Part shown: piece after piece, positions 1 to 64,000 of the stretch
Numbering within the stretch: position 1 is the stretch's first letter
Layout: every line of letters starts with the position of its first letter
Assembly: GCA_024233545.1 (NCBI GenBank)
Contig: JACKPL010000010.1
Span: 6,287-70,286 of the forward strand
Source: a bacterium
Lineage (GTDB): Bacteria > Auribacterota > Auribacteria > Auribacterales > Auribacteraceae
DNA length: 64,000 nucleotides
Direction of reading: 5' to 3'
The notes under the pieces: model-generated
Told to the model about the DNA's origin: nothing
What the model saw: only the letters and a program-made list of their open reading frames with translations
Database searches by the model: none
Made by a program: the position numbers and the translations under genes

Positions 1-616
1 GTGAAACATCGCTTGCATTTCTCAAACTGTATACATCGTGCATGATGTGTACAGCGCATCCGATATTATTTCCAATATCTTCCCATGTATGAATATCTGT
101 TTCCGAAGTACCGCTCAGGCGAGCGCCTGTTGCTGTAACGAATCCGAACCATGAGGCGGTTTCGCGCTGTATAATCGTTTCGTATTCAGGCAGTGTGGGG
201 AAAGAAGTTTTTAGATGGGCAATCCGTCCTTCTATGGCAAGTTCGAGCGCACAAGTAGCGTGATGTAAAATTCTTGTATGGTTTATTTCTGATAAGCTTT
301 GTAATCCTTTGATTATCAGAAGAGAGTTAATCTCCTTAAAAAGTAGATTATCGGTTTTGTGATTCTTCCTGTTGATTCCTAATGCGATAATTTCGGCCGC
401 ACCTGCGGCTTTTATATGATTGTTAGTAATTGTCCCCGCGTTTTTTGCGGCATGGAAAAGTAAACATGCATAGGGGAGTTCGCGGAATGTTTGTATGAGC
501 GGTTGTGTAAAGGATTGAATATCATTGGAGGTGTCTCCTATGATTTTTTGCAAAACATCATTTGTCTGATTGAGCTCGTTTAAAATGGGCTTCTTGAATT
601 GTTCAGGTATATTCAT
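1..616 (-). CDS. polyprenyl diphosphate synthase-like protein, 5' part only (about 205 codons; 3' end beyond window start)
   Basis: Absent from the ORF track because it runs off the edge. Reverse-strand ATG at 616-614, open to nt 1: MNIPEQFKKPILNELNQTNDVLQKIIGD... The order of blocks (ACLLFHAAKNAG, AAGAAEIIALG, EYETIIQRETASWFGFVTATGARLSG, WEDIGNNIGCAVHIMHDVYSL) parallels trans-isoprenyl diphosphate synthases. Both Asp-rich motif positions are degenerate. Confidence 0.4.
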   Translation of the reverse strand, partial: MNIPEQFKKPILNELNQTNDVLQKIIGDTSNDIQSFTQPLIQTFRELPYACLLFHAAKNAGTITNNHIKAAGAAEIIALGINRKNHKTDNLLFKEINSLLIIKGLQSLSEINHTRILHHATCALELAIEGRIAHLKTSFPTLPEYETIIQRETASWFGFVTATGARLSGTSETDIHTWEDIGNNIGCAVHIMHDVYSLRNASDVS

Positions 617-718
617 GATATCAAACTTCCGGTTATATATGGACAATGAGGAGATAAAAGGTATAGTATATCACGAATCTCAAACAGAAAAGGAAAAAGT
701 TTGTGAGGAGACCGCACG

Positions 719-1753
719 ATGTCAAATACTAAAATAATGCAATGGAAACTGTTAGTGTTTTGTCTGGTGCTTTTAGTCATCTTTCTTGTTCGCGGAGTAT
801 TCAATTCGCATGATGAGCAGACGCTCAAAGAGATGCGTATCATAATGGGGACAATGGTAACAATTACGGCACACCATCATGATGTCGGAGTGCTTTCCAA
901 TGCGATAGACGCCGCTTTTAAAAGAATCAATCAAATTGATGCCCTTATGTCGACCTACAAAGAGGAAAGTGAATTATCGTTATTAAATAAAGCTAAAAAA
1001 CCCGGCAGGTATCCGGTATCGAATGATTTATGGAATGTGCTGGAGCTTGCAGGCCGGATGTATCAGCAAACCGATGGCGTTTTTGATGTAACAGTGAAAC
1101 CATTATGGGATGTTTGGCAATTAGCCGCCGATACAAACAAAATGCCCTTAAAGAGCGAAATTGAGAAAATTCTGGATGGCATCGGTTGGCGGCATATTAA
1201 ACTCCATTCTGATTCTAAGGAAATTGAGTTTGTGAGCGAATCCTGTATGATTGTTCTTGGAGGAATAGCAAAAGGGTATGCGGTTGATGTTGCGATCGAA
1301 GCGTTGCGGGATAATGGCGTACAAAATTGTCTTGTCGATGCGGGGGGAGATATTTTTTGTTCAGGTGTTGCTCCTGATGGAAAACCGTGGAAAATTGGCG
1401 TCAGGAACCCGTTCCGCACAGATTCATTGAGCGATACGGTGCGGCTGAAGGATATGGCAGTTGTTACTTCAGGAAATTATGAAAGAATGTTTGAAGTTGA
1501 AAACCAAAAATTTTCTCAGATAATAGACCCTCGCACAGGTTATCCTACTATTGATATAGCAAGCGTAACAATTATTGCGCCGAATACTGCTGTCGCAGAT
1601 GCGCTTGCTACTGCGCTGATGGTAATGGACACACATTCCGGAATTGCACTTATTAACCGCATGTCTGATACTGAAGCTCTTATAATATCTACAGTAAATG
1701 GTGAAAAAAAAGTCATTTCTTCCGATGGTTTCTCCACATATGAAAGTAAATAA
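719..1753 (+). CDS. apbE: FAD:protein FMN transferase (ApbE family), membrane-anchored or lipoprotein-like
   Basis: 344 aa with an N-terminal hydrophobic anchor (LLVFCLVLLVIFLV). ApbE hallmarks present: MGTMVTIT, SELSLLNK, GGIAKGYAVD, VVTSGNYERMF, IIDPRTGYP. Confidence 0.9.
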   Translation: MSNTKIMQWKLLVFCLVLLVIFLVRGVFNSHDEQTLKEMRIIMGTMVTITAHHHDVGVLSNAIDAAFKRINQIDALMSTYKEESELSLLNKAKKPGRYPVSNDLWNVLELAGRMYQQTDGVFDVTVKPLWDVWQLAADTNKMPLKSEIEKILDGIGWRHIKLHSDSKEIEFVSESCMIVLGGIAKGYAVDVAIEALRDNGVQNCLVDAGGDIFCSGVAPDGKPWKIGVRNPFRTDSLSDTVRLKDMAVVTSGNYERMFEVENQKFSQIIDPRTGYPTIDIASVTIIAPNTAVADALATALMVMDTHSGIALINRMSDTEALIISTVNGEKKVISSDGFSTYESK

Positions 1754-1897
1754 ATGCTAAAAACGTTGTGTTAATGAAATTTTTGCCGGTAAGAATGGGC
1801 ACAATATTTTTACTTCGGTTAGTTTTTGCATCGCAGAAACCATATATACGAGGTATATTCCTTTTTTGTTTCAAAATAATTATCAAGAATGGTGTTT

Positions 1898-1913
1898 GGG
1901 TATGGATATTGCT
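1898..1913 (+). promoter_or_regulatory. candidate sigma54 (-24/-12) promoter upstream of flgB (weak)
   Basis: GGGTAT-GGATA-TTGCT. GG-N10-GC spacing is correct and the -12 TTGCT is perfect, but the -24 is only gGGtAt. It lies 44 nt upstream of the flgB ATG. Confidence 0.3.
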
Positions 1914-1956
1914 TAAAATACTAACGGCTTGAATTATGCAATGAGGTGATAACACA

Positions 1957-2322
1957 ATGCTTGAAATGTTTAACGATGAAAATCATATCTTATTGAAAAA
2001 GATGCTTGATATAAGTACTGAGCGGCATCGAGTGGTTTCCCATAATATAGCAAATGTCAACACGCCCGGTTTCAACCGTGCGGATATAAAGTTTGAAGAC
2101 GAACTAAAAACAGCCCTTGAAGGGGATAGCGGGCTTATTGCCGACTTGCCGATTAAAAGTGTAAAAACAAGTGATACACCGCTTCGCCATGACGGCAACA
2201 ATGTCGATTTAAATAAAGAACTGGCGATTGTCGCACAGAATACGATTATGTATAATCTCTATATACAGTTTATGCACAAGAGGTTCAATTCTTTGGAACA
2301 GGCTATGCAAGGGCCGCAATAA
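1957..2322 (+). CDS. flgB: flagellar basal-body rod protein FlgB
   Basis: 121 aa with the N-terminal rod-family motif HNIANVNTPGF. RBS GAGGTGA upstream. First gene of the flgB-flgC-fliE triad. Confidence 0.9.
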   Translation: MLEMFNDENHILLKKMLDISTERHRVVSHNIANVNTPGFNRADIKFEDELKTALEGDSGLIADLPIKSVKTSDTPLRHDGNNVDLNKELAIVAQNTIMYNLYIQFMHKRFNSLEQAMQGPQ

Positions 2323-2335
2323 AGGAGTGTAACCG

Positions 2336-2746
2336 ATGTTTTCATCTCTTGATATCAGCGCTTCCGGATTATCAGCTGAGCAAACGAGGATGAGTGTTAT
2401 CGCAAATAATTTGGCGAATGCGCATACCACATCTCCCGATGGAATGCCGTACAAACGCAAACTGGTGTTGTTTAGTGAAGTCCTTGATGAGACAATAGAA
2501 AATAGTTCCATGCCGTTTGGCGGTGTCGGAATAGATAAAATTGTCGAAAGCAAAACTCCGTATGAAATGGTTTATGATCCGTCGCACCCTCATGCTGATA
2601 CGGATGGGTATGTTCAGTATCCTAATGTCAATCCAGTGGAAGAGATGGTAGATATGATTACTGCTTCTCGAGCATATGAAGCAAATATCGCCGCGTTTAA
2701 TGCGGCAAAAACAATGATGAGCAAAGCCCTTGAACTCGGCCAATAG
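2336..2746 (+). CDS. flgC: flagellar basal-body rod protein FlgC
   Basis: 136 aa. N-terminal SGLSAEQTRMSVIANNLANAHTT and C-terminal EEMVDMITASRAYEANI are rod/hook family signatures. Confidence 0.95.
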   Translation: MFSSLDISASGLSAEQTRMSVIANNLANAHTTSPDGMPYKRKLVLFSEVLDETIENSSMPFGGVGIDKIVESKTPYEMVYDPSHPHADTDGYVQYPNVNPVEEMVDMITASRAYEANIAAFNAAKTMMSKALELGQ

Positions 2747-2757
2747 GAGTGTGACAT

Positions 2758-3081
2758 ATGTCGGATTTGAATTCCATTCAGCCTGTTAGCCCAATAAAAA
2801 TACCTGAAATACCTTCCATTGACAGCATATCGCCGACAAAACTTGATGTGCCTCAAGGGACTCCTAAATTTGGGAAAATTCTTGCCGGATATATCGATGA
2901 TGTGAGCAAATTACAGCATGGCGCAAATGAATCGCTTCAAAAGCTGGCAACAGGAGAAATCAAAGATGTCCATCAAGTGATGGTTGCAATGAACGAAGCT
3001 GGCGTTGCGTTTAAACTTATGATGGAAATCCGTAATAAATTAGTTCAAGCCTATAAAGAAATCATTAAAACTCCCGTATAA
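2758..3081 (+). CDS. fliE: flagellar hook-basal body complex protein FliE
   Basis: 107 aa with C-terminal VMVAMNEAGVAFKLMMEIRNKLVQAYKEI typical of FliE. Position directly after flgC. Confidence 0.9.
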   Translation: MSDLNSIQPVSPIKIPEIPSIDSISPTKLDVPQGTPKFGKILAGYIDDVSKLQHGANESLQKLATGEIKDVHQVMVAMNEAGVAFKLMMEIRNKLVQAYKEIIKTPV

Positions 3082-3164
3082 TTTTTATTCAATATCAGTA
3101 CGCTGTACTGAAGCGCGTGTTACTATTTGCGCCAGTGCATTGTATGAAAAATACACACCTATTT

Positions 3165-3203
3165 TAAGATGGAAAATACGTACTCATCTTACGCTTTTTT
3201 TTT
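3165..3203 (+). terminator. possible weak intrinsic terminator after fliE
   Basis: 7-bp AT-rich stem TAAGATG/CATCTTA (3165-3171 / 3185-3191), 13-nt loop, then CGC plus a T9 run (3195-3203). It starts 84 nt after the fliE stop. The stem is weak. Confidence 0.3.
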
Positions 3204-3263
3204 GATGCCCGAAATAAGTGTCTCAATGAAAATATTGCACTATTATTCACTCAATAGTAGGCA

Positions 3264-3279
3264 TGGTATAGAAAATGCT
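3264..3279 (+). promoter_or_regulatory. candidate sigma54 (-24/-12) promoter upstream of fliF (weak)
   Basis: TGGTAT-AGAAA-ATGCT with correct GG-N10-GC spacing. It lies 72 nt upstream of the fliF GTG, inside an unusually long 269-bp fliE-fliF gap. Confidence 0.3.
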
Positions 3280-3350
3280 GAAACAATCTTCTGATATTAC
3301 GCAAATTCTATAGAACAAATAAGGCATCTTATGCATCATGAGGAGGAAGA

Positions 3351-4940
3351 GTGAAACCGTATTTAACTGAGTATATAGAATATCTCAGAGATATATGGGG
3401 TAAACTTGGTATTAACCAACGTGTATCGCTGGGTATCATTATTGCTGTTATTATAAGTGTTTTTGCTGGTTTGATTTTATGGGCAAAACGCCCGGATTTT
3501 GCATTGCTCTATTCCCGGCTTGAACAGCAAGATGCCGCGGCAATTATTGAACGCCTTCGTGATGAGAATGTGCCGTACTCGTTAAAAAATGGGGGGAGTA
3601 CTGTGTATGTCCCGTCCGATCGTGTATATGACCTGCGCCTGCAATTTGCCGGTGAAGGTGTTCCTCGCTCCAAAGGTATCGGGTTCGAAATATTTGATAA
3701 GGTCAATTTCGGTATTACCGATTTTGTACAGCGGATGAATTATATCCGCGCGATTCAAGGAGAAATCGGCAGAACGATTGCCCAAATTGAAGAAGTTGTT
3801 TCAGCACGTGTGCATATTGTAATGCCAGAAACCGAGTTGTTTGAAGAGAACCAAAAACACACCACTGCTTCAATTGCCCTTACCATGCGTCCGGGAGCGG
3901 TTCTCGATACTCAACAGATAAATGCAATCCGTTATCTTACGTCTACTGCTGTTGAAGGGCTCGATCCCAAACATATTACTATTATTGACCAATACGGCAA
4001 TATGCTTTCAAAAATCATTGGCGGTTCAGATTCGGAATTGCTGAGTGATAATCAATTAAGCGTCAAGAAAAACGTCGAAATGTATCTTTCTACAAAAGTG
4101 CAGTCGATGCTTGAAGGCGCGTTGGGAGTGAACAATGCAATTGTACGGGTAAACGCCGAATTAAATTTCGAACAGATTGAAGTTACCGAGGAAAAATTTA
4201 ATCCTGAAAGTGCTGTCGTTCGAACAGAGCAGATAAGTTCAGAAAAAAGCCATGGGCGCTCCGATTCTGCCGGCCCAGCCGGGACAGCATCGAATCTGGA
4301 TGAAGAAGCAGAACGGTATTCCGGCGGCGAAGAGAATTCCAATCAAAAAGAAACGGTCAAAAATACCTATGAAATTGATAGAAGCATACAAAAAATCATT
4401 CAGACAGTCGGTGATATTAAAAGGCTCTCGGCCGCAGTGTTCATTCGCAAGAATCAAGATGCAAACGGTACTTTAGTAGATCGCGATCCGCAGGAGCTGA
4501 ACCAGCTTGAAGATATCATTAAAAATGCACTCGGATTTAATCTCAAAAGAAATGATTCTGTTGTGGTAAAAGAGATTATTTTTAATGAAACTGACAAGCA
4601 ATCTCAGCAGATCGAATTGGAAAAAGTAAAACATCGTGAATTTATTATTATGATAGTAAAAAATGCGTCGGTTGTTGTGCTCATTATAGTGTTGCTTATT
4701 GTTTTTGGGCAGTTATTCAAAAAAACCCGTATTGATGAAGGTTCTGGAAAACGTTTAATTAAAGGGGTTCCCGGCGAAGTGGAAGAAGATTTTTCGCTTG
4801 AAGACTTAGAATTGCCCAGCGGAAATCTTGCATTGCGCAAGAAATCAATGATTTATCATAATGCAATTACAAAAATTGCTCAGGAACATCCTGATAGTAT
4901 TGTTCAGATTCTCAAAGGGTGGTTGACGGAAAAACGGTAA
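3351..4940 (+). CDS. fliF: flagellar MS-ring protein FliF
   Basis: GTG start, 529 aa. N-terminal TM (IIAVIISVFAGLILWA), YscJ/FliF ring region (YSRLEQQDAAAIIERLRDENVPY), second TM near the C-terminus (ASVVVLIIVLLIVFG) and a cytoplasmic tail. Confidence 0.95.
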   Translation: MKPYLTEYIEYLRDIWGKLGINQRVSLGIIIAVIISVFAGLILWAKRPDFALLYSRLEQQDAAAIIERLRDENVPYSLKNGGSTVYVPSDRVYDLRLQFAGEGVPRSKGIGFEIFDKVNFGITDFVQRMNYIRAIQGEIGRTIAQIEEVVSARVHIVMPETELFEENQKHTTASIALTMRPGAVLDTQQINAIRYLTSTAVEGLDPKHITIIDQYGNMLSKIIGGSDSELLSDNQLSVKKNVEMYLSTKVQSMLEGALGVNNAIVRVNAELNFEQIEVTEEKFNPESAVVRTEQISSEKSHGRSDSAGPAGTASNLDEEAERYSGGEENSNQKETVKNTYEIDRSIQKIIQTVGDIKRLSAAVFIRKNQDANGTLVDRDPQELNQLEDIIKNALGFNLKRNDSVVVKEIIFNETDKQSQQIELEKVKHREFIIMIVKNASVVVLIIVLLIVFGQLFKKTRIDEGSGKRLIKGVPGEVEEDFSLEDLELPSGNLALRKKSMIYHNAITKIAQEHPDSIVQILKGWLTEKR

Positions 4941-4972
4941 TAGTTTTCTTTCTAATACAGGGTAATAACTCA

Positions 4973-5980
4973 ATGGCAAAACTAACAAATATTCAAAAAG
5001 CGGCAATTCTGTTGATTTCACTCGGACCGAGGGCGGCGGCAGGAATTTTTAAAGAACTGAGCGAAGATGAGATAGAAAAAATCACGGTTGAAATATCTCG
5101 GCTAAAACATATACCTCGCGATTCTAGATTAGAAGTTTTCGAAGAAGCCTATCAGCTCAATATGGCAAACGATTGTATTGCCAAAGGTGGCGAAAACTAC
5201 GCAAAAATTGTTCTGGAAGAATCATTAGGAGAGGAAAAAGCCGGCCAGATTCTTGAAAAAGTCCGTTTGCAGATTGGCATTGCCGGCCCGTTTAAAGCAT
5301 TGGATAATATTGATTCCAATCAATTAAGCAATTTTCTCCAGCAAGAACATCCGCAAACAGTTTCTTTAATTCTTGCGCATCTTGATCCGGAAAAAGCGGC
5401 TGAGCTTTTAAGCGGCTTGCCGGAAGAAATGAAAGCGGATGTGATTATCCGAATGGCAACCATGACGCAAACGTCCCCTGAAGTGATTGATCAGATTGAG
5501 CGCGTAATAAAGGAAAAATTGGTAAATACATTTAATACCAATTTAAGCGCAATAGGCGGTACAAAAGCAGTTGCGGAGGTACTCAATTTTGTTGATCGTG
5601 CAACAGAAAAAAATATTATGGAAACGCTAATTGAGACAGAACAAGAATTAGCTGAAGAGATTAAGAAATTAATGTTCGTTTTTGAAGACATTATTCATGT
5701 CGAAGACCGGTCTATGCAGAAAGTTCTTAAAGAGGTTGATTCAAATGAAATTAGCGTTGCGTTGAAAGCGGCGAGCGAAGAAGTTAAAAATAAGATTTTC
5801 AAAAATATGTCTGCACGCGCCTCTGAAATGATCAAAGAGGAACTGGAATTTATGGGGCCGATCAAGTTGTCTATCGTTGAAGAGGCTCAGCAGAAAATCG
5901 TGAATATTGTTCGCCGTCTTGAAGAAGAAGGAGAAATAACGATTGCCGGCAGAGGAGGCGATGATGATCTCCTCGTCTAA
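4973..5980 (+). CDS. fliG: flagellar motor switch protein FliG
   Basis: MAKLTNIQKAAILLISLG, EHPQTVSLILAHL and MFVFEDI blocks. I prefer ATG 4973 to the track start 4919, which adds 18 implausible codons overlapping fliF. Confidence 0.95.
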   Translation: MAKLTNIQKAAILLISLGPRAAAGIFKELSEDEIEKITVEISRLKHIPRDSRLEVFEEAYQLNMANDCIAKGGENYAKIVLEESLGEEKAGQILEKVRLQIGIAGPFKALDNIDSNQLSNFLQQEHPQTVSLILAHLDPEKAAELLSGLPEEMKADVIIRMATMTQTSPEVIDQIERVIKEKLVNTFNTNLSAIGGTKAVAEVLNFVDRATEKNIMETLIETEQELAEEIKKLMFVFEDIIHVEDRSMQKVLKEVDSNEISVALKAASEEVKNKIFKNMSARASEMIKEELEFMGPIKLSIVEEAQQKIVNIVRRLEEEGEITIAGRGGDDDLLV

Positions 5981-6602
5981 AGTAATCAAATTACCGGGCA
6001 GTCTCAAGCAAATCAATGCGGTGTCTGATAAAGTAAACAAATATTTACAGGATGAAGAATTAAAAAAAGTTATCGAACAAAAAATTGAACGTGTTCAAAA
6101 AAAAGCATATGAAGAAGGATTCGCAAAAGGACTTGAGCAAGGAAAACATGAGGGTAAACAACGGTATGAAGCGGCAATTCAAACAGTTAAGGCAATAGTA
6201 GATGAGATGAATGCCTATATCGATACGTTCCACAAAGAAATGGAGCAGGAAAATATATCATTGGCGTTCGCATTGAGTAAAAAAATAATACGCAAGGAAC
6301 TTTCAGCGGCACAAGAACTATCACAGATTATTCGTGATACTTTCCATAAGATACCCGAGAAGAGAGGCATACTCATTAGGCTTCATCAATCGTCCCAAAA
6401 ACATATCGATGAGCTGAAAAAAGAGTTAGAGAACCATAATGTCCCTCTCGATCAGATAGAAATTGAAACGGATGCTTCCGTCGAACAAGGAGGATGCTAT
6501 ATAGAAACTGATAGCGCTGTTGTCGACGGAAGGATTGAGACTATTGTATTAGAAGTAGAAAAACGCCTTCAGGAATTAGCCCAATGGGAACCGAACAGTT
6601 AA
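5943..6602 (+). CDS. fliH: flagellar export apparatus protein FliH
   Basis: 219 aa with a charged coiled-coil N-half and a C-terminal FliH/YscL-like block (GGCYIETDSAVVDGRIET). Sits between fliG and fliI. Start uncertain: 5943, or the ATGs at 5961/5964. Confidence 0.8.
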   Translation: MPAEEAMMISSSKVIKLPGSLKQINAVSDKVNKYLQDEELKKVIEQKIERVQKKAYEEGFAKGLEQGKHEGKQRYEAAIQTVKAIVDEMNAYIDTFHKEMEQENISLAFALSKKIIRKELSAAQELSQIIRDTFHKIPEKRGILIRLHQSSQKHIDELKKELENHNVPLDQIEIETDASVEQGGCYIETDSAVVDGRIETIVLEVEKRLQELAQWEPNS

Positions 6603-7948
6603 ACGCGCATATCAATGAGACTGCCATAAAATATGCCTTTATTAAAAGAAATATTGCGGCGTTTGACCCGCTCAAACAAAAAGGCAAAATCTGTAAAATT
6701 GTTGGGCTGGTTATAGAATCAACCGGTCCGAAAGCAAGTATAGGTGATATGTGCATTATCGAGAAACGAGGGGATGGAAAACGAATTATCGCTGAGGTAG
6801 TTGGCTTAAAAGAGAATCATGTCCTGCTTATGCCGCTGACCGATATTGCAGGAGTAACATGCGGTGATTTAGTAAACCCGATCGGGTTGCCGTTTGAGGT
6901 GCCGGCCGGCATAGGGTTATTGGGAAGAATTATCGATGGGTTGGGTAATCCGATTGATGGGAAAGGGGAACTCAAATTCAGCACAAAATATCCTCTGTGC
7001 AATATGCCGCCAAATCCAATGGAACGGCAAACAATACATGAACCTATAGGGACAGGCATTAAATCCATCGATGGGCTCCTTACCATTGGTAAAGGGCAAC
7101 GCATGGGTATTTTTGCTGGAAGCGGAGTGGGGAAAAGTATGCTTTTAGGCATGATAGCTCGGTTTTCCGAAGCAGATGTCAACGTGATCGCTCTTATTGG
7201 GGAACGCGGCAGAGAACTTCGCGAGTTTATTGAAAAAAGTTTATGTGAAGAAGGGTTACGCAAGTCTGTAGTTGTCGTTGCCACATCTGACCAATCGCCG
7301 CTTATCCGTTTAAAAGGCGCATTTATTGCCCATGCAATTGCTGAATATTTTCGTGACCAAGGTATGAATGTCATGTTCATGATGGATTCACTTACCCGTT
7401 TTGCTATGGCACAGCGGGAAATCGGCCTTTCAATTGGTGAGCCGCCTACGACTAAAGGGTACACGCCGTCAGTTTTTTCGCTTCTTCCTGCTTTGCTTGA
7501 ACGGTCGGGGCCCGGAAAGAATGGTAGCGGTACCATAACAGGATTGTATACTGTTCTTGTTGAAGGAGACGATTTTAACGAACCGATTTCAGATGCGGTG
7601 CGTGCGATCCTTGACGGGCATATTGTGCTATCCCGTGAATTAGCGGCGTCGAATCATTATCCGGCAATAGACGTATTGAATAGCCTGAGCAGATTATTTA
7701 CCGAAATCACACCTCCCGAACACATGAGGGCGGCAGGTGTGCTGAGAGATACGCTTGCAACATATAAAAAGGCAGAAGATTTAATCAATATTGGTGCGTA
7801 TGTGAAAGGAAGCAACCCTAAAATTGATTTCGCAATAAAAAATTTTGAACGCATTCAAAGTTTTCTAAAACAGAGTTATACATTGAACTCAGCGTTTGCG
7901 GAAAACCAGCAAATGCTTATTCGGTTATTCAACACAACTGCACAATAA
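6584..7948 (+). CDS. fliI: flagellum-specific T3SS ATPase FliI
   Basis: 454 aa. Walker A GSGVGKS and Walker B region MFMMDSLTR; F1/T3SS ATPase family throughout. Confidence 0.97.
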   Translation: MGTEQLNAHINETAIKYAFIKRNIAAFDPLKQKGKICKIVGLVIESTGPKASIGDMCIIEKRGDGKRIIAEVVGLKENHVLLMPLTDIAGVTCGDLVNPIGLPFEVPAGIGLLGRIIDGLGNPIDGKGELKFSTKYPLCNMPPNPMERQTIHEPIGTGIKSIDGLLTIGKGQRMGIFAGSGVGKSMLLGMIARFSEADVNVIALIGERGRELREFIEKSLCEEGLRKSVVVVATSDQSPLIRLKGAFIAHAIAEYFRDQGMNVMFMMDSLTRFAMAQREIGLSIGEPPTTKGYTPSVFSLLPALLERSGPGKNGSGTITGLYTVLVEGDDFNEPISDAVRAILDGHIVLSRELAASNHYPAIDVLNSLSRLFTEITPPEHMRAAGVLRDTLATYKKAEDLINIGAYVKGSNPKIDFAIKNFERIQSFLKQSYTLNSAFAENQQMLIRLFNTTAQ

Positions 7949-7949
7949 A

Positions 7950-8414
7950 ATGGTGGTTATAATGTTCAAAAAATTTTCTTTTAAACTGCAAAATGTACTT
8001 AATTTGAAAACAATGCTCGAAGAAAAAGCTGAAAAAGCGTTTTCAACAGCAATAATTGAATTCGAAAGAGAACGGTCTTTATTAACAGAAATGGAAAAAA
8101 AAGTTCGAGAAAAACAGGTTGAATTAAAAGCGCTTGCTACTAAACCGTTTTCTTCTGCTCATGCCCTTCAATTTGAGCAGTTTATTGAAAAACTCGATAG
8201 AGAGATAATTAAACAAATAAAAAAAATAGAACACGCAGAAAAAAACGTTGAAATTAAGCGGCTTCATTTGCTTGAAGCAACCAAAGACAAAAAAATTATT
8301 GAAAAACTCTGCGAAAAAGAATTTGAAAAGTATTCGAAGGAAATAAACCTTCTGGAACGCAATGTGTTAAATGACATAGCGGTAACACGTTATTATCGAA
8401 ATACTATGAAATAA
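7950..8414 (+). CDS. fliJ: flagellar export chaperone/stalk protein FliJ
   Basis: About 150-aa all-coiled-coil protein immediately after fliI. I prefer ATG 7950 (or 7962) to the track start 7896, which overlaps the fliI 3' end. Confidence 0.75.
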   Translation: MVVIMFKKFSFKLQNVLNLKTMLEEKAEKAFSTAIIEFERERSLLTEMEKKVREKQVELKALATKPFSSAHALQFEQFIEKLDREIIKQIKKIEHAEKNVEIKRLHLLEATKDKKIIEKLCEKEFEKYSKEINLLERNVLNDIAVTRYYRNTMK

Positions 8415-8426
8415 GGTAAAAAACGA

Positions 8427-9032
8427 ATGATGCCTAAGAATTATTCGCGGTCAAACGGGAATGTTTTATTTTTAATGCTTATTTTTTTGTGCAGTATTAT
8501 TCTTGCGGCAATTGTTGTTTTTGGAATTATAATGATTAAACAAAATCAATCGCGGGACACTCAGAATACTCATGAGGTGCAAACGCAAAATACTGCATAT
8601 TTAGAATATAGTGCAATGATGGATCAGTTACAGGATAAAAGTAAACTTCTTCAAGATAAAGAGAATGAGCTGGCGCTCCAAGCATCGCGCATTAAAAAGC
8701 TTGAGTCAGAGCTTCTTGCGACTCGGAGTGAACTGGAAAAGATTCAGCGTGAAACTCAGGAACAATTTTCTCTTCTCCAAGAGAGCGAAAAAAAGAATTT
8801 AAAAAAACTTGCCAAGGTCTATGCTCTTATGGAACCTGTCCAAGCCGCTCCGATTTTATCAGCGCTTGATGATGATACAATAATCAATATTCTTACCTTA
8901 ATGAAGGAACGGAATGCGGCTCGCCTGCTTGGCGGGTTTGCCGCACAGAATCCTGAAATGCAAAAACGTGCCGCTCTCATAAGCGAAAAGATGCGTTCGC
9001 TCGCGACCACAACAACTTCCTCAGCACAATGA
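8427..9032 (+). CDS. YlxF/MotE-like flagellar protein (TM + coiled coil + MgtE_N-like helical repeat)
   Basis: N-terminal TM (VLFLMLIFLCSIILAAIVVFGIIMI), a coiled coil, and C-terminal PVQAAPILSALDDDTIINILTLMKERNAARLL. Same position as B. subtilis ylxF between fliJ and fliK. Confidence 0.6.
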   Translation: MMPKNYSRSNGNVLFLMLIFLCSIILAAIVVFGIIMIKQNQSRDTQNTHEVQTQNTAYLEYSAMMDQLQDKSKLLQDKENELALQASRIKKLESELLATRSELEKIQRETQEQFSLLQESEKKNLKKLAKVYALMEPVQAAPILSALDDDTIINILTLMKERNAARLLGGFAAQNPEMQKRAALISEKMRSLATTTTSSAQ

Positions 9033-9211
9033 TTTTCTTGTGTGCCGATAGGTATTTTAAAACTTGTCCTTCATACGTGTGCCTCGTTAATTTCTATGGT
9101 ATATAACGTATTAGAAATAAATGATTTGAGCTAGTGGAATTAATTTCTTTATTGAGGAAAATTTTGCATATCCTTTCTCGGCGCATTGTTTAATTTAAGC
9201 TCAGATGTGCG

Positions 9212-9227
9212 TGGCACACGAATTGCC
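9212..9227 (+). promoter_or_regulatory. sigma54 (-24/-12) promoter upstream of fliK-flgD-flgE
   Basis: TGGCAC-ACGAA-TTGCC against consensus TGGCAC-N5-TTGCW. It lies 52 nt upstream of the fliK ATG within a 246-bp gap. Confidence 0.55.
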
Positions 9228-9278
9228 ATTATTTTTGGCGTATGATTGAACACTTTGTAGCATGGAAGGATATATGTA

Positions 9279-10985
9279 ATGGAAATAAAAGATATCGATC
9301 GGTATAGTGCTGTCTATAACCAGCCATTTTTCATTGCATCAGGTTTTGAACATTTTGAGCTTCCTAATGTTTCACATAAATCATTTAGAGAATATTTTCT
9401 TGAAGCAGGAAAAATGCAATCAGAAACAGACAAAAATCTGAATGCCTCGCACAATGTTGAGACAGCACGTAACGATTTTAATAACTCTTCTCGTATAGAC
9501 ATCTATACAGACAAGACTTCTGGTGAACATAACAGCGTACCCAAAAACCGAATAACAGATGATGAGCACTGCAGGGAAAATATGTGCGTACCGGAAAAAG
9601 ATTCGAATACGGTCTCAAAGAATTCTATGCAAGATTCGAAAACAGAATCTCTACATGAAACTGTTGAAAATAGCACTGGCGCGGAAAAAGAATCGGTAAA
9701 AGAATCGGAAACAAAAACAACCGTCGAAAATGCGCCCGAAGAATCAGTTCCTTTAATCGATAAATCAGAAAATCAGCAAACGATTGATGGCAGTTCAAAC
9801 GATACACCGGAAAATCAAGCGGTGCAAGAAACAGAAAATGAACTGTTTAATATGCATGTAACAGATGTTGGTAGCGATGTGAGTATCGAGGCAATTTCAG
9901 CACAAGCACTTGCAGTTGCCGGACAAGAGAATATTGTCAGCCAGACGGCGGATCAACTTCAAGCCGCTATCCCTGAAACTTTGGATTTACTGAAGAAGGA
10001 AGAAGCCGAGACCGAACCTAAAAATCCGGATTTAACACATTTAGCGGGAAAAGATAAAACAAAGCCTGAATTGTTGACCGATGTTCCACAAGAACACAAT
10101 GGTGTATACAAAGAATCAATGATTAACTCAAATAAACTCAACCAGACTGTTGATATCGTTACCGAGTCAAGCGGAGCCAAAACACAAATCGCTGAAAGTG
10201 CGAATACATCAAAAGATGCAAAGCCGGATCATTCAAATCTTACTGTCAGCCAAGGCTATACAGACGTTTCCCAAAACAATGCGACGATGTCTAATAATGG
10301 TGAAAATTTTCAAAACAATACAAATTTTCAAGGGCAGAAAGTTATCGATTCGATTATTCCGCAGAGTGAGAATGATGAAACATCGTTTAAAACATTGTTT
10401 GAGAATGTAAAGAATGACCTCAGCATGTCGCTTGAAAGCACACGCACTACATCCGGAGCGGAAAAGAACATTTCTCAATCCGTTGAAAAAGAAATAAATC
10501 TGCCGCGCTATTCCGATGTTCGGCTTGATGAAAAAGAGCTTCTTCAGGATATTCAAAGTAAAATCCAATTACGCAATTATGATGGATTGCGCCATTCAGA
10601 AATACGTTTCAGGCTTAATCCGGATTCCTTGGGAGCATTATCGTTAAAGTTGGTTATGGAAAATGACACACTGAGTGCACGGATAAAAGTCGAAAACAAT
10701 ACTGTGCGAGAGATTATTGAAAATAATCTGACCGAATTGCGCAAAAGCCTTCAGGCTCAAGGGGTAAAAGTTGAAAAAGTTGAAGTGTCGCTAAAGAATG
10801 ATACCGAGCAGCCAAGTTATTCACCCGAAGGACAAACAGGCAACGGGCATATAAAACAGCGAAATAAACAGTTTCTGAATCGTTTGTCCACACGGAATTC
10901 TGTTGCGGAAAAAAGTGTTAGTAAAAATGGCGCGGCTTCTCCGCTACGCCGGTTTCACGAAGGACAGTTAGATTATTTAATATAA
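9279..10985 (+). CDS. fliK: flagellar hook-length control protein FliK
   Basis: 568 aa. Polar/acidic low-complexity N-terminal ~400 aa. C-terminal Flg_hook domain (IRFRLNPDSLGALSLKLVMENDTLSARIKVENNTVREIIENNLTELRKSLQAQGVKVEKVEV). Confidence 0.85.
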   Translation: MEIKDIDRYSAVYNQPFFIASGFEHFELPNVSHKSFREYFLEAGKMQSETDKNLNASHNVETARNDFNNSSRIDIYTDKTSGEHNSVPKNRITDDEHCRENMCVPEKDSNTVSKNSMQDSKTESLHETVENSTGAEKESVKESETKTTVENAPEESVPLIDKSENQQTIDGSSNDTPENQAVQETENELFNMHVTDVGSDVSIEAISAQALAVAGQENIVSQTADQLQAAIPETLDLLKKEEAETEPKNPDLTHLAGKDKTKPELLTDVPQEHNGVYKESMINSNKLNQTVDIVTESSGAKTQIAESANTSKDAKPDHSNLTVSQGYTDVSQNNATMSNNGENFQNNTNFQGQKVIDSIIPQSENDETSFKTLFENVKNDLSMSLESTRTTSGAEKNISQSVEKEINLPRYSDVRLDEKELLQDIQSKIQLRNYDGLRHSEIRFRLNPDSLGALSLKLVMENDTLSARIKVENNTVREIIENNLTELRKSLQAQGVKVEKVEVSLKNDTEQPSYSPEGQTGNGHIKQRNKQFLNRLSTRNSVAEKSVSKNGAASPLRRFHEGQLDYLI

Positions 10986-11008
10986 GCATCATTTTAAAGG
11001 AGCAAAAA

Positions 11009-11440
11009 ATGGAAATTTCGCCGACAACCAATACTGCATCGAAAACCGAGAATTTGTTTTCTGCGAGTGGATCTCAACTGGGAAAAGATGATTTCCTTGA
11101 GTTACTGGTTGCACAGCTTGGCAATCAGGATCCTCTTGATCCACTGAGCAACGAAGATTTTATCGCTCAGATGGCTACCTTTTCTCAACTTGAACAAGTT
11201 ACAAATCTCAACACGAATATTACATCGTTTCTCGATAGCCAGATTCAGCAGAATACTGCTCAGGCTGTTGCTCAATATTCCAGCTTGATCGGTAAAAAAG
11301 TAATAACGAAAAACAACGATTCTGAAACAGTTTCCGGCACTGTTAAGTCTGTGTACTTTGAAAATGGGAATGTCTCAATTGATGTTGATGGTAAAAAAGT
11401 GCCTGCGGCAGATATTATTCAAGTTTCAACAAACAATTAG
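11009..11440 (+). CDS. flgD: flagellar hook capping/assembly protein FlgD
   Basis: 143 aa with the GKDDFLELLVAQLGNQDPLDPL motif. Position before flgE. Confidence 0.9.
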   Translation: MEISPTTNTASKTENLFSASGSQLGKDDFLELLVAQLGNQDPLDPLSNEDFIAQMATFSQLEQVTNLNTNITSFLDSQIQQNTAQAVAQYSSLIGKKVITKNNDSETVSGTVKSVYFENGNVSIDVDGKKVPAADIIQVSTNN

Positions 11441-11462
11441 ATAAAACAAGGGAGATTCACGT

Positions 11463-13517
11463 ATGACAATTAGAGCATTGTATTCAGGCGTATCAGGATT
11501 GCAGAACTTCCAAACTCAGCTTGATGTGATCGGTAACAATATTGCCAATTCTCAGACAGTTGGGTTTAAATCGTCCCGAGTAACGTTTCAAAGTTTATTC
11601 TATCAGACTCTTGAAGGCGCGTCTGCGCCGAGCAGTACTAACGGCGGAAAAAATCCTAAACAAATAGGTTTGGGATCAATTATCAGCACGATAGACCAGA
11701 GTTTTGAACAAGGTTTACTTCAAACGACAGGCAGAAACCATGACCTTGCAATCCAAGGGGATGGGTTCTTTGCCGTACGAGACGAAAATGCAGATTTTTA
11801 CACACGCGCAGGTAATTTTAACTTTGATTCAACCGGAACTTTAACATTCGACGGCGGTTTCAAGGTATTGGGGCTTAATGCAACCAACGGCATTCTCGGT
11901 TCGGAAATTGAGCCGGTTCAAGTACCGTTAGGGGTGACGTTGCCAGCTCAGGCAACACAAAACGTTTCGCTTGTGGGGAATTTAAATGCCAGCGCACAGC
12001 AAATCGGAACGATTCTGCAGTCTGAAGATTTTCTTGCTCGTGAAGTTTCAGGAAGTGCAACAGATGTGGACGGCCTTTTTTCTACAGGAGCCGCAAATTC
12101 GTTCGTGACCGGATTGGTTGACGGTAATACTACCGTTACCGTTACTACAGCTGGCGATTCTGGGACATATACATACAGTTCATCACCGGTATCAGCTCCT
12201 GCTACCAGCCTAACGTTCAATACGCTTGATGATCTTGCCGCGGCAATTGCCGCAGATATCAGCGATCTTTCCGCAGTATCATTAAATTCGAGCGGTGCTC
12301 TCGAGTTTACAAGCGGAGCCGCAAGCAATACATTAACGATTAGCAGTAACTTGTCGGTTTTGAATACAGCATTAGCGAGTTCAAATGTTACATCAGGGTT
12401 TGGTGTAGGTTCGACAACAGCAACCGATGAATTTTCTCATAGACCGATCACTACCGATTTATTGGTTAATTTACGTGATTCGTCAGGAACTACGCTCGGG
12501 TTGGCTTCAGGAGAAACCATAACTCTTGACGGTGACGTAGGCGGAACAGCAGTTACACAAGGGACTCTTTCTGTTAGTGGTACAACAACGCTTGGCGATT
12601 TATTTGATTCTTTGGAGACAACATTTAATATTAATACTTCCAATAACGTTACTTCTACAAACGGTCGGCTTGTAATAGGTGCAGACGGCGGTACAAATTA
12701 TGCCATTTCTAACGTCAATATTACAACGAGTGGCACAAGTACTGCATTTGACGCTATTTTTGATAATACAACAGGTAATTACCAAACGTCTCAAGTCGCT
12801 CAAGATAATCATGTACGGTCGTTTACGGCATATGATTCCAATGGTACCGCACATACGTTGACAATGAAATTCAATATTCGGGAAAATGCAGGAAATCAAA
12901 CAGAATATACTGTTGATATTTCCAGCGTTGTTACGGCAACGGGCGAATCGGATACATCTATTTCGCCTTCTACGGGAACAATCATCGGAAATTCTGATGG
13001 GTCATTCAGTTCGTTTAATTTTCCCACAATCACCATCACACCGGTAGGCGTCGGTGACCCTATTGTGATAAATGTTGATGCAGGAAGTGCGAACGGCTTT
13101 TTGGGAATTGTTATGTTTGAAGGCGATTCCACGGCATCGTTTAGTGAAGCCGATGGATATCCGAGCGGCGAATTACAAGACGTAACTTTTAGTTCTGACG
13201 GAATTATTACCGGCAACTTTACTAATGGACAAATCCAAACATTAGCTCAATTACAGCTTGCCGCTTTTGCGAATCCCGCAGGATTGGAAAGTTTCAAAGG
13301 TGTATTTAGAGAGAGCAATAACTCCGGTGTGCCGGTATTAGATTCTCCCTTGGTTGGTCAGCGGGGCAGTTTGGTCGTAAGTACATTAGAAGCGTCGAAT
13401 GTGGATTTGGCAAACGAGTTTGTAACTCTTATCACTGCGCAAAGAGGGTATCAAACCAATGCGCGAATTATTAGGACTGCTGATGAGATACTTCAGGAGT
13501 TAGTCAATATCGTATAA
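11463..13517 (+). CDS. flgE: flagellar hook protein FlgE (enlarged, 684 aa)
   Basis: N-terminal ALYSGVSGLQNFQTQLDVIGNNIANSQTVGFK and C-terminal LITAQRGYQTNARIIRTADEILQELVNI. A central S/T/G/A-rich insertion lies at about 12000-12800. Confidence 0.95.
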   Translation: MTIRALYSGVSGLQNFQTQLDVIGNNIANSQTVGFKSSRVTFQSLFYQTLEGASAPSSTNGGKNPKQIGLGSIISTIDQSFEQGLLQTTGRNHDLAIQGDGFFAVRDENADFYTRAGNFNFDSTGTLTFDGGFKVLGLNATNGILGSEIEPVQVPLGVTLPAQATQNVSLVGNLNASAQQIGTILQSEDFLAREVSGSATDVDGLFSTGAANSFVTGLVDGNTTVTVTTAGDSGTYTYSSSPVSAPATSLTFNTLDDLAAAIAADISDLSAVSLNSSGALEFTSGAASNTLTISSNLSVLNTALASSNVTSGFGVGSTTATDEFSHRPITTDLLVNLRDSSGTTLGLASGETITLDGDVGGTAVTQGTLSVSGTTTLGDLFDSLETTFNINTSNNVTSTNGRLVIGADGGTNYAISNVNITTSGTSTAFDAIFDNTTGNYQTSQVAQDNHVRSFTAYDSNGTAHTLTMKFNIRENAGNQTEYTVDISSVVTATGESDTSISPSTGTIIGNSDGSFSSFNFPTITITPVGVGDPIVINVDAGSANGFLGIVMFEGDSTASFSEADGYPSGELQDVTFSSDGIITGNFTNGQIQTLAQLQLAAFANPAGLESFKGVFRESNNSGVPVLDSPLVGQRGSLVVSTLEASNVDLANEFVTLITAQRGYQTNARIIRTADEILQELVNIV

Positions 13518-13537
13518 TTGAAATATCCATTCTCTAT

Positions 13538-13576
13538 ACAGAACGGCGCTTAAACACTGGGCGCCGTTCTGTTTTT
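13538..13576 (+). terminator. rho-independent terminator after flgE
   Basis: Perfect 11-12-bp GC-rich stem (A)CAGAACGGCGC / GCGCCGTTCTG(T) at 13538-13549 / 13561-13572, 11-nt loop, followed by TTTTT. It starts 21 nt after the flgE stop. Confidence 0.85.
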
Positions 13577-13610
13577 ATGGTTTTCCGGTATAAATGGTTT
13601 TCCGGTATAA
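13577..13610 (+). repeat. perfect tandem duplication, 2 x 17 bp (ATGGTTTTCCGGTATAA)
   Basis: Units at 13577-13593 and 13594-13610 are identical. Located between the flgE terminator and the motA promoter. Confidence 0.95.
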
Positions 13611-13662
13611 ATTGTGTTTTATCTATATGGTTAAATTTTTCGCTTTTTACAGTTGTATGAAA

Positions 13663-13689
13663 TAAACTTCTTGCGCCAAAAGCCGATAT
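13663..13689 (+). promoter_or_regulatory. sigma28/sigmaD (FliA)-type promoter upstream of motA
   Basis: TAAA (13663-13666), 15-nt spacer, GCCGATAT (13682-13689): an exact match to the B. subtilis sigmaD-type consensus TAAA-N15-GCCGATAT. It ends 23 nt upstream of the motA GTG, and the RBS GGAGGA follows. Confidence 0.55.
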
Positions 13690-13711
13690 TAGATTCTGGA
13701 GGATTTGATAA

Positions 13712-14494
13712 GTGGATATAGCAACAATTATTGGCATTATATTAGGTATTATTGCCGTTGTGTTTGGTATTATCTCCGGTGCTGGCGTAGGCGGATTCGT
13801 AATGTTTGTGGATATACCTTCAGCAATGATTGTATTCGGTGGCACGATTGCAGTCATTCTTATCGTGTGCCCTTTGGATCAGGCGCTGAATTTTGTTCAA
13901 GTTGTAACCAATGTGTTTCTTACAAAAAAAAGAGACCCACAAGAAATTATTCAGCAGATGGTTGTTTTTGCCACGCGCGCACGCAGAGAAGGAATCCTTG
14001 CGCTCGAGAACGAAGCAGGAAATGTGACTGATGATTTCATGAAACAAAGCATTCAGTTGGCTGTAGACGGCACATCGCCCGAAGCAATACGGAGTATTCT
14101 TGAAAGTGAAGTAGCCGCATTGGAAGAACGCCATGAGGATGGGCAGAACATACTCAAAGCTGGCGGAACATACGCACCGGCATTCGGCATGATCGGGACT
14201 CTTATCGGGTTGATTTTGATGTTGGCATCACTTGATGATCCTGACAGCATCGGCCCTAAAATGGCAGTCGCACTTATCACCACACTGTATGGCGCGCTTG
14301 CGGCAAACGTATTTTTCTTGCCGATGTGTGACAAATTAAAAACGCGCTCGAAGCACGAACGGTTAGTTCGTGAGGTTATTTTAGAAGGGATATTGAGCAT
14401 TCAATCGGGAGATAACCCGCGGTTAGTGGAACAAAAATTGAATGCATATATTGCGCCTAAGTTCCGAGTTACTGAGGGGGAAGGGCGCAGTTAA
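13712..14494 (+). CDS. motA: flagellar stator protein MotA
   Basis: GTG start, 260 aa. MotA/TolQ/ExbB topology with the conserved channel block YAPAFGMIGTLIGLI. Confidence 0.95.
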   Translation: MDIATIIGIILGIIAVVFGIISGAGVGGFVMFVDIPSAMIVFGGTIAVILIVCPLDQALNFVQVVTNVFLTKKRDPQEIIQQMVVFATRARREGILALENEAGNVTDDFMKQSIQLAVDGTSPEAIRSILESEVAALEERHEDGQNILKAGGTYAPAFGMIGTLIGLILMLASLDDPDSIGPKMAVALITTLYGALAANVFFLPMCDKLKTRSKHERLVREVILEGILSIQSGDNPRLVEQKLNAYIAPKFRVTEGEGRS

Positions 14495-14526
14495 TACACT
14501 TGTTTTATGAAAGCAAGCGAATAGAC

Positions 14527-15297
14527 ATGAAAAAAAAACAGCAGGAAGAATCAGGCGGCGCACCCGGATGGATGGTAACCTTTGCCGACATGATGACTCT
14601 GCTTCTTTGCTTTTTCGTTCTGCTTCTTTCATTTTCTTCAATTCAGGAATCGGAATTTAACAAAGCGATGGGATCGCTCCAGGCATATCTTGGGATACTT
14701 ACTACGAGAGACATTTCTCTTTTTAATGCAAAAATGGATACGCCTCAGCAATTCTCGATTCGATATTCCACGCAAGCAAAAAAAGTGGAAGAACAAAAAG
14801 CTGAAAAAGTCTCTATTTTAGCTTTATCACAGGATATTAAAGATCAAGCGTCGAGCAAAGAGGGAATGGGTGGAAGCATTGAAGTAATAGAAATGCTTAA
14901 CTCTTTGCGTATTCGAATCCCTTCGGCTATTGCTTTTGAGTCGGGTGAATATGGTTTATCAAAGAGTATCAAAGAATTCTTTTCGAAAATCGCATATCTC
15001 ATTAAAGATTTGCCCTATACGCTAACTGTTGAAGGACACACTGATAATGTTCCGATTTTTTCTGAAAAATATGAATCGAATTGGGAATTATCAAGCGCTC
15101 GGTCTCTTGAAGTAGTGCATTATTTTACTGAGCTGGGTATCCCGGGTAATCGTTTAATCGCTTCGGCATATGGTGAAACCCGCCCGCTTGAACCAAATGA
15201 TACAATAGAAGGAAAACAACGCAACCGGCGTGTCGAGTTGCTTATTACCCTCGAGCCGGAAGATGTAAAAAATCTCATGAGTACTGATGAACGGTGA
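14527..15297 (+). CDS. motB: flagellar stator protein MotB (OmpA-like PG-binding C-terminus)
   Basis: TM with conserved Asp (WMVTFADMMTLLLCFF) and an OmpA-like domain (VEGHTDNVP, NWELSSARS, NRRVELLI). I prefer ATG 14527 to the track start 14500. Confidence 0.9.
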   Translation: MKKKQQEESGGAPGWMVTFADMMTLLLCFFVLLLSFSSIQESEFNKAMGSLQAYLGILTTRDISLFNAKMDTPQQFSIRYSTQAKKVEEQKAEKVSILALSQDIKDQASSKEGMGGSIEVIEMLNSLRIRIPSAIAFESGEYGLSKSIKEFFSKIAYLIKDLPYTLTVEGHTDNVPIFSEKYESNWELSSARSLEVVHYFTELGIPGNRLIASAYGETRPLEPNDTIEGKQRNRRVELLITLEPEDVKNLMSTDER

Positions 15298-15300
15298 TGT

Positions 15301-15893
15301 ATGGCTGAAGAAAATATTTTTGAAGATATATTTGAGGATTCAGAACCGGAAAAAGCAGATAGTAAAAAAGATGCTCATTCCGGAACAGCTGTTGCAACTC
15401 AGAAAAAAAGTATCTTCAATATTCTAGCCCTTCCTTTGGTAATACTTGGTATAACGGGAGTTATTGTTGGAACTAATTTTCTTACAGCTGTTATTGCTTA
15501 TAATCTTTCATATGCCAAACTCAAACGAATATTTTTAGAAAAAGACGACATTATTGTGTTTAAAAAATATACCGGGCCGCTGTTTCGCGTTCTTTCACAA
15601 GAGTATACACTGACCGATAAAAGTTGTTCAGTACATTTGCATTTGAGTGCTTTTTTTGAGCTGGACAGTATGGCAATGGTCAGCGAAATCCGAGAGAAGA
15701 AAACACAAATACACCATGCAATGCGGGAACTTTTACTAATCAACCTGTGGCCGAATTTAATTCTACTACTGGCATACATCGTGCTCGAAGAATGTTGCTT
15801 GAGAGTATAAATGCGTTATTGGAATCGGGTGATATTGTAGAAATTTATTTCACTGATTTTCGCATAATGTATGCTTCTGAACAAAAAGCCTAA
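15301..15893 (+). pseudogene. FliL paralogue interrupted by a -1 frame break (pseudogene, sequencing error or recoding)
   Basis: The track ORF 15301-15810 ends in a junk tail (LINLWPNLILLLAYIVLEECCLRV). The -1 frame reads FTNQPVAEFNSTTGIHRARRMLLESINALLESGDIVEIYFTDFRIM..* (stop 15891-15893). That sequence aligns with the C-terminus of the downstream FliL (LTNKDIEDLVELTGKKQIRTEIKEKVNANLIAGKIKNVYFTEFVIQ). The break maps to the T4 run at 15731-15734. Confidence 0.6.
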
Positions 15894-15929
15894 TATCGTT
15901 AGAAAGCCTGAAGATAATCGGAGGTAAAC

Positions 15930-16409
15930 ATGGCTGAAGAAAAAAATGCGAAGTCTTCTGAAGAAAAGAAGTCATCTTCTAATCTGAAACTGATTATTAT
16001 CGGCGCAACACTTGTTATACTTGTTCCTATTGCTGGTTTTTTCATAGCGTCAAAGTTTATCGTTTCATCAAACGAGGAAGAAGTAAATCAAGAGAAAGTT
16101 GAAGACGTCGGTACAATTGTTCCGATGCCGGTACTCGTTGTCAATGTTGCGAATACGAACGGCGGTAGATATCTGCGTGCCGGCGTAAGCTTTGAAGTTA
16201 CTGATTCGGGAACAGCATCGGAAATAGAAAAACGAAATCCGCAGATTTTGGATACGCTGATAATGATTTTAACCAATAAAGATATTGAAGATTTGGTAGA
16301 ATTAACCGGCAAAAAACAAATCCGTACGGAAATTAAAGAAAAAGTTAATGCCAATCTTATTGCAGGTAAGATTAAAAATGTATATTTTACAGAATTTGTC
16401 ATTCAATAA
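15930..16409 (+). CDS. fliL: flagellar basal body-associated protein FliL
   Basis: 159 aa with a single TM (LKLIIIGATLVILVPIAGFFIA) and a FliL C-terminal domain ending NVYFTEFVIQ. Confidence 0.9.
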   Translation: MAEEKNAKSSEEKKSSSNLKLIIIGATLVILVPIAGFFIASKFIVSSNEEEVNQEKVEDVGTIVPMPVLVVNVANTNGGRYLRAGVSFEVTDSGTASEIEKRNPQILDTLIMILTNKDIEDLVELTGKKQIRTEIKEKVNANLIAGKIKNVYFTEFVIQ

Positions 16410-16432
16410 AACCATAAAAATATGGTCGCATC

Positions 16433-17416
16433 ATGGCTGATATACTTACACAAGAAGAAGTTGATGCGCTATTAAATGCGGTGTCAACCGGTGATGTCCC
16501 AACGCCAATAAAATCAGATATGGCGAATGCATCTCCCAATTTGCGGGATGCAATAGTCTATGATTTCAAACGGCCGGAAATGGTCTCGAAAGATCAGATG
16601 CGGACGATACAAATGGTGTATGAAAATTTTGCGCGGTATTTAAGCAATTTATTATCGGCATATTTGCGTACAATGGTTGAAGTTAATGTATTGGCTGTGG
16701 ATCAATTGACATTTGGCGAATTCATAATGTCGCTACCGAACCCGACTAATATGAATATTATTGATATGAAACCGTTAGAAGGAAGAGGAATTTTTGAAAT
16801 CAATCCGGTGCTTGTTTTTTCGATTGTAGACCGTTTGCTTGGGGGTGCTGGCACAACACTTGAAGAAATACGGTTATTTACTGACATTGAACAATCGATC
16901 ATGGCTAATGTTGTCCAGAAGTCTTTAGGTGCTCTTGCGGAAGCATGGTCGAGTGTATCAAAAATGAGTTTTACGGTAATCGACCGAGAAATGAACCCGC
17001 AGTTTTGTCAGATACTTGCGACTAATGAAACAGTGGTTTCCGTTACGCTTGAAGTTACCATTAAAGATGTCACGGGCATTGTGAGTATCTGTATTCCCTT
17101 TATTTCTCTTGAACCTTTAATTGGCAAGTTAAGTGCTCAACATAAGTTTGGCGCCGCCTTAAAGGAGTTAGATGAAAAACAAAAGGCACAAATTGTCGGG
17201 ACTGTATATTCTGCGGCTGTAACGGCCTCATTTGAAATAGGGCGTACTCATTTAACAATTCGGGAATTGCTGGAGTTACAGCGCGATGATATTGTTGTTC
17301 TTGATAAATCCGTAAAATCGCCCTGTACAATGTGTGTCGAAAAAATTCCTAAGTTTGTTGGATCTCCCGGGTTAGTAAGTAGAAAAAAAGGATTTAAAAT
17401 ACTGCAGAAATTATAA
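16433..17416 (+). CDS. fliM: flagellar motor switch protein FliM
   Basis: 327 aa. N-terminal LTQEEVDALL peptide, FliM middle domain, C-terminal SpoA-like region. Confidence 0.95.
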   Translation: MADILTQEEVDALLNAVSTGDVPTPIKSDMANASPNLRDAIVYDFKRPEMVSKDQMRTIQMVYENFARYLSNLLSAYLRTMVEVNVLAVDQLTFGEFIMSLPNPTNMNIIDMKPLEGRGIFEINPVLVFSIVDRLLGGAGTTLEEIRLFTDIEQSIMANVVQKSLGALAEAWSSVSKMSFTVIDREMNPQFCQILATNETVVSVTLEVTIKDVTGIVSICIPFISLEPLIGKLSAQHKFGAALKELDEKQKAQIVGTVYSAAVTASFEIGRTHLTIRELLELQRDDIVVLDKSVKSPCTMCVEKIPKFVGSPGLVSRKKGFKILQKL

Positions 17417-17444
17417 TTATAGTATATGATTAGGAGGATAAAAA

Positions 17445-17882
17445 ATGGCTGATCAATTAGGTCAAAGCGATATAGATGCGTTATTGAAAAATCACGATAA
17501 AAAAACGTCTGCGCCGAGTACCGTATCACAGCCTGCGGTAACAGGGGCTCAAAAAAATGATATTGCTGTTGCGCGGCCATTGTCATACTCTCAACTTGGA
17601 GAGTCAACTTTTTCTGGCGGCAGTAATAACATAGATTTGATTCTTGATGTAGGTGTTGAGTTGACGGTAGAACTTGGAAGAAAAAATATGCTCATTAAAG
17701 ATATTCTTGATATCGGAGCGGGATCAGTGATTGAACTCAACCGCCTTGCCGGAGAACCTGTTGATTTGCTGATTAACAACAAACTACTTGCTCGCGGCGA
17801 AGTTGTTGTTGTGAATGAAAATTTCGGTATCCGCATTATTGATATTATTGGGCCAGAACAGCGCATTAAGAATCTCCGTTAA
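17445..17882 (+). CDS. fliN: flagellar motor switch protein FliN
   Basis: 145 aa with a C-terminal SpoA domain (LAGEPVDLLINNKLLARGEVVVVNENFGIRI). Confidence 0.95.
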   Translation: MADQLGQSDIDALLKNHDKKTSAPSTVSQPAVTGAQKNDIAVARPLSYSQLGESTFSGGSNNIDLILDVGVELTVELGRKNMLIKDILDIGAGSVIELNRLAGEPVDLLINNKLLARGEVVVVNENFGIRIIDIIGPEQRIKNLR

Positions 17883-18042
17883 AAAGTTGTAGCATTTTTC
17901 TACAATGTTCAGAAAACCACAGTAGCACAAGCGGCTTTAAACATTTCATATAACTTCTTGTATCCACTTTTATGACTTGTTTAAATATACCGTTGAATTA
18001 AAATAAGTATTTATATTCTCGTCTTCCGTAAACTTTACCTAG

Positions 18043-18058
18043 TGGCATATTTATTGCT
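18043..18058 (+). promoter_or_regulatory. sigma54 (-24/-12) promoter upstream of fliO-fliPQR-flhBA...
   Basis: TGGCAT-ATTTA-TTGCT with correct GG-N10-GC spacing and a perfect -12 TTGCT. It lies 42 nt upstream of the fliO ATG within a 217-bp gap. Confidence 0.45.
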
Positions 18059-18099
18059 GAAATGTACTCCGAGCTTAAAAATAAGGAGATTCAGCAGTT

Positions 18100-18654
18100 A
18101 TGTTGTTAGGAATACGCCGCTTCTTTTTTTGTCTTGTGTTTTATTACTGCACTATAAATTCCCTTCCTATTGAAGCACAAGAAACGGTAGACAACAATCT
18201 CTATTCACCGCAGGAAAAGCAGACGACTGAGGGTTTTCTTGAGTACGAAGAGCCTCATACAATGCAAGAACCTGATTTCAAGCGGTTATTAGTAAGAATT
18301 ATTGTGTCGCTGAGCGTGATTATCTCCTGTATTATTTTGGTTTCATGGCTCCTTAAAATTATTTTTCAGGACAAAGCATCTGCGATGCAGAAGAAAGAAC
18401 GCTGTTTTGAAGTTGTCGACCGATTATATTTAGATAATAAAAAAGTAATATACCTCATAAAATTACTTGATGAAATACTCGTTGTCGGTGGAACACACGA
18501 GTCTCTGAACCTTCTTAATAAAATTACTGACAGCAAAAAGGTTGAAGCTCTCGGAAGCAAAGATTTTCTTCCTTTATTGAGCATTTTCCATAAAAAATCC
18601 GCCTCAAAAGAAGATTTTCAAACGGTTTCTCAAGAGGACTCTCAAGATGCTTAA
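18100..18654 (+). CDS. fliO: flagellar biosynthesis protein FliO/FliZ-like
   Basis: 184 aa with an N-terminal signal-like segment and a TM (IIVSLSVIISCIILVSWLL). FliO block: FEVVDRLYLDNKKVIYLIKLLDEILVVGGTHESLNLL. Overlaps the fliP start by 8 nt. Confidence 0.7.
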   Translation: MLLGIRRFFFCLVFYYCTINSLPIEAQETVDNNLYSPQEKQTTEGFLEYEEPHTMQEPDFKRLLVRIIVSLSVIISCIILVSWLLKIIFQDKASAMQKKERCFEVVDRLYLDNKKVIYLIKLLDEILVVGGTHESLNLLNKITDSKKVEALGSKDFLPLLSIFHKKSASKEDFQTVSQEDSQDA

Positions 18655-19423
18655 ACAAATTCTTGGGATTTTCTGCTTGATATCATGCATGGTAAGTTAT
18701 GCAGAGCCAATAGGTGCACAAGATTCGGATTCCGAACCGTCACAATTTCCCGTGAATATTTCTGTGACTTCAGCTAGCGAAGACGGTAAATCGATGCCGT
18801 TGACAACAACTATGAAAATAGTTCTTCTCATGACCGTTTTAAGCCTTGCGCCCAGCCTGTTAACGATGGTCACGTCATTTACGCGCATCGTAATAATATT
18901 ATCATTTATGAAGAGGGCATTAGCTACCGGTTCTCAGCCGTCAAACCAAATAATGGTTGGAATGGCATTGTTTTTAACGTTGTATGTTATGGCGCCGGTA
19001 TTTAGCGAAATCAACAAGGAAGCTATTAAACCTTTGTTAGCCAAAGAGATAACCGAAAAGGAAGCATTCGAGCGAGGGCTGAAACCGATTCGTTCGTTTA
19101 TGTTCAAGTATACACGTACGAAAGACCTTGCGTTGTTTGTCAAGTTGAGCCGGTTGCCTCGTCCTAAGAACAATGATGATGTACCGACTACGACTCTTAT
19201 CCCGGCATTTATAACGAGCGAACTTAAAACTGCATTCCAAATGGGGTTTGTCTTGTTTATCCCATTTCTCGTTATTGATATGGCAACGGCGAGCGTTTTG
19301 CTTGCTATGGGGATGATTGTTCTTCCGCCGATGGTCATTTCACTTCCGTTTAAAATACTGATGTTTGTTATGGTTGATGGATGGTACTTGATTGTACGTT
19401 CTATTGCGATGGGGTTTCAATAA
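18647..19423 (+). CDS. fliP: flagellar export gate protein FliP
   Basis: 258 aa with a signal peptide, and FliP family sequence throughout (for example TSFTRIVIILSFMKRALATG, VLFIPFLVIDMATASVLLAMGM). Confidence 0.97.
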   Translation: MLKQILGIFCLISCMVSYAEPIGAQDSDSEPSQFPVNISVTSASEDGKSMPLTTTMKIVLLMTVLSLAPSLLTMVTSFTRIVIILSFMKRALATGSQPSNQIMVGMALFLTLYVMAPVFSEINKEAIKPLLAKEITEKEAFERGLKPIRSFMFKYTRTKDLALFVKLSRLPRPKNNDDVPTTTLIPAFITSELKTAFQMGFVLFIPFLVIDMATASVLLAMGMIVLPPMVISLPFKILMFVMVDGWYLIVRSIAMGFQ

Positions 19424-19441
19424 GCTGAAAAGGGTAATACA

Positions 19442-19711
19442 ATGACTACTGAATGGATCATAGGGCTTGGCAGGCAAACGTTGATTGTCATTCTTTCAAT
19501 ATCATTCCCCATGTTGGGAGTCGGAATGGTTTTGGGAATTTTGATGAGCATCATTCAGACAGTTACTGCCATTAAAGACCAATCGATGATGACAGTTGTG
19601 AAGATTGTCGGTGTAGTTGCGGCCATGCTGTTTAGTTTGCCATGGATTATCAATACTCTTATGGCATTTATAAATAACCTGTTTCTCAGCTTACCTATGC
19701 TTGCTCAATAA
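19442..19711 (+). CDS. fliQ: flagellar export gate protein FliQ
   Basis: 89 aa, two TM helices, position between fliP and fliR. Confidence 0.95.
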   Translation: MTTEWIIGLGRQTLIVILSISFPMLGVGMVLGILMSIIQTVTAIKDQSMMTVVKIVGVVAAMLFSLPWIINTLMAFINNLFLSLPMLAQ

Positions 19712-19723
19712 AAAGAGGCATAT

Positions 19724-20497
19724 ATGATACCAGTGTTTTCGATGAATATATTCGGCGCTCTTTTGGTGTTCATCAGAATATTTTCCATGCTTCTTTTTGC
19801 GCCGATATTCGGAAATGACGCAATTCCTATACGGTTGCAAGTTATTATATCAATTCTTTTTACAATGGTCATTTACCCTATTGTTTCCGAAACGCTCCGT
19901 GTCCCTTTTTCACTCGATTTATTGATGTTGGCATTGCTGGTTGGCAAAGAGGCGATGCTTGGTATTATCTTCGGTTTTGCCGCAACCATCGTTATGTCAA
20001 TAATGCGGTATACCGGAGATTTCCTCGGCAGGCTGATAGGGTTTCATGAAGGAAATATTGTTGATCCGTTTTTTCAAGACGATGTTGGGTTTGTCGGACA
20101 TTTCTACAGCATTCTTTTTATGCTCCTGTTTCTCTCACTGAACGGGCATCATTTTATTATCCAAATAATCGCAAAGAGTTTTTCTATTGCGGCGGTTGGC
20201 GATGTAACCATTACCGGTCCGCTTGTACAAAAAATAAGTTCGATGATCGGCGATATCTTTCTTTTCGGCATAAAATTTTCCGCGCCGATTTTGGCGTTTA
20301 TCATTATTACAACGGTTGCTTTTGGTATATTGGGAAAAGCTATTCCCGAAATGAATCTTTTAATAATGATGCTTCCGGCAAAGATACTTATAGGGCTTGT
20401 CGGTATAATTGTTATTTTTCCTTTTGTCTTTGTGATTATGAAACAGCTCATTACAGGGTTATACAGAGACCTTGAACTAATACTGCATCTTGTATAG
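19724..20497 (+). CDS. fliR: flagellar export gate protein FliR
   Basis: 257 aa polytopic membrane protein, position between fliQ and flhB. Confidence 0.95.
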   Translation: MIPVFSMNIFGALLVFIRIFSMLLFAPIFGNDAIPIRLQVIISILFTMVIYPIVSETLRVPFSLDLLMLALLVGKEAMLGIIFGFAATIVMSIMRYTGDFLGRLIGFHEGNIVDPFFQDDVGFVGHFYSILFMLLFLSLNGHHFIIQIIAKSFSIAAVGDVTITGPLVQKISSMIGDIFLFGIKFSAPILAFIIITTVAFGILGKAIPEMNLLIMMLPAKILIGLVGIIVIFPFVFVIMKQLITGLYRDLELILHLV

Positions 20498-20505
20498 GAG
20501 AGTCT

Positions 20506-21585
20506 ATGCCCGATCAATACAAAGAAGATAAAACAGAACGAGCGACGCCAAAGCGTTTATCCGAAGCTCGGAGTAAAGGCAACGTGGCATCCAGCCAAGA
20601 AATCATGTTGGTTGTTGTAGTGTTTGGAACTGTGTTATCGCTCTATTGGATTGGGCCCTTTATGCGCGATCAGATATTCTGTGTATTTAAATCAACCATA
20701 AATCATATGAATTATCCGTTCAACGAATCAGATTCAATTGCGTTTGTTGCCGATACTATTGTGATGCAGTTGAAGATACTCATGCCAATTTTGATCGTTA
20801 TTGTTTTATTGTCATATTTTTCGAATTGGGTTCAGTTCGGCAGTATTTTTACCTTCGAAACGTTAAAGCCAAAGCTCAGTAATCTGAAGCCCAAGTTTTC
20901 AGAATTAAATATTTTTAAAAAAGACAAAGTAGTCAAATTAATCACAAGCCTCGGCAAACTGTTGATTATTGCGCCGGTTGCTTACGTTACGGTCAAAGAT
21001 GACTTGATAAATATTGTCATGCTTGTTGACCGTACTATTCCGGAATCATTTAACTATATATGCCTTACAGTTTTTAAAGTTGTGTCGCGGATTATGCTGG
21101 TAATGCTGGCGTTGGCAATAGGTGATTTTGTATATCGAAAGTGGAAGTATTCAGAAGATATGAAAATGACCAAGCAGGAAGTCAAAGATGAGAGAAAAAA
21201 TATGGATCAGGACCCGATGATAAAAAGCAAAATACGGTCATATGGGCGTGAAATAATGCGGAAATTGATGTACAAAGAAATTCCTAAAGCAGATGTTGTC
21301 ATTACAAATCCGACACATATTGCAGTAGCGATCCGGTTTGATCCGGTAACAATGGCGGCGCCGATAGTCGTTGCGAAAGGCGCTCGTCTCATAGCGGAAA
21401 AAATAAAAGATATTGCACGGGCACACAATGTGCCTATTGTCGAAAACAAACCTCTTGCGCGGTTGTTGTTTAAAACAGTCGATGTCGGCATGGCGATTCC
21501 TCCGGAATTGTATCGTGCCGTAGCAGAAGTTCTTGCATACATATATCGGATGAATAAGAAAAAACTGCCGAAAGCGGCTGTATAA
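20506..21585 (+). CDS. flhB: flagellar export switch protein FlhB
   Basis: 359 aa. N-terminal EDKTERATPKRLSEARSKGNVASS and the NPTH autocleavage site (VVITNPTHIAVAI). Confidence 0.97.
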   Translation: MPDQYKEDKTERATPKRLSEARSKGNVASSQEIMLVVVVFGTVLSLYWIGPFMRDQIFCVFKSTINHMNYPFNESDSIAFVADTIVMQLKILMPILIVIVLLSYFSNWVQFGSIFTFETLKPKLSNLKPKFSELNIFKKDKVVKLITSLGKLLIIAPVAYVTVKDDLINIVMLVDRTIPESFNYICLTVFKVVSRIMLVMLALAIGDFVYRKWKYSEDMKMTKQEVKDERKNMDQDPMIKSKIRSYGREIMRKLMYKEIPKADVVITNPTHIAVAIRFDPVTMAAPIVVAKGARLIAEKIKDIARAHNVPIVENKPLARLLFKTVDVGMAIPPELYRAVAEVLAYIYRMNKKKLPKAAV

Positions 21586-21602
21586 CATTCAGGGAATAAC
21601 TC

Positions 21603-23705
21603 ATGGCAAAACGCCCGCACTCAAAAATGATTGATAAGATTGCTTCTCACGGCGATTTAGGGCTGGCAATCGGTATAGTCGGTGTTCTTGTGGCAATGAT
21701 TATGCCGCTTCCGCCGTTCATTCTCGATATTCTTCTTACCATAAATATAACTATTGGAGTACTGGTCCTCTTAACGACAATGAATCTTGAAAAACCGCTT
21801 GAATTTTCTGTATTCCCGTCGTTATTGCTTTTCACTACATTGTTTCGTCTTGCTTTGAATGTGGCTACTACGCGTCAAATTCTTCTTAAAGGGTTTGCAG
21901 GAAATGTAATAGAGGTATTTGGAAATTTTGTGGTCGGCGGGAATTTTATCGTCGGTGTTGTTATTTTCCTGATTTTAGTAGTCATTCAATTTGCCGTTAT
22001 TACGAAGGGTGCAACCCGCATTGCAGAAGTTGCCGCTCGGTTTACTCTCGACGCAATGCCGGGCAAACAGCTGAGTATTGACGCGGACCTCAACGCAGGC
22101 CTTATGACGGAAGACGAAGCGAAAGAACGGCGTAAAGAACTCAATCGAGAAGCAAATTTTTATGGAGCAATGGACGGTGCTTCCAAATTCGTTCGCGGCG
22201 ATGCTATTGCCGGCATTATTATTACATTTGTTAATATTCTCGGCGGATTGGGTATCGGTACACTGCAAATGGGAATGCATGTGAGTGATGCATTGCAAAA
22301 ATATACACTCTTGACAATCGGCGATGGATTAGTTGCTCAGATTCCGTCACTCATAATCGCTACTGCGTCAGGTATTATTGTTACGAGAGCAGGTGATTCT
22401 GAAGAAAGTTTAGGCGGTAATATAGGGAGACAGTTGTTTCTTAAACCGCGTGCGGCTATTTTCGCGGCAGTAGTTCTTATTATATTCGGATTGGTTCCCG
22501 GTTTTCCCAAAATACCTTTCTTCGCTTTAGCGTTGATTGTCGGCAGTATTGGGTATATGGCGCGTGTGTCTCCAGTGTTGGAAGTGGAGGAAGAAAACGA
22601 AGAAAATACTGAAGAACGCGACAGAAAAGAAAACTTGGAACAACTTTTGCAAATAGACCCCATGGAAATCGAAATCGGGTTTTCGCTGATTTCGCTTGTC
22701 GATGTAAATCAAGGCGGAAACTTACTCGATAGAATAACCGTTATACGAAAACAATTTGCAAACGATTACGGCATGATTGTTCCATCAATTAGAATTCGCG
22801 ACAATATTCAGTTACGGGCTAACGAGTATCAAATCAAAATAGGCGGGGTACATGTGGCGCACGGCGAACTGGAAGCAGAATCGTATTTGGCGATGAATCC
22901 CGGTACTGCATACGGAGAACTGGACGGCCCTAAAACCACAGAGCCTGCATTTGGGTTGCCTGCAGTTTGGGTAGAAGAGGGAAGAAAGGATTACGCCGAA
23001 TCAATAGGGTATACGGTAGTTGATTCGACATCAGTGCTTGCGACTCATCTTACAGAGATAATGCGTACGCATTTAAGCGAACTGCTATCGCGCCAGGATG
23101 TGGCAAACCTCATTGAGAACCTAAAGCAGACGAATAAAGCGGTTGTTGAGGATGTTGTTCCTGCGCTTGTCCCAATAAGTACGGTACATCGCGTATTGCA
23201 GAATCTCTTGCGAGAATCGGTTTCCATACGGAATTTGCCGGTTATTATGGAGGTGCTTGGCGATTATGGGCATCGCTGTAAAGATGCGGATGTCTTATCG
23301 GAATTTGTCCGCCAGCATCTTGGCAGGGCAATTGTTGTTCCGTATTTGAACCAGAAAAGCGAATTGAAAGTTATAACTTTGCATCCTGAACTCGAAAAAA
23401 TGATCGCCGACTGTGTAACTACGACAGAAAAAGGAACATCAATTATCATTGAACCGGCTTTCATGCAAGTTATTGTATCTAATATTGAACAAAAAATTGA
23501 AGAAGTATCGAAACTGAGCGAACACGTGGTTGTCATTTGTTCACCGGCGATACGTTTCCATTTGAAAAGAATGATTGAGTCAAAACTTCCTCAAACACCA
23601 GTAGTGTCATATGGCGAGGTTGATCCGAAAGTTATTATTATCCCGTTGGGGATGGTTTCATTGCGTAATGCAACAGCAGAAATACCATCAGGTGAAACGA
23701 TTTAA
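21603..23705 (+). CDS. flhA: flagellar export gate protein FlhA
   Basis: 700 aa. FHIPEP membrane domain (DAMPGKQLSIDADLNAGL) plus a large cytoplasmic domain. Confidence 0.98.
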   Translation: MAKRPHSKMIDKIASHGDLGLAIGIVGVLVAMIMPLPPFILDILLTINITIGVLVLLTTMNLEKPLEFSVFPSLLLFTTLFRLALNVATTRQILLKGFAGNVIEVFGNFVVGGNFIVGVVIFLILVVIQFAVITKGATRIAEVAARFTLDAMPGKQLSIDADLNAGLMTEDEAKERRKELNREANFYGAMDGASKFVRGDAIAGIIITFVNILGGLGIGTLQMGMHVSDALQKYTLLTIGDGLVAQIPSLIIATASGIIVTRAGDSEESLGGNIGRQLFLKPRAAIFAAVVLIIFGLVPGFPKIPFFALALIVGSIGYMARVSPVLEVEEENEENTEERDRKENLEQLLQIDPMEIEIGFSLISLVDVNQGGNLLDRITVIRKQFANDYGMIVPSIRIRDNIQLRANEYQIKIGGVHVAHGELEAESYLAMNPGTAYGELDGPKTTEPAFGLPAVWVEEGRKDYAESIGYTVVDSTSVLATHLTEIMRTHLSELLSRQDVANLIENLKQTNKAVVEDVVPALVPISTVHRVLQNLLRESVSIRNLPVIMEVLGDYGHRCKDADVLSEFVRQHLGRAIVVPYLNQKSELKVITLHPELEKMIADCVTTTEKGTSIIIEPAFMQVIVSNIEQKIEEVSKLSEHVVVICSPAIRFHLKRMIESKLPQTPVVSYGEVDPKVIIIPLGMVSLRNATAEIPSGETI

Positions 23706-23722
23706 AATAGCGGAGCGGCTTC

Positions 23723-25057
23723 ATGGAATTAAAAAAATACCGTGCTCGTTTGATAAGTGAAGCAATGGATCAAATTCGAAGCGAACTTGGTCCCGATGCA
23801 GTTATTTTGAGCACTGCAAAAATATCTCCTTTTGACAGCATACAAAATAATGATTCTCCCTACGAACTTTTCGAAATAACTGTAGGGATCGAACCAAATC
23901 AAATGAGGCCGGTTAAAAAATACCAGCCTGTCGCATACGGTAAGAATGGCAAACGGTTTTTTAGTGCGGGGAATGGAAAAAACATCCAAAACAATGGCGA
24001 GTTTCCGCAGGATATAACACAAATAGAAAGAAAAAATGAGTTTAATTCGCTGAATGGAATTCAATCGCATATTGAACAGTTATTCGGCAACCTTGATAGA
24101 AAGCTACAGCAAAAGTTTTCAGGCAAAATTGAGACTGTCGACAGTTTGGTTCCGCAAATAGAGAGTATTCAGCATGAATTGCTGGAACTGAAACATATAC
24201 TATCGCGGCAGTCGTCAGTGATCGAACAGACAGTATTGCCGCGGTTTGCTCAAGTGTGCAATTTTTTAATTGAGCAGGATGTTGACCCGGAAATCGTTGC
24301 GGCGATTTATAAAAACGGCGATAAAGAATTGCTTGCCCGCGATCCTGAGCGGTCGTCGGCATTACAGGCATATTTGGAACAATTGATTATTCGGATGATG
24401 AAATTTTCTAATGGATTGGAATTTATAACGGGACAACCAAAGTTAATGTCTCTTATTGGGCCGACAGGTGTCGGTAAAACCACTACTATTGCGAAGATTG
24501 CCGCTGATGTTTCTCTTATCGCAAAGAAAAAAGTAGCATTATTTACCATCGATACTTTCCGAATCGGGGCGCAGGAACAGCTCAAGTCATATGCGGAAAT
24601 TGTCCACATACCTTTTGAAGTTATCCGTACCAGCGAAGAATTAAGGATCAAACTGAACATGCATCGCGACAAAGATTTGATTCTGATCGATACCACCGGA
24701 AGAAGCGGGTATGACAGTGAACATTTGAATTCTATGAAACAATTGCTCGAGAGTAGTCCGATGCCGATAGATATGCATCTTGTTTTGAGCGCCGGCGCAC
24801 GCAACCGCGATTTATTTGATGTGGTCAAGTCGTTTAGTATTTTTCCAATCACCAATCTGATTTTTTCAAAACTTGATGAAACAAAAACATTCGGCAGTAT
24901 ATTGAACATCGCGGTACGCACGCAGATTCCTGTTTCATATATTACGACAGGACAAAATGTCCCCGAAGATATTGAAATAGTGTCTGCAGGGATAGTTGCA
25001 CAGGTTCTCACTAAAGGTGCGGCGTGTATCAAGAAATTTACAGCAGTAACAGCATAA
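23723..25057 (+). CDS. flhF: flagellar SRP-type GTPase FlhF
   Basis: 444 aa with C-terminal NG-like GTPase motifs GPTGVGKTTTIAKIA, DTTGRS and SKLDET. Confidence 0.9.
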   Translation: MELKKYRARLISEAMDQIRSELGPDAVILSTAKISPFDSIQNNDSPYELFEITVGIEPNQMRPVKKYQPVAYGKNGKRFFSAGNGKNIQNNGEFPQDITQIERKNEFNSLNGIQSHIEQLFGNLDRKLQQKFSGKIETVDSLVPQIESIQHELLELKHILSRQSSVIEQTVLPRFAQVCNFLIEQDVDPEIVAAIYKNGDKELLARDPERSSALQAYLEQLIIRMMKFSNGLEFITGQPKLMSLIGPTGVGKTTTIAKIAADVSLIAKKKVALFTIDTFRIGAQEQLKSYAEIVHIPFEVIRTSEELRIKLNMHRDKDLILIDTTGRSGYDSEHLNSMKQLLESSPMPIDMHLVLSAGARNRDLFDVVKSFSIFPITNLIFSKLDETKTFGSILNIAVRTQIPVSYITTGQNVPEDIEIVSAGIVAQVLTKGAACIKKFTAVTA

Positions 25058-25067
25058 TGAGGTTTTA

Positions 25068-25937
25068 ATGCAGGACCAAGCATCCAAATTACGTAATCTC
25101 GCGCATGAGAATTTTAAAGAATCCGTTCGGATTATTGCTGTTACCAGCGGTAAAGGCGGTGTGGGGAAAACGAGCATCAGTACAAATTTGGCAATAACTC
25201 TGGCGCATATGGGGAAACGTGTGCTGATTTTTGATGCCGATATGGGGTTGGCAAATATCGATATCATGCTTGGCATAAAACCCTCTTTTACACTTCAGCA
25301 TGTTTTGCAAGGCGATAAAACCCTGGATGAAATTATTGTCGATGGCCCAGCAGGGATAAAAATTATTCCTGCATCTTCAGGTGTTCAGCAATTGACTCAG
25401 CTTACCGAAACACAACGGTCATTTTTTCTTAGCGAACTGAATAAACTGCGTGACCGAATCGATATTCTGCTTATTGATACTGCGGCAGGAATTGCCCCAA
25501 ATGTCATAGAATTTGTGTCGGCTTCGAGTGAAGTGATAGTAGTTACAACACCCGAACCGACTGCTATTACAGATGCTTATGCGCTCATTAAAGTTCTTAT
25601 TCGCTCTTTAAAGCCGGTTGTGAAAACCCCTAAAATCTATCTGTTCGTCAATATGGTTCGGGATCAAAACGAGGCAAGAGATGTTGAAAATAACCTAAAA
25701 CTTGTCAGCGATCGTTTCCTTGGAGTTTCACTATCGAGTATAGGGTTTATGCAAAAAGACGATGCTGTTTTACGAGCAGTGAGAAAACAGGTACCATTTG
25801 TGCTAAATAATACTCCTGACCGTCCTTCAGCCAGTATTAAAATGCTTGCCAGCAGGTTATGTGCTGTTAATGTTCAGGAAGCCAACATATCGTTATCGCA
25901 ATTTGGACAATGTATTACAGGCGCTCATGAATCATGA
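25068..25937 (+). CDS. flhG: MinD/ParA-family flagellar number regulator FlhG (YlxH/FleN)
   Basis: 289 aa with the deviant Walker A SGKGGVGKTS. Position after flhF. Confidence 0.9.
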   Translation: MQDQASKLRNLAHENFKESVRIIAVTSGKGGVGKTSISTNLAITLAHMGKRVLIFDADMGLANIDIMLGIKPSFTLQHVLQGDKTLDEIIVDGPAGIKIIPASSGVQQLTQLTETQRSFFLSELNKLRDRIDILLIDTAAGIAPNVIEFVSASSEVIVVTTPEPTAITDAYALIKVLIRSLKPVVKTPKIYLFVNMVRDQNEARDVENNLKLVSDRFLGVSLSSIGFMQKDDAVLRAVRKQVPFVLNNTPDRPSASIKMLASRLCAVNVQEANISLSQFGQCITGAHES

Positions 25938-26263
25938 ATGTGTTGTTGAAGAAAAGTTTCTTAATTTTATCTCTTTTATCTTTTTTTATTACTGCCGGGT
26001 TGTCTTTGAATGCAGGTAATTCATTAGTCTCGTGTTTGTTTCGCGGATGCATTGCTCTTGTTGTTATTGGAATTGTGGGAAGTTGTCTCTTGAAAAGTGT
26101 TTTTCGCGATATTGCACTCGAATTGTTGGAATTTGAAGAGAAACGAAAAGACGAAGCGAAAGAAAAAATGCGGGAAGAAGCAGAGAGTGTTAGTGAACGG
26201 TTGGCACAAGAAGAAATGGATACATTTGCTGAAGAAATTATCAATGCGAATACACATTCATAA
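25934..26263 (+). CDS. small two-TM membrane protein with acidic coiled-coil tail, function unknown
   Basis: 109 aa. The ATGA overlap with the flhG stop indicates translational coupling. TM helices FLILSLLSFFITAGL and CIALVVIGIVGSCLL, then EFEEKRKDEAKEKMREEAESVSERLAQEEM. Confidence 0.5.
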   Translation: MNVLLKKSFLILSLLSFFITAGLSLNAGNSLVSCLFRGCIALVVIGIVGSCLLKSVFRDIALELLEFEEKRKDEAKEKMREEAESVSERLAQEEMDTFAEEIINANTHS

Positions 26264-26288
26264 TATACTTTAAAGAGGGGAGATCAAA

Positions 26289-27101
26289 ATGGGTGAAACT
26301 ATCCGTAAAAGGCCCAAAAAAATTGAGGAGTCTATCGAGCAGTTATGGACGGAATACACCGGTAAGAAAAGCCAAGAAGCGAAAGACCAGTTGATTCTGC
26401 ACTATCTTCCATTGGTTCGATATATTGCAGGGCGCATGGCTATAAGCATGCCGTCTCATATAGATTCCGACGATCTCATTAGTTCGGGCGTTATAGGATT
26501 GATTAAGGCAATTGAGCGGTATGACATAAATTGCGGCACTCAATTTGAAACCTATGCTACCACCCGTATTCGGGGATCGATCTTAGATGAGCTCCGTTCC
26601 CTCGATTGGGTACCTCGTTCGGTACGAGGCAAAGCAAAAGTATTGCAAAAAGTATACTCTGCTCTCGAAGAGCAGTTGGGGCGGGAACCGAAAGATGAAG
26701 AAGTTGCCGCACATCTCAACATATCGGAAGAAGAACTTGAAGAATGGATTTCTTATGCGGCGCCGACAACGTTGGTATCTCTGAATACTGTTCTAAATTC
26801 AGGTGATGATGATAAGCCCCTGCAAGTAATAGATATACTTGAAGATGGAAAACACAAATCGCCTTTTTCCCATACCGAACAGAAAGAACTTGAAACATTT
26901 CTTGCAGATTCTATAAGCGATCTGAGCACACAGGAAAAAATGGTTATTATTCTCTATTATTATGAAGGGCTTATGCTCAAGGAAATCGGGCAAATCCTTG
27001 GTGTTTCCGAATCGCGCGTTTCGCAAGTGCATACCAAGTCAATGTTGCGGCTCAAGGGAAAACTGCATCAGAGAATGAAGGAATTTTCTCAAGCCATTTA
27101 A
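26289..27101 (+). CDS. fliA: flagellar sigma factor FliA (sigma28/sigmaD)
   Basis: 270 aa. Sigma70 region 2 (LVRYIAGRM, FETYATTRIRGSILDELR) and region 4.2 HTH (LKEIGQILGVSESRVSQVHTKSMLRLK). Confidence 0.95.
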   Translation: MGETIRKRPKKIEESIEQLWTEYTGKKSQEAKDQLILHYLPLVRYIAGRMAISMPSHIDSDDLISSGVIGLIKAIERYDINCGTQFETYATTRIRGSILDELRSLDWVPRSVRGKAKVLQKVYSALEEQLGREPKDEEVAAHLNISEEELEEWISYAAPTTLVSLNTVLNSGDDDKPLQVIDILEDGKHKSPFSHTEQKELETFLADSISDLSTQEKMVIILYYYEGLMLKEIGQILGVSESRVSQVHTKSMLRLKGKLHQRMKEFSQAI

Positions 27102-27123
27102 CTCTAAGCAGGCGAGGTTAGTT

Positions 27124-27540
27124 ATGGAAGTCGTCGAACGAAGAAATTTTTTTAGAGTACCTGTTGTTCTACCTGTTAAGTACAGCCAGTTCACTCCCAA
27201 TCCGAATGCCGATACATCATTTAACCGTGCAAGTATGCTCGATCTTAGTGGGGGTGGGATGCTTTTTGAAACACCTCGGATGATACAAATGAATGATTCG
27301 ATCGTTGTCCGGTTTTCATTGCCGTATAATGAAAAAAACAATGCGTTGCAGACATTTCATTTACAGGCATCTGTCATAAGAAGTTCATATGAAGACGATA
27401 AAAATATTTATAATTATGGTGTTGAATTTATAAACATTGCATCGCGCGTCCAAGATCGAATCATTAAGTTTTTATTCGATTTGCAAATTGCAGTTCAAAA
27501 AAATAAGTCTGCCGAATGCAAATTAAAACAAGCTGAGTGA
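27124..27540 (+). CDS. stand-alone PilZ-domain protein (putative c-di-GMP receptor)
   Basis: 138 aa with both PilZ motifs intact: RxxxR (RNFFR) and DxSxxG (DLSGGG). It starts 22 nt after the fliA stop. Confidence 0.85.
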   Translation: MEVVERRNFFRVPVVLPVKYSQFTPNPNADTSFNRASMLDLSGGGMLFETPRMIQMNDSIVVRFSLPYNEKNNALQTFHLQASVIRSSYEDDKNIYNYGVEFINIASRVQDRIIKFLFDLQIAVQKNKSAECKLKQAE

Positions 27541-27913
27541 TTTACTGCTATTCTTCGTAATAGTAATTCATTCCGAAATCGCAGAAAATTTTATTGATGT
27601 CCGAGCCCCTCATGTTTATCGAAAGCAGATTTTATTATCTATTTACTTCTCTTTGCAGTTTACTTGATGCAGTTATTTTATTGTGCTTAAAAATTGTTGT
27701 CACTTTTAAATTGCAAAATCTGTATTACAGTTGTATCATGCTTGAATGTTACTCAAAGTAATTGATTTTCCCTTGCAATAATGATGAAAAGATATTTTTC
27801 CGAGTACATAAAATCTTTAAGTTGTATACATAGTATAGTGGTTTACTAAGAATTCGATATAATATAGTGGTAAAAAATAGACAAAACCATGTGGAAGCTT
27901 TGGGAGATGCATA

Positions 27914-28822
27914 ATGTTCCGCAAAAAGATATTGATTGTAGATGATTCGCCTGAAATTTGTAAACTTTTAGAAGAACTCTTGTTATCTGATGAATACGAT
28001 GTGATGGTGTGTGAAGACGGTACAAAATCACTCAACTACGTACTCGAAGAAGAGCCATGCTTAGTACTGCTTGATTATATGATGCCGAAAATTGACGGCA
28101 TTACGGTATTGAAGAAAATCAAAGAAAATGCCCCTGAAGTAAAAGTGATTATCATCACTGGCGCTGGAACAGAAGAAATTGCGGTTGAAGCTATGAAAGC
28201 CGGTGCAGACGATTACGTTACAAAGCCGTTTACTCCAAAAAGAGTGCTTGAAGTTTGCCGGCTCTATCTTGCAAAGTTCCGTGAGCAGTTTATCAAATTG
28301 AATGATAAGTATGAATATCCTTTAAATGATGAAATTATCAGCCGGTATGAATATTTGCGTGCAGGATATACGAACTCTCAGTTGAGCATCAATAAACTTA
28401 AAAGATATTTTACGTTCAGCCGACAAGATTTTTATATTCTTGATAAGAAGAAACGCGAATTTGGAATTATCGGTTTGTTTGACCGTCCTTTGCATGAATT
28501 AGAAAAGCAGCTTGACGAGGAAGGCGAATTGAGCCCCAAGAAGCGCCTGCCCGATTACATTGAAACGGATTCACAGGAATTTAATAGAAAACAATTCTGC
28601 AATTTAGACAGCTTTATCAATAAAAATGACCCAGTGCAGATTCGCCTTGAAATTATTAGAGATGCCGCGACATCGGATCGTCCTAATGTAAGTTTGATTT
28701 GTAAAAAATATAATCTGACCAGAGAGGTTTTTTACCAAAATTACCGACGGTTTCAAAAGCATGGAGTTCTGGGGCTTTTGGACAAGAAAAAAGGGCGCCC
28801 GATGCTCGGTTCAAAACGGTAA
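27914..28822 (+). CDS. response regulator: REC domain + two transposase-type HTH repeats
   Basis: REC features: KILIVDDSPE, phospho-acceptor Asp in LVLLDYMMP, conserved TKPF. The C-terminal half has two copies of an HTH ending G(I/V)(I/L)GL(F/L)D(R/K)..(R)P, as in the N-termini of IS481/IS630-type transposases. Confidence 0.8.
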   Translation: MFRKKILIVDDSPEICKLLEELLLSDEYDVMVCEDGTKSLNYVLEEEPCLVLLDYMMPKIDGITVLKKIKENAPEVKVIIITGAGTEEIAVEAMKAGADDYVTKPFTPKRVLEVCRLYLAKFREQFIKLNDKYEYPLNDEIISRYEYLRAGYTNSQLSINKLKRYFTFSRQDFYILDKKKREFGIIGLFDRPLHELEKQLDEEGELSPKKRLPDYIETDSQEFNRKQFCNLDSFINKNDPVQIRLEIIRDAATSDRPNVSLICKKYNLTREVFYQNYRRFQKHGVLGLLDKKKGRPMLGSKR

Positions 28823-28887
28823 ATTCGTGCGGTTGCTTTATTTTTTACCTCACTGCTATTCTCAAAAAGTGAAACGTAATTTTTATT

Positions 28888-30384
28888 ATGCGTAATTTGT
28901 TTTTTGCTTTTGCATGTATTCTGTTTCTTTACAATCAGCCGGTTTCTTGGGGTATCACCGAAGATACCGAAAAGGAGAGTGTTGCTGTCTCTCTTCATGA
29001 TTGTTATTTGTTAGCGCTCAAGAACAATGTCGATATTGCATTCCAAAAGGAGGACCCTCTGATCAGAGAATGGGAAATTACCAATCAGCGTGGTATTTTC
29101 GACCCTTTGTTTTCGTTTGACATGAATTATACCGATAAAATCCTGCCATTCCCTTCGTTGACTCGTCTTTCTACCGGTTTACAGCGCTCACAAAGCGAAG
29201 AGTTATTTTTTGATTCATCTTTATCCGGATTGCTCCCGACAAGTACTCGTTATGGAATAGGCTACGAAACACTGCGCACTATGGGTACGACCACATTATT
29301 CGAAAATGAATATGAGGGTATCGTAAGTTTTCGGTTAACTCAACCGCTCCTTAAAAATATGGGAAATTTCGCCGCAACGTATCAAATTACCGTGGCAAAA
29401 ATCAATAAAAATATATCTGATGAAGAATTAAGAGCAACTCTGATCGGTATTCTTGCGGAGGTTCAGCATAAATACTGGGACCTCTTCTTCGCGATTAAGG
29501 ACCTTGAAGTCAGAAGAGAATCTTTGATTTTGGCGCAAACGCTTCTCAATGACAATAAAGAAAGAGTAAAAGTAGGAATATTGCCTCCTATTGAAATTAC
29601 ACAGGCGGAATCCGGCGTTGCTTTGCGCGAAGAGTCCGTGATAATTGGCGAACAAAACGTTAAGAATAGTGAAAACGAACTCAAAATTTTATTATTTAGC
29701 GATCCTTATGATATCATAAGAAAACATATCATTCCCCGCGATAAGCCAGCGGATGAAAACATTGAACTGTCGTTTACCGGAAGCCTGAATACTGCAATAA
29801 AAAACCGGCCTGATTATCTTATCGCTAAGAAAAAACTCGATACATTTAGAGTAAAAGCCCGGTTTCTTCATAATCAATTATTGCCGGAACTTAATTTTGT
29901 CGGAAAATACAATTTGCACGGTATCGAAAGCGATTACCATAATACTTTCGATACTATCGGTTCTGAAGATAACCGGGAATGGATTGTTGGGTTTGAATTG
30001 GAAGTCCCGCTGGGTAATCGTTCTGCAAGAAGCGGATATTTTATTGCAAAACACGAAATAAAAAAACAGGAGTTCGAGCTGAGAAAAATTGAATTACAGC
30101 TTGTACAGGAAACCGATAATGCGATCCAAAATATCAAAACCAATTATAAACGGGTCAGTGCAACCGCAGTTTCTCAGAGATTGGCCGAAGAGGCGCTTGC
30201 GGCAGAAATAAAAAAATTGGAAAATGGCACATCAACCAGTCATAATGTGCTAGAGTTCCAAAATGAATTGTCAGTTGCTCGTTTTAATGCGATTCGAGCA
30301 ATAGTTGACCTCAAAAAATCCATCATTGATCTCTTCAAAGTCGAAGGGACTCTTCTTGACAAGCTATCAATTACGGTGGAATGA
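28888..30384 (+). CDS. TolC-family outer membrane efflux/secretion channel
   Basis: 498 aa. Signal peptide (LFFAFACILFLYNQPVSWG). OEP-type start LHDCYLLALKNNVDIAFQK and two OEP repeats with long helical hairpins (..NVLEFQNELSVARFNAIRAIVDLKKSIIDL..). Confidence 0.85.
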   Translation: MRNLFFAFACILFLYNQPVSWGITEDTEKESVAVSLHDCYLLALKNNVDIAFQKEDPLIREWEITNQRGIFDPLFSFDMNYTDKILPFPSLTRLSTGLQRSQSEELFFDSSLSGLLPTSTRYGIGYETLRTMGTTTLFENEYEGIVSFRLTQPLLKNMGNFAATYQITVAKINKNISDEELRATLIGILAEVQHKYWDLFFAIKDLEVRRESLILAQTLLNDNKERVKVGILPPIEITQAESGVALREESVIIGEQNVKNSENELKILLFSDPYDIIRKHIIPRDKPADENIELSFTGSLNTAIKNRPDYLIAKKKLDTFRVKARFLHNQLLPELNFVGKYNLHGIESDYHNTFDTIGSEDNREWIVGFELEVPLGNRSARSGYFIAKHEIKKQEFELRKIELQLVQETDNAIQNIKTNYKRVSATAVSQRLAEEALAAEIKKLENGTSTSHNVLEFQNELSVARFNAIRAIVDLKKSIIDLFKVEGTLLDKLSITVE

Positions 30385-30403
30385 AGCAGGCAAATTTGAA
30401 TAC

Positions 30404-30433
30404 AGGCCCTGGCTGAGGTTCAGTCCAGGGCCT
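30404..30433 (+). terminator. strong GC-rich hairpin 20 nt after the TolC-like stop (terminator-like, no U tract)
   Basis: AGGCCCTGGCTGA-GGT-TCAG(T)CCAGGGCCT: 13 bp, one bulge, 3-nt loop. It stands out in AT-rich DNA. It is followed by ACGCATACC, so it is not a canonical intrinsic terminator. Confidence 0.4.
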
Positions 30434-30504
30434 ACGCATACCGTGATAGTATGGCTGTGTGTATGATTACATCAGTCCATCAACGAATCAGGTTGATTTC
30501 GGGA

Positions 30505-30518
30505 AGCGGCATGCCGCT
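30505..30518. promoter_or_regulatory. perfect 14-bp GC-rich palindrome AGCGGCATGCCGCT next to a TATAAT hexamer
   Basis: Self-complementary with no spacer. TATAAT at 30523-30528 begins 5 nt downstream. About 315 bp upstream of the giant ORF start. No well-spaced -35 (TTGATT at 30493 is 24 nt away). Confidence 0.3.
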
Positions 30519-30600
30519 ACGATATAATCATGTCTAACTTACCTTCTTTTTTTATTAAATGCAAACAGTTTATTCTAGATAAAACAGGCATGGCTTTTTG

Positions 30601-30623
30601 TTTGTATGTTTATAACATACAAA
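30601..30623. promoter_or_regulatory. 10-bp perfect inverted repeat TTTGTATGTT-TAT-AACATACAAA
   Basis: Arms at 30601-30610 and 30614-30623 with a 3-nt spacer. About 210 bp upstream of the giant ORF start. Operator-like or a small hairpin. Confidence 0.3.
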
Positions 30624-30834
30624 AAGATCGCAAAGACTGATTTTCCTGCTTTGGCATCCCAGTAAATTATGCTATAATTTGAATATGGAATAAACTCGGA
30701 AAATTAAAGAAAAAGCGTAAAAATTATATCATCTGTAACAAAAAGTCCGGATGAGGTCCCTTTGCGTCTATTAGGATTATTGTATTATGAACGTTATTTT
30801 TTAAAATTAACATACTAAATGGAGTTGTACTGCC

Positions 30835-30951
30835 ATGAACGGAAACAACAAAATTAAATTTTTTTCTATCGCGCCGGAGGGGAAAAAATTTAAGAGAATA
30901 CTCAGTTTACTGTTAATTGAGTCTCTCGCTTTTAGTTCGGTCGCTTGGGCG
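30835..30951 (+). other. Sec-type signal peptide of the giant protein (predicted cleavage AWA/DE after residue 39)
   Basis: MNGNNKIKFFSIAPEGKKFKR (basic n-region), ILSLLLIESLAFSSV (h-region), AWA|DEEK. Confidence 0.6.
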
Positions 30952-33900
30952 GACGAAGAAAAGGGTATCACATCTGATACGCTCAAAATACCGAATACTC
31001 TGGGCGCTGTTCAAGAACGATATGCCGGTGAAACTGATTCATTGGTAATTCACATTCAGGATACCCATACCAGTTACTCTGCACAAAAATACCTTTCCCA
31101 TATCCTTCGTTTTCTCCATGATTCATACGATACTTCGCTCATTGGCATTGAAGGCGCTTCAGGCATTATTGATACATCTGAATTTTCCCGGTTTCCCGAT
31201 AAGGAAATTAAGAAGAAAGTTTCAGAGTATTTTCTTAAAAGTGGAAAAATAGACGGTACAGAATATTTTTCCATTGTTGAAAATAGCGGTGATGGGGTTG
31301 ATGTATATAAAATCCGCGGGGTTGAAGTCGATGTATTATACCGTAGCAACCTCGATGCTTTTTTACGGTCGATACCGTATCAAGAGAAACTTACCGTATT
31401 TTGTGATACATATCAGGAAAACCTCAATCAGCTTAAAGCGAAAATATACAGTCCGTTGTTGTACCAATTCGATAATCTTGTGCAGGAATTTCATAGGAAT
31501 GAGCTCAATTTTGTTGTTTATTGCCAAGGGTTGCTTCACATTGCCGAAGAAAATCTTATCGAATATGACAAATTGGAAAATCTTACCCGCTTGGTAAGTG
31601 TTATTGATCTGGAGTCAAAAATAAATTTTCCAAGAGTAGATGCTGAACGTTATATCGCTGTGCGGCGTTTAAGCGGCAAACTCCCTGAAAGTGAATCATC
31701 GGATTTATTAGCGAGAGAATTTAATTTTCGGACAAAAAAGGTAACACCAGAGGAATATCATTTCTATCTTAATGAAGTTTTCAAAAAAAATGATTTTTCA
31801 ATCGATGAATTCCAAAATTTAAAAAACTATATTGAATACCTCTCTTCATTTTCTCAAATAGACCGCTCCAAAGCGCTTGCTGAAACACAACTGCTTGCAA
31901 AATCAATTTATGATACCCTTATTGTTTCTAATGACCAGCGCACCCTTTATGAACTTTCATATTTTGTTTATTTAATTAGCAAGTTTTCTAACTTAAAAAT
32001 GACTCGGGAAGAAATAGCCCTTTATCATTCTTACCGCCAGAAATATTCCTGTGAAAGCATCCGCGAATTTATACAGCATGCTATGAATAACTACGCAGTA
32101 ACGGTGACTGATAATTTTAATTTAGCCGAAGTAGAAGAAAATCTTTCCCATTTTGAGGAATTTTATAAAGTTGCGCATCAACGAGAACAGAGTATCGTAA
32201 AAAATACTCTCGGTTTAATGAAGCAAGAAAATCAAGATACCATCGTCTTGATTGCGGGCGGTTTTCATACGCCAGGGATTACTGAAATGCTTCAAAAAGA
32301 AGCAGTCTCCTATGTTGTGGTTACACCGAATATGGAAAATGACCCTGCGTCAATCCCTTATTTATCGCTTCTGCAAAATTTCCAGACTCCTCTTGAACAA
32401 ATGATTGCTACTAATACAAGCACGCTGAAAATAGCGTCATGGTTGGCGGATCAGCCGCTTGTTTACGGAGATCGTGCTGAAGTGCTGAAAACAAAACTAA
32501 AACTTCTTTTAAGCACAACCGCTCTTCATAAAGAGTGGATGAACACAATGGCTCAATATTCCCGCGAAGAGCAAGCGGCGCTCGGGTACCGTCTTGAAAC
32601 TCAGTTGGCTCAAGCGGTTAATAATGTCATTCAGATTGCCGGTTATCAAGATGTTCTTCACGTGAATTCAGTAAGCATGGGAATTGGTGGACGCGATTTT
32701 TCTGCTAATGTTACTATTCAAGGTGCCGGCGCAATTGATGTTTCGTTTTCTGATCAGGTACAGGGCGGTACCGTCGTTGAAGATATTCAAGACAATATTC
32801 TCGAAGTCATTCAGTTCAGCGACGGCATAACCACTCATATCATGAGCCAAATCGGTTCAAGCCGGCTTGCGCAGAATTTTGCCCTTATCCGCACCGTCAT
32901 TCTTCACAGTGTTTACTCAACTCCAAAAACAACGGATGAAATACTTGCCGATATTCAATCGGCACTTCCCGACACGTCGGTTACGATGGCTGAGCTTAAA
33001 GTCTATCTTAATGATTTTCGGAGTATGGGGGTTCTTGTCGAAGATACTGAAGGCAGGTTTGCTGTAACAAGCAATCTGAACCAGCGGCTTGCCGCATTCC
33101 TCGCACAAAGTTTAATCGTCCGGCAGGCCGGTAGCAACGATATTCAGACAAGCCGGATTCGCCGCGAAAATGTACCGGCAGAATTAGCCTCTCTCTTAGA
33201 AGGTTTAGAAATAAGCACATTGATTATTGATCCCACTATATCGCTTTCTTCACTCGAAAATTTTCTTTCGCGCCTGACTGAAGGCGAATTTAACGGTCAA
33301 ATTCAGCCGGGTGCTGTCATACAACTTTCTGATACATTGCAAGGTATTGTTACCCGTCCGATAGATAGCGCGGAATACATCTTTGCTATTATGCGCAAAC
33401 CGGCTGAATCTGAAGAAATCGGAACCGTCAGTAAAAATATTCAGAGTTCTTTTGAGCTGAGCGATCGTTCTCTTGCCGCTCAACGGAGTGGTTCGGATTC
33501 CCTTGTTATCGATTTGTTGCGAAATGAGTTTGGCAGGAACCTCGGTGTTTCCAATGATGAGGGGCTTGTTTTGGAATTATCTACCCGGCTTGGCGATGGA
33601 GAAAAATCGGTTCTTCGCACCTATATTTTGGATCGAATTTCCGATGATCAAGAAGTCCGGCAGCAATTGGCAAAGAGAATCAATTCTCTTCTCCGTGTTA
33701 AAGAAGAACTAGAAGGGCGTTTTACCGGACGAGTTGCACGGATTATCATCGGGAACAGTTATCCGGCTCAATTTGATCAGGCGGTACAAGTTATAACACA
33801 AATTAACCCTGATTTTGCAATTACTCGTGAAATTGAAGAACAAATCAATGCCGCTTTGATTCAATTGCACGGTTCCAACAAAAGAGGCGATTATCTCAGA

Positions 33901-36900
33901 TATGATTTGTGGCAATCAATCATAAATACTGCATTGGCAAGTGCTCCTGAAGCGGTGCGCAATTCTCGGTTTAATCAGGCAGTACAAAAAACTGTTGCAG
34001 AAATTCAAGAAATCCAACAGAAAGAAGATGGTAAGCCGGCTGGATTAGAAGAATTCCAGCGTATAATAAATAAACACCTTGCCGCTTTGGAATTACGTGC
34101 TGGTTCAATAGATGAGAATAAACCATTACTGCATCAAACAGCTCAAAGGCAAGCTCTCCTCAATCGAGCAATTGTAGAAGAGCATGTGCTTCGTTTTTCA
34201 TCACGGTCGGGCGAAATAGAATTGGATGTGTCAGTATCCAATCGTACCGCAACTAATACGTATTATGCATATGATAAAGCAACCGGCAATCACTATCTGA
34301 TTACACTGCTTTCTTTGGATGAACAAGGACAGGAGTTTGTCTACTCTACGGCTAACGAGCAACAGCAATCGGACGGCACGCCATATCCGGGTGTTACAGA
34401 AGATTCATCGGATGCGTTTTATGATGCGTCTGGGTTTCTTGTTCGGCGTATTGAACCTCAATCGGTACCGCGAAGCAAAGATGTTGTCAGGGAGATGCAG
34501 TACCGTGCATTACAGAATCAATGGGAACGATCATTACAGACAGTTCCGGCTGGCGTCATCCAAGCAAGCTTATCGCGCCGTTTGACTGGTGTGTTAGAAC
34601 AGAATTTGGAACAAAGTTCATTACAAGAAGCCGCCGCATCATATAGTGAAAATGTAGGCAGGCACATTGCAAATGCTCAGCAACAGCAACAGCGGTTACA
34701 AAGGGAACAAGTTGAACAGGAAGAGCAGTTAGAAAGATTGAAAAGGGAAATAGAAACGGCAAAATTAGAATTGAAAAATCGGGCAAATACCGTTACTGCG
34801 CGTCTCAATGAACTTGAAATTCAGCATGTCGCATATCAAAAAATAATCGGCAGACAGGATGAAGTGGTCGGAGAACTTCTGCTTGATTATATTTCGCGTG
34901 AAATGCTTCGTGTCATGGCAACCCGGTTGTACGAAACAGGCAGTATTCAAGGGATGAACATTGTGCTTGCAGAATGGGCAGGTATTTCGGGTGCCACGGA
35001 TGCACGGTTGGCAAGCATTCTTGCGCAGAACCCGGAAAAAATACATAGCCTTGATTTTGGGCGCATTTTTTCGCGTGAAGATGTTGCGGCTTTGCTTAAT
35101 GTCTTGCCCGAGGGTATTGATTCGCGTTTGATTGACCGTTTTTTCCCAAGTGTTCCATCGGGACGAATAGTAAGCAAAACGACAGTTGATGCAGTAATGA
35201 AAAGACTGTCGCAACCTCAAACGGCCGCTACTTTTTATAACATGCTGAATGATGTGCTCGGCATCAGAAATCTAGAAAGGACTCTTATTCCTGCCGATCC
35301 GAATCGCGCAACAGTTGAGCGGCAAATTCAAATTATCAAAAATAAAATTTCATCTTATACGAACAGTACTGATGCTCGAGCCTCTTTGACCGCTTCTCTC
35401 GCTGAACTGGATCGTGCCAAAGAAGCCCTTAAACCGGTGGAAGTAAATGGAATTGCGATTACCGCCATTGAAGCCCAGAGGCGAAAAGAACTCGATGAAT
35501 ACCCGCAGATTCGCAATGAACTTATCAATAAAATAAATAGCCTTCAAGAGACATTGCGTGTTGCAACAGCATCCCTCGATACATTACAACAGCGTACGAA
35601 TACCGAATTGCAAGCGGTTAATCGGCGTATACAATTTTTGAGAACTATTCAACGGGCGCTTGAAGGCGATACTGCTCCGGGTCGAAAGCCGGAGTGGCTG
35701 TTCGAAGGAATACGTGCAAAAATAGAACGAGGTGATACGACGGTTCGAACAGTCGGGATGAGGCGCTTAAAAGGAGACCTGCCGCTTACGAAAGATAATC
35801 TTTCCGCAATCGTTTTTGGATTAGCTTACAATATTTCAATCAACGACCAGATTACTGCCGAACAACAAGGGCTTCCTCGCCAAGAAATTGACGAGTTTGC
35901 CGCAGTTGTTAAAATGGCTGAACAAGCATTTAATGAAAACCGTGATAAAGCTATTAACCGTAATCAAGAACAAGAACTGGCAATTCAGCAGTCTCAAGTG
36001 GAAATTGTTTCGGGAGGTGTGCGCGCAAATCTCTTGGTATATGGACAAGATGCCGCAAATGAATTCGGGCAGATAAATAATCAGGCGAATAATGTGCAAG
36101 TAAGTTCTTTAATGAATCGTGCCTTGCAGTTTTTAGCCACCATAGACCCGATAATAGCAAACGCCATAAAAAAACAGATGCGTATTGTTATTCTGCAAGC
36201 GCCGTTTTATCCTTCCGACGAAGCGAAATATCAAGAATTATTACAGATTGGGCGTACTACACAAACTTTGTATATCGAGAAAGCTGTTTTCGGGCGTGTC
36301 ATGGAGTTGCTTGCTACTAATTCCGGTGCGGCTGTACGCCTTATGGCCGCTTCTATGGCATATGCGGCGCAAGGAACAATCTTTCCTGAAACTAATGTGT
36401 TCGATATAAATCAATTGACCGTTGAGCAACTGCAACAAATCATTACGTCACGAATGGAACGAATAGGACGGCCTTTGGATGCACAGCGTGCGGAACTTAT
36501 TGCCGGAGCAATTGTACAGCTTCGTTCGCGTGCGCCCATCAGGCAAGTAGGGGATTTGGAACAACTCTATGGACAATTGCAAATGCCGGAGTTGCCGTTG
36601 GTTTTTGCCGTTACGCAATCATATTTTAATTTTAACGGTACACTAAAGGAACCGGCATATAAACTTGTTGCTTCAAATAAAGCAGATATACTTCTCGGTT
36701 CAAGCTTTACAAATTTTCGGCGTTTATTGATGGTTGAGCGCCAGCGTTATTTGGAAGGCATGAATCTCGATGAAATACCTGCATCGTTAGCCGCAACGGA
36801 TGTCGAGTCATTATGGTCTGTTGTCAATAATGCGAATGTTCCTGTTCAGCATCAGTATTATGTTTTTCTTCGCCGGCTTTTTGGGACAAACTTTATTCCC

Positions 36901-39900
36901 GACCAAATTTTTGAAGCGGTCAGCAGTTTCGATCCGAATTCGTCAGCCGAAGAATATGTAAGTTATACTCAGCAACTTCAAAAACTGTTGGATAATTATA
37001 TTGGAGAAATGACCGTTTCCCTCAAACGCGCAACTCAGCAATTAAACAATAGAGGCACCATCGATTATGTCGTTACGTATCCTAATGGAGAACAGGTACA
37101 GTTGAGCGTATATGAATATCGCCAGCTTATGGCTCGGATGGAGCATTATGCAGGTCAAATTCAAGTGTATTTCCAACCCGGTCAGGGATTAGGCATTATG
37201 TTGCGCGATGGAGAGAAAGCTCCAAAACGGTTGCCATACCTTGTTCGAATGAATGACGAGGCGGCATTTCTCAATCAAGTGCTTGTTCAAGGCCGAAAAA
37301 GAAGTTTTGATGAATTGATGCTTGATTCGCCTTACCAGCAGAGTTTATCGGTTTCAGTGGGTGTTGGGGTTGCTGATTATGGATCAGTTCAGGCAGGAAC
37401 TTCTCCTCAAGCCAATTATATTCAGCAACGCGAAAATGCTATGCAAGTGAGAGTGCTGTACGAAACGATTGCCGCTTACATTCAACAAAAACAGCCTGAT
37501 ATATGGCAATCGCTAACACTCAATGAGCAAAAAGGGTTGGCGGCGCTTTTAGCAATTCAGAATAACGTCGATGTATCGTGGGTAAATCTTATTTCAAATA
37601 TTTATAATGAAGATATTTCTCTTTCGATGACTCGGCGCGTACAGGACATTTTTTCCGAATGGACATCGAACGATTCATTGGATGTGTTTGTCAATGCGTT
37701 ATTTGATTTATTAGTGATTATGGGACAGTCGGAATGGCAAAATTTAGCACCGGCAAGTAAGCAAGCTGTTTTCCAAACAGTTTTAAATAAATATGGCGAT
37801 GAGCTGTCTGATCAAAAGCATCGAGATAGTTTGGAAGTGTTTTTTGCTCAGCGTGAGCCTCAAGCCGCAGAATCAGCTCCGGTACTTACCGCACAAGATA
37901 TCCAATTTCTTTGGATGATATCGGATCAGGAAGTAAAAAGCTCCGGTGAATTAGGTATTATTCAAAACGAACTGAAGCGATTCTCAAGTTTGATCGAAAT
38001 GCGCGAGAGAGCATTGGATGAGCGGCAGACAGAATTGGATACTCTGAAAACAACAGATTTAAAACCTGAAATACAGCAAACGATTACTACCGAAGAGGCA
38101 CAAATAGGCTATGAAACGTTTCTTCTCAATCAGTTGCGAATGAGTGTACAGCATGCTTCTTCAGTTTCAGTTGTTCAAGCTGTGGATGATTTTAATAAAG
38201 AATTCTCCGGCATGATGCGTATCGATGCATCACGTGAGTTTATTAACCAAAACCCCGATACAATCCGTGCACTTATTGAATTTTTGCGCCAACCGCTTGA
38301 ATTTGATGAGCAAGCGCATCCTGATATAGTGAAAATCCAGCAACTCCTCGATCAGTATTCTTCTGTGCGTTCTCTTTGGAATAGCGGGCAACAGGAACAG
38401 GCGATAGAACAGCTTCAGGCACTTATAGGGCAAATAGCCGAATTTCTAGGAACGACACAATTTTTAAGCGGCCAACCATCTCTCGCACAGTTTGAATATG
38501 ACCTTGATTTACTGAAGAATTATGTTGATGGAACTGAACAGGATATTCGTCAGATTGAGCTGTTTGGAGGAATCGGACTGTTGCATAAAGAACTTTTACG
38601 CCGTGTGCCAGCCAATCTCTATATACCGGCATTGTTGGCAGTTCCCGGGTATATTGCCGGCAATATAGTTCCTGTAGCAGGCGTAACGGATATCGTAATT
38701 AGTCTTAAGACTGCTGAGTTTGAACCGCGCCAATTCGATATTTTTGATGAATTGAACAGGAACCGATACAGAGACGAAGGCATTGTGTATGACCAGCAGA
38801 CAATTTTCATCAATACGGATCGCATTGATCCGCAATCCGAAACTTTTTTTGAAAGTGTTGCCGATACATTCGTTGACAGTTATATTTCTACGTCCCGAAA
38901 AATTTCCAATGAGATAGATGCCCTTGAAAGGGCAGGTTTGCCTGCGGATTTGCGGATGTATCAATTCGGTGCGGAAGCGTTGGAAAAATCAGGTGCTCCC
39001 ATCCGGCTTGAAAATGGATTTCAGGCACGGGACATTGTATTATCCGGAGATAATTTCGGATACAGTATTCCTGTCGCTTTGCCTCCTCATAAATTTGAGC
39101 AATTGCGCCAGAACCAATTAGCAATGATGCGGCTTGTGCAAACCTATATTACCCAAGCATCACTTTTTGTCAGTGAACAGTCTGATTTTGAAACTGCTCG
39201 GGATTTTTTACAGGAAGCGGGACGGCTTGCAACAAATTTGCAGTTGTTTTCTCCAGTACTCGTCAACAATATACTGAATACAATAAAACGTGATCTGGAC
39301 GATGTGGAAGCACAATTGAAATTAGCCCAAGGAGAACCGCCGGCAGATTCAATCTTGCTCTATGGCGGCCGTTCGGATATCTTTAAGCAAAATCCGATTC
39401 TGACAGATACCCCTACGGTGAGGCGTTTGCTTGATGGTGCATTCAATAATCTTGCGAGCGGTTTAGGTGAAGATGTTGCACGTGACGTTCGAAACCGTTT
39501 TTCAATTGTTATAGGAGCACGCCCTCGAGAGAATATCCCCGTGAATGTAATTTACATCAGCGCCGCAAAATTCGATATGCTTCGTTATCTTGCTTCTAAT
39601 GAAAATACTGAAACCACTGCGTCAATACTTTTAGCGCGGTATTTGTTTGATTCATATAAAAATGTTCCGCAATTATTATCGAAGATATTCCTCGACCAAA
39701 TTGCTGTTTCAGAAAATGCATTGGAAAAATACCTTATACCGGTTCAGGTCAATAGTACCGAGCCAAACCGCGATTATACAGGCGAAGTGATTATTCCTCA
39801 CGATATTCGGTATAATCAGCTGGGACAACCATTTGCTAACCTTAGCGGACGCCAAACAGTAACAAAATTTCGCAATGGACAGCCTGTTGAAGTTGTAAAT

Positions 39901-42900
39901 CGAGGCCAACAGCAAGTGGCAATTGACCCGCGGTCGGGATTGCCGATTCGCCAGAAAGACGGTTCATTGGCAGGTGAAGCAGTGCGCTATGAAAGCGAAC
40001 GAGTTTTTTCATTATCCTATATGCAGGGCGACCCGCAGATCGGCGGGTTCAGTCTTGTGCGTAATAATGAAGGTGATGCGACGAGGCTTGATTTGCTGTC
40101 TCGTGCTGAAAAATGGATCGGTCCGTTATCACAGGGTGAAATGATAAACGATGAAATCGTTGGCAGAGACGAGGTCTATGTTTTATCTAAAAATGGGACT
40201 CCTGTTGCGTTAATCAAAGCGCGTGATGAAAAAGATACGGTTATTCCGCTTGTCTCTTCAATAGAACTCATACGAGTGCTTGGTGTTGAGTCCCATGAAG
40301 AAGCAATGCAGGAACTGAACACAATGGCAGAGAACCGCCGCGTTAAAGTTCGCGAAATTGAACTGAAATATGCTGAAAGACAAACGGCATATGAACAGCA
40401 ATCAAGAGAACCTGGCAGGACAGCTCGGGTTACGTTGGCGTCTATGGCGGGTTTAATGTTACTGCAGACATTAAGCGGATGCGCAACATCAATGGGGCCG
40501 CGCCCTGATTTGCCTGTGGGCGATGTGTCTTACCAGCCGCCAGTTGTACCTGATGACGGTTCTCCCGTTACGGATATTTCACGGTATACTGGCGTAACCG
40601 ATACGCAACCTAGTTTTCCTCAAGCCATATTGTTTGATGCACAGCAAGGTGGTTTAGACCTTTTGAATAAAGCATTAACTGCCGCTGAAAACGAGCTTGC
40701 CGGCCTTGAAAAACATGGGGTTGTAAACTCTGACCGCGCAAAAATTCTCAAAGACCGGATTGGTGTTCTCAGAGACCGAATTGCAAGTTTAAGCTCATTG
40801 CCCACAACTCAAATTCCTCAAATGGAACCTGATACTCGCAGAACTTCTCAGCAGTCCGGGCAATACGTCGACAGGCAAGTTGATCGAACCGGTGTGGTGC
40901 AAGGGCAACCCGATATTGTCTTTCCTCCTCAGCTTGCATCGGAACTGCAAAATATTCTTAGCGCTCAGGAATATAAAACGTTAATGGCAGATATTGTGAA
41001 GTTTAGTGTAAATCAAACTATAGATGCAGGCAGTCCGGCGTTTACTGGAGATAAAAAGTTTGATGGTTGGGTACGGAGCTATGATGGTGACGAGTCCGAT
41101 AAGGATTATCCGTTCCTTGCAAAACCGGGAAGGGTGTTTGGGTATGATCAATCACTCAGCGTCTATGCGGATATAGCAAATAAGGATTATGCAAAAGCAA
41201 AACGAAAAGTCGATGCTCTTTTCCGCATAATGGAATATGAAAGAGGGCGAGGATTAGATAGTGTTATACGGTTTAGTTATAATACCGATGGGACAGGATA
41301 CGAGGCGGCTCTTTCACCGATGGGAAATACGTCGTGGGTACTTAAATCAATCTTTGCGTATATGGATGTAACTAATGACCGGTCGTATTTGTCAGGAAGG
41401 AATGGTGAACTACTGCTTGCATCTATGCGGTATGTTCTTGATAAACAAGTGCTTGATAGAGCGGATGTGCGGTACGGTTTGTTTCAGGGCGGGTCTAAAC
41501 CGACAATTGTAGACGGCAAAATTCAGAGTATTCCAATGGAAGTTGTTTTTTCTGAACACAACGCCGATGTGCATGACCTCTTGAACCTTGCGTATCGCGT
41601 TACCGGTATGCAAATTTATAAAGACAGGCGTTTATTGCTTGACCAGCAAATGTTGCGCACTCTGTTTGTCGATGATGCACGCGGTACTTATTTTAAGCCT
41701 AATCTTGACCGGTCAGGAGAAACAAAACAAGGTATTGCTATTGACAACCTTACATGGGGAGGCAGTATGGTTTTAACCATGGATCACCTTCCTCTCGCAA
41801 CCCGGCTTGACATTACTCGAAAACTGATAAATCACATAAGGAATAATTTTGCAGTCGAACATGTTCCGGGACAACAAGAAGCAAAACCGGTTGCATTAAC
41901 GCCAAGTTTTGTTGCGCAACGAATCGCTAAGCCATCAAATGCGGTGGTCGGCTTGAAATTTTTTGATGAGGTTTTTAGAGATGATTTTCTTACCCAGCCG
42001 ATTGATTGGGATTCGCCTAATATTATGTCCGTACAGTTCGAGGCAACTATTGGTTATATTCATCTCTTAATTCAAACTGCGTACCTTACATCTGATTCTT
42101 CTGAGCGGGCACAATTGATCAATGAGGCGAAGTTCTTGTTTTCTAATATTCAGAAATTTCACGCGGGAAACTCAAAAAAGGGAGGGATTTCTTATTCTAC
42201 CCGCCCGATAACAGGCATACAAACATCTTTGGAATCGCTTGTTGCGTCTGAAACACTGCGGACACTTACCGGCATATGGAGCAATCCCGATTTATTATGG
42301 ACGTTCATCGGAGCATCCAGTCAATCGTTGCAAGGCGATAAAACAGTCCAGCCGATTGACCCTAACCTTAACCCAATAAACGCGGTCATCTTAGGAACCG
42401 ATGCGAAACCGGATATTCTCAGCCAAAGCCTGCAAGGGCGTGTACCGGAAAAAGTTACACCGGCTGGAACCGTTGTCATTGATGCGCGTACGCAAACAGC
42501 AATTCATGCTGAAAGCCAATATGGAACCGTAGCAGTTGGAACCGCTGAAGACACTTCCGTTTCGCGAGTTTTCAGGGAAGATTTTGCATGGGTTGTTGAT
42601 TTTCTCCGAGGGTTAGGTGAAAAACCGGATTTGTCGCCGCAACAAGTGCAGAAATGGAATAACACAATTCTTAATCCAATCAGTTGGCAGGCAGATATAT
42701 CTGCAATAGCCCCGCTTAAAAGATTAGCACAAAATACGCAATATTCGGCAACGATTGAAAAGGGCAAACTTCGTATTCTCGTTGAACATCCGATTGCCGC
42801 GGCGCAATTCAGGGGCGTTGAATTTAAAAATGCCGGCGATAGATTTGAAATAACAATCATTGGGAATGAAGTACGAGTCAAAGCAACATTAAATGCGGCT

Positions 42901-45900
42901 GAATATGAACGGTATAAAGATATGTCCGATGTTACTCAACGAATATACCGTGATTTATCTGCTCCGGCAGTATTTAAACTGAGCGATTTTCCAAGCCTTG
43001 CAGGATATGCGGATCAATCCGGAAAACCAGTCGTGATACAAGCGCGGCTTGATGCGTCGAGGCAAAATCTTTTAGTAGAAGACAAACAGCCGAGCATTGT
43101 GGTAAATGCCGCATCAATTTTCGGAAATCAGTTTTTTGCGCCGGATAATCAAAAGTTTACGCTTTCTATTGATGGGAGAAACCGTCTGAATATTACAGAA
43201 AATACTGATTTAGGTTCAGTATTCCAAAATCCGTGGTCACCCAACATTCCGGCTGAAAAATTACCGCAAATGTTTGCGGCATTGCGTGCATCAGGGCATA
43301 CAGCGATTTATGTGAATACGGATCCGCTAGTCTATAAAAATACAATTCATGGCACAAATACACGCCGTTACTATATGGCAATGATAGAACTTGCTCGCCG
43401 CGAAGGTATTAAAGTGTTTGCTGTACAAGGAAGCAGTGATTGGGTAACAGTTTCCGGTGTATCTGATGCATTGCTTTTTGTTGATGAACTTGGAAAGAAA
43501 CAACTCGATTTTGATGGTTATGTCTTGGATGTTCGCCCTGAACGCATGAAAGATTGGAATACCTATAATGATCAAGATAAAGATATTTTTATCCAACGGT
43601 ATTCTCGATTGATGGAAGAGTTACGGCAACGGCTTGCATATTATGCCGGTGGGCAGAAAGAAATTTTTTCATATGTATCGCCGGATGTCGAATCGCGTAA
43701 AACGTATCGGTCTCCTAAGGAAGTTAGCGATGTGCTCGTCATGCAGCATACAAGTGTTACAGATATCCTTGCTCAATTACAGCAATATGATCCTCAGCGT
43801 CCGTTTCAGCTCTATATAGAAACAAGTTTATTAAACGATCCGTCGCGGACTTTTGCACTAAAAGAAGCGGAAATGGCTTCAGTTTTACGCGATTTGGCAA
43901 AAAGTTTACGTTCAAACCCGAAATACGGCGCCCTGTTTAGAGGGTTTGTTGTAAACCATGATACCGGCGAAGATATTTTACACGTTCTTCAAACGGGAAA
44001 AGGACGCGGCGCCGGTGATCGAATGGAAGACAGTATCTATAAAGCGCCTGACGGCGCAGTACATATTACCGGCAATATGTACCAATTTATCGTAACGGGA
44101 GGAAAACCTGAAGTAGTGCCATTGGGAGCTGATAGTCCTTCTGCTCAACAAGAAACAGTGCGTACGATTCGTTCCCGCCTTGAAGCGATAGCGCGTGGTA
44201 TCACCGGCGCTGGAAATATTGATCATATGGCGCGGAGTGTTATCGAGACTATTCGGCGTGATAAAGTAACTGTCATGTCAGACGCGCCTCCATTGGGAGC
44301 TGAAATCGGGTCATTGATATCGTATTCAAATATTCTTTGGGGGCAACAATATACTGATTTGGGTCAAATCAATAATGTTAAGATTGTTGGTGTGGATGAA
44401 AGCGGTAAAACTGTCGCAGAATGGCATGACCTGATTAACAATCCTGTACCGATCGTTGTTGGGATTCACAGTAAAATTGTAAAATTAAAAGTTCAGGTTG
44501 ACGTTAAAAGTGCAGATACTGCCGGCAAAGTATTTCCGGGTTATATTGCTTTCCTCACCCATCATCCCGGAAGCGGCGGTGTTGTGACAGAAACTGCATC
44601 TGATGAATTTATTCTTAAACAAGGCGAAGGAAGAACAATTGCGTTTGAGGTCCCTGTAAGCCGTGAAGGTTTTAACAATTACAGTATCATGCTTTTACAT
44701 GGTAAAAAATTCAGCAAGTCTGAGGCAGTGGTCGATCAAGTTGGGTTTGCTCAACGGTTCAGCATCGTTGAGCACTGGATTAAAACACATGCAAGCGGTT
44801 TCCCTGAATTTTATCGAGATGCAATTGTCAATGATGTTAATTCTCAGATCAATCAAGCCGGAGTGTTCTCTGGTGTGGTAAAAAGCAGAGTCGTTGTTCA
44901 GGATTTTACCATTGATGATTTTACCGTTGCCAAAGGCAGAACCATTGCAAACCTTCTTGCGGCATCCGGTATTACCGAGTTAACGCTTGATGGAGAAAAA
45001 CTGCGGCAACTTATTTTGCAGAGCCCTAACGAAAATCTTGCGAAAAAGCAAATTGCGGATTTTATGAATCTGATTACGGAACAAAATATCAGATTGGTTT
45101 TGATGGTCGGTAATAGGTCATGGTTGGATTCCCTGAACGGTAAACAAAATATGCAGAATGACCTTAACGCTATTTTTCGCATGAAACTTCCTTTCAACTC
45201 TGTAGTGTTGAACCTTGGCGATAACATTGCGGCGGCATATGATATCCTTCCCGAAATCCAACGATTGGCATCAAATGAGGGGCTTGCAGATAGCCAGTTG
45301 CGTCCGGTTGAAGTATATGATACCACCGATTTACAACCGGTACCGCCTGCGCGTCAACAAACAGTGCGGTTAGACAATGCGTTGCAGAATCTGATAGATA
45401 CGATGCGTTCAGCTGAAAATTTACAACAGCTTCGCGACGATTCTCGGTCGTTTGTCAATACCCAGCAAGTAAAGCGCGGGCTTTTCCGAGGAGCGGTAAC
45501 AGGCTATGATGCTAACGAAAAACATCCTCAGTATGGATCGGATGAATACAAAGCATTGATACAATTTGGAAGAGTAAACCCGTATGACGTATCAGTGAGC
45601 GTTTTCGCCGATATAAATAATGGCGATTACCGTTCAGCGCGCACTAAAGTACGTTCATTGCTTAGAGTTATCCAATCTGAACAAGATAGCGGGTTTAACG
45701 GTGTTGTTCATTTTTGGTATAATACTGACGGCGATGAGTCTGTATCGGGGATTGCACCGTTAGGAAATACTGCATGGACACTAAAAGCGATTTTCGCATA
45801 CATCGATGCAACCGGCGACCGTTCTATACTTGAAGGGAAAAGCGGCGAATCGTTGCGTAAATCTTTGGATTTTGTCTTATCGCAACAGGTTACCGATTCC

Positions 45901-48900
45901 AAGGATCCGCGTTACGGGTTATTTATGGCTGGGTTGCGCCGTAATGTAGATGCTTCGGGCGTGGCGATTGATAAGTCTGGACGCCCGATTCCCAAAGGAG
46001 CTCCTGCCGTTTATAATCAGATGGGGCATGTGGTTTTTGAGCATCAGGCAGACGTTCATGACCTTTTTAATTTAGCCGCAAGAGTTTTGACGGATAGCCA
46101 AGATACGCAGAAACGAACCGCAATACAATCCGCTCGAAAATTGCTTGACCGTGAAGTTATGTCCCGAATGTTTGTCGATGCTGGAACAGACGGAGCGTTT
46201 TTTATCCCCAATCTTAACGCTGACGGTACACGGGGCGTCGGAGAAGCAATTGACGACCTTACGTGGGCGGGAAGCATGGTTCTAACGATGGATGAAACTC
46301 AGCTTTCACAAACCCAGAAATTGCAAATTGTCCGCCGCATGATCGCTTATATAAATAAGAATTTTATCGTCGAGCATGACCCAAATGTTGAAAATGCACA
46401 AAATGTTGCTCTTACACCTGCTCTCATTGCTAACCGGTTATCGCGTCCAACAACGACAATAATCGGCACAAAGTTTTTTGATGCAAAATTCAAAGACGAA
46501 TTTGTCCCTGAAAGGAATTGGGATGACCCAAAAGTTTTGTCTGTCCACGTTGAAGGAACACTTGGATACATTAACCTATTGTATCAAACAGCATTATTGA
46601 CACCTGACGCGAATGAACGCGAACAGTTGTTGCGTACGGCAAAGTTTTTACTTGATAATATAACAAAATTAAAAAATGCAAAATCTACTAATGGCGGTAT
46701 ACCGTATTCAACACGAGCTATCTCTGAGATTCAATCGACATTTGATTCCACAATTGCAACAGAAACATACAGAGCGTTAATGGGTGTGTTTTCTAATCCT
46801 GATCTTGCGTGGAGTTTTATCGGTGTGCGTGAAGCATCGTTGCCGAGAATACCTACGGTGCCGACTATTCCGCAAACAATTCAAACTTCTCAAGATGTCC
46901 TAAATTCGCTTCGTACGGGATTGGACATAGCTCCATTGCCGTTTACTAATTTCAATTCACTGCAAAATGTCCTGCAAAGCATTCCACAGGCAGATTCGGA
47001 TGCATTGTCGGAACGGGCTCAATTGGTAACTGAACAAGACCTTGAACAATACGTTGATATTGGTCTTTCAAAGTTATCTCGCGTTGAACGGTTGTTAATG
47101 GGGTTTTCCCGTGTAAAGCGCTTGCCCAGAGTTCAGTTGGGAGAATCGGCCGCCGAAGTGGATTTGGTTACTTCAAGAACTATTTTTGTCGGAACCGATA
47201 CAGCACCGTATGTTACCGTTAATATTGAAAATACCGGAAATCTGGCGGTAGGTGCCTTTACAGCTATTGTTGAATTACGCAATACGGTAACAGGTGAGCG
47301 CAAAGAAATTGCATTTCCTATTCTCATGCGGCAAAAAGAAGCGCGGCAAATTAACCTTCCGATCGAACATCTTGAAGCAGGGCAGTGGCGGTATGATATT
47401 AGCGTTGTCCCTGAATATTTTCAGAGAGACCGTTCTTTTATCCCGTCAAAGCCTTTAACAGTTGGGGGTACTACGGTAAAAGTTGGCCAATGGGACTTTA
47501 CAGCGTTTATGCCCGGTGAAAAAGGCGAACCGCAAAATGAACGAACAGTACGGTTTCAAAACTATGAGTTTCAGCTTATCGAAAATTATGGGCCTAATAA
47601 TGCCAATGCAGTTCGGTTCTATGATGAAAAAGGCGTACCTCAAATTAAAGTTCTCACTGATAGGCGCCAAGGGGTCGATTTTGAGTTCGGGCCTTCCCGC
47701 ATTAGAGTCAATGTGAGTAAAAATTCGTTTAATGAATGGGCAATTGATGTTGGCGGCGAAGAAGCGACCATCGCCCGTCTTCATAGCGGTGAAGAAGTAT
47801 TAACGGTGGGTGTCCCTCATAAAGCCCGAATATTCGGCTATATTCAGAAAGGGTTACCCAAAATCCAAGTTACCAATATTGAGGTTGATACAAAAAAACG
47901 CTACTTAGAAGATACGGTATCGCAAATTATTGACTTAGAGTATAATAAAGAATACAAACTGCAGGGGCATACACTGGTATTTAAAGGGCACCCTAACGAT
48001 GAAATGATTCAAATTCAGGTAACTGCTCCTGACGGAAGTATCGACCGGCGAGTATTTCATCGCGATTCCCCCCGAAGAGTTGTTGAGTTAGATTCTCATG
48101 TATTTATTTTTGGAAACAATGCTGATGGAAAAACCGTGGGTGTTATTTCAAGGGTGAGCAATGTAACATTCACTTTTGATGTAACAAATGATGGCGACAG
48201 CCCGCTACGGTATCAGCCGGAACTGACCTTTTATCATCCTCTTGTTGGTGAAGTGTCTCTGCCCGGAAGGGTGCAGTATACGATAAACCCCGGAGAGACA
48301 AAGCGCATAAGCATGGATGGCCCTGTCCCTGCAGATATCCTTGCAAAAGAGAAAGAACGCCTGCTTGATGCTCTGTCAAATGCCCGTTTGCTTCAGGAGG
48401 AATATGATAACTTTTATATTGAGAAAAGAAGAGAAATCGATAGCGGCGAACGTCATAGGAGTATTGTTCAGGGTGAACTACAAACACGCCAAAACCAAAA
48501 TAAAATTAAATTGGCTGGATGGTTGCGCGATTCGATTGCCCTGATTAAAGAAGTGCAGAATAAACATCTTGTCCAAGAAGCGTTTATTGCGTACCGGCTT
48601 GATTTAAATGCGCGAATTGCTCAGTTGCAGAGTTTGATTTCAAAAATTGAAGACCCTAAACTTTCGCAAGAGGAATACGGCGTTTTATCGATTCAGATTA
48701 TTCATACAATGAATATAGTAATGGGTGATTTGAATGATTTGTCCACGCAGAAAATGGGATATAAAATATCTATCCATGACGTATCGAACCTACTTGGCGA
48801 AAAGGTTTATTCGCGCGGATTGTCCGGTGCTCCCGGAGCTACAACACAACAACCGGTAATACGCGATGTTGTTGTCGAACCTGTATTGGTTAAAACCGAA

Positions 48901-51900
48901 CCACAGCAAGTACGGCGTATCGGCAAAGCAGAATATGCGAATGTTATGAGCGGTATAATTACTCCTACGGTCGTCGACCAGCGTGCCAACGCATATGTCG
49001 GCGAAGAGATGGATTATTACAATGCGTTTGTTCAGCAATCGTTGTTAGCGGAAAGCATTTCGCGGGTTCAGTCGTTCGACCTTCCAACCGCGAAACTTGC
49101 TGAAGAGACTGCTTTAGAAAATATCGTTGTTGCTACTTCCGATTTGGATCGTACACAAAGCCGTGATCTTATTGCGGTATTATTTAATAGTATAAATAAA
49201 CTGAAAATTGCAGACCAGCGAGGCGGCAGTACCTATATTTTACGACACGATACGCGGGTGATTGGAACGGAAAAAGTTATTTATGATGCTAGTATATCCG
49301 CAATTGAAGATTTGCTTGCCGCCATTCAGGCTGATGATTCAAAAGTAGTCAAATCTGACCTATCGCGGTTTTTAACCGACCTTGGGCAGTTCTTTGGTTT
49401 TATTCAAAGCGATGGAGCGACCAAAGCAGAAACCATAATTAGAATGAAGGAATTTTTAAAAGGAGAAGACCCTGCAACAATCGACCGTGCTGTGCGAGTA
49501 GTGGAAGATATTATGGTTGACGGCAAACGAGCGACTCGCCGAGACGCAGTCATGATTGCTATGCAAGTGTTGGTAAAAGAAGAAGTTCGCGAACGGGTCA
49601 AAGCCCTCGCTTTCGAACAGCTTAGAACACAACTTGCGCAGGATAGGACATATATTCCCGAAGTAATCAGAATTCTTAGCCAGGCGAACGTTGGCAATGA
49701 TTCTCGCAGTATGATTCGAACATTAGAGCGGGAACAAAACGGACGGTATTCGTATTACATCAAATTTGTTGAACAAAATAAGACGAAAACACTTGCCGAA
49801 CTCAGAGAGCGGCAAGCGGAACTTGCTCCTATCGAGGCGTACTTGAATTTAGTTGAAGAACATGACCGCGCAAAACGCCTTATGGATGAAGCGGAATCAA
49901 TCGTAAAGCATAATGGTGATCCTGTTGTACAACTTCAAGAAGTCCGCCGTGCTTTTGACCGGTCTATGGCATTTTTCCTTCAGATTATTGAAGTACAGCC
50001 TAATTTCAGCGTGATCACAAATTTAGATCAAGTAATAGCAAAAATCAATGCATCAAATCTGAGTGCTGCTGATAAAAAACATGCGGTCGACACAATTCTT
50101 GCCATTAAAGCCGATTTGCAGAAGTACACTCAGCTTCTCGAACGCAGAAAAACTGCATTAAGTGCCGCTGATACCGCGTTGCAAAGCCGAAGCGAAGAAA
50201 TAGGCAAAGCAGAAATTCTTCTCAAACGGCTTACAGAAATAAGCACCAACCATGACCTTTTCCTGAAGAGAAACGAACAGGAAGCAGAAAAAGAGTTCGG
50301 CAGAGTTCAGGATGCGTTGCGCCAACTGCCTGCAGATCAAGCAATACCGTTGATTCAGGAAATGCAGAGGCTTCATGTTCGTTATTTGCGTAATCATGTT
50401 GAGGCATTAGAAAGGGCGACAGTCGAACGGAACCGTTATCAATCTATCATTCAGGAAAATCAAACGCTCATACAGCAACTGCGCCAAGCTATTGCTCAGG
50501 AAGATTCAGATACCCGCAAACGGGTGATGACATCAAAACTGCGTTTGTTGCAAAGGGATATCTATGAAGCAACCAGCCGAGTTGCGTTTGATGATTGGTA
50601 CATACCGGAACTCGAAAAGCAAATTAGCCGGATGCAGAACCGAATTGCCCAATTCAACGGCGCAATTGTTGATTTAGGAGGAACGCCGGATCGAAGCATC
50701 TTTGATGCACAGCTCAAGACAACTCAAACTGCCGCACGGGATGCACGGCGTTTTTCGGATAATCTGTCAGGTGCTGTTACGTTGCTCAATCGTCAACAAA
50801 CCCAGCTGATCGGTTCTTTGGAAGAATTGGAGAGAAAATATAATTATACTCAGCAAATGAGGGATGTTTCTCGAGAAATGCCGATTAGCGCGGTTCTCAA
50901 GGATATTCATCTTATACATAATCCTGAAAGTTACATAAAATTCCTCCAAGAAAATGGAATTAAAGAAATATACATCGATTTTGCTGACCTAGCTACACGA
51001 GAAGAACTTGAAAAATTAGGTAGCGATGCATTGCAGCCCTATAATCCTAATAGGGTCAATACAACTGATCTGCATCGTGTAAAACTTGCCGGAAGAGTCA
51101 TTCAGGCGGCAAACCAAAACGGCATGCAGGTAAAGATTCTTATAAAAGGGCAGGAAGAATGGGGAAGAGGCAGATGGCGTTTTCTCTTTTTCAGCGGTGA
51201 AGAACGGCCGGGAACAACCGTTATGAAAGACTTGACTAAGAAATTAAGATTGTTCCAGATTCATTTGTTTGAGCATGACATATCTATTGATGGTTTTGCT
51301 GTGGATTTTCCTCCTCGCGTTGTTGATGGAAAAGTCGATTTGGACAATTATCGTGAAGCGCGCAATACTATTGGCGAAATATTAACCGAAGAAACCGATG
51401 AACTTATGGATGGGCTCAAAGAACGAATAGAAAGCCTTGATGAAAAGGGATATGTTGACCGAGCAAACCGTTTAAGGCAAATTTTAAGGCAAGGGCCTTC
51501 TGCATTTACTTACGAATATGAAGTATTTGAATCGCCAGAAACAGCTCGCATGATAAATCAATACGTTATGCGCAATGCAACACCGAATGAGAGAACCGAA
51601 ATTTTTAAAGGCACACCAGTTCTTGTACCAACAAGGCCGGTAACGTCAGTTACTACGGAATCAACAATAGATATGATGCAGAGAGTGGGGTCTCTTCCGA
51701 GCGTTAATCACGGTTTGGTCATTGATTGGTCTGGAACTGCCGCTCAAAATAGACAAGAAGAATTGCCGGCAATACTCCAAAAACTCAACGAACACCGCAA
51801 AGTTTCCCTTAGAACCGGACAACCTCTCGGAAAAGTTATCCTTGGAGGAGATACCACGAATGTTGTTGATTTACAGCGTAACCTCAATGCATTGGGTGCT

Positions 51901-54900
51901 GTTCCGCTTCATGCGCTTAATCTTCTCGAAACACAGCAAGATGTGAGAGAGGCATATCAGTCAAGGATGCGCGAGTATACACTCGGATTGCGCGGACAGT
52001 TGGATCACTTAACAGAAATTCTTGAAAAAGAAAAAGCATACCGCGATACCCATGAAAAAGTCCTTGGTATTGTCAATCAAGCGGTATTGCAAGAAGGGTT
52101 AGTGCTCGAATTACCTGCGTTTCTCCAAGCAGATTCAGGAGATTTCGATCAACTTCGGCAACGTACGCAAACGGTTATTAAAAAGCTCGAACAAAAATTG
52201 CGGCCTGGAACAACATTTGAAGAATTGCAGGAATTGTCAAATGAAATTGACACCCTTTACCGAGACGCAAATATTCATGTGCGGCGTATGCGTCTATCAC
52301 TCAACGCTTTGTTAAGCCCCGAAGGAATTGCCTATGGATCGGCAACAGACCCTCGCGGCTTTTTAACCGGAACTAGTTCTGTTTCGCTAAACCTCACGAA
52401 TCTTATCAGCAAAGCCATGCCTTATGTTGGTGTAAGTTTGACTGTTGTCGGCAGAGACGGCAAAGCAGATCAGCGCGATTTGCTTAAAGAAAGCAGGGAA
52501 TTACAGCGGGAAGTCCAGAATCTGCGTCAACAAGCTTTGATTTTTGCTAATTTTAATTCACAAATTCAAACAACCGACCTCCAGTTGCAAAAAGACCGCA
52601 CAGACATTGCTCTATTACGGCGCGGGGTTGATATTGCCAGCAAACCTGATGCTCAAATAGCCCCCATTCGTGTTCAAATACACCAGCCGTTGACAATCTA
52701 TATCGATGGGGTACGGCAAAATATTCCTGTTGGGACCCACGTTATTAAAGGCAATGTGTTCACCGCGCTCAAAGAGATTCGCGCATTGTTGCTTGTTATG
52801 AAGGATCCTTCAGAAAAAGCGCGAGTAAAAGCCGAAGGGCTTGAAAAAGCATATGATGCTTTAAGAAAAGCATTTACTGAAATACCTACCGTTAAAAAAG
52901 GCGACTCTTTCATCAAAAAAGAAACCAAAGAATTGGTAGCGGTTCGTTCAATTGACAATGCAAGAGAGAATCTCTTGCAAGCTGAAAGCTTATTACAGCA
53001 AGCGCAACTCGGTAAACAAGCGGCAGAAGCCACTCTAGAACATGCAAAACTCGGCATGCAAGATTCTGATAGGCTCCTCAAGAAAGCTATACTTGATATT
53101 CAGCTTGCGGAAACCGGCGAGAAACAGGCACAAAAAGATGCGGAAGATGCTCTAAAAGATTTAATTAAGTCGTTGACTGGTATCGATGCCGCACAGCGCA
53201 TGCATTACAGCTCTCAACTAGGAGAAGTCGGGACTTCTATCCGCCTTGATCAGGCAACGGATGATTTAAGTAAAGCGTATTTCAATTTCGATACGATTAT
53301 TCACCGATTATTCCGTGTGTTCAGCCAAATAGGAGGGCCGAGCGCAGAAGATGAATTTAAACAGTTTTTTGCCGCATATCGAAGCGGTGTTGTTACCGAG
53401 GGGTTCGGATTAGAGTCGGTGTTAGGTTCGGGAACACCGTATCTTGGCATTGATGACAGCAAAGAAGCATCTCTTGCCGCAGAGTTAGTTGGTGGTGCAA
53501 TTAGGCCGTTTACTATTTCTTTGTACGGTGGATTATTCAATATCGCTTGGAGTCCGCTTAATCCCCAACAGGTAGGTTTTTCAATGACGTACCGTCCGGC
53601 AGAAGACAGTATCGTCGGCAAAGCGCAGTATAACTTGCTCCAGCGTCACGCTCAGCATATCCTCGGACAAATGGTTACAGAGGATAGGCGCGAAGATGTA
53701 GAGAGAGCAACAGCTCATTTTGGGCGTATGATTGAGTCGTACCAAGATGCAGTAATCTGGGCAAATGCCATGAAAGAGGAAAAAGTTAAAGCAGAAAAAC
53801 GCCAGCAGGCGGCTAAAGATGATTTAACCCGTGCAGAATTATTCTTGAAAAATCAGCAGTTCGAATTACAGCGCGCTGAAGAAAATTTACGCAGTAAACA
53901 GCTCGGCAAAATAGCCGCTGAAGCGAGCGTTGATGAAATCGAAAGAGAAGCGGCAGACAAAATTACTCCAGCCGAAGGGCAAGGAGAATTCCTTAATCAA
54001 GGACAGCCGAAAGTGATTGATGAAGCTGTCGATACCACTATAGACCAGAAACGGGATTTGAGCGATGCAGAAATAAGAGAGCAACGCGTCTCATCAGTTT
54101 TAGCGCGGTTGTTCTATGCTGTAGCAGGATTCATTCTCGGTTTATTTACCTTAGACCGCAACAAACGGTTGTTTACCCGATGGAAATTGAGCAAACAGCG
54201 TGAAGCAGTACAAAAAGGAGAAGGAAAAAGAAAAGGAATCATGGCGGCGCTTGTTCAAGATTTTACCTTTGACCGTGTTACGATTTCAAAAATTATTCCA
54301 TTCAGTGGACGCAGAATTGTTGAAATGGCAAAGAATCAAGCGCAGTTTAAACGCGTTGCACGTTTGATGAGACGATATGGTGTTGATAGCATGGCGGTTG
54401 TTGCAGAAGAACTTAAGGATGCCGGAAAATTCGTCGAAGAAGAACGCTTAACCTATGGATCGTTATTTAGAAGTGAGAAGATCAAAAATCTTTCTCTTAA
54501 ACAAAGGTGGCAATATAGGACGCGGTTGTTTCTCCGTCTATTTAGAGCACAATACGATGACCTGATCTCGAGCGGAAAATTTAAAATTTTCTGGGGACTC
54601 CTTACTATCGGTCTTGGCATATTTGTTTTTCCTGTTGTCGGTTTTCCAACATTGCCGTTAAAACTTTTATTTAGCATTCCTATGTTGTGGGGCGGCGATC
54701 CGTTATTGAGCCCAATCCTCTTTTTGAGCGACCCTACAATGATATTGCCATGGTTTTTCTGGGTACCGTTTTTATATGTATTGCCTCGGCTGTTATATAA
54801 TCTTGTGGTGATGATACCTGTTACACGCAGTGTTCTTGCCTTGCTTATGTTTGTTGGAAAGGGAGTCGCAGAATATTTAGGTAAAAAAGCATTGTTTGTT

Positions 54901-57900
54901 ATGGTTCCTTTTTTACCGGTTGCCGCAATGTTCCAAAAAGTTGTAAACGGTATTTTCCGGCGAGAATTGATTAGCATTCGAACATTTGAAAACGCTGTTG
55001 AAAAAGCAGGGCAAAGCATAAAAAAACAAACGGTTAGCGCTATTCCTAAACCTATTCGGGAAGCGTTTGATATAAGAGAAAGACGAGCAGGGACAGGGCC
55101 TGAGTTTTCACGGCAGTTTTCTGAAAATGCCGTAGCGCTTGCTCGCCAATGGGCTGAGGAGAATGGCCTTGGGCCGCTTGAACAAATGAAAAAAGCAGAT
55201 GCGCAAAAACTCATTAACAGTTTTATTATTCAGGAAACAATTAAGCAGACTAAACATATTGTATTCCAAGATGAAGGAAATGCTTTAAGAGTTAATGTCG
55301 GGGCGGAGGCTGATGAACTGGCGATTTCTCCCGGACAGTTTGCGTCGATGCCGGCAATTTATGTGCCGTTCTTTCTCCCGACCAAAGGGCATTTCAATAA
55401 ATGGTTTTGGGGAATAATGATTCAAAATTTTACCCAATCACTGCAGTATGCGGCGTCAATGGGTGCCCGAGGCTTACGCGGTGCGGAACGAGGCGCTAAT
55501 GCAAAACATAAAATGTTTTCTCACATTGTTTCAAAATCCGAACTGGATATTCATTCATTTTTGTTTATGGTACAACCCCGGTGGCTTGTTGGGCACTTAC
55601 ATGTTGTAAGAGAAGAGTTAGTTGGCGGCAGAATCGTGATAGACCTCGACTTTTATGATGCCCGAGAACTGCAAGACAAACAAGCTCCTCCCGGAGTTGA
55701 GCAATGGGCGAACGTTGAAGATTATGTTCGTTACTTGATTGACCGTCGAGAAGAGATTGATGAACTCGACTCAGAAACGCTTGCCGAGCTCTTTGCAAAA
55801 GGTGGAGATATTCAAATCAATTTTCCTGACGGTATGCCTGAGGATGAAAAAGAATCTATTAAACAAGATATGGAGTTGCGATTTAAACAACTGACAAGTA
55901 TTGCCGCAGGGTATTACCGTGCGTATCCCGACGAGTTCAATCCATTCTATGGGCCGGGCGAGAATGTTACATTCAGCGGGCATTTTCCTGATATATCTCC
56001 AATGGATGCGGCAGACCGGTTTGGTTTAGGTTCCTACGAACAAGACCCTACCGAAGGCGTTTTTTATGCACGAGGAAATTATTTCGGCGGGTTTAATTAT
56101 GCGGCGGGAGGTGTTAATGTTAGAGGCGAAGATGGTAACCTATCGTTTGAGCCTACCGGAGAAATTGTTCGCGTTGAGTATCAGCAGAAAGAAGAACACG
56201 GTAAAGGAAAACAAAAAATTCCCGGCAGTAAAGCGACGAACCTCAACGCAATTTTACTTGCCATTCAGGGACAAACGTATATCACTCGTGAGGTGGTTCG
56301 CAAAGAGGACGGTTCAGCAGAACTTAATATCCAATTTAAAGATGCCCATGAAGAGTTTTTGCCGGAAGTGGCAGAAGCAAGAGAAGAATTTGAAGAGAAG
56401 TCTGCTGGACGAGATCAGGCATTTAGAAAAGGATGGTGGAAATCAGCTAAAAAACGTTTCGTCAAAGTTTGGGATAATGTAACAAAGGACTATATTACGG
56501 TAAATCTCGGTACTCGTTTAGGCTTTGAGCCGTTTGCCGGATTACGAGGAACTCTTGCAAAATGGAAAACATTGACTCTCGGAGCAGTAATTGGGGTTAT
56601 TCCGGTTTCGCTTTATGGGAATTTACAGGATCCGATCAATGCCGCTATGCAGTCATATTATGATCCGATTGTTGTTGAAAAAGTTGCTCAATCAACAATT
56701 TATCAAAATAATAAAATATATCGTAAAAATGTAAAGAAGTTTGCTGAGGATGCACATATTCTGGATAATCAGAGCGTTTCTCTCGGACAGCGTTCTTCAA
56801 GCGATACGACCGAAGAAACATACATGTTTGTCCCAACAAACGTTCTTCAGGAAAATGAAGAATCTCGTTTAGAATTTGCTCGGGCTCTCCATGCATTAGC
56901 GAGAAATGTGGGTGTTCATATTCCTGTGGAGTTATTTGAACAGAATGCAGAATTATTAACGGATTCGTATCAATCGCTTGTAACATTTTTCCTTGCGGTT
57001 GAGCAACAACGCCTCGAACAGAGGAGATATGCACAGGGCAGTATCATCACAAGTTGGGAAAAAGGAATTGCTGAAAAAGGGGCGGCGTTGGTTAATACGC
57101 AAGAGTATATTCAACGGTTGAGTTCCTTGTTCCCTGAAAAAAGTACCGCACGGCAAGGGCTTGTTTTTCTTGCTTCAACAGTCGGAAATACCGAAGAGAG
57201 TATGGATATAACTATTCATCGGAGTGATATTGGGACTGAATCGCGTTCTTTTGATATGCGGGCGCTGTATAAAGTAGGCATCTATAACCGCACCTCAGAG
57301 AAATATACTGCGGCATTTAATAAAATAGCTGGAATGACATATCATGGTTCCCACGATGATAACGTTCATAGGTCCGGAGCTCTTGAACGGCAACTCGGTG
57401 ACAGAGGCAGAGAACCTATTATCAGGTTGGGACAGGAGCGGAATGCGTTACAGGGAACACGGTCGTGGGCAATGGTTTCTCCGCGCGGCCCGCTGGGAAT
57501 ATATCAAATTACTTCTATGGCAAAGCGGATTCGCAACGGGCAGGATAACCCCGTTGCCGTCGAATTTATGCGTCAGCTTGTTGAAGCCGCAAACGAAAAC
57601 GGCACGTTAATCGATAGAATAATTATTCACGATGGCAATGGCAATGCTCCTTCGTCAAACCTGAGAGACTCTGCAAACTGGAAAATCCTTGTAGTGAGTG
57701 ATTCTCAAAATTTTCTTACAAATACTAAACAGCTTGAACCTCTTTTCAATCAAGTTGTTAGCGCTATGAAAAAACGTATGTCAGCGTCTTCAAAGCAAGA
57801 TTTTGCACCTACCCTTGCTAATGTGGATGTTATTCATAAAGATGCATTCAGGACATTGGAACAGTTTAGGGTATTGACTCAAGATGGAAACGAGCTAGAC

Positions 57901-60900
57901 AATTACAATGAACGGATTCAAAAGGCTAACGGTTCAGTTGTAAAAAGATTAAAAAAGAGTGTATTTAATTTAAAGGTTTTTCTAGGTATTACCCCGCAAA
58001 ACCAAACAAATGCTGTGATTGATAAAATTGCCGGCTTATTTAACCAGAAAAAAGCTTTAGAACAACAAAGAGCGGCAATGGATGCTCAGGTTGACGCATT
58101 TATTACGCAAGAGTACTATGTTCCCGAAGGTGAAGAAGCTCAAATTGCTGACCTTAAAAATGCAATTGTTATTCAAGATAACGCTTTGCAAGCACAAGAA
58201 GCCGCATTTGCCCGGTTAGAAGCAGTAAATTCAGCTATTGCTGTTGCTGAAAAGGAAAAAATAGCGAAAGAAGAACGTTTGAAATCGCTTAGAGACCAAA
58301 AGAAAACCCTCTCTGAAGATATTGCAACATTACCGAGGCGATATAAGCAATCTATGAGTGAGCAAAAAGATGCAATCCGCCAAAATAAAAGTTCGATTAG
58401 TGAACAGATCGCAGTTTTACAAACGATGTTGCAAACTGTTGAATCCGATAGCGTATGGGTTACGGAACAGCAAAGTGTTGCCGAAGAATCTGGTATTCAA
58501 AATTTGATTGATGCGGTTAGTCTTGAAATTCAGGCATTAGATGCGAGGAAAACTGCCCTGAATCAGCAAATAGATTCCTTAAAGAAACAATTGGATGCAT
58601 TGAATAAAGAAGAACAAGCGCTTGCTTCTGAACAAAAAGCAAAAAATCAGGATGAAATAGACACTTTTCAAGCTGAACAACGAGGTGCACATCAAGAATA
58701 TCTTTCGGCATTTGAATCCCAACAAACCGCAATTGAAAATCATCGTCAGGCATTTGTTGTACAGCAACAAAATTTTGAATTGCATGTTTCCTTTGTGACT
58801 GAACCGTCAAAACAAGTTCAGAAAAAGATAGATCAGATGCGCCGTTCTTTTACTGATCAGAACAGGATGTTTGTCGAACAGCAGGAGCGCGTCAATACGC
58901 AATCTCAACAGTGGCGATTGCAAGGCGAATTATTATCGTTGCGTGAAACGCCGTTGCAGGAACAAATCGACGCTCGTAATCAGCGGCTTTCAGAAATCAA
59001 TACTGAGTTGGAAACGTTGCTTCCTGAAATAAAAACAATCGCTCAAAGCTTAGAGGGTTATACCAAAGAACGGGCTCAGGCATTAGTAGATCAGAAAGCG
59101 TCGTTTAATGAGGCGAGAAAAGCATTTAAAGAGCAACAGCGCATAATGCAGAGAATGGAAAAAACAGGCATTCCTGACGAGCAAAGAGAACCCTTTGAAG
59201 CCCAGAAAAAAGCGTTCGAAAACCAAATGGCCGCTTTTGAACATCAGGAAACATTCAACCGTGTAAATGATGCGGTTAAAACTGTCAAACAGCTTTTTAC
59301 CCGTAAGAACAAAAGGACTACGCTTTTTGAGAGTTTCTTTCCTTTGGAGAAAGATAATGTGTTTTATAAGTTGTTGATATCGCCGCTCAATTACATCGTG
59401 AACCATGGTTTGCTTGGTCTCGCCGGAGCCGTTGTTGCCGCACATGCTACAGTTGGTATTGTTCCCGCGGTAACGATGCTTATTTCCGCTTTAACAGCGC
59501 CTCTCGCGTTGATGGGGGTTTTGTCTGCAATCACTCCGGCTATGATTGCGGCATATCTTGTAGTAGGTGTGCTTTTTGTATCATTATATAATGATACAAT
59601 GATGAAAGGGGTAATTGGAACATTATCTGTTGGCGCTGTTGTTGCGGCTTTGACAACGGGTATTGGACCTGCTCTTGGTGTCGGCATGTCGTTGCTTGCC
59701 GCTCCGTTTGCTATTCCCGGGTTTGTTGGATTGCTTAGTTCTGTATTTATTGCCGGTCTTGCCGGATTCGCGTTAGGGCTTATACCTGTTATGGCGTGGA
59801 CAGGGTTGCGTAACTATACAGAGAATATTTCTTTATTTAATTCACTAAGAATTATTTCGCGTGCCATGGACTCTCCTGTAGTAAAGGATACCCCTATAAA
59901 GAATAAACTGGGCATTGTCGGTGCTATAAAAGAAATGGAATTCATCGATCAAGGTTTAGGTATTGATGAGGCAAATCCCAACGATCCGTTTCCTTTTAGA
60001 TCAATTGTTAGAGCAATACGTGACGGCAGTAACCTTGTGAAGGATACCTATGAAGGAACGCTTGATTCTGCGAACATGATACAACGTGCGGTTCAACATG
60101 GAATAACTATGGAGCCCTCAACTGTCGATGAAGAATATATTGTTACATCTGATGCTTCTCCCCAAGCGGTGGAAGGCGGTTTTCAGGAGTTTAACTACAA
60201 TAATACTGAAATTGAGCCGGCGGTAGAAGAAATTAACGATGAGTTTGCGCGGCAGGGGCGTTTGATGCTTGATAACCTTCGCCGTGCGGCAAATGAGAAT
60301 CCTCATGAACTGCTGAGAGCGGTCAATGACTATATTACTCAACGCCGGTTAAGTGAAGCGCCAATGGGATACGAAACAAATTATGAATTAGCAACCCTTG
60401 ATGATATAAAAGCATTGGCTGACCTTACCCGTGACCTGAAGAATCATGGTTTTATTGATGTTCGTATTCGGGCACATAGGAATGATGTGAAGATTTTGGG
60501 CAAAATTTTCGGGCTCAATGAAAAAGATGCTATGGATGTGCTCAGCGGGTTTTGGAGTGAAGCCCGTTGGCCGGTTGCGATTGGTGTGCCATTCCTCCCT
60601 GGAACAACTAAAGGAAGAGTACGTATTGCAGAACGGGGAGGCACCATTGAAGATGCACGCCCGATTCCTTTGATGTCTGCACTGCTTGCTTTTTCTGAAG
60701 CGCCGTGGCTTGCGGGATTGTCGGCATTTAATATACTTGATACTGAAGCGGATGACCCTGCATATGCTCTCGCTGAAGATACAAAATTTGGTATTATGGG
60801 TGTATATAATCCTCCTTTATATCCTAATACACCGGCGATTTCCGTACACTTGAAGCAGTATGTAGAGGAACAATATGAGCGTCGCCTATTTGGTGAAAAT

Positions 60901-61722
60901 AGTTACAAAACAGCCGCTCAAGTGGGTAAAGGATTTAGTGTATTGCATGGTTTGCAGTCTTTATTCAGCCACCCGATTTTTACTTATGGTGCGAGTGATG
61001 AAAAGCAGATGAATTGGCAAGAAGTGATGAGTAATGTATTCAATTCGAAAGCAATGAAACGTGATGAGATTGCATACGAAGGAGCTGGGCGAGGTTCAGG
61101 CTGGATTAATTACATTATTTTTGGATATACCTTGTATGGGCACCTTGCAAAAAGAATAGGCGCATTTCCTCCGGGCGTTGGGCAGGCGGTGAGGCAAATT
61201 CAATATATTCAGGAGTTGAATAACCAACTTGAAGGCGATGGGCGGCTCCTTAAAGTTATTAGGTATCTTCAAATTACCAGTAAGACGCCTATTTTAAATG
61301 GGTTAAGCGGTGTTGATTTCCGTCTTGCTGTATCAATTGCCAAAGGCCTTGAACAGATAACTGTTGCGGGAAAAACACCGGATATGGTTTTAGATGAACT
61401 GATTCAGGAAGCCTTAAAAGATTATATGCGGGGATTGAATGAAACGGAACTTGCGAAAGCGCGTGCCTTGTTCATTGCTGGAAACAATTTATTCGGACAA
61501 GATATTCCTATTCCTGAAGAGTTTGCACAGAAAGAAATAGCACAAGAAAGACCTGCGCAGACGGAATCATTTGAAGATGCTGAACAAATCGGAAAAGACA
61601 AAACTGGTCAAGATCAGCCGGAACCTTCACGTGAGAATGATGAAAAAATGCATTCTATTGTACAGCGGCTTGAAGAAAAGGTTTTACTCCTGAACAAATT
61701 GAATCTATTCAAAATAATATAG
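30835..61722 (+). CDS. giant secreted/membrane-associated multidomain protein, 10,295 codons as annotated (probably longer, see 61674-64000); function unknown
   Basis: A single open frame of 30,888 nt. All other frames across it are fragmented into ORFs of under 260 codons. GGAG lies 10 nt upstream of the ATG. N-terminal Sec signal. The sequence is protein-like and non-repetitive, with internal paralogous modules, coiled coils and TM clusters. Confidence 0.9.
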   Translation: MNGNNKIKFFSIAPEGKKFKRILSLLLIESLAFSSVAWADEEKGITSDTLKIPNTLGAVQERYAGETDSLVIHIQDTHTSYSAQKYLSHILRFLHDSYDTSLIGIEGASGIIDTSEFSRFPDKEIKKKVSEYFLKSGKIDGTEYFSIVENSGDGVDVYKIRGVEVDVLYRSNLDAFLRSIPYQEKLTVFCDTYQENLNQLKAKIYSPLLYQFDNLVQEFHRNELNFVVYCQGLLHIAEENLIEYDKLENLTRLVSVIDLESKINFPRVDAERYIAVRRLSGKLPESESSDLLAREFNFRTKKVTPEEYHFYLNEVFKKNDFSIDEFQNLKNYIEYLSSFSQIDRSKALAETQLLAKSIYDTLIVSNDQRTLYELSYFVYLISKFSNLKMTREEIALYHSYRQKYSCESIREFIQHAMNNYAVTVTDNFNLAEVEENLSHFEEFYKVAHQREQSIVKNTLGLMKQENQDTIVLIAGGFHTPGITEMLQKEAVSYVVVTPNMENDPASIPYLSLLQNFQTPLEQMIATNTSTLKIASWLADQPLVYGDRAEVLKTKLKLLLSTTALHKEWMNTMAQYSREEQAALGYRLETQLAQAVNNVIQIAGYQDVLHVNSVSMGIGGRDFSANVTIQGAGAIDVSFSDQVQGGTVVEDIQDNILEVIQFSDGITTHIMSQIGSSRLAQNFALIRTVILHSVYSTPKTTDEILADIQSALPDTSVTMAELKVYLNDFRSMGVLVEDTEGRFAVTSNLNQRLAAFLAQSLIVRQAGSNDIQTSRIRRENVPAELASLLEGLEISTLIIDPTISLSSLENFLSRLTEGEFNGQIQPGAVIQLSDTLQGIVTRPIDSAEYIFAIMRKPAESEEIGTVSKNIQSSFELSDRSLAAQRSGSDSLVIDLLRNEFGRNLGVSNDEGLVLELSTRLGDGEKSVLRTYILDRISDDQEVRQQLAKRINSLLRVKEELEGRFTGRVARIIIGNSYPAQFDQAVQVITQINPDFAITREIEEQINAALIQLHGSNKRGDYLRYDLWQSIINTALASAPEAVRNSRFNQAVQKTVAEIQEIQQKEDGKPAGLEEFQRIINKHLAALELRAGSIDENKPLLHQTAQRQALLNRAIVEEHVLRFSSRSGEIELDVSVSNRTATNTYYAYDKATGNHYLITLLSLDEQGQEFVYSTANEQQQSDGTPYPGVTEDSSDAFYDASGFLVRRIEPQSVPRSKDVVREMQYRALQNQWERSLQTVPAGVIQASLSRRLTGVLEQNLEQSSLQEAAASYSENVGRHIANAQQQQQRLQREQVEQEEQLERLKREIETAKLELKNRANTVTARLNELEIQHVAYQKIIGRQDEVVGELLLDYISREMLRVMATRLYETGSIQGMNIVLAEWAGISGATDARLASILAQNPEKIHSLDFGRIFSREDVAALLNVLPEGIDSRLIDRFFPSVPSGRIVSKTTVDAVMKRLSQPQTAATFYNMLNDVLGIRNLERTLIPADPNRATVERQIQIIKNKISSYTNSTDARASLTASLAELDRAKEALKPVEVNGIAITAIEAQRRKELDEYPQIRNELINKINSLQETLRVATASLDTLQQRTNTELQAVNRRIQFLRTIQRALEGDTAPGRKPEWLFEGIRAKIERGDTTVRTVGMRRLKGDLPLTKDNLSAIVFGLAYNISINDQITAEQQGLPRQEIDEFAAVVKMAEQAFNENRDKAINRNQEQELAIQQSQVEIVSGGVRANLLVYGQDAANEFGQINNQANNVQVSSLMNRALQFLATIDPIIANAIKKQMRIVILQAPFYPSDEAKYQELLQIGRTTQTLYIEKAVFGRVMELLATNSGAAVRLMAASMAYAAQGTIFPETNVFDINQLTVEQLQQIITSRMERIGRPLDAQRAELIAGAIVQLRSRAPIRQVGDLEQLYGQLQMPELPLVFAVTQSYFNFNGTLKEPAYKLVASNKADILLGSSFTNFRRLLMVERQRYLEGMNLDEIPASLAATDVESLWSVVNNANVPVQHQYYVFLRRLFGTNFIPDQIFEAVSSFDPNSSAEEYVSYTQQLQKLLDNYIGEMTVSLKRATQQLNNRGTIDYVVTYPNGEQVQLSVYEYRQLMARMEHYAGQIQVYFQPGQGLGIMLRDGEKAPKRLPYLVRMNDEAAFLNQVLVQGRKRSFDELMLDSPYQQSLSVSVGVGVADYGSVQAGTSPQANYIQQRENAMQVRVLYETIAAYIQQKQPDIWQSLTLNEQKGLAALLAIQNNVDVSWVNLISNIYNEDISLSMTRRVQDIFSEWTSNDSLDVFVNALFDLLVIMGQSEWQNLAPASKQAVFQTVLNKYGDELSDQKHRDSLEVFFAQREPQAAESAPVLTAQDIQFLWMISDQEVKSSGELGIIQNELKRFSSLIEMRERALDERQTELDTLKTTDLKPEIQQTITTEEAQIGYETFLLNQLRMSVQHASSVSVVQAVDDFNKEFSGMMRIDASREFINQNPDTIRALIEFLRQPLEFDEQAHPDIVKIQQLLDQYSSVRSLWNSGQQEQAIEQLQALIGQIAEFLGTTQFLSGQPSLAQFEYDLDLLKNYVDGTEQDIRQIELFGGIGLLHKELLRRVPANLYIPALLAVPGYIAGNIVPVAGVTDIVISLKTAEFEPRQFDIFDELNRNRYRDEGIVYDQQTIFINTDRIDPQSETFFESVADTFVDSYISTSRKISNEIDALERAGLPADLRMYQFGAEALEKSGAPIRLENGFQARDIVLSGDNFGYSIPVALPPHKFEQLRQNQLAMMRLVQTYITQASLFVSEQSDFETARDFLQEAGRLATNLQLFSPVLVNNILNTIKRDLDDVEAQLKLAQGEPPADSILLYGGRSDIFKQNPILTDTPTVRRLLDGAFNNLASGLGEDVARDVRNRFSIVIGARPRENIPVNVIYISAAKFDMLRYLASNENTETTASILLARYLFDSYKNVPQLLSKIFLDQIAVSENALEKYLIPVQVNSTEPNRDYTGEVIIPHDIRYNQLGQPFANLSGRQTVTKFRNGQPVEVVNRGQQQVAIDPRSGLPIRQKDGSLAGEAVRYESERVFSLSYMQGDPQIGGFSLVRNNEGDATRLDLLSRAEKWIGPLSQGEMINDEIVGRDEVYVLSKNGTPVALIKARDEKDTVIPLVSSIELIRVLGVESHEEAMQELNTMAENRRVKVREIELKYAERQTAYEQQSREPGRTARVTLASMAGLMLLQTLSGCATSMGPRPDLPVGDVSYQPPVVPDDGSPVTDISRYTGVTDTQPSFPQAILFDAQQGGLDLLNKALTAAENELAGLEKHGVVNSDRAKILKDRIGVLRDRIASLSSLPTTQIPQMEPDTRRTSQQSGQYVDRQVDRTGVVQGQPDIVFPPQLASELQNILSAQEYKTLMADIVKFSVNQTIDAGSPAFTGDKKFDGWVRSYDGDESDKDYPFLAKPGRVFGYDQSLSVYADIANKDYAKAKRKVDALFRIMEYERGRGLDSVIRFSYNTDGTGYEAALSPMGNTSWVLKSIFAYMDVTNDRSYLSGRNGELLLASMRYVLDKQVLDRADVRYGLFQGGSKPTIVDGKIQSIPMEVVFSEHNADVHDLLNLAYRVTGMQIYKDRRLLLDQQMLRTLFVDDARGTYFKPNLDRSGETKQGIAIDNLTWGGSMVLTMDHLPLATRLDITRKLINHIRNNFAVEHVPGQQEAKPVALTPSFVAQRIAKPSNAVVGLKFFDEVFRDDFLTQPIDWDSPNIMSVQFEATIGYIHLLIQTAYLTSDSSERAQLINEAKFLFSNIQKFHAGNSKKGGISYSTRPITGIQTSLESLVASETLRTLTGIWSNPDLLWTFIGASSQSLQGDKTVQPIDPNLNPINAVILGTDAKPDILSQSLQGRVPEKVTPAGTVVIDARTQTAIHAESQYGTVAVGTAEDTSVSRVFREDFAWVVDFLRGLGEKPDLSPQQVQKWNNTILNPISWQADISAIAPLKRLAQNTQYSATIEKGKLRILVEHPIAAAQFRGVEFKNAGDRFEITIIGNEVRVKATLNAAEYERYKDMSDVTQRIYRDLSAPAVFKLSDFPSLAGYADQSGKPVVIQARLDASRQNLLVEDKQPSIVVNAASIFGNQFFAPDNQKFTLSIDGRNRLNITENTDLGSVFQNPWSPNIPAEKLPQMFAALRASGHTAIYVNTDPLVYKNTIHGTNTRRYYMAMIELARREGIKVFAVQGSSDWVTVSGVSDALLFVDELGKKQLDFDGYVLDVRPERMKDWNTYNDQDKDIFIQRYSRLMEELRQRLAYYAGGQKEIFSYVSPDVESRKTYRSPKEVSDVLVMQHTSVTDILAQLQQYDPQRPFQLYIETSLLNDPSRTFALKEAEMASVLRDLAKSLRSNPKYGALFRGFVVNHDTGEDILHVLQTGKGRGAGDRMEDSIYKAPDGAVHITGNMYQFIVTGGKPEVVPLGADSPSAQQETVRTIRSRLEAIARGITGAGNIDHMARSVIETIRRDKVTVMSDAPPLGAEIGSLISYSNILWGQQYTDLGQINNVKIVGVDESGKTVAEWHDLINNPVPIVVGIHSKIVKLKVQVDVKSADTAGKVFPGYIAFLTHHPGSGGVVTETASDEFILKQGEGRTIAFEVPVSREGFNNYSIMLLHGKKFSKSEAVVDQVGFAQRFSIVEHWIKTHASGFPEFYRDAIVNDVNSQINQAGVFSGVVKSRVVVQDFTIDDFTVAKGRTIANLLAASGITELTLDGEKLRQLILQSPNENLAKKQIADFMNLITEQNIRLVLMVGNRSWLDSLNGKQNMQNDLNAIFRMKLPFNSVVLNLGDNIAAAYDILPEIQRLASNEGLADSQLRPVEVYDTTDLQPVPPARQQTVRLDNALQNLIDTMRSAENLQQLRDDSRSFVNTQQVKRGLFRGAVTGYDANEKHPQYGSDEYKALIQFGRVNPYDVSVSVFADINNGDYRSARTKVRSLLRVIQSEQDSGFNGVVHFWYNTDGDESVSGIAPLGNTAWTLKAIFAYIDATGDRSILEGKSGESLRKSLDFVLSQQVTDSKDPRYGLFMAGLRRNVDASGVAIDKSGRPIPKGAPAVYNQMGHVVFEHQADVHDLFNLAARVLTDSQDTQKRTAIQSARKLLDREVMSRMFVDAGTDGAFFIPNLNADGTRGVGEAIDDLTWAGSMVLTMDETQLSQTQKLQIVRRMIAYINKNFIVEHDPNVENAQNVALTPALIANRLSRPTTTIIGTKFFDAKFKDEFVPERNWDDPKVLSVHVEGTLGYINLLYQTALLTPDANEREQLLRTAKFLLDNITKLKNAKSTNGGIPYSTRAISEIQSTFDSTIATETYRALMGVFSNPDLAWSFIGVREASLPRIPTVPTIPQTIQTSQDVLNSLRTGLDIAPLPFTNFNSLQNVLQSIPQADSDALSERAQLVTEQDLEQYVDIGLSKLSRVERLLMGFSRVKRLPRVQLGESAAEVDLVTSRTIFVGTDTAPYVTVNIENTGNLAVGAFTAIVELRNTVTGERKEIAFPILMRQKEARQINLPIEHLEAGQWRYDISVVPEYFQRDRSFIPSKPLTVGGTTVKVGQWDFTAFMPGEKGEPQNERTVRFQNYEFQLIENYGPNNANAVRFYDEKGVPQIKVLTDRRQGVDFEFGPSRIRVNVSKNSFNEWAIDVGGEEATIARLHSGEEVLTVGVPHKARIFGYIQKGLPKIQVTNIEVDTKKRYLEDTVSQIIDLEYNKEYKLQGHTLVFKGHPNDEMIQIQVTAPDGSIDRRVFHRDSPRRVVELDSHVFIFGNNADGKTVGVISRVSNVTFTFDVTNDGDSPLRYQPELTFYHPLVGEVSLPGRVQYTINPGETKRISMDGPVPADILAKEKERLLDALSNARLLQEEYDNFYIEKRREIDSGERHRSIVQGELQTRQNQNKIKLAGWLRDSIALIKEVQNKHLVQEAFIAYRLDLNARIAQLQSLISKIEDPKLSQEEYGVLSIQIIHTMNIVMGDLNDLSTQKMGYKISIHDVSNLLGEKVYSRGLSGAPGATTQQPVIRDVVVEPVLVKTEPQQVRRIGKAEYANVMSGIITPTVVDQRANAYVGEEMDYYNAFVQQSLLAESISRVQSFDLPTAKLAEETALENIVVATSDLDRTQSRDLIAVLFNSINKLKIADQRGGSTYILRHDTRVIGTEKVIYDASISAIEDLLAAIQADDSKVVKSDLSRFLTDLGQFFGFIQSDGATKAETIIRMKEFLKGEDPATIDRAVRVVEDIMVDGKRATRRDAVMIAMQVLVKEEVRERVKALAFEQLRTQLAQDRTYIPEVIRILSQANVGNDSRSMIRTLEREQNGRYSYYIKFVEQNKTKTLAELRERQAELAPIEAYLNLVEEHDRAKRLMDEAESIVKHNGDPVVQLQEVRRAFDRSMAFFLQIIEVQPNFSVITNLDQVIAKINASNLSAADKKHAVDTILAIKADLQKYTQLLERRKTALSAADTALQSRSEEIGKAEILLKRLTEISTNHDLFLKRNEQEAEKEFGRVQDALRQLPADQAIPLIQEMQRLHVRYLRNHVEALERATVERNRYQSIIQENQTLIQQLRQAIAQEDSDTRKRVMTSKLRLLQRDIYEATSRVAFDDWYIPELEKQISRMQNRIAQFNGAIVDLGGTPDRSIFDAQLKTTQTAARDARRFSDNLSGAVTLLNRQQTQLIGSLEELERKYNYTQQMRDVSREMPISAVLKDIHLIHNPESYIKFLQENGIKEIYIDFADLATREELEKLGSDALQPYNPNRVNTTDLHRVKLAGRVIQAANQNGMQVKILIKGQEEWGRGRWRFLFFSGEERPGTTVMKDLTKKLRLFQIHLFEHDISIDGFAVDFPPRVVDGKVDLDNYREARNTIGEILTEETDELMDGLKERIESLDEKGYVDRANRLRQILRQGPSAFTYEYEVFESPETARMINQYVMRNATPNERTEIFKGTPVLVPTRPVTSVTTESTIDMMQRVGSLPSVNHGLVIDWSGTAAQNRQEELPAILQKLNEHRKVSLRTGQPLGKVILGGDTTNVVDLQRNLNALGAVPLHALNLLETQQDVREAYQSRMREYTLGLRGQLDHLTEILEKEKAYRDTHEKVLGIVNQAVLQEGLVLELPAFLQADSGDFDQLRQRTQTVIKKLEQKLRPGTTFEELQELSNEIDTLYRDANIHVRRMRLSLNALLSPEGIAYGSATDPRGFLTGTSSVSLNLTNLISKAMPYVGVSLTVVGRDGKADQRDLLKESRELQREVQNLRQQALIFANFNSQIQTTDLQLQKDRTDIALLRRGVDIASKPDAQIAPIRVQIHQPLTIYIDGVRQNIPVGTHVIKGNVFTALKEIRALLLVMKDPSEKARVKAEGLEKAYDALRKAFTEIPTVKKGDSFIKKETKELVAVRSIDNARENLLQAESLLQQAQLGKQAAEATLEHAKLGMQDSDRLLKKAILDIQLAETGEKQAQKDAEDALKDLIKSLTGIDAAQRMHYSSQLGEVGTSIRLDQATDDLSKAYFNFDTIIHRLFRVFSQIGGPSAEDEFKQFFAAYRSGVVTEGFGLESVLGSGTPYLGIDDSKEASLAAELVGGAIRPFTISLYGGLFNIAWSPLNPQQVGFSMTYRPAEDSIVGKAQYNLLQRHAQHILGQMVTEDRREDVERATAHFGRMIESYQDAVIWANAMKEEKVKAEKRQQAAKDDLTRAELFLKNQQFELQRAEENLRSKQLGKIAAEASVDEIEREAADKITPAEGQGEFLNQGQPKVIDEAVDTTIDQKRDLSDAEIREQRVSSVLARLFYAVAGFILGLFTLDRNKRLFTRWKLSKQREAVQKGEGKRKGIMAALVQDFTFDRVTISKIIPFSGRRIVEMAKNQAQFKRVARLMRRYGVDSMAVVAEELKDAGKFVEEERLTYGSLFRSEKIKNLSLKQRWQYRTRLFLRLFRAQYDDLISSGKFKIFWGLLTIGLGIFVFPVVGFPTLPLKLLFSIPMLWGGDPLLSPILFLSDPTMILPWFFWVPFLYVLPRLLYNLVVMIPVTRSVLALLMFVGKGVAEYLGKKALFVMVPFLPVAAMFQKVVNGIFRRELISIRTFENAVEKAGQSIKKQTVSAIPKPIREAFDIRERRAGTGPEFSRQFSENAVALARQWAEENGLGPLEQMKKADAQKLINSFIIQETIKQTKHIVFQDEGNALRVNVGAEADELAISPGQFASMPAIYVPFFLPTKGHFNKWFWGIMIQNFTQSLQYAASMGARGLRGAERGANAKHKMFSHIVSKSELDIHSFLFMVQPRWLVGHLHVVREELVGGRIVIDLDFYDARELQDKQAPPGVEQWANVEDYVRYLIDRREEIDELDSETLAELFAKGGDIQINFPDGMPEDEKESIKQDMELRFKQLTSIAAGYYRAYPDEFNPFYGPGENVTFSGHFPDISPMDAADRFGLGSYEQDPTEGVFYARGNYFGGFNYAAGGVNVRGEDGNLSFEPTGEIVRVEYQQKEEHGKGKQKIPGSKATNLNAILLAIQGQTYITREVVRKEDGSAELNIQFKDAHEEFLPEVAEAREEFEEKSAGRDQAFRKGWWKSAKKRFVKVWDNVTKDYITVNLGTRLGFEPFAGLRGTLAKWKTLTLGAVIGVIPVSLYGNLQDPINAAMQSYYDPIVVEKVAQSTIYQNNKIYRKNVKKFAEDAHILDNQSVSLGQRSSSDTTEETYMFVPTNVLQENEESRLEFARALHALARNVGVHIPVELFEQNAELLTDSYQSLVTFFLAVEQQRLEQRRYAQGSIITSWEKGIAEKGAALVNTQEYIQRLSSLFPEKSTARQGLVFLASTVGNTEESMDITIHRSDIGTESRSFDMRALYKVGIYNRTSEKYTAAFNKIAGMTYHGSHDDNVHRSGALERQLGDRGREPIIRLGQERNALQGTRSWAMVSPRGPLGIYQITSMAKRIRNGQDNPVAVEFMRQLVEAANENGTLIDRIIIHDGNGNAPSSNLRDSANWKILVVSDSQNFLTNTKQLEPLFNQVVSAMKKRMSASSKQDFAPTLANVDVIHKDAFRTLEQFRVLTQDGNELDNYNERIQKANGSVVKRLKKSVFNLKVFLGITPQNQTNAVIDKIAGLFNQKKALEQQRAAMDAQVDAFITQEYYVPEGEEAQIADLKNAIVIQDNALQAQEAAFARLEAVNSAIAVAEKEKIAKEERLKSLRDQKKTLSEDIATLPRRYKQSMSEQKDAIRQNKSSISEQIAVLQTMLQTVESDSVWVTEQQSVAEESGIQNLIDAVSLEIQALDARKTALNQQIDSLKKQLDALNKEEQALASEQKAKNQDEIDTFQAEQRGAHQEYLSAFESQQTAIENHRQAFVVQQQNFELHVSFVTEPSKQVQKKIDQMRRSFTDQNRMFVEQQERVNTQSQQWRLQGELLSLRETPLQEQIDARNQRLSEINTELETLLPEIKTIAQSLEGYTKERAQALVDQKASFNEARKAFKEQQRIMQRMEKTGIPDEQREPFEAQKKAFENQMAAFEHQETFNRVNDAVKTVKQLFTRKNKRTTLFESFFPLEKDNVFYKLLISPLNYIVNHGLLGLAGAVVAAHATVGIVPAVTMLISALTAPLALMGVLSAITPAMIAAYLVVGVLFVSLYNDTMMKGVIGTLSVGAVVAALTTGIGPALGVGMSLLAAPFAIPGFVGLLSSVFIAGLAGFALGLIPVMAWTGLRNYTENISLFNSLRIISRAMDSPVVKDTPIKNKLGIVGAIKEMEFIDQGLGIDEANPNDPFPFRSIVRAIRDGSNLVKDTYEGTLDSANMIQRAVQHGITMEPSTVDEEYIVTSDASPQAVEGGFQEFNYNNTEIEPAVEEINDEFARQGRLMLDNLRRAANENPHELLRAVNDYITQRRLSEAPMGYETNYELATLDDIKALADLTRDLKNHGFIDVRIRAHRNDVKILGKIFGLNEKDAMDVLSGFWSEARWPVAIGVPFLPGTTKGRVRIAERGGTIEDARPIPLMSALLAFSEAPWLAGLSAFNILDTEADDPAYALAEDTKFGIMGVYNPPLYPNTPAISVHLKQYVEEQYERRLFGENSYKTAAQVGKGFSVLHGLQSLFSHPIFTYGASDEKQMNWQEVMSNVFNSKAMKRDEIAYEGAGRGSGWINYIIFGYTLYGHLAKRIGAFPPGVGQAVRQIQYIQELNNQLEGDGRLLKVIRYLQITSKTPILNGLSGVDFRLAVSIAKGLEQITVAGKTPDMVLDELIQEALKDYMRGLNETELAKARALFIAGNNLFGQDIPIPEEFAQKEIAQERPAQTESFEDAEQIGKDKTGQDQPEPSRENDEKMHSIVQRLEEKVLLLNKLNLFKII
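40417..40482 (+). other. internal lipoprotein-type signal (lipobox L-S-G-C, Cys3216) inside the giant ORF
   Basis: RTAR-VTLASMAGLMLLQTL-SGC followed by the Pro-rich spacer SMGPRPDLPVGDVSYQPPVVPDDGSPV. Confidence 0.5.
41058..42310 (+). repeat. paralogous module copy A (putative (alpha/alpha)6-barrel, glycosidase-like)
   Basis: Collinear with copy B. Shared blocks: YNTDG, GNTxWxLKxIFAYxDxTxDRS, RYGLF, EHxADVHDLxNLA, IDxLTWxGSMVLTMD, VALTP, GGIxYSTR, SNPDLxWxFIG. Confidence 0.7.
45475..46825 (+). repeat. paralogous module copy B (putative (alpha/alpha)6-barrel, glycosidase-like)
   Basis: See copy A. Protein-level similarity only; the DNA has diverged. Confidence 0.7.
54097..54940 (+). other. 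first transmembrane-helix cluster of the giant protein (1 + about 5-6 helices)
   Basis: LARLFYAVAGFILGLFTL; IFWGLLTIGLGIFVFPVVGF; LLFSIPMLWGG; ILPWFFWVPFLYVLPRLLYNLVVMIPV; VLALLMFVGKGV; ALFVMVPFLPVAAMF. Confidence 0.6.
59400..59805 (+). other. second large transmembrane-helix cluster (about 6 Gly/Ala-rich helices)
   Basis: GLLGLAGAVVAAHATVGIVPAVTMLISALTAPLALMGVLSAITPAMIAAYLVVGVLFVSL...GTLSVGAVVAALTTGIGPALGVGMSLLAAPFAIPGFVGLLSSVFIAGLAGFALGLIPVMAW. Confidence 0.6.
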
Positions 61723-64000
61723 GGCATTTAGGTATATCTGACCGAATAGGTGCGTTACAGAGTATTTTAGATGCAGTTGATCAATCCGCATTATCGGTTA
61801 AGAATGCAGTTACTGCGTTACAGCAGTTTCGTTATACAAAATCTGTACCGCGTTCAATTGTTCGCAGAAGTTTTGCTCGGCGTTTGCTTGGGCGCATTTT
61901 TAATCTGGGTATATTAGCAGGATCAGTATCATTGTGGGGGTGGTGGGCAATCGTTATGCCGCTCATGCTTATTATTACTGAAACAATCGGGCAATATCGA
62001 GGGAATGTAGTCCGTCGTGCTCTCCGCTTGGTTGTTGGTGCTGGCGCGGCTTCAGCAATGGTATTTCTTATGGGCGGTGCTCTTTCTATTCCTGCGGTAT
62101 TGTTGCTTACCGGTTATGTGCTTGGTGGAGAACGGGCGGCAGATTGGCTGTTGTATTCGATAGATCGTGTTCCTATTATTAGTATGTTAACGTCGAATTT
62201 TATCAACAATCGCTTATCTCGAATTTCAAACGCCCGGGCTTTGCGTAATCTTACTATAAGAAGGGATGTTATTGCTGAAGTAGTGGAAAGCATTGGTACT
62301 CGTGCGCGCGATCAGAAGGAATTTGAAAGAATGTTTACTCAGCGGATAATATTGGATTCGCTTGAGCAATCATTTAAAGACCGTTTACGGTCGTATTATA
62401 GAGATGTATATGGGGATGATGCTTCGGTTATCGAGTCTCAGATTGAACAGAGCCTTTCTAAGTTTGCTGTTGACCAACGGCTAAGAATTATACGCAAAGT
62501 GTATCAACGCGTTAATAATCCTTGGATGAAGTTTTCGCAGATGTTTACCCATATGATGAGCCGATTGAAGCCGGGCGATAAATTGGAATATGAGGGGCGG
62601 TTGGGTTTTATACGCACATTATTTTCAAACCGTACTAAAGGGAAATTGTTAGGATTGGCAGGTGTAGCAACTGCAGTTGCAGGGCATATATTTTTGCTTG
62701 GTGTTTCTTTAAATCCCTTGAGTATAATGGGCTTGGCAATGTCTGTTTGGGTTGTTCTATTCCTTGGGACAAAAACCTTTGAACAAACTTTTGGTGCTGT
62801 ATCGGGTATTTTACTGCCTTTAATTCATATTTCATTATATGGGATGTCTGCGTCTTTTATGCCGTTGGTTGTCATTATTTCTGAAGTTATTGTTGGATAT
62901 ATGGTCGGTTCAACGGCGGGATTATTATTAAAAAATACTGCAGAGATTCTGTATAATTTCATTATCAATCCTCTCATTGTTCGTCCGTTTAGAAGTTTTG
63001 GAGAGATAATGAGAATCCGCAAGAAAAATGATATAACTCGCCAGCGATTATTGATAGCTTCAGTTGTGCCGTTAATTGATGAAGCAGACAGCGATTTGGA
63101 ATTTATTTCAAAGTTCGATAAACTCTTCCTTGATACATTAGATGAAGCAGACCAAATTGAATTAGGTGAGCCCGGTCTTCCCAGTGATGATGAAGGACCA
63201 GGTGTCCCACCGGGCACCACCCCTCCGGGCGGATCACCTTCGCCGACTGATGTGGAACCTGTTACACCCGTCATCGAGCCGAGCGAACCGGTATCTCCGG
63301 TGCCTCCGATTGAAGAAACACGTTTGCCAGAACCGCCAATACAGAGTCAATTACCTGAATCTGTTCAGCTGATAGAGCAGGTGGCGAAACCAGTGGTTTC
63401 TGAAGTAATCCAAGCACCAACCGATGGCATCATAGCAACAAATGATTCTGTGATTGAAGAACAAGCGGTTGAGAGTAAAGATGCAGTTGCTCCAGAACCT
63501 GTAGCACCTCCGGTAGTTGTAGAACCAATCAATAAGAAATTTACCGATTTTGCTTTACGAATTGGCTCTAACCTTGGATTGACCGTTGAAGAAATGGAGT
63601 TTCTCGCCTCAGCAGTGCGTGAAGCGACAAAAATCCGCAACAAGATAAGCGAGCCGCTTTTTAATCGAGCTCTCGAGCTTGTAGATACAATAGACCGTAA
63701 AAAAACGGCATTAACAATCAAGCAGTTAAAAGAAGTTCATCAAGCGCGCGTCAATCAACTTCAAGAACTCGAAGAGTTGGGAACGATAACGCTACCCCAA
63801 CAATTACAGCTCAACAGACTGCGCGATGGTTCTGTTATGGTCCAATTTGCTAATATTTCATCCGCAATAGCAAAAAACAAAAAAATGGAAATATTTGATT
63901 TGAATCAAACTATTCCCTTAACTGAAACCGGATGGATTTTAGAATTAATGGATGCAAAATTAAAAATTATCCAAACGGTCAGGGATACTGAATATCGAGA
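61674..64000 (+). CDS. continuation of the giant ORF in the -1 frame (or a start-less downstream gene); open to window end
   Basis: Not in the ORF track. I read codon phase (position mod 3 = 0) by hand from 61674 to 64000 and found no stop. There is no ATG or GTG in the first 94 codons, and the first ATG (61956) lies inside a TM helix. The translation is protein-like (GFTPEQIESIQNNIGHLGISDRIGALQSILDAV...), with TM clusters, a Pro-rich linker and a coiled coil. Confidence 0.75.

Follow-up and report, generated by a model that had tools for sequence, protein, structure and literature searches.

Catalogues now list giant genes of uncultivated PVC-group bacteria by the thousands, and membrane-anchored giant proteins have already been described from Omnitrophota and its neighbours among the PVC phyla (10.1101/2023.11.21.568195; 10.64898/2026.06.07.730766). 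The archaeovorin-type giants found in Omnitrophota genomes exceed 30,000 amino acids and are encoded by genes of more than 90 kb (10.1101/2023.11.21.568195). The N-terminal regions of the catalogued giant proteins have been described as lacking identifiable domains. Here we analyzed a giant gene carried by a stretch of 64,000 nucleotides of bacterial DNA, hereafter called the window. An earlier, sequence-only reading of this DNA had called proteins above 10,000 amino acids very rare in bacteria; this no longer holds in related lineages, as one study counts 5,761 of them in this part of the bacterial tree (10.64898/2026.06.07.730766).

Comparison with the described systems suggests that the window gene is a variant of the known giant genes, closest to their 'SP+TM' and 'Pfam-dark' classes. 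Like the Omnitrophota and PVC giants, its product is longer than 10,000 amino acids, largely non-repetitive, signal-like at its N-terminus and rich in transmembrane (TM) helices; it also has carbohydrate-enzyme-like folds that are seen only through structure prediction, and an N-terminal module of about 500 amino acids in common with them. In contrast to these giants, it lacks SecA-DEAD, C39/S8 peptidase, dockerin/TSP3 and multi-enzyme Pfam content, and it is flanked by a flagellar cluster, a response regulator and a TolC-family gene where the Omnitrophota giants are flanked by T2SS/T4P and GH2 genes. Likewise, only its own orthologue group has the internal lipoprotein signal and is so extremely poor in cysteine. 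With 10,295 amino acids as called, or no fewer than 11,055 once the continuation described below is counted, it does not reach the archaeovorin size class and it has none of the archaeovorin Pfam set (divergent SecA DEAD/preprotein-binding, GT, MT, GH, peptidase, NUDIX), although a hydropathy scan indicates that it shares their numerous TM helices. Dockerin-type giants and tandem-repeat scaffolds contain many dockerin, TSP3 or repeated domains, whereas the window protein contains none of these and a single duplication.

The features at the start of the gene and the frame as first called are the following.

30651..30678, + strand: candidate sigma-70-like promoter TTGGCA-16-TGcTATAAT, about 157 nt 5' of the start codon, a consensus match only
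30821-30824, + strand: ribosome-binding site GGAG upstream of ATG 30835
30835..61722, + strand: giant ORF as first called, 10,295 codons plus TAG (61720-61722), zero internal stops

The promoter candidate scored 11/12 in the consensus scan and has an extended -10 element. The open frame cannot be due to chance because each of the remaining five frames contains 384-871 stops over the same DNA. The GC content at codon positions 1, 2 and 3 of the giant ORF is 0.558, 0.368 and 0.362, and position 1 exceeds the two others by at least 0.128 in all 21 windows of 1.5 kb, so that the three-nucleotide periodicity, whose absence was to speak against the gene, is uniform along its length and follows the same pattern as in flhA. 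Collinear orthologues (P0001-P0006 and L005-L007) share 28-56% identity with the protein. On this evidence the giant gene is a genuine, conserved coding gene of an uncultivated PVC-group bacterium with at least 11,000 codons, as the sequence-only reading had proposed for an uninterrupted frame of 10,295 codons. Its view of the protein as essentially non-repetitive was also borne out. TRF found no tandem repeats in the ORF or the window, where scans for tRNA and Rfam families were equally negative, and the sole internal duplication revealed by BLAST and phmmer self-comparison lies between residues 3366-3913 and 4845-5421 (35-46% identity). Pfam returned zero families at E <= 0.01 for ten tiles plus the C-terminus and no real match for selected regions at E <= 5, NCBIfam gave only weak coiled-coil noise on the ten tiles, and PDB sequence searches retrieved nothing relevant with phmmer (residues 1-5000, residues 5001-10000 and the N-terminal module) or with profiles A1, A2 and A3. 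About 80% of the protein is without fold assignment.

A gene of this length could also be a chimera of unrelated sequences that stays in frame by luck, and the sole hint of such an assembly artefact is that GC is lower (0.37) over the initial 1.5-2 kb. This explanation is effectively refuted. The full-length collinearity of the protein with L005, a syntenic locus from another sample (q1-10240), argues against a chimeric join, as do its collinearity with L006 and L007 over the C-terminal part, the conserved synteny and the uniform periodicity. Four independently assembled contigs (L001-L004) reproduce the 5' end and its junction with the TolC-family gene at 99.9-100% identity, with 0-7 differences from the window, too few for a synonymous/non-synonymous comparison, and a fragment on a different contig (P0120) is 100% identical.

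The end of the gene is less simple than the frame as first called.

61676..61679, + strand: frame-break site, A4 run in CTT GAA GAA AAG GTT, -1 frame break
61680..63998, + strand: gene continuation in the -1 frame, open to the window end, homologous to L005, L006 and L007
61920-62123 and 62649-62909, + strand: hydrophobic clusters in the continuation (hydropathy)

The TAG at 61720 lies 41 nt 3' of the A4 run, and the break is confined to 61674-61722 by stops in both frames. Reading five A at this site, or a -1 slip on A_AAG, gives ...LEEK-GFTPEQIESIQNN..., which reads as in the relatives; the junction peptide across the break is LEEKGFTPEQIESIQNNIGHLGISDR. The shifted frame is open from 61674 through the window end and contributes 773 codons counted from 61680, or 758 from 61725, directly past the TAG. 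Homology of the continuation to L005, L006 and L007 begins at its first residue, before any start codon, and in these three loci the matching sequence is in frame with the upstream part, the same ORF reading straight on. Codon periodicity in the continuation is the same as upstream. The TAG, which had been taken as the gene end, is therefore probably not the natural one. Joined to the continuation, the gene has at least 11,055 codons within the window, and the full protein would measure about 11,400-11,900 residues, because the relatives have 1,141-1,556 residues in all beyond the break point, the window covering the initial 758 of these. Programmed -1 frameshifting by a slip on A_AAG is formally possible; a search for a stimulatory RNA structure at 61676-61679 found none (z = 0.42). 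When JGI metagenomes were scanned for an exact pattern around the break with either A4 or A5, no match came up, and a homologue search with the downstream (-1) frame as query found nothing. More generally, where a giant ORF seems to stop there may be no more than a one-base frame break, and MAG gene calls can therefore understate the length of giant genes.

It is very unlikely that the break is a true inactivating mutation in a locus that is becoming a pseudogene. Such decay would fit the one frame break of the window, the in-frame TGA that L006 has at a Trp position of the window and the fragmentation of L005, L007 and L012 with their many frame switches. However, the 10,282 codons before the break and at least 773 after it are free of stops where the other frames have one every 12-27 codons, and the periodicity is intact on either side. 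The contig names (contig_31, contig_36, ctg91624l) suggest long-read assemblies, 8 of the 11 L005 frame switches inspected fall at homopolymer runs of at least 4 nt, and the short-read locus L013 has an intact 4,631-aa homologue, all of which speaks against decay.

Upstream, the giant gene adjoins a flagellar cluster and two further genes.

27914-28822, + strand: response regulator with HTH_28 domain (Pfam)
28888-30384, + strand: TolC-family outer-membrane factor (Pfam)

The order response regulator, TolC-family gene, giant gene (RR-OEP-giant) is found in four genomes (the window, L005, L012 and L013), and this conserved arrangement next to a flagellar regulon offers a handle for study. The closest named FlhA relative (69%) comes from a Candidatus Auribacterota MAG and not from Omnitrophota, and the host thus appears nearer to Auribacterota; the suggested Omnitrophota host is not shown. 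In its very large size and in the adjacent TolC-family gene the locus resembles those of the giant adhesins of type I secretion systems (T1SS; LapA, SiiE, RTX) and of MARTX toxins, and the multi-module polyprotein of MARTX is cut after export, which recalls the processing proposed below. Unlike T1SS adhesins, however, the protein has no tandem Ig/cadherin/RTX repeats, and neither a transporter ATPase (ABC) nor an adaptor was found among the genes beside the TolC-family gene; unlike MARTX, it is without a cysteine protease domain. Because of its many TM helices, it is incompatible with being a secreted T1SS substrate.

The N-terminus contains two features.

30835..30951, + strand: N-terminal signal peptide or signal anchor, residues 1-39 (KKFKR n-region, ILSLLLIESLAFSSVAW h-region, AWA/DEE)
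30967..32364, + strand: TIKI-superfamily-like N-terminal module, residues ~45-510 (family alignment, AF2 model)

Features of the Sec signal noted earlier were recognized here too, with KKFKR, a hydrophobic helix and AWA/DEE read from the sequence. The helix within residues 1-39 is the strongest conserved hydrophobic segment over six orthologues (mean hydropathy 1.83), and its h-region contains a conserved 'ES' that is unusual for a cleaved signal. The region spanning residues ~17-540 is common to 110 giant proteins of Omnitrophota, Elusimicrobiota and Chlamydiota, and through this module the family link to Omnitrophota giants is present. In alignment A1, an 18-sequence sample of these 110 family members, residues D76, H78, Q84, E106, G162, Y169, R450, G475, G476, H478 and P498 are invariant, as is the motif order D-x-H...E...R...GGFH. 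Both H78 to E106 and R450 to H478 span 28 residues. In the TIKI references the corresponding positions are H85/E113 in Bcr135 and H3902/E3930 and R4001/H4030 in RRSP (PMC6254334), so the H/E and R/H spacings agree, the first acidic residue being Asp and not Glu.

The AF2 model of the module (pLDDT 83) shows 5-6 strands with flanking helices, an alpha/beta core interrupted by a helical insert of about 300 amino acids (residues 166-464). With this model Foldseek found as its only globular matches EreC (6xcq/6xcs), Bcr135 (3b55/2rad), HopBA1 (5t09) and ChaN (2g5g), at E 0.28-1.3 and probability <= 0.44. PF04187 (ChaN) was the only Pfam family recurring in relatives of the module, at sub-threshold level (5/18 and 6/17, best E 3.8e-4); no curated family (e.g. 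PF04187, PF01963, PF05139) matched the query itself, and profile searches of the PDB with A1 and A3 retrieved no TIKI members. Because of the motif spacing, the sub-threshold Pfam matches in relatives and the Foldseek matches at E >= 0.28, we tentatively regard the module as a TIKI-superfamily-like hydrolase, apparently with an intact His/Glu/Arg/His set. It resembles the TIKI superfamily (Tiki1/2, TraB/PrgY, EreA-C/Bcr135, ChaN, HopBA1, RRSP) in its [D/E]-x-H...E...R...H spacing and, as far as the model goes, its alpha/beta core, and RRSP of MARTX toxins also in lying inside a giant multi-module protein; it differs from these members in the insert within the core, in its Asp as first acidic residue and in having no curated-threshold match. 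A TIKI-like N-terminal domain is not mentioned in either of the two giant-protein studies (10.1101/2023.11.21.568195; 10.64898/2026.06.07.730766), nor are lipoboxes. In this module, more than 100 giants of several phyla that are otherwise unrelated have a part in common, one that can be expressed and assayed alone. In the wider family, an apparent charge bias around the first TM helix after the module (94 vs 45) turned out to be an artefact of adjacent helices, isolated helices giving about 40 vs 31 in a hand tally.

Some 3,190 residues into the polypeptide we found a second signal-like segment.

40405..40482, + strand: internal lipoprotein-type signal peptide, residues 3191-3216 (RxxxRTAR, VTLASMAGLMLLQT, lipobox LSG/C3216)
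40483..40629, + strand: Pro-rich linker, residues 3217-3265 (sequence)

The segment RTAR-VTLASMAGLMLLQT-LSG-C3216 satisfies the lipobox consensus [LVI][ASTVI][GAS]C, and just 4 Cys, Cys3216 among them, occur in the 10,295 amino acids, the cysteine share of the giant protein being 0.04% vs 0.54% in neighbouring proteins. The lipobox is conserved in five orthologues at about 30% identity (collinear in P0001, P0002, P0003 and P0005), positive charges lie on the N-side of the internal helix in orthologues, and this helix is the second conserved hydrophobic segment in the six-orthologue hydropathy profile. The positive n-region, hydrophobic h-region, L-S-G-C lipobox and Pro-rich stretch are those of Lgt/Lsp/Lnt lipoproteins, the stretch at 3217-3265 probably acting like the tether of a mature lipoprotein by analogy; ordinary lipoprotein precursors differ in having this signal at the N-terminus and not deep within the chain. 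A literature search of limited reach found no precedent for a lipoprotein signal so far inside a polypeptide. Among giants the internal lipobox is confined to the present orthologue group: as a general trait it was rejected, as 5 proteins outside this group had one vs 4 in reversed-sequence controls. An internal translation start ahead of the signal was also discarded, as the window offers no start codon with a convincing SD at this place and no Met is conserved among the orthologues.

The N-terminal helix and the internal signal are both charged in the manner of N-in/C-out signals, with no conserved TM segment between them, and ordinary Sec logic does not allow both to act in export. A hidden TM helix between them was sought and not found, as the orthologues are not hydrophobic at the 2597-2617 peak and the hydropathy profile over six orthologues contains no other conserved peak.

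The part of the protein that follows the internal signal contains the duplicated module.

41047..42279, + strand: (alpha/alpha)6 barrel copy 1, residues ~3405-3815 (AF2 and Foldseek)
45484..46794, + strand: (alpha/alpha)6 barrel copy 2, residues ~4884-5320 (35-46% identity to copy 1)

The AF2 model of copy 1 has 12 helices with a pLDDT of 92 and a pTM of 0.93, and Foldseek against the PDB gave 263 matches at E <= 1e-3 (top E 5e-8, probability 1.0, TM 0.55-0.6). Structural neighbours are sugar epimerases/isomerases and GH100, GH125, GH88 and GH76 enzymes, at 9-15% sequence identity, and the top ones are epimerases/isomerases, some of them non-hydrolytic. Residues D3438, Q3538, E3574, H3575, D3637 and W3641 are invariant in alignment A2, and copy 2 (block 4845-5421 vs 3366-3913) keeps every invariant A2 column. 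Homologues of the barrel fall into 80 representative clusters and include stand-alone proteins of 450-500 amino acids, of which 27/52 have a signal-like N-terminus and 25/52 have none; some are lipoproteins with the lipobox directly before the domain. No Pfam or PDB sequence match was obtained for the barrel query or profile, nor a Pfam match for ten stand-alone homologues. The models thus indicate that a six-hairpin barrel fold is present, with no sequence match to a specific GH or AGE family. The glycosidase-like modules of the sequence-only reading hold at fold level ((alpha/alpha)6, pLDDT 92) and do not extend to a Pfam or CAZy-type family; as the top structural neighbours are epimerases/isomerases, the barrels need not be hydrolases and may be epimerases or binding domains only. 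The twelve-helix barrel with conserved acidic and His residues is like that of the six-hairpin enzymes (AGE superfamily: N-acylglucosamine, cellobiose and glucose 2-epimerases, YihS; GH100, GH125, GH88, GH76), from which the domain is set apart by the 9-15% identity and by making up a separate family, with about 80 representative clusters.

These barrels bear on an idea raised, as an inference, when the sequence was first read: that the protein attacks the envelopes of other cells, as proposed for giants of Omnitrophota. It would then serve predation or epibiosis as a weapon exposed on the surface, whose glycosidase-like modules would digest the walls of other cells. Such a role has been proposed for giant proteins (10.1101/2023.11.21.568195; 10.64898/2026.06.07.730766), and it would be in keeping with the GH100, GH125, GH88 and GH76 neighbours of the barrel, with the signal-like and membrane-anchor features and with the N-terminal module common to many Omnitrophota giants. 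We nevertheless consider it unlikely. The top barrel neighbours are epimerases/isomerases, no SecA-DEAD, dockerin, TSP3, lectin or peptidoglycan-hydrolase domain was found in the protein, an Omnitrophota host is not shown, the flanks (flagellar cluster, response regulator, TolC-family gene) are not the T2SS/T4P and GH2 genes, and no feature bears on prey contact.

The C-terminal third is where the membrane helices cluster.

54097..54153, + strand: TM helix, residues 7755-7773 (hydropathy 2.02, flanking sequence)
54586..54945, + strand: about 4 TM helices, residues 7918-8037 (hydropathy)
54952..57963, + strand: best-conserved block, residues ~8040-9043, 55% identical to L006/P0118 (no Pfam, NCBIfam or PDB match)
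57964..59334, + strand: variable Q/E/K-rich coiled-coil spacer, residues ~9044-9500 (gaps in tblastn collinearity)
59386..59784, + strand: about 5-6 TM helices, residues 9518-9650 (hydropathy)
59785..61584, + strand: conserved block, residues ~9650-10250, 56% identical to L006

A Kyte-Doolittle scan, with peaks at residues 7755, 7918-8037, 9518-9650, 10363-10430 and 10606-10692, gives an estimate of roughly 17-20 hydrophobic helices in several C-terminal clusters. The helix at 7755-7773 is followed by a strongly basic 144-aa loop, which by the positive-inside rule would be cytoplasmic. The spacer is unaligned in L005, L006 and L007 and has only weak SMC-like matches, and residues 9907-10136 of the last block are also present in another giant protein (P0112).

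Our preferred reading, to which we give a probability of roughly 0.55, is that of a conserved giant gene running past the TAG and encoding a membrane-anchored envelope protein of fused parts that is processed. In order, the product would comprise the N-terminal signal or anchor, the TIKI-like hydrolase module, about 2,600 mostly helical residues, the internal lipoprotein signal, a stretch of about 4,500 residues that is probably periplasmic and holds the two carbohydrate-enzyme-like barrels, and a C-terminal third in which the predicted 17-20 TM helices are grouped in clusters with large conserved domains between them. Lgt and Lsp would recognise the internal signal, so that Cys3216 would be lipidated and cleavage of the chain would release an N-terminal part from a lipoprotein/membrane part. 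The barrels may act on envelope glycans, and the TolC-family gene, which always precedes the giant gene, may supply an outer-membrane partner. We infer the enzymatic activities, cleavage, topology and substrate from these features, and so it is with any role against other cells. Against this reading count the conflict between the two export signals, the absence of a transporter ATPase or adaptor next to the TolC-family gene, the large share of the protein without fold assignment, the lack of a sequence-level family match for the query itself, the barrel neighbours, which are often cytoplasmic epimerases, with about half of the stand-alone homologues being without a signal, the cysteine depletion, which extends over stretches predicted to be cytoplasmic, and the frame break, which could mean that the gene is inactivated in this genome.

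The two signals and the barrels could also belong to a multi-domain scaffold that mostly faces the cytoplasm, the N-terminal signal exporting the first ~3,150 residues only, the internal segment being a plain stop-transfer with an idle lipobox and the barrels being cytoplasmic and epimerase-like. In such a protein the topology conflict between the two signals would disappear. AGE-family, YihS and GH100 enzymes, all neighbours of the barrel, are cytoplasmic, and 25/52 of the stand-alone homologues have no signal-like N-terminus. Enzymes of cytoplasmic type (PGM, radical SAM, kinases) occur in many of the proteins that share the N-terminal module, and a sugar-metabolism module has been reported in giant proteins (10.64898/2026.06.07.730766). 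This arrangement seems to us quite improbable, however, given the canonical lipobox at one of four Cys, its conservation in five orthologues at about 30% identity, the Pro-rich tether after it and the positive charges on the N-side of the internal helix in orthologues. Furthermore, the 144-aa basic loop after the helix at 7755 would then be periplasmic, contrary to the positive-inside rule, and some stand-alone homologues are lipoproteins.

Under the preferred reading of a processed envelope protein, the conserved internal lipoprotein signal is a testable proposal for the cutting and anchoring of one giant. Its parts may be combined further, although we regard the combination as tentative and rather doubtful: a true polyprotein cut by Lgt/Lsp, a trans-envelope apparatus with the TolC-family partner, and the TIKI-like head as a unifying entry module. 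The chain of more than 11,000 residues would then yield an N-terminal product with the TIKI hydrolase and a polytopic membrane product that is anchored by lipid and acts on glycans; with the TolC-family partner, the two would form a previously undescribed trans-envelope apparatus. The TIKI-like head would be catalytically active across Omnitrophota, Elusimicrobiota, Chlamydiota and Auribacterota-like giants, perhaps processing or maturing them.

Omnitrophota and neighbouring phyla are well known for giant proteins that are rich in transmembrane segments and partly 'Pfam-dark' (West-Roberts et al. 2023, 10.1101/2023.11.21.568195; Nielsen & Lui 2026, 10.64898/2026.06.07.730766), so an ORF of 10-11 kaa is by itself no longer surprising. 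The largest reach 85,804 aa (10.1101/2023.11.21.568195). Nielsen & Lui 2026 count 5,761 proteins that reach 10 kaa or more, which for this part of the tree overtakes the earlier view that bacterial proteins above 10,000 aa are very rare; of the 916 proteins that they catalogue, 137 are Pfam-dark and 39% have SP+TM (10.64898/2026.06.07.730766). The present giant differs from the Archaeovorin, dockerin and T1SS-adhesin types in lacking the defining features of each. Within the searchable literature, four points appear to be new: the TIKI-like identity proposed for the N-terminal module shared by giants, a conserved internal lipoprotein signal, the synteny with response regulator, TolC-family and flagellar genes, and the finding that a frame break underlies the stop first reported.

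The ORF listing and direct translation agree that the frame from ATG 30835 to TAG 61720-61722 (+) holds 10,295 codons with 0 internal stops. The other five frames across the same DNA hold 384-871 stops each, so that an open frame by chance is excluded. The coding signal is uniform along the ORF (GC1/GC2/GC3 = 0.558/0.368/0.362), with GC1 above both other codon positions by at least 0.128 in 21 of 21 consecutive 1.5-kb windows; flhA behaves likewise. The first 1.5 kb (30835-32334), roughly the N-terminal module, lies below the rest of the gene (0.478/0.294/0.332). TRF found no tandem repeats in the gene, and self-comparison with BLAST and phmmer returned a sole internal duplication, aa 3366-3913 versus aa 4845-5421 (35-46% identity). 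The sequence-only reading of an uninterrupted 30.9-kb ORF encoding a largely non-repetitive protein was therefore correct. A ribosome-binding site (GGAG) precedes the ATG, and the only promoter type seen is sigma-70-like:

30651-30678 (+), sigma-70-like promoter TTGGCA-16-TGcTATAAT, upstream of ATG 30835

A GC-rich inverted repeat without T-tract (AGGCCCTGG...CCAGGGCCT, 30404-30433, +) lies 20 nt past the stop of the upstream TolC-family gene; it may act as a terminator or processing site in the interval that separates this gene from the giant gene's own promoter. Antisense ORFs of 151-258 aa in the giant gene (34765-35220 and 54453-55214, both -), fliI (6817-7536, -) and flhF (24307-25083, -) are most likely spurious.

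Four contigs assembled independently of one another (L001-L004) carry the TolC-family protein by exact look-up, and all four run on into the giant ORF with 99.9-100% aa identity over up to 1,445 residues. L005, a syntenic locus from another sample, is collinear with giant residues 1-10240, the C-terminal third is collinear with loci L006 and L007, and six partial orthologues (P0001-P0006), 28-35% identical to it, run without interruption over stretches that reach 5,865 residues. This continuity and collinearity make an assembly artefact very unlikely; a mis-join, a possibility raised at first reading, is argued against by the collinear relatives from other samples and by the four contigs that reproduce the 5' part. 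L005, L007 and a further locus, L012, contain many frame switches across which homology is seamless. The names of their contigs point to long-read assemblies. In L005, 11 switches were inspected and 8 fall at homopolymers of at least 4 nt; we take the switches for probable indel errors rather than for boundaries between genes. An intact homologue of 4,631 aa is present at L013, a locus from short reads.

Alignment with the relatives indicates that TAG 61720 is the product of a frame break and most probably not the true end of the gene, where the initial reading had placed it. From 61674 onwards a second frame (-1 relative to the giant ORF) has no stop before the window ends. Past the TAG it comprises 758 codons from 61725, with its first in-frame start codon 53 codons in, and its homology to relatives sets in at the very first residue. 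The counterpart of this frame in L005, L006 (GCA_021161885.1) and L007 lies in the same frame as the match to the giant's C-terminus, forming one continuous ORF. Junction alignment places the switch at CTT GAA GAA AAG GTT (A4 run 61676-61679); if the run had one A more, or if tRNA-Lys slipped by -1 on A_AAG, the junction would read ...RLEEK-GFTPEQIESIQNNIGHL..., which aligns with ...LLAEGYTQADIDEILVNIIQL... of L006. Because the -1 frame continues the giant ORF, the gene has at least 11,055 codons in the window, and because relatives carry 1,141-1,556 residues in total after the junction (the first 758 visible in the window) this would bring its full product to roughly 11,400-11,900 residues. 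The break may stem from an error in the assembly, from a genuine mutation or from programmed frameshifting. Structure prediction gave no stimulatory RNA element there, two pattern scans of JGI metagenomes gave no second copy of the site, and about 186 other homopolymers of at least 5 nt in the giant ORF are without any further break. In L006 (JAGGZS010000328.1) the orthologous giant ORF is interrupted by a single in-frame TGA at 4509-4511 and is called as two genes (1-4511 and 4530-9041). The TGA stands opposite a Trp codon (TGG) at aa ~9937 of the giant in the window; sequencing error, nonsense mutation and read-through of a leaky UGA are the candidate explanations.

Tiles of the giant protein had no matches in Pfam or NCBIfam, and the protein had none in the PDB by sequence. 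Searching with residues 1-5000 returned 117 proteins (2,750-7,871 aa) annotated as Omnitrophota, Elusimicrobiota, Chlamydiota, Endomicrobiales and similar taxa. Apart from six collinear orthologues, nearly all align with residues ~17-540 only, and the downstream content of the module-bearing proteins is unrelated (phosphoglucomutase, radical SAM, SecA-DEAD, kinases, PP2C). Across 110 sequences of the N-terminal module (aa ~45-510), H78, E106, G162, R450, G475, G476, H478 and P498 are 99-100% conserved, and Q84, D76 and Y169 are conserved at 98%, 95% and 94%; all of these are invariant in A1, the 18-sequence alignment used to model the module. The AlphaFold model (pLDDT 83) has an alpha/beta core with a helical insert of ~300 residues. 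It had no significant Foldseek match, and the globular matches, all non-significant, were EreC, Bcr135 (3B55/2RAD), HopBA1 and ChaN only, which are listed as TIKI superfamily structures in the RRSP paper (PMC6254334). The TIKI catalytic set consists of 2His/2Glu + Arg (Bcr135 H85/E113; RRSP E3900, H3902, E3930, R4001, H4030; PMC6254334). In the module, D76-x-H78 is followed 28 residues on by E106, and R450 28 residues on by H478, the same spacing as in Bcr135 and RRSP (PMC6254334). PF04187 (ChaN, TIKI superfamily) was the sole recurrent Pfam family among members, always below threshold (5 of 18; 6 of 17 with the insert removed), and profile searches of the PDB with the module recovered no TIKI members. 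From the invariant set and its spacing, the Foldseek matches and the recurrent PF04187, we consider with moderate confidence that this module, common to 110 giants, is TIKI-like. N-terminal regions of giants are generally without identifiable domains (West-Roberts et al. 2023), and a TIKI-like domain is mentioned neither there nor in Nielsen & Lui 2026.

Only 4 of the 10,295 residues of the giant are cysteines (0.04%). Cysteine makes up 0.54% of 17 neighbouring proteins and 0.4-0.6% of other giants that have this N-terminal module. Because predicted cytoplasmic stretches are depleted as well, export by itself does not account for the shortage. Three of the cysteines are in the N-terminal module. 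The fourth, C3216, stands in ...REPGRTAR-VTLASMAGLMLLQT-LSG-C-ATSMGPRPDLP..., a segment in which a positive n-region and an h-region lead up to a canonical lipobox, with a Pro-rich tether behind it. The collinear site holds a canonical lipobox in P0002 (LLLMTGC) and P0003 (LLLLTGC) and lipobox-like variants in P0001 (AIAVGC/LAGC) and P0005 (LALAGSAC), at an overall identity among these orthologues of only ~30%. No internal start site for this signal was seen. A regex and hydropathy scan of the wider family showed the internal lipobox to be specific to the orthologue group; it was rejected as a general trait of the giants, matches in other members being at the level of the reversed-sequence control.

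Homologues of the duplicated module form 80 representative clusters, including stand-alone proteins of 450-500 aa. The model (25 sequences; pLDDT 92, pTM 0.93) is a twelve-helix (alpha/alpha)6 barrel with invariant residues of types D, E, H, D, W and Q. It gave 263 Foldseek PDB matches at E <= 1e-3, the best of which (E 5e-8, TM 0.55-0.6) are glucose/cellobiose 2-epimerases, YihS, GH100 invertase, GH125, GH88 and GH76. The glycosidase-like modules proposed from the sequence thus hold at the level of fold (GH100/GH125/GH88/GH76), but the best matches also include epimerases and no Pfam family was assigned. Signal-like N-termini occur in 27 of the 52 stand-alone homologues with complete N-termini. 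Since two or three of the stand-alone proteins are lipoproteins with the lipobox directly before the barrel domain, the giant's succession of lipoprotein signal, linker and barrel looks like a fused lipoprotein gene. Another giant, P0112 (5,457 aa, PP2C/NAGPA domains), has two separate pieces in common with the present one: its (alpha/alpha)6 module and, from the conserved C-terminal block, aa 9907-10136. This sharing suggests module shuffling among giant genes.

Hydropathy predicts the following membrane part:

aa 7755-7773, transmembrane helix, then a very basic 144-residue loop
aa 7918-8037, cluster of ~4 helices
aa 9518-9650, cluster of ~5-6 helices
-1 frame continuation, two further helix clusters

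The best-conserved blocks of the giant sit between helix clusters (55-56% identity to L006). The giant has a Q/E/K coiled-coil spacer that is absent from the relatives.

We propose that the chain would be targeted to the membrane and that Lgt/Lsp would lipidate and cut its internal signal, so that an N-terminal product and a lipoprotein/polytopic one result. Residues 3216-7754 of the latter would face the periplasm, where the barrels may act on envelope glycans, with the TolC-family protein as putative partner. This topology fits both the basic loop that follows the helix at 7755 and the charge bias seen in the internal signal. The internal signal looks N-in/C-out, as does the N-terminal helix (KKFKR...AWA|DEE), and six orthologues show no conserved hydrophobic segment between the two, which therefore cannot both run by ordinary Sec logic. 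An 'ES' conserved inside the N-terminal h-region indicates that this helix may not be a simple cleaved signal. Reading the internal helix as a stop-transfer anchor, with cytoplasmic barrels, would remove the conflict between the two signals but does not account for the charge bias, the tether or the conservation of the lipobox.

Upstream of the giant gene the window carries:

3351-27101 (+), near-complete flagellar cluster: FliF, FliG, FliH, FliI, FliJ, FliK, FlgE, MotA, MotB, FliM, FliR, FlhB, FlhA, FlhF, FlhG, FliA
27124-27540, PilZ, after the flagellar cluster

A response regulator with HTH_28, the TolC-family outer-membrane factor and the giant gene follow PilZ in this order. The order of the last three is also found in L005, L012 and L013, and in L005 and L012 they directly follow FlhF-FlhG-FliA-PilZ-CheX; the giant gene stands at the downstream end of a flagellar cluster in three genomes. 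In L013 (Logan SRR28093593, 3691-21329) the homologue, P0006, is complete but much shorter, and it has only the first ~2,300 residues in common with the giant. Wzm/Wzt-like ABC-2 transporter genes (ABC2_membrane + ABC_tran) and a Capsule_synth gene follow it, which hints at a link of this locus to surface polysaccharide export. A transglutaminase-TPR gene lies downstream in both L013 and L007.

Among GTDB species genomes, three close relatives of FlhA come from an uncultured bacterium (72%), a Candidatus Auribacterota bacterium (69%) and Bacterium R3-B46 (68%). Auribacterota is a PVC-group phylum whose type MAG encodes flagella (PMC9324843). Because the FlhA relatives include Candidatus Auribacterota, the host would be a PVC-group bacterium, plausibly near Auribacterota, and the placement in Omnitrophota suggested at first is not supported. 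No ORF of at least 150 aa was found in 1754-3350, upstream of the flagellar cluster, and 719-1753 (+) encodes an ApbE-family FAD:protein FMN transferase.

Follow-up and report, generated by a model that had tools for sequence, protein, structure and literature searches.

In the 64,000-nucleotide window analysed here, in which all features discussed lie on the forward strand, two apparent genes look like one gene from which one base is missing at 61,674–61,681. The giant ORF at 30835..61722 (0 frame; 10,295 codons, then TAG at 61720–61722), which lies directly downstream of a TolC-family outer-membrane protein gene (MCP5463129.1, 28888..30384), covers the N-terminal 84% of the gene in its ancestral form, and comparison of sequences with relatives supported its putative continuation in the -1 frame past 61722.

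An earlier note on this DNA had proposed that the giant ORF does not truly end at 61722, and had named orthologues that also terminate at the junction as evidence to the contrary. We compared ten lineages of Candidatus Auribacterota and unclassified relatives and observed that a single ORF spanned the equivalent point in all of them (10/10), with termination in none. A conserved motif crosses the junction (IVQRLEEK|GFTPEQIESI here, cf. IIEELKEQGYTQADIDEL in relatives), and for at least 3,300 residues upstream the giant ORF was collinear with orthologues in a single frame at 41–56% identity. The 0-frame tail beyond the junction (13 residues, VLLLNKLNLFKII, and TAG; 61681..61722) had no counterpart in any orthologue compared, consistent with its being read out of frame, as previously suggested.

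The downstream frame (congruent to 0 mod 3) was stop-free from the TGA at 61671–61673, the upstream limit for joining the frames, to 64000, which amounts to 775 codons from 61674 or, as the note had counted, 773 complete codons for the continuation at 61680..64000. Its openness is far beyond chance, because the other two frames contained 52 and 57 stops over 61680–64000 and this one none. The two frames overlap over 49 nt (61674–61722), where the note had given 47 nt. A second MAG contained an almost identical contig, which extended the gene past the window edge, where its 3' end had been expected: the continuation (1,897 codons in total) ended 1,124 codons further on at a TAA at window-equivalent positions 67,371–67,373, with the stop 3,373 nt beyond the edge. 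Thus the fused length, 10,282 + 773 = 11,055 codons within the window and the minimum given earlier, became 12,179 aa.

In GenBank the tail of the fused gene is entered as a protein of its own, MCP5463131.1, with 1,813 aa and a start at TTG 61932..61934, within the conserved first transmembrane helix and 9 nt downstream of a weak AGGA. The first start-type codons of this frame were TTG 61884 and TTG 61932; the first ATG (61956) followed after 94 codons, within the first hydrophobic helix, and no GTG preceded it; the note too had listed only TTG candidates ahead of this ATG. No usable start was found ahead of the conserved first 68 residues, either in the window or in 5.8 kb before the junction in the second-MAG contig.

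The gene product is a roughly 12,000-residue membrane protein. Across the junction, an AlphaFold2 model (m8ba26e3da4c5; two-sequence alignment, local pLDDT 77–83, mean 61) predicted a small helical unit at 61630..61784 (helix, K-G-F-T turn, helix, helix). The hydrophobic helices and Pro-rich linker noted earlier were located downstream: a helix kept in orthologues (ILAGSVSLWGWWAIVMPLMLII, 61911..61976), a hydrophobic segment (VVGAGAASAMVFLMGGALSIPAVLLLTGYVLGG, 62031..62129), a hydrophobic-helix cluster (62646..62930) and the linker (63165..63362), which was largely absent from orthologue P0001 (15-column alignment gap opposite GLPSDDEGPGVPPGT).

One added base in the shift window (AGAAAAGG, 61674..61681) yields ..LEEK-GFTPEQ... 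Lengthening the A4 run (61676–61679) by one A, as the note proposed, restores the conserved motif, and an extra G in GG 61680–61681, which it overlooked, gives the identical protein (..EEKGFTPEQ..). Its other option, an extra T in the T4 run, is disfavoured because Val would replace the Gly common to the six closest orthologues, with which the downstream-frame codon GGT 61680–61682 aligns; this Gly is lost in the more distant relative P0008.

As to cause, we lean slightly towards an assembly error in which the base was undercalled; a genuine, very recent deletion is slightly less favoured. Programmed -1 frameshifting by ribosomal slippage, also raised in the note, is unlikely and the least supported of the three, because the shift site offers only an A_AAG tetramer (61677–61680, in the 0 frame) and no heptamer, no stimulatory structure was found, and the shift is not conserved among relatives. 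The break is an ordinary frameshift involving no new decoding mechanism, and gene splits of this kind are already known.

The giant ORF on the + strand runs from ATG 30835 to a TAG at 61720-22, a span of 10,295 codons. A second frame, displaced by -1, opens after a TGA at 61671-73 and is then stop-free to position 64000 at the edge of the window (775 codons counted from 61674, 773 from 61680), with no stops over this stretch compared to 52 and 57 in the other two frames. Past the junction between the two frames (61674-61681), the 0 frame continues for 13 codons before it reaches TAG 61720. An earlier note on this DNA had described the -1 frame as stop-free to the window edge, with its first ATG (61956) inside a transmembrane helix, and re-reading of the sequence gave the same result, as this ATG lies within the first hydrophobic helix (61911-61976); the overlap between the frames is 49 nt, not 47 nt as reported there. 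The giant gene is preceded by a flagellar cluster (FliF, FliK, FlgE, FlhA, FlhF, a MinD/FlhG-like ATPase and a sigma factor), a response regulator and a TolC-family gene. In the 450 nt between the TolC-family gene and the giant gene (30385-30834), neither an Rfam match nor an ORF of at least 70 aa was found.

The 3' end had been predicted to lie beyond the window, and a TAA was found at window-equivalent positions 67,371-67,373, 3,373 nt past the edge. The end of the gene was read from contig L012 (JAGRNQ010000106.1) of a second MAG (GCA_020440625.1), which is 100% identical in DNA to window positions 61748-64000 (2.25 kb), and from the GenBank protein P0004 (MCP5463131.1, 'hypothetical protein H7A34_08230'), which is encoded on the same 108,659-bp contig as the TolC protein MCP5463129.1. 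P0004 is identical to the downstream frame from TTG 61932 on and extends 1,124 residues beyond the window edge, and P0011, from the second MAG (GCA_020440625.1), is its cluster-mate. The downstream frame comprises 1,897 codons from 61680 and the fused protein 12,179 aa, the last 630 residues of which align end to end with the C-terminus of the orthologue P0001 (E = 1e-94). Position 1 of L012 corresponds to window 61748, 68 nt past the junction, and contigs of the second MAG are only 4-8 kb long; this start near the junction could be a coincidence, or it might hint that a variant at the junction broke the assembly graph.

The genes most closely related to the giant gene come from MAGs of Candidatus Auribacterota, among them Ca. 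Auribacter fodinae SURF_26, and from unclassified MAGs and metagenome contigs. Six orthologous loci were fetched (L001/L005, L002, L003, L004, L006 and L007), with L001 and L005 representing one assembly (100% identity over 8,808 nt). In five of these (L002, L003, L004, L006 and L007), one frame stays open through the junction from the edge of the locus, 10 kb or more upstream, and L001/L005 has a single frame through the junction from ~4 kb upstream, save for one in-frame TGA ~350 codons upstream. The orthologue stop in the six loci lies 1,498-1,578 aa beyond a VAIG(I/V)PF motif. Four further lineages, P0005, P0006 (locus L014), P0007 and P0008 (locus L013), came from a HMMER scan of 1.84 billion representative proteins; in all four the junction point falls within a single polypeptide (residues 2585, 419, 5443 and 431, respectively). 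The earlier note had proposed comparing the junction with orthologues: all ten related lineages examined continue in a single frame, and none terminates or has a gene boundary there. In the three orthologues checked for what follows the giant gene (L004, L005 and L007), the opposite strand carries the first genes past its stop; in the species of the window (L012 5767-7461) and in L013 (16249-17934), the next gene is a conserved, unrelated same-strand gene of ~560 aa with TPR and transglutaminase-like (Transglut_core2) domains. The TGA of L001 (4244-4246, the same as L005 4509-4511) stands where the window and five other close orthologues have TGG (Trp), so that L001 reads DMLGSY*SEAEWPVAIG compared to DVLSGFWSEARWPVAIG; it could be a nonsense mutation, a base error, or a codon read through as Trp.

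Across the junction, the window protein reads IVQRLEEK-GFTPEQIESI (hyphen at the junction), and its alignment with the orthologues is continuous, the orthologue sequences at the same point being VISDLLAEGYTQADIDEI, IIEELKEQGYTQADIDEL, LIDQLKELGYTQADIDEV, VINELRSLGYSQSDIEDI, IIDELIAQGFAQTDIDSI and IINDLIVHGFRQNDLDSI. Addition of one base within 61674-61681 yields LEEKGFTPEQ, which matches LLAEGYTQAD and LKEQGYTQAD column for column and is gapless at the junction. Identity to the orthologues is 41-56% over at least 3,300 aa upstream of the junction and about 40-44% over about 500 aa downstream. The central proposal of the earlier note, that one gene continues in the -1 frame, is therefore well supported by ten lineages in one frame and a conserved motif that straddles the junction. 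The organism almost certainly has a single gene of 12,179 codons here, and with high confidence we read the window as that gene split by a frame break that is not programmed.

The break site is AGAAAAGG (61674-61681), and the ancestral codons were GAA GAA AAA GGT or GAA GAA AAG GGT. The Gly of the six orthologues is encoded by GGT 61680-82 in the downstream frame, so the join must lie between TGA 61671-73 and 61681. An extra G in the GG at 61680-81 or an extra A in the A4 run at 61676-79 fuses the frames, and both give ..EEKGFTPEQ... Of the two insertions put forward in the earlier note, the one in the A4 run survives this comparison; the one in the T4 run does not, as it would place Val at the Gly common to the six closest orthologues, and the option in the G run had been missed. 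A single base missing from AGAAAAGG breaks the frame of an ancestral 12,179-residue multi-pass membrane protein in this record, such that the 0 frame runs into 13 junk codons and TAG 61720 and the real coding sequence carries on one base back for 1,897 codons.

Judged from the sequence and the public assemblies, the single most likely cause is, tentatively, an uncorrected one-base indel in the assembly consensus, and the full-length protein would then probably be made by normal translation. Public assemblies show three further disruptions of this gene family, of which two (L013 and ERZ21862206) are demonstrable artefacts. In L013 (GCA_964451165.1, CAYVGJ010000004.1, ~9873-9972), a 100-N scaffold gap, whose flanks duplicate the same ~55 nt, cuts the orthologous gene and creates the false Met start of P0008 (2,029 aa); the upstream frame is open throughout the 10 kb fetched. 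In L014 (ENA ERZ21862206 contig_31, 1-15380), the orthologue is spread over ~16 consecutive same-strand ORFs of 43-451 aa plus 5,865- and 1,291-aa pieces, which is the signature of an indel-ridden assembly. It was previously reported that single-base indels end giant genes early in assemblies and that adjacent giant ORFs merged once curated (West-Roberts et al. 2023, bioRxiv 10.1101/2023.11.21.568195). The state of the downstream frame also argues for an artefact, as its 1,897 codons are pristine, with no stop. About 4.4% of the possible substitutions in this frame would create a stop, and the lack of any stop thus limits neutral divergence since any real break to less than ~1.2%.

Other observations speak against an assembly error. 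Compared to four independent public assemblies, the window is gapless over 25,016-35,170 (~10 kb) at 99.82-99.97% identity, and every one of the 1,812 residues that can be compared (~5.4 kb of coding sequence) is the same in the protein of the second MAG. The organism is present at over 99.8% identity in the public runs SRR12358675, SRR12358676 and SRR27544760 and in the reads behind ERZ27248703. The region of the giant gene contains 85 A5, 28 A6, 5 A7, 1 A8, 54 T5, 16 T6 and 2 T7 runs, all of which are in frame. Systematic homopolymer undercalling is therefore excluded, and A4/A5 or G2/G3 is not a typical error site. No other frame breaks were visible in the 64-kb window.

Nearly as likely as an artefact is a real and very recent one-base deletion, which would make the locus a nascent pseudogene or a strain-level variant, and to which we give a substantial but minority share of our belief. 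Translation would stop after 10,295 aa, ahead of the final two transmembrane clusters and of the 1,897 residues at the C-terminus, and the tail would stay untranslated save for background slippage. This reading gains from the absence of any indel difference from independent assemblies over ~15.6 kb and from about 190 longer homopolymers that are intact. It also gains from the TGA of L001/L005 at a conserved Trp, a substitution that is atypical as an assembly error and indicates that real disruptions of a very large target may occur. Close to the junction, the loss of conserved residues is weakly elevated (12 of 19 kept in the window compared to 19 of 20 kept in L001, p = 0.02). However, elsewhere in the post-junction module the window and L001 alike keep 0.84 of the orthologue-invariant positions, and the excess divergence is found on both sides of the junction and so is not confined to the stretch that would be left untranslated. 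Since the 1,897 codons are stop-free and conserved, any lesion would have to be younger than ~1.2% neutral divergence, and for two other splits in this gene family an artefact has been documented.

Relaxed constraint after the junction in the window lineage amounts to a weak local signal (p = 0.02-0.05) that is present on both sides of the junction and so favours neither an artefact nor a real deletion. Between 61560 and 61880 (alignment columns 337-426), positions invariant in six orthologues were lost more often than elsewhere; the lost residues are L>D, E>M and I>V before the junction and Q>P, D>Q, N>S, P>S, W>Q, F>Y and A>S after it. A lineage-specific 20-aa acidic insertion lies directly upstream of the junction.

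A stable two-gene arrangement, in which a C-terminal module of ~1,810-1,830 aa is translated from TTG 61932 (or 61884) and works with a truncated giant protein, is improbable. GenBank does annotate MCP5463131.1 from TTG 61932, with a weak AGGA located 9 nt ahead of it, Shine-Dalgarno sequences are altogether absent from some genes in the window, and the first 68 downstream residues have diverged somewhat beyond expectation. Nevertheless, a boundary at the junction was seen in 0 of 10 related lineages, TTG 61932 lies within and would cut the conserved first transmembrane helix, the 84 codons ahead of it are still open and alignable, and promoter-like matches around the site are at chance level. 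The first start-type codon of the downstream frame, TTG 61884, comes 68 conserved codons in and is not preceded by a Shine-Dalgarno sequence, and TTG 61932 is the next. The description of this frame as a poor independent gene in the earlier note was thus borne out, with no start before the first 68 conserved codons. The tryptic peptide GFTPEQIESIQNNIGHLGISDR belongs to the downstream frame and has no start codon ahead of it in that frame. The break also falls within a small predicted helical unit: an AlphaFold2 model from a two-sequence alignment places the junction in the turn of a helix-turn-helix-helix unit (local pLDDT 77-83, mean 61), and a Foldseek search with the junction model returned nothing significant. 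Re-initiation after TAG 61722 was considered and rejected, as the next start-type codon comes only after 162 nt and lacks a Shine-Dalgarno sequence. In the public annotation, the downstream ORF is a separate CDS (1,813 aa) that begins inside the conserved transmembrane helix and omits 84 conserved codons; the 10,295-aa ORF is presumably listed as a second CDS, judged by accession order.

Programmed or rescuing -1 frameshifting on A_AAG (61677-61680), which would yield the truncated 10,295-aa and full-length 12,179-aa products in a set ratio, is very improbable. Lys-tRNA would slip from AAG to AAA, with GGT read as the next codon. The tetramer is in the correct register, such a slip yields exactly the conserved ..EEK-GFT.., the downstream frame is intact, and, with a pseudoknot behind it, no other tetramer is as shift-prone in E. 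coli as A_AAG (Sharma et al. 2014, PMC4066793). Yet A_AAG arises automatically from a one-base deletion in AAAAAGG or AAAAGGG and so is not independent evidence, and in E. coli it is efficient only with a following pseudoknot, tetramers without a stimulator giving ~0.15% frameshifting compared to 0.11% background (PMC4066793). There is no X_XXY_YYZ heptamer, as the 0 frame reads A_GAA_AAG (CTT GAA GAA AAG GTT). The 120 nt at 61681-61800 fold no better than chance (z = 0.25; 109 of 200 shuffles fold at least as well), and neither a Shine-Dalgarno-like stimulator upstream nor a GGAG-like motif in 61650-61672 was found. Orthologues are in frame at this point with unrelated codons (e.g. GAA CAG GGC TAT), have no slippery or homopolymer sequence and need no shift. 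Ribosomal slippage is thus the least supported of the three causes offered in the earlier note, lacking a heptamer, a stimulator and conservation, and the break is not a decoding signal.

Transcriptional slippage needs a run of ~8-9 A or T; it was rejected for this site, which has only A4. A combination of a real deletion with low-level Lys-tRNA slippage on A_AAG, a 'rescuing' frameshift that would give the truncated 10,295-aa protein and a minor 12,179-aa form, is highly doubtful; such a shift would perhaps be a lineage-specific means of setting the ratio of the two forms. That the long open -1 frame is an effect of chance or composition without coding meaning can be dismissed, given 0 stops compared to 52 and 57, ~40-44% identity over ~500 orthologous residues and an orthologous C-terminus.

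The giant protein family is conserved across at least 10 Auribacterota-like lineages. The fused protein belongs to this Auribacterota-type giant membrane protein family, which is defined here by orthology, and is collinear with its members including the C-terminal transmembrane module and the terminal domain. Hydrophobic clusters are located at fused residues ~7755-8037, 9525-9650, 10396-10426 and 10606-10693, and the last 1,897 residues contain two transmembrane clusters and the conserved C-terminal domain. No Pfam family was found in the window-encoded protein (30835-64000), the downstream ORF or P0001, and there was no NCBIfam match on four selected segments of the giant protein. PDB sequence searches with the junction-spanning C-terminal alignment and one paralogous domain returned nothing, as did Rfam on the window. 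The giant protein contains two paralogous ~460-aa domains (window 41059-42357 and 45484-46869; 45% identity, E = 1e-131) for which Pfam, NCBIfam and PDB sequence searches gave no match. In Foldseek, an AlphaFold2 model of low confidence (pLDDT 60) showed a weak resemblance to (alpha/alpha)6-barrel sugar epimerases and glycoside hydrolases (E ~4e-3, TM ~0.4). Compared to P0001, the window species has ~740 extra C-terminal residues (P0011 residues 507-1245; window-equivalent ~63,270-65,480). A short internal similarity between P0011 754-835 and P0001 1054-1136 suggests a diverged partial duplication.

The main consequence of these results is for annotation, namely a corrected gene model of 12,179 aa, a narrowed position for the missing base and caution about the public annotation. 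Catalogues of giant proteins undercount and mis-size genes that are split by a single indel. If the deletion is real, a giant gene is seen here just as it is being inactivated. The family of proteins deserves more attention than the frameshift itself, being conserved in at least ten lineages and without a recognisable Pfam domain in ~12,000 residues, as covered by scans of the window-encoded part and of the orthologous C-terminus.

Transmembrane-rich giant proteins of the PVC group have been described as 'Archaeovorins' in Omnitrophota, and large proteins have been noted in Auribacterota relatives (PMC12057145). The protein studied here is similar to 'Archaeovorins' (PMC12057145) in having >10,000 residues, a PVC-superphylum lineage, an N-terminal hydrophobic segment and several transmembrane clusters, and it may likewise contain carbohydrate-active-like domains. 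In contrast to them, it has no HEAT, glycosyltransferase, SecA-like or C39 domain by Pfam, and its 12,179 aa fall below their cut-off of at least 30,000 aa. The features that define membership (HEAT repeats, glycosyltransferase/epimerase, SecA-like domain, C39 peptidase and length) therefore place it outside that group, a separation by features, not by sequence. The junction shares with bacterial programmed -1 frameshifting of the dnaX and IS3/IS911 type (PMC4066793) the -1 direction, an A_AAG Lys codon in register and a 0-frame stop soon after, but has no heptamer, downstream hairpin or pseudoknot, upstream Shine-Dalgarno-like element, or conservation in ten lineages.

As in a frameshifted pseudogene, the two halves correspond to a single uninterrupted ORF of relatives, with an out-of-frame tail and a downstream part that lacks its own start; unlike in such a pseudogene, the 1,897 downstream codons are without decay, which limits the age of any real lesion to less than ~1.2% neutral divergence. 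The giant genes split by indels or assembly errors that were described by West-Roberts et al. (2023) also show a long ORF that ends early and is followed directly by a same-strand ORF in another frame, with one restored base merging both, and the same gene family is split in this way in L013 and L014. The present case differs from those splits in having one break in ~36.5 kb, at a short A4/G2 run, in a sequence that otherwise agrees with independent assemblies. The splitting of giant genes by indels is already known, and the phenomenon described here is an ordinary one of a known kind.
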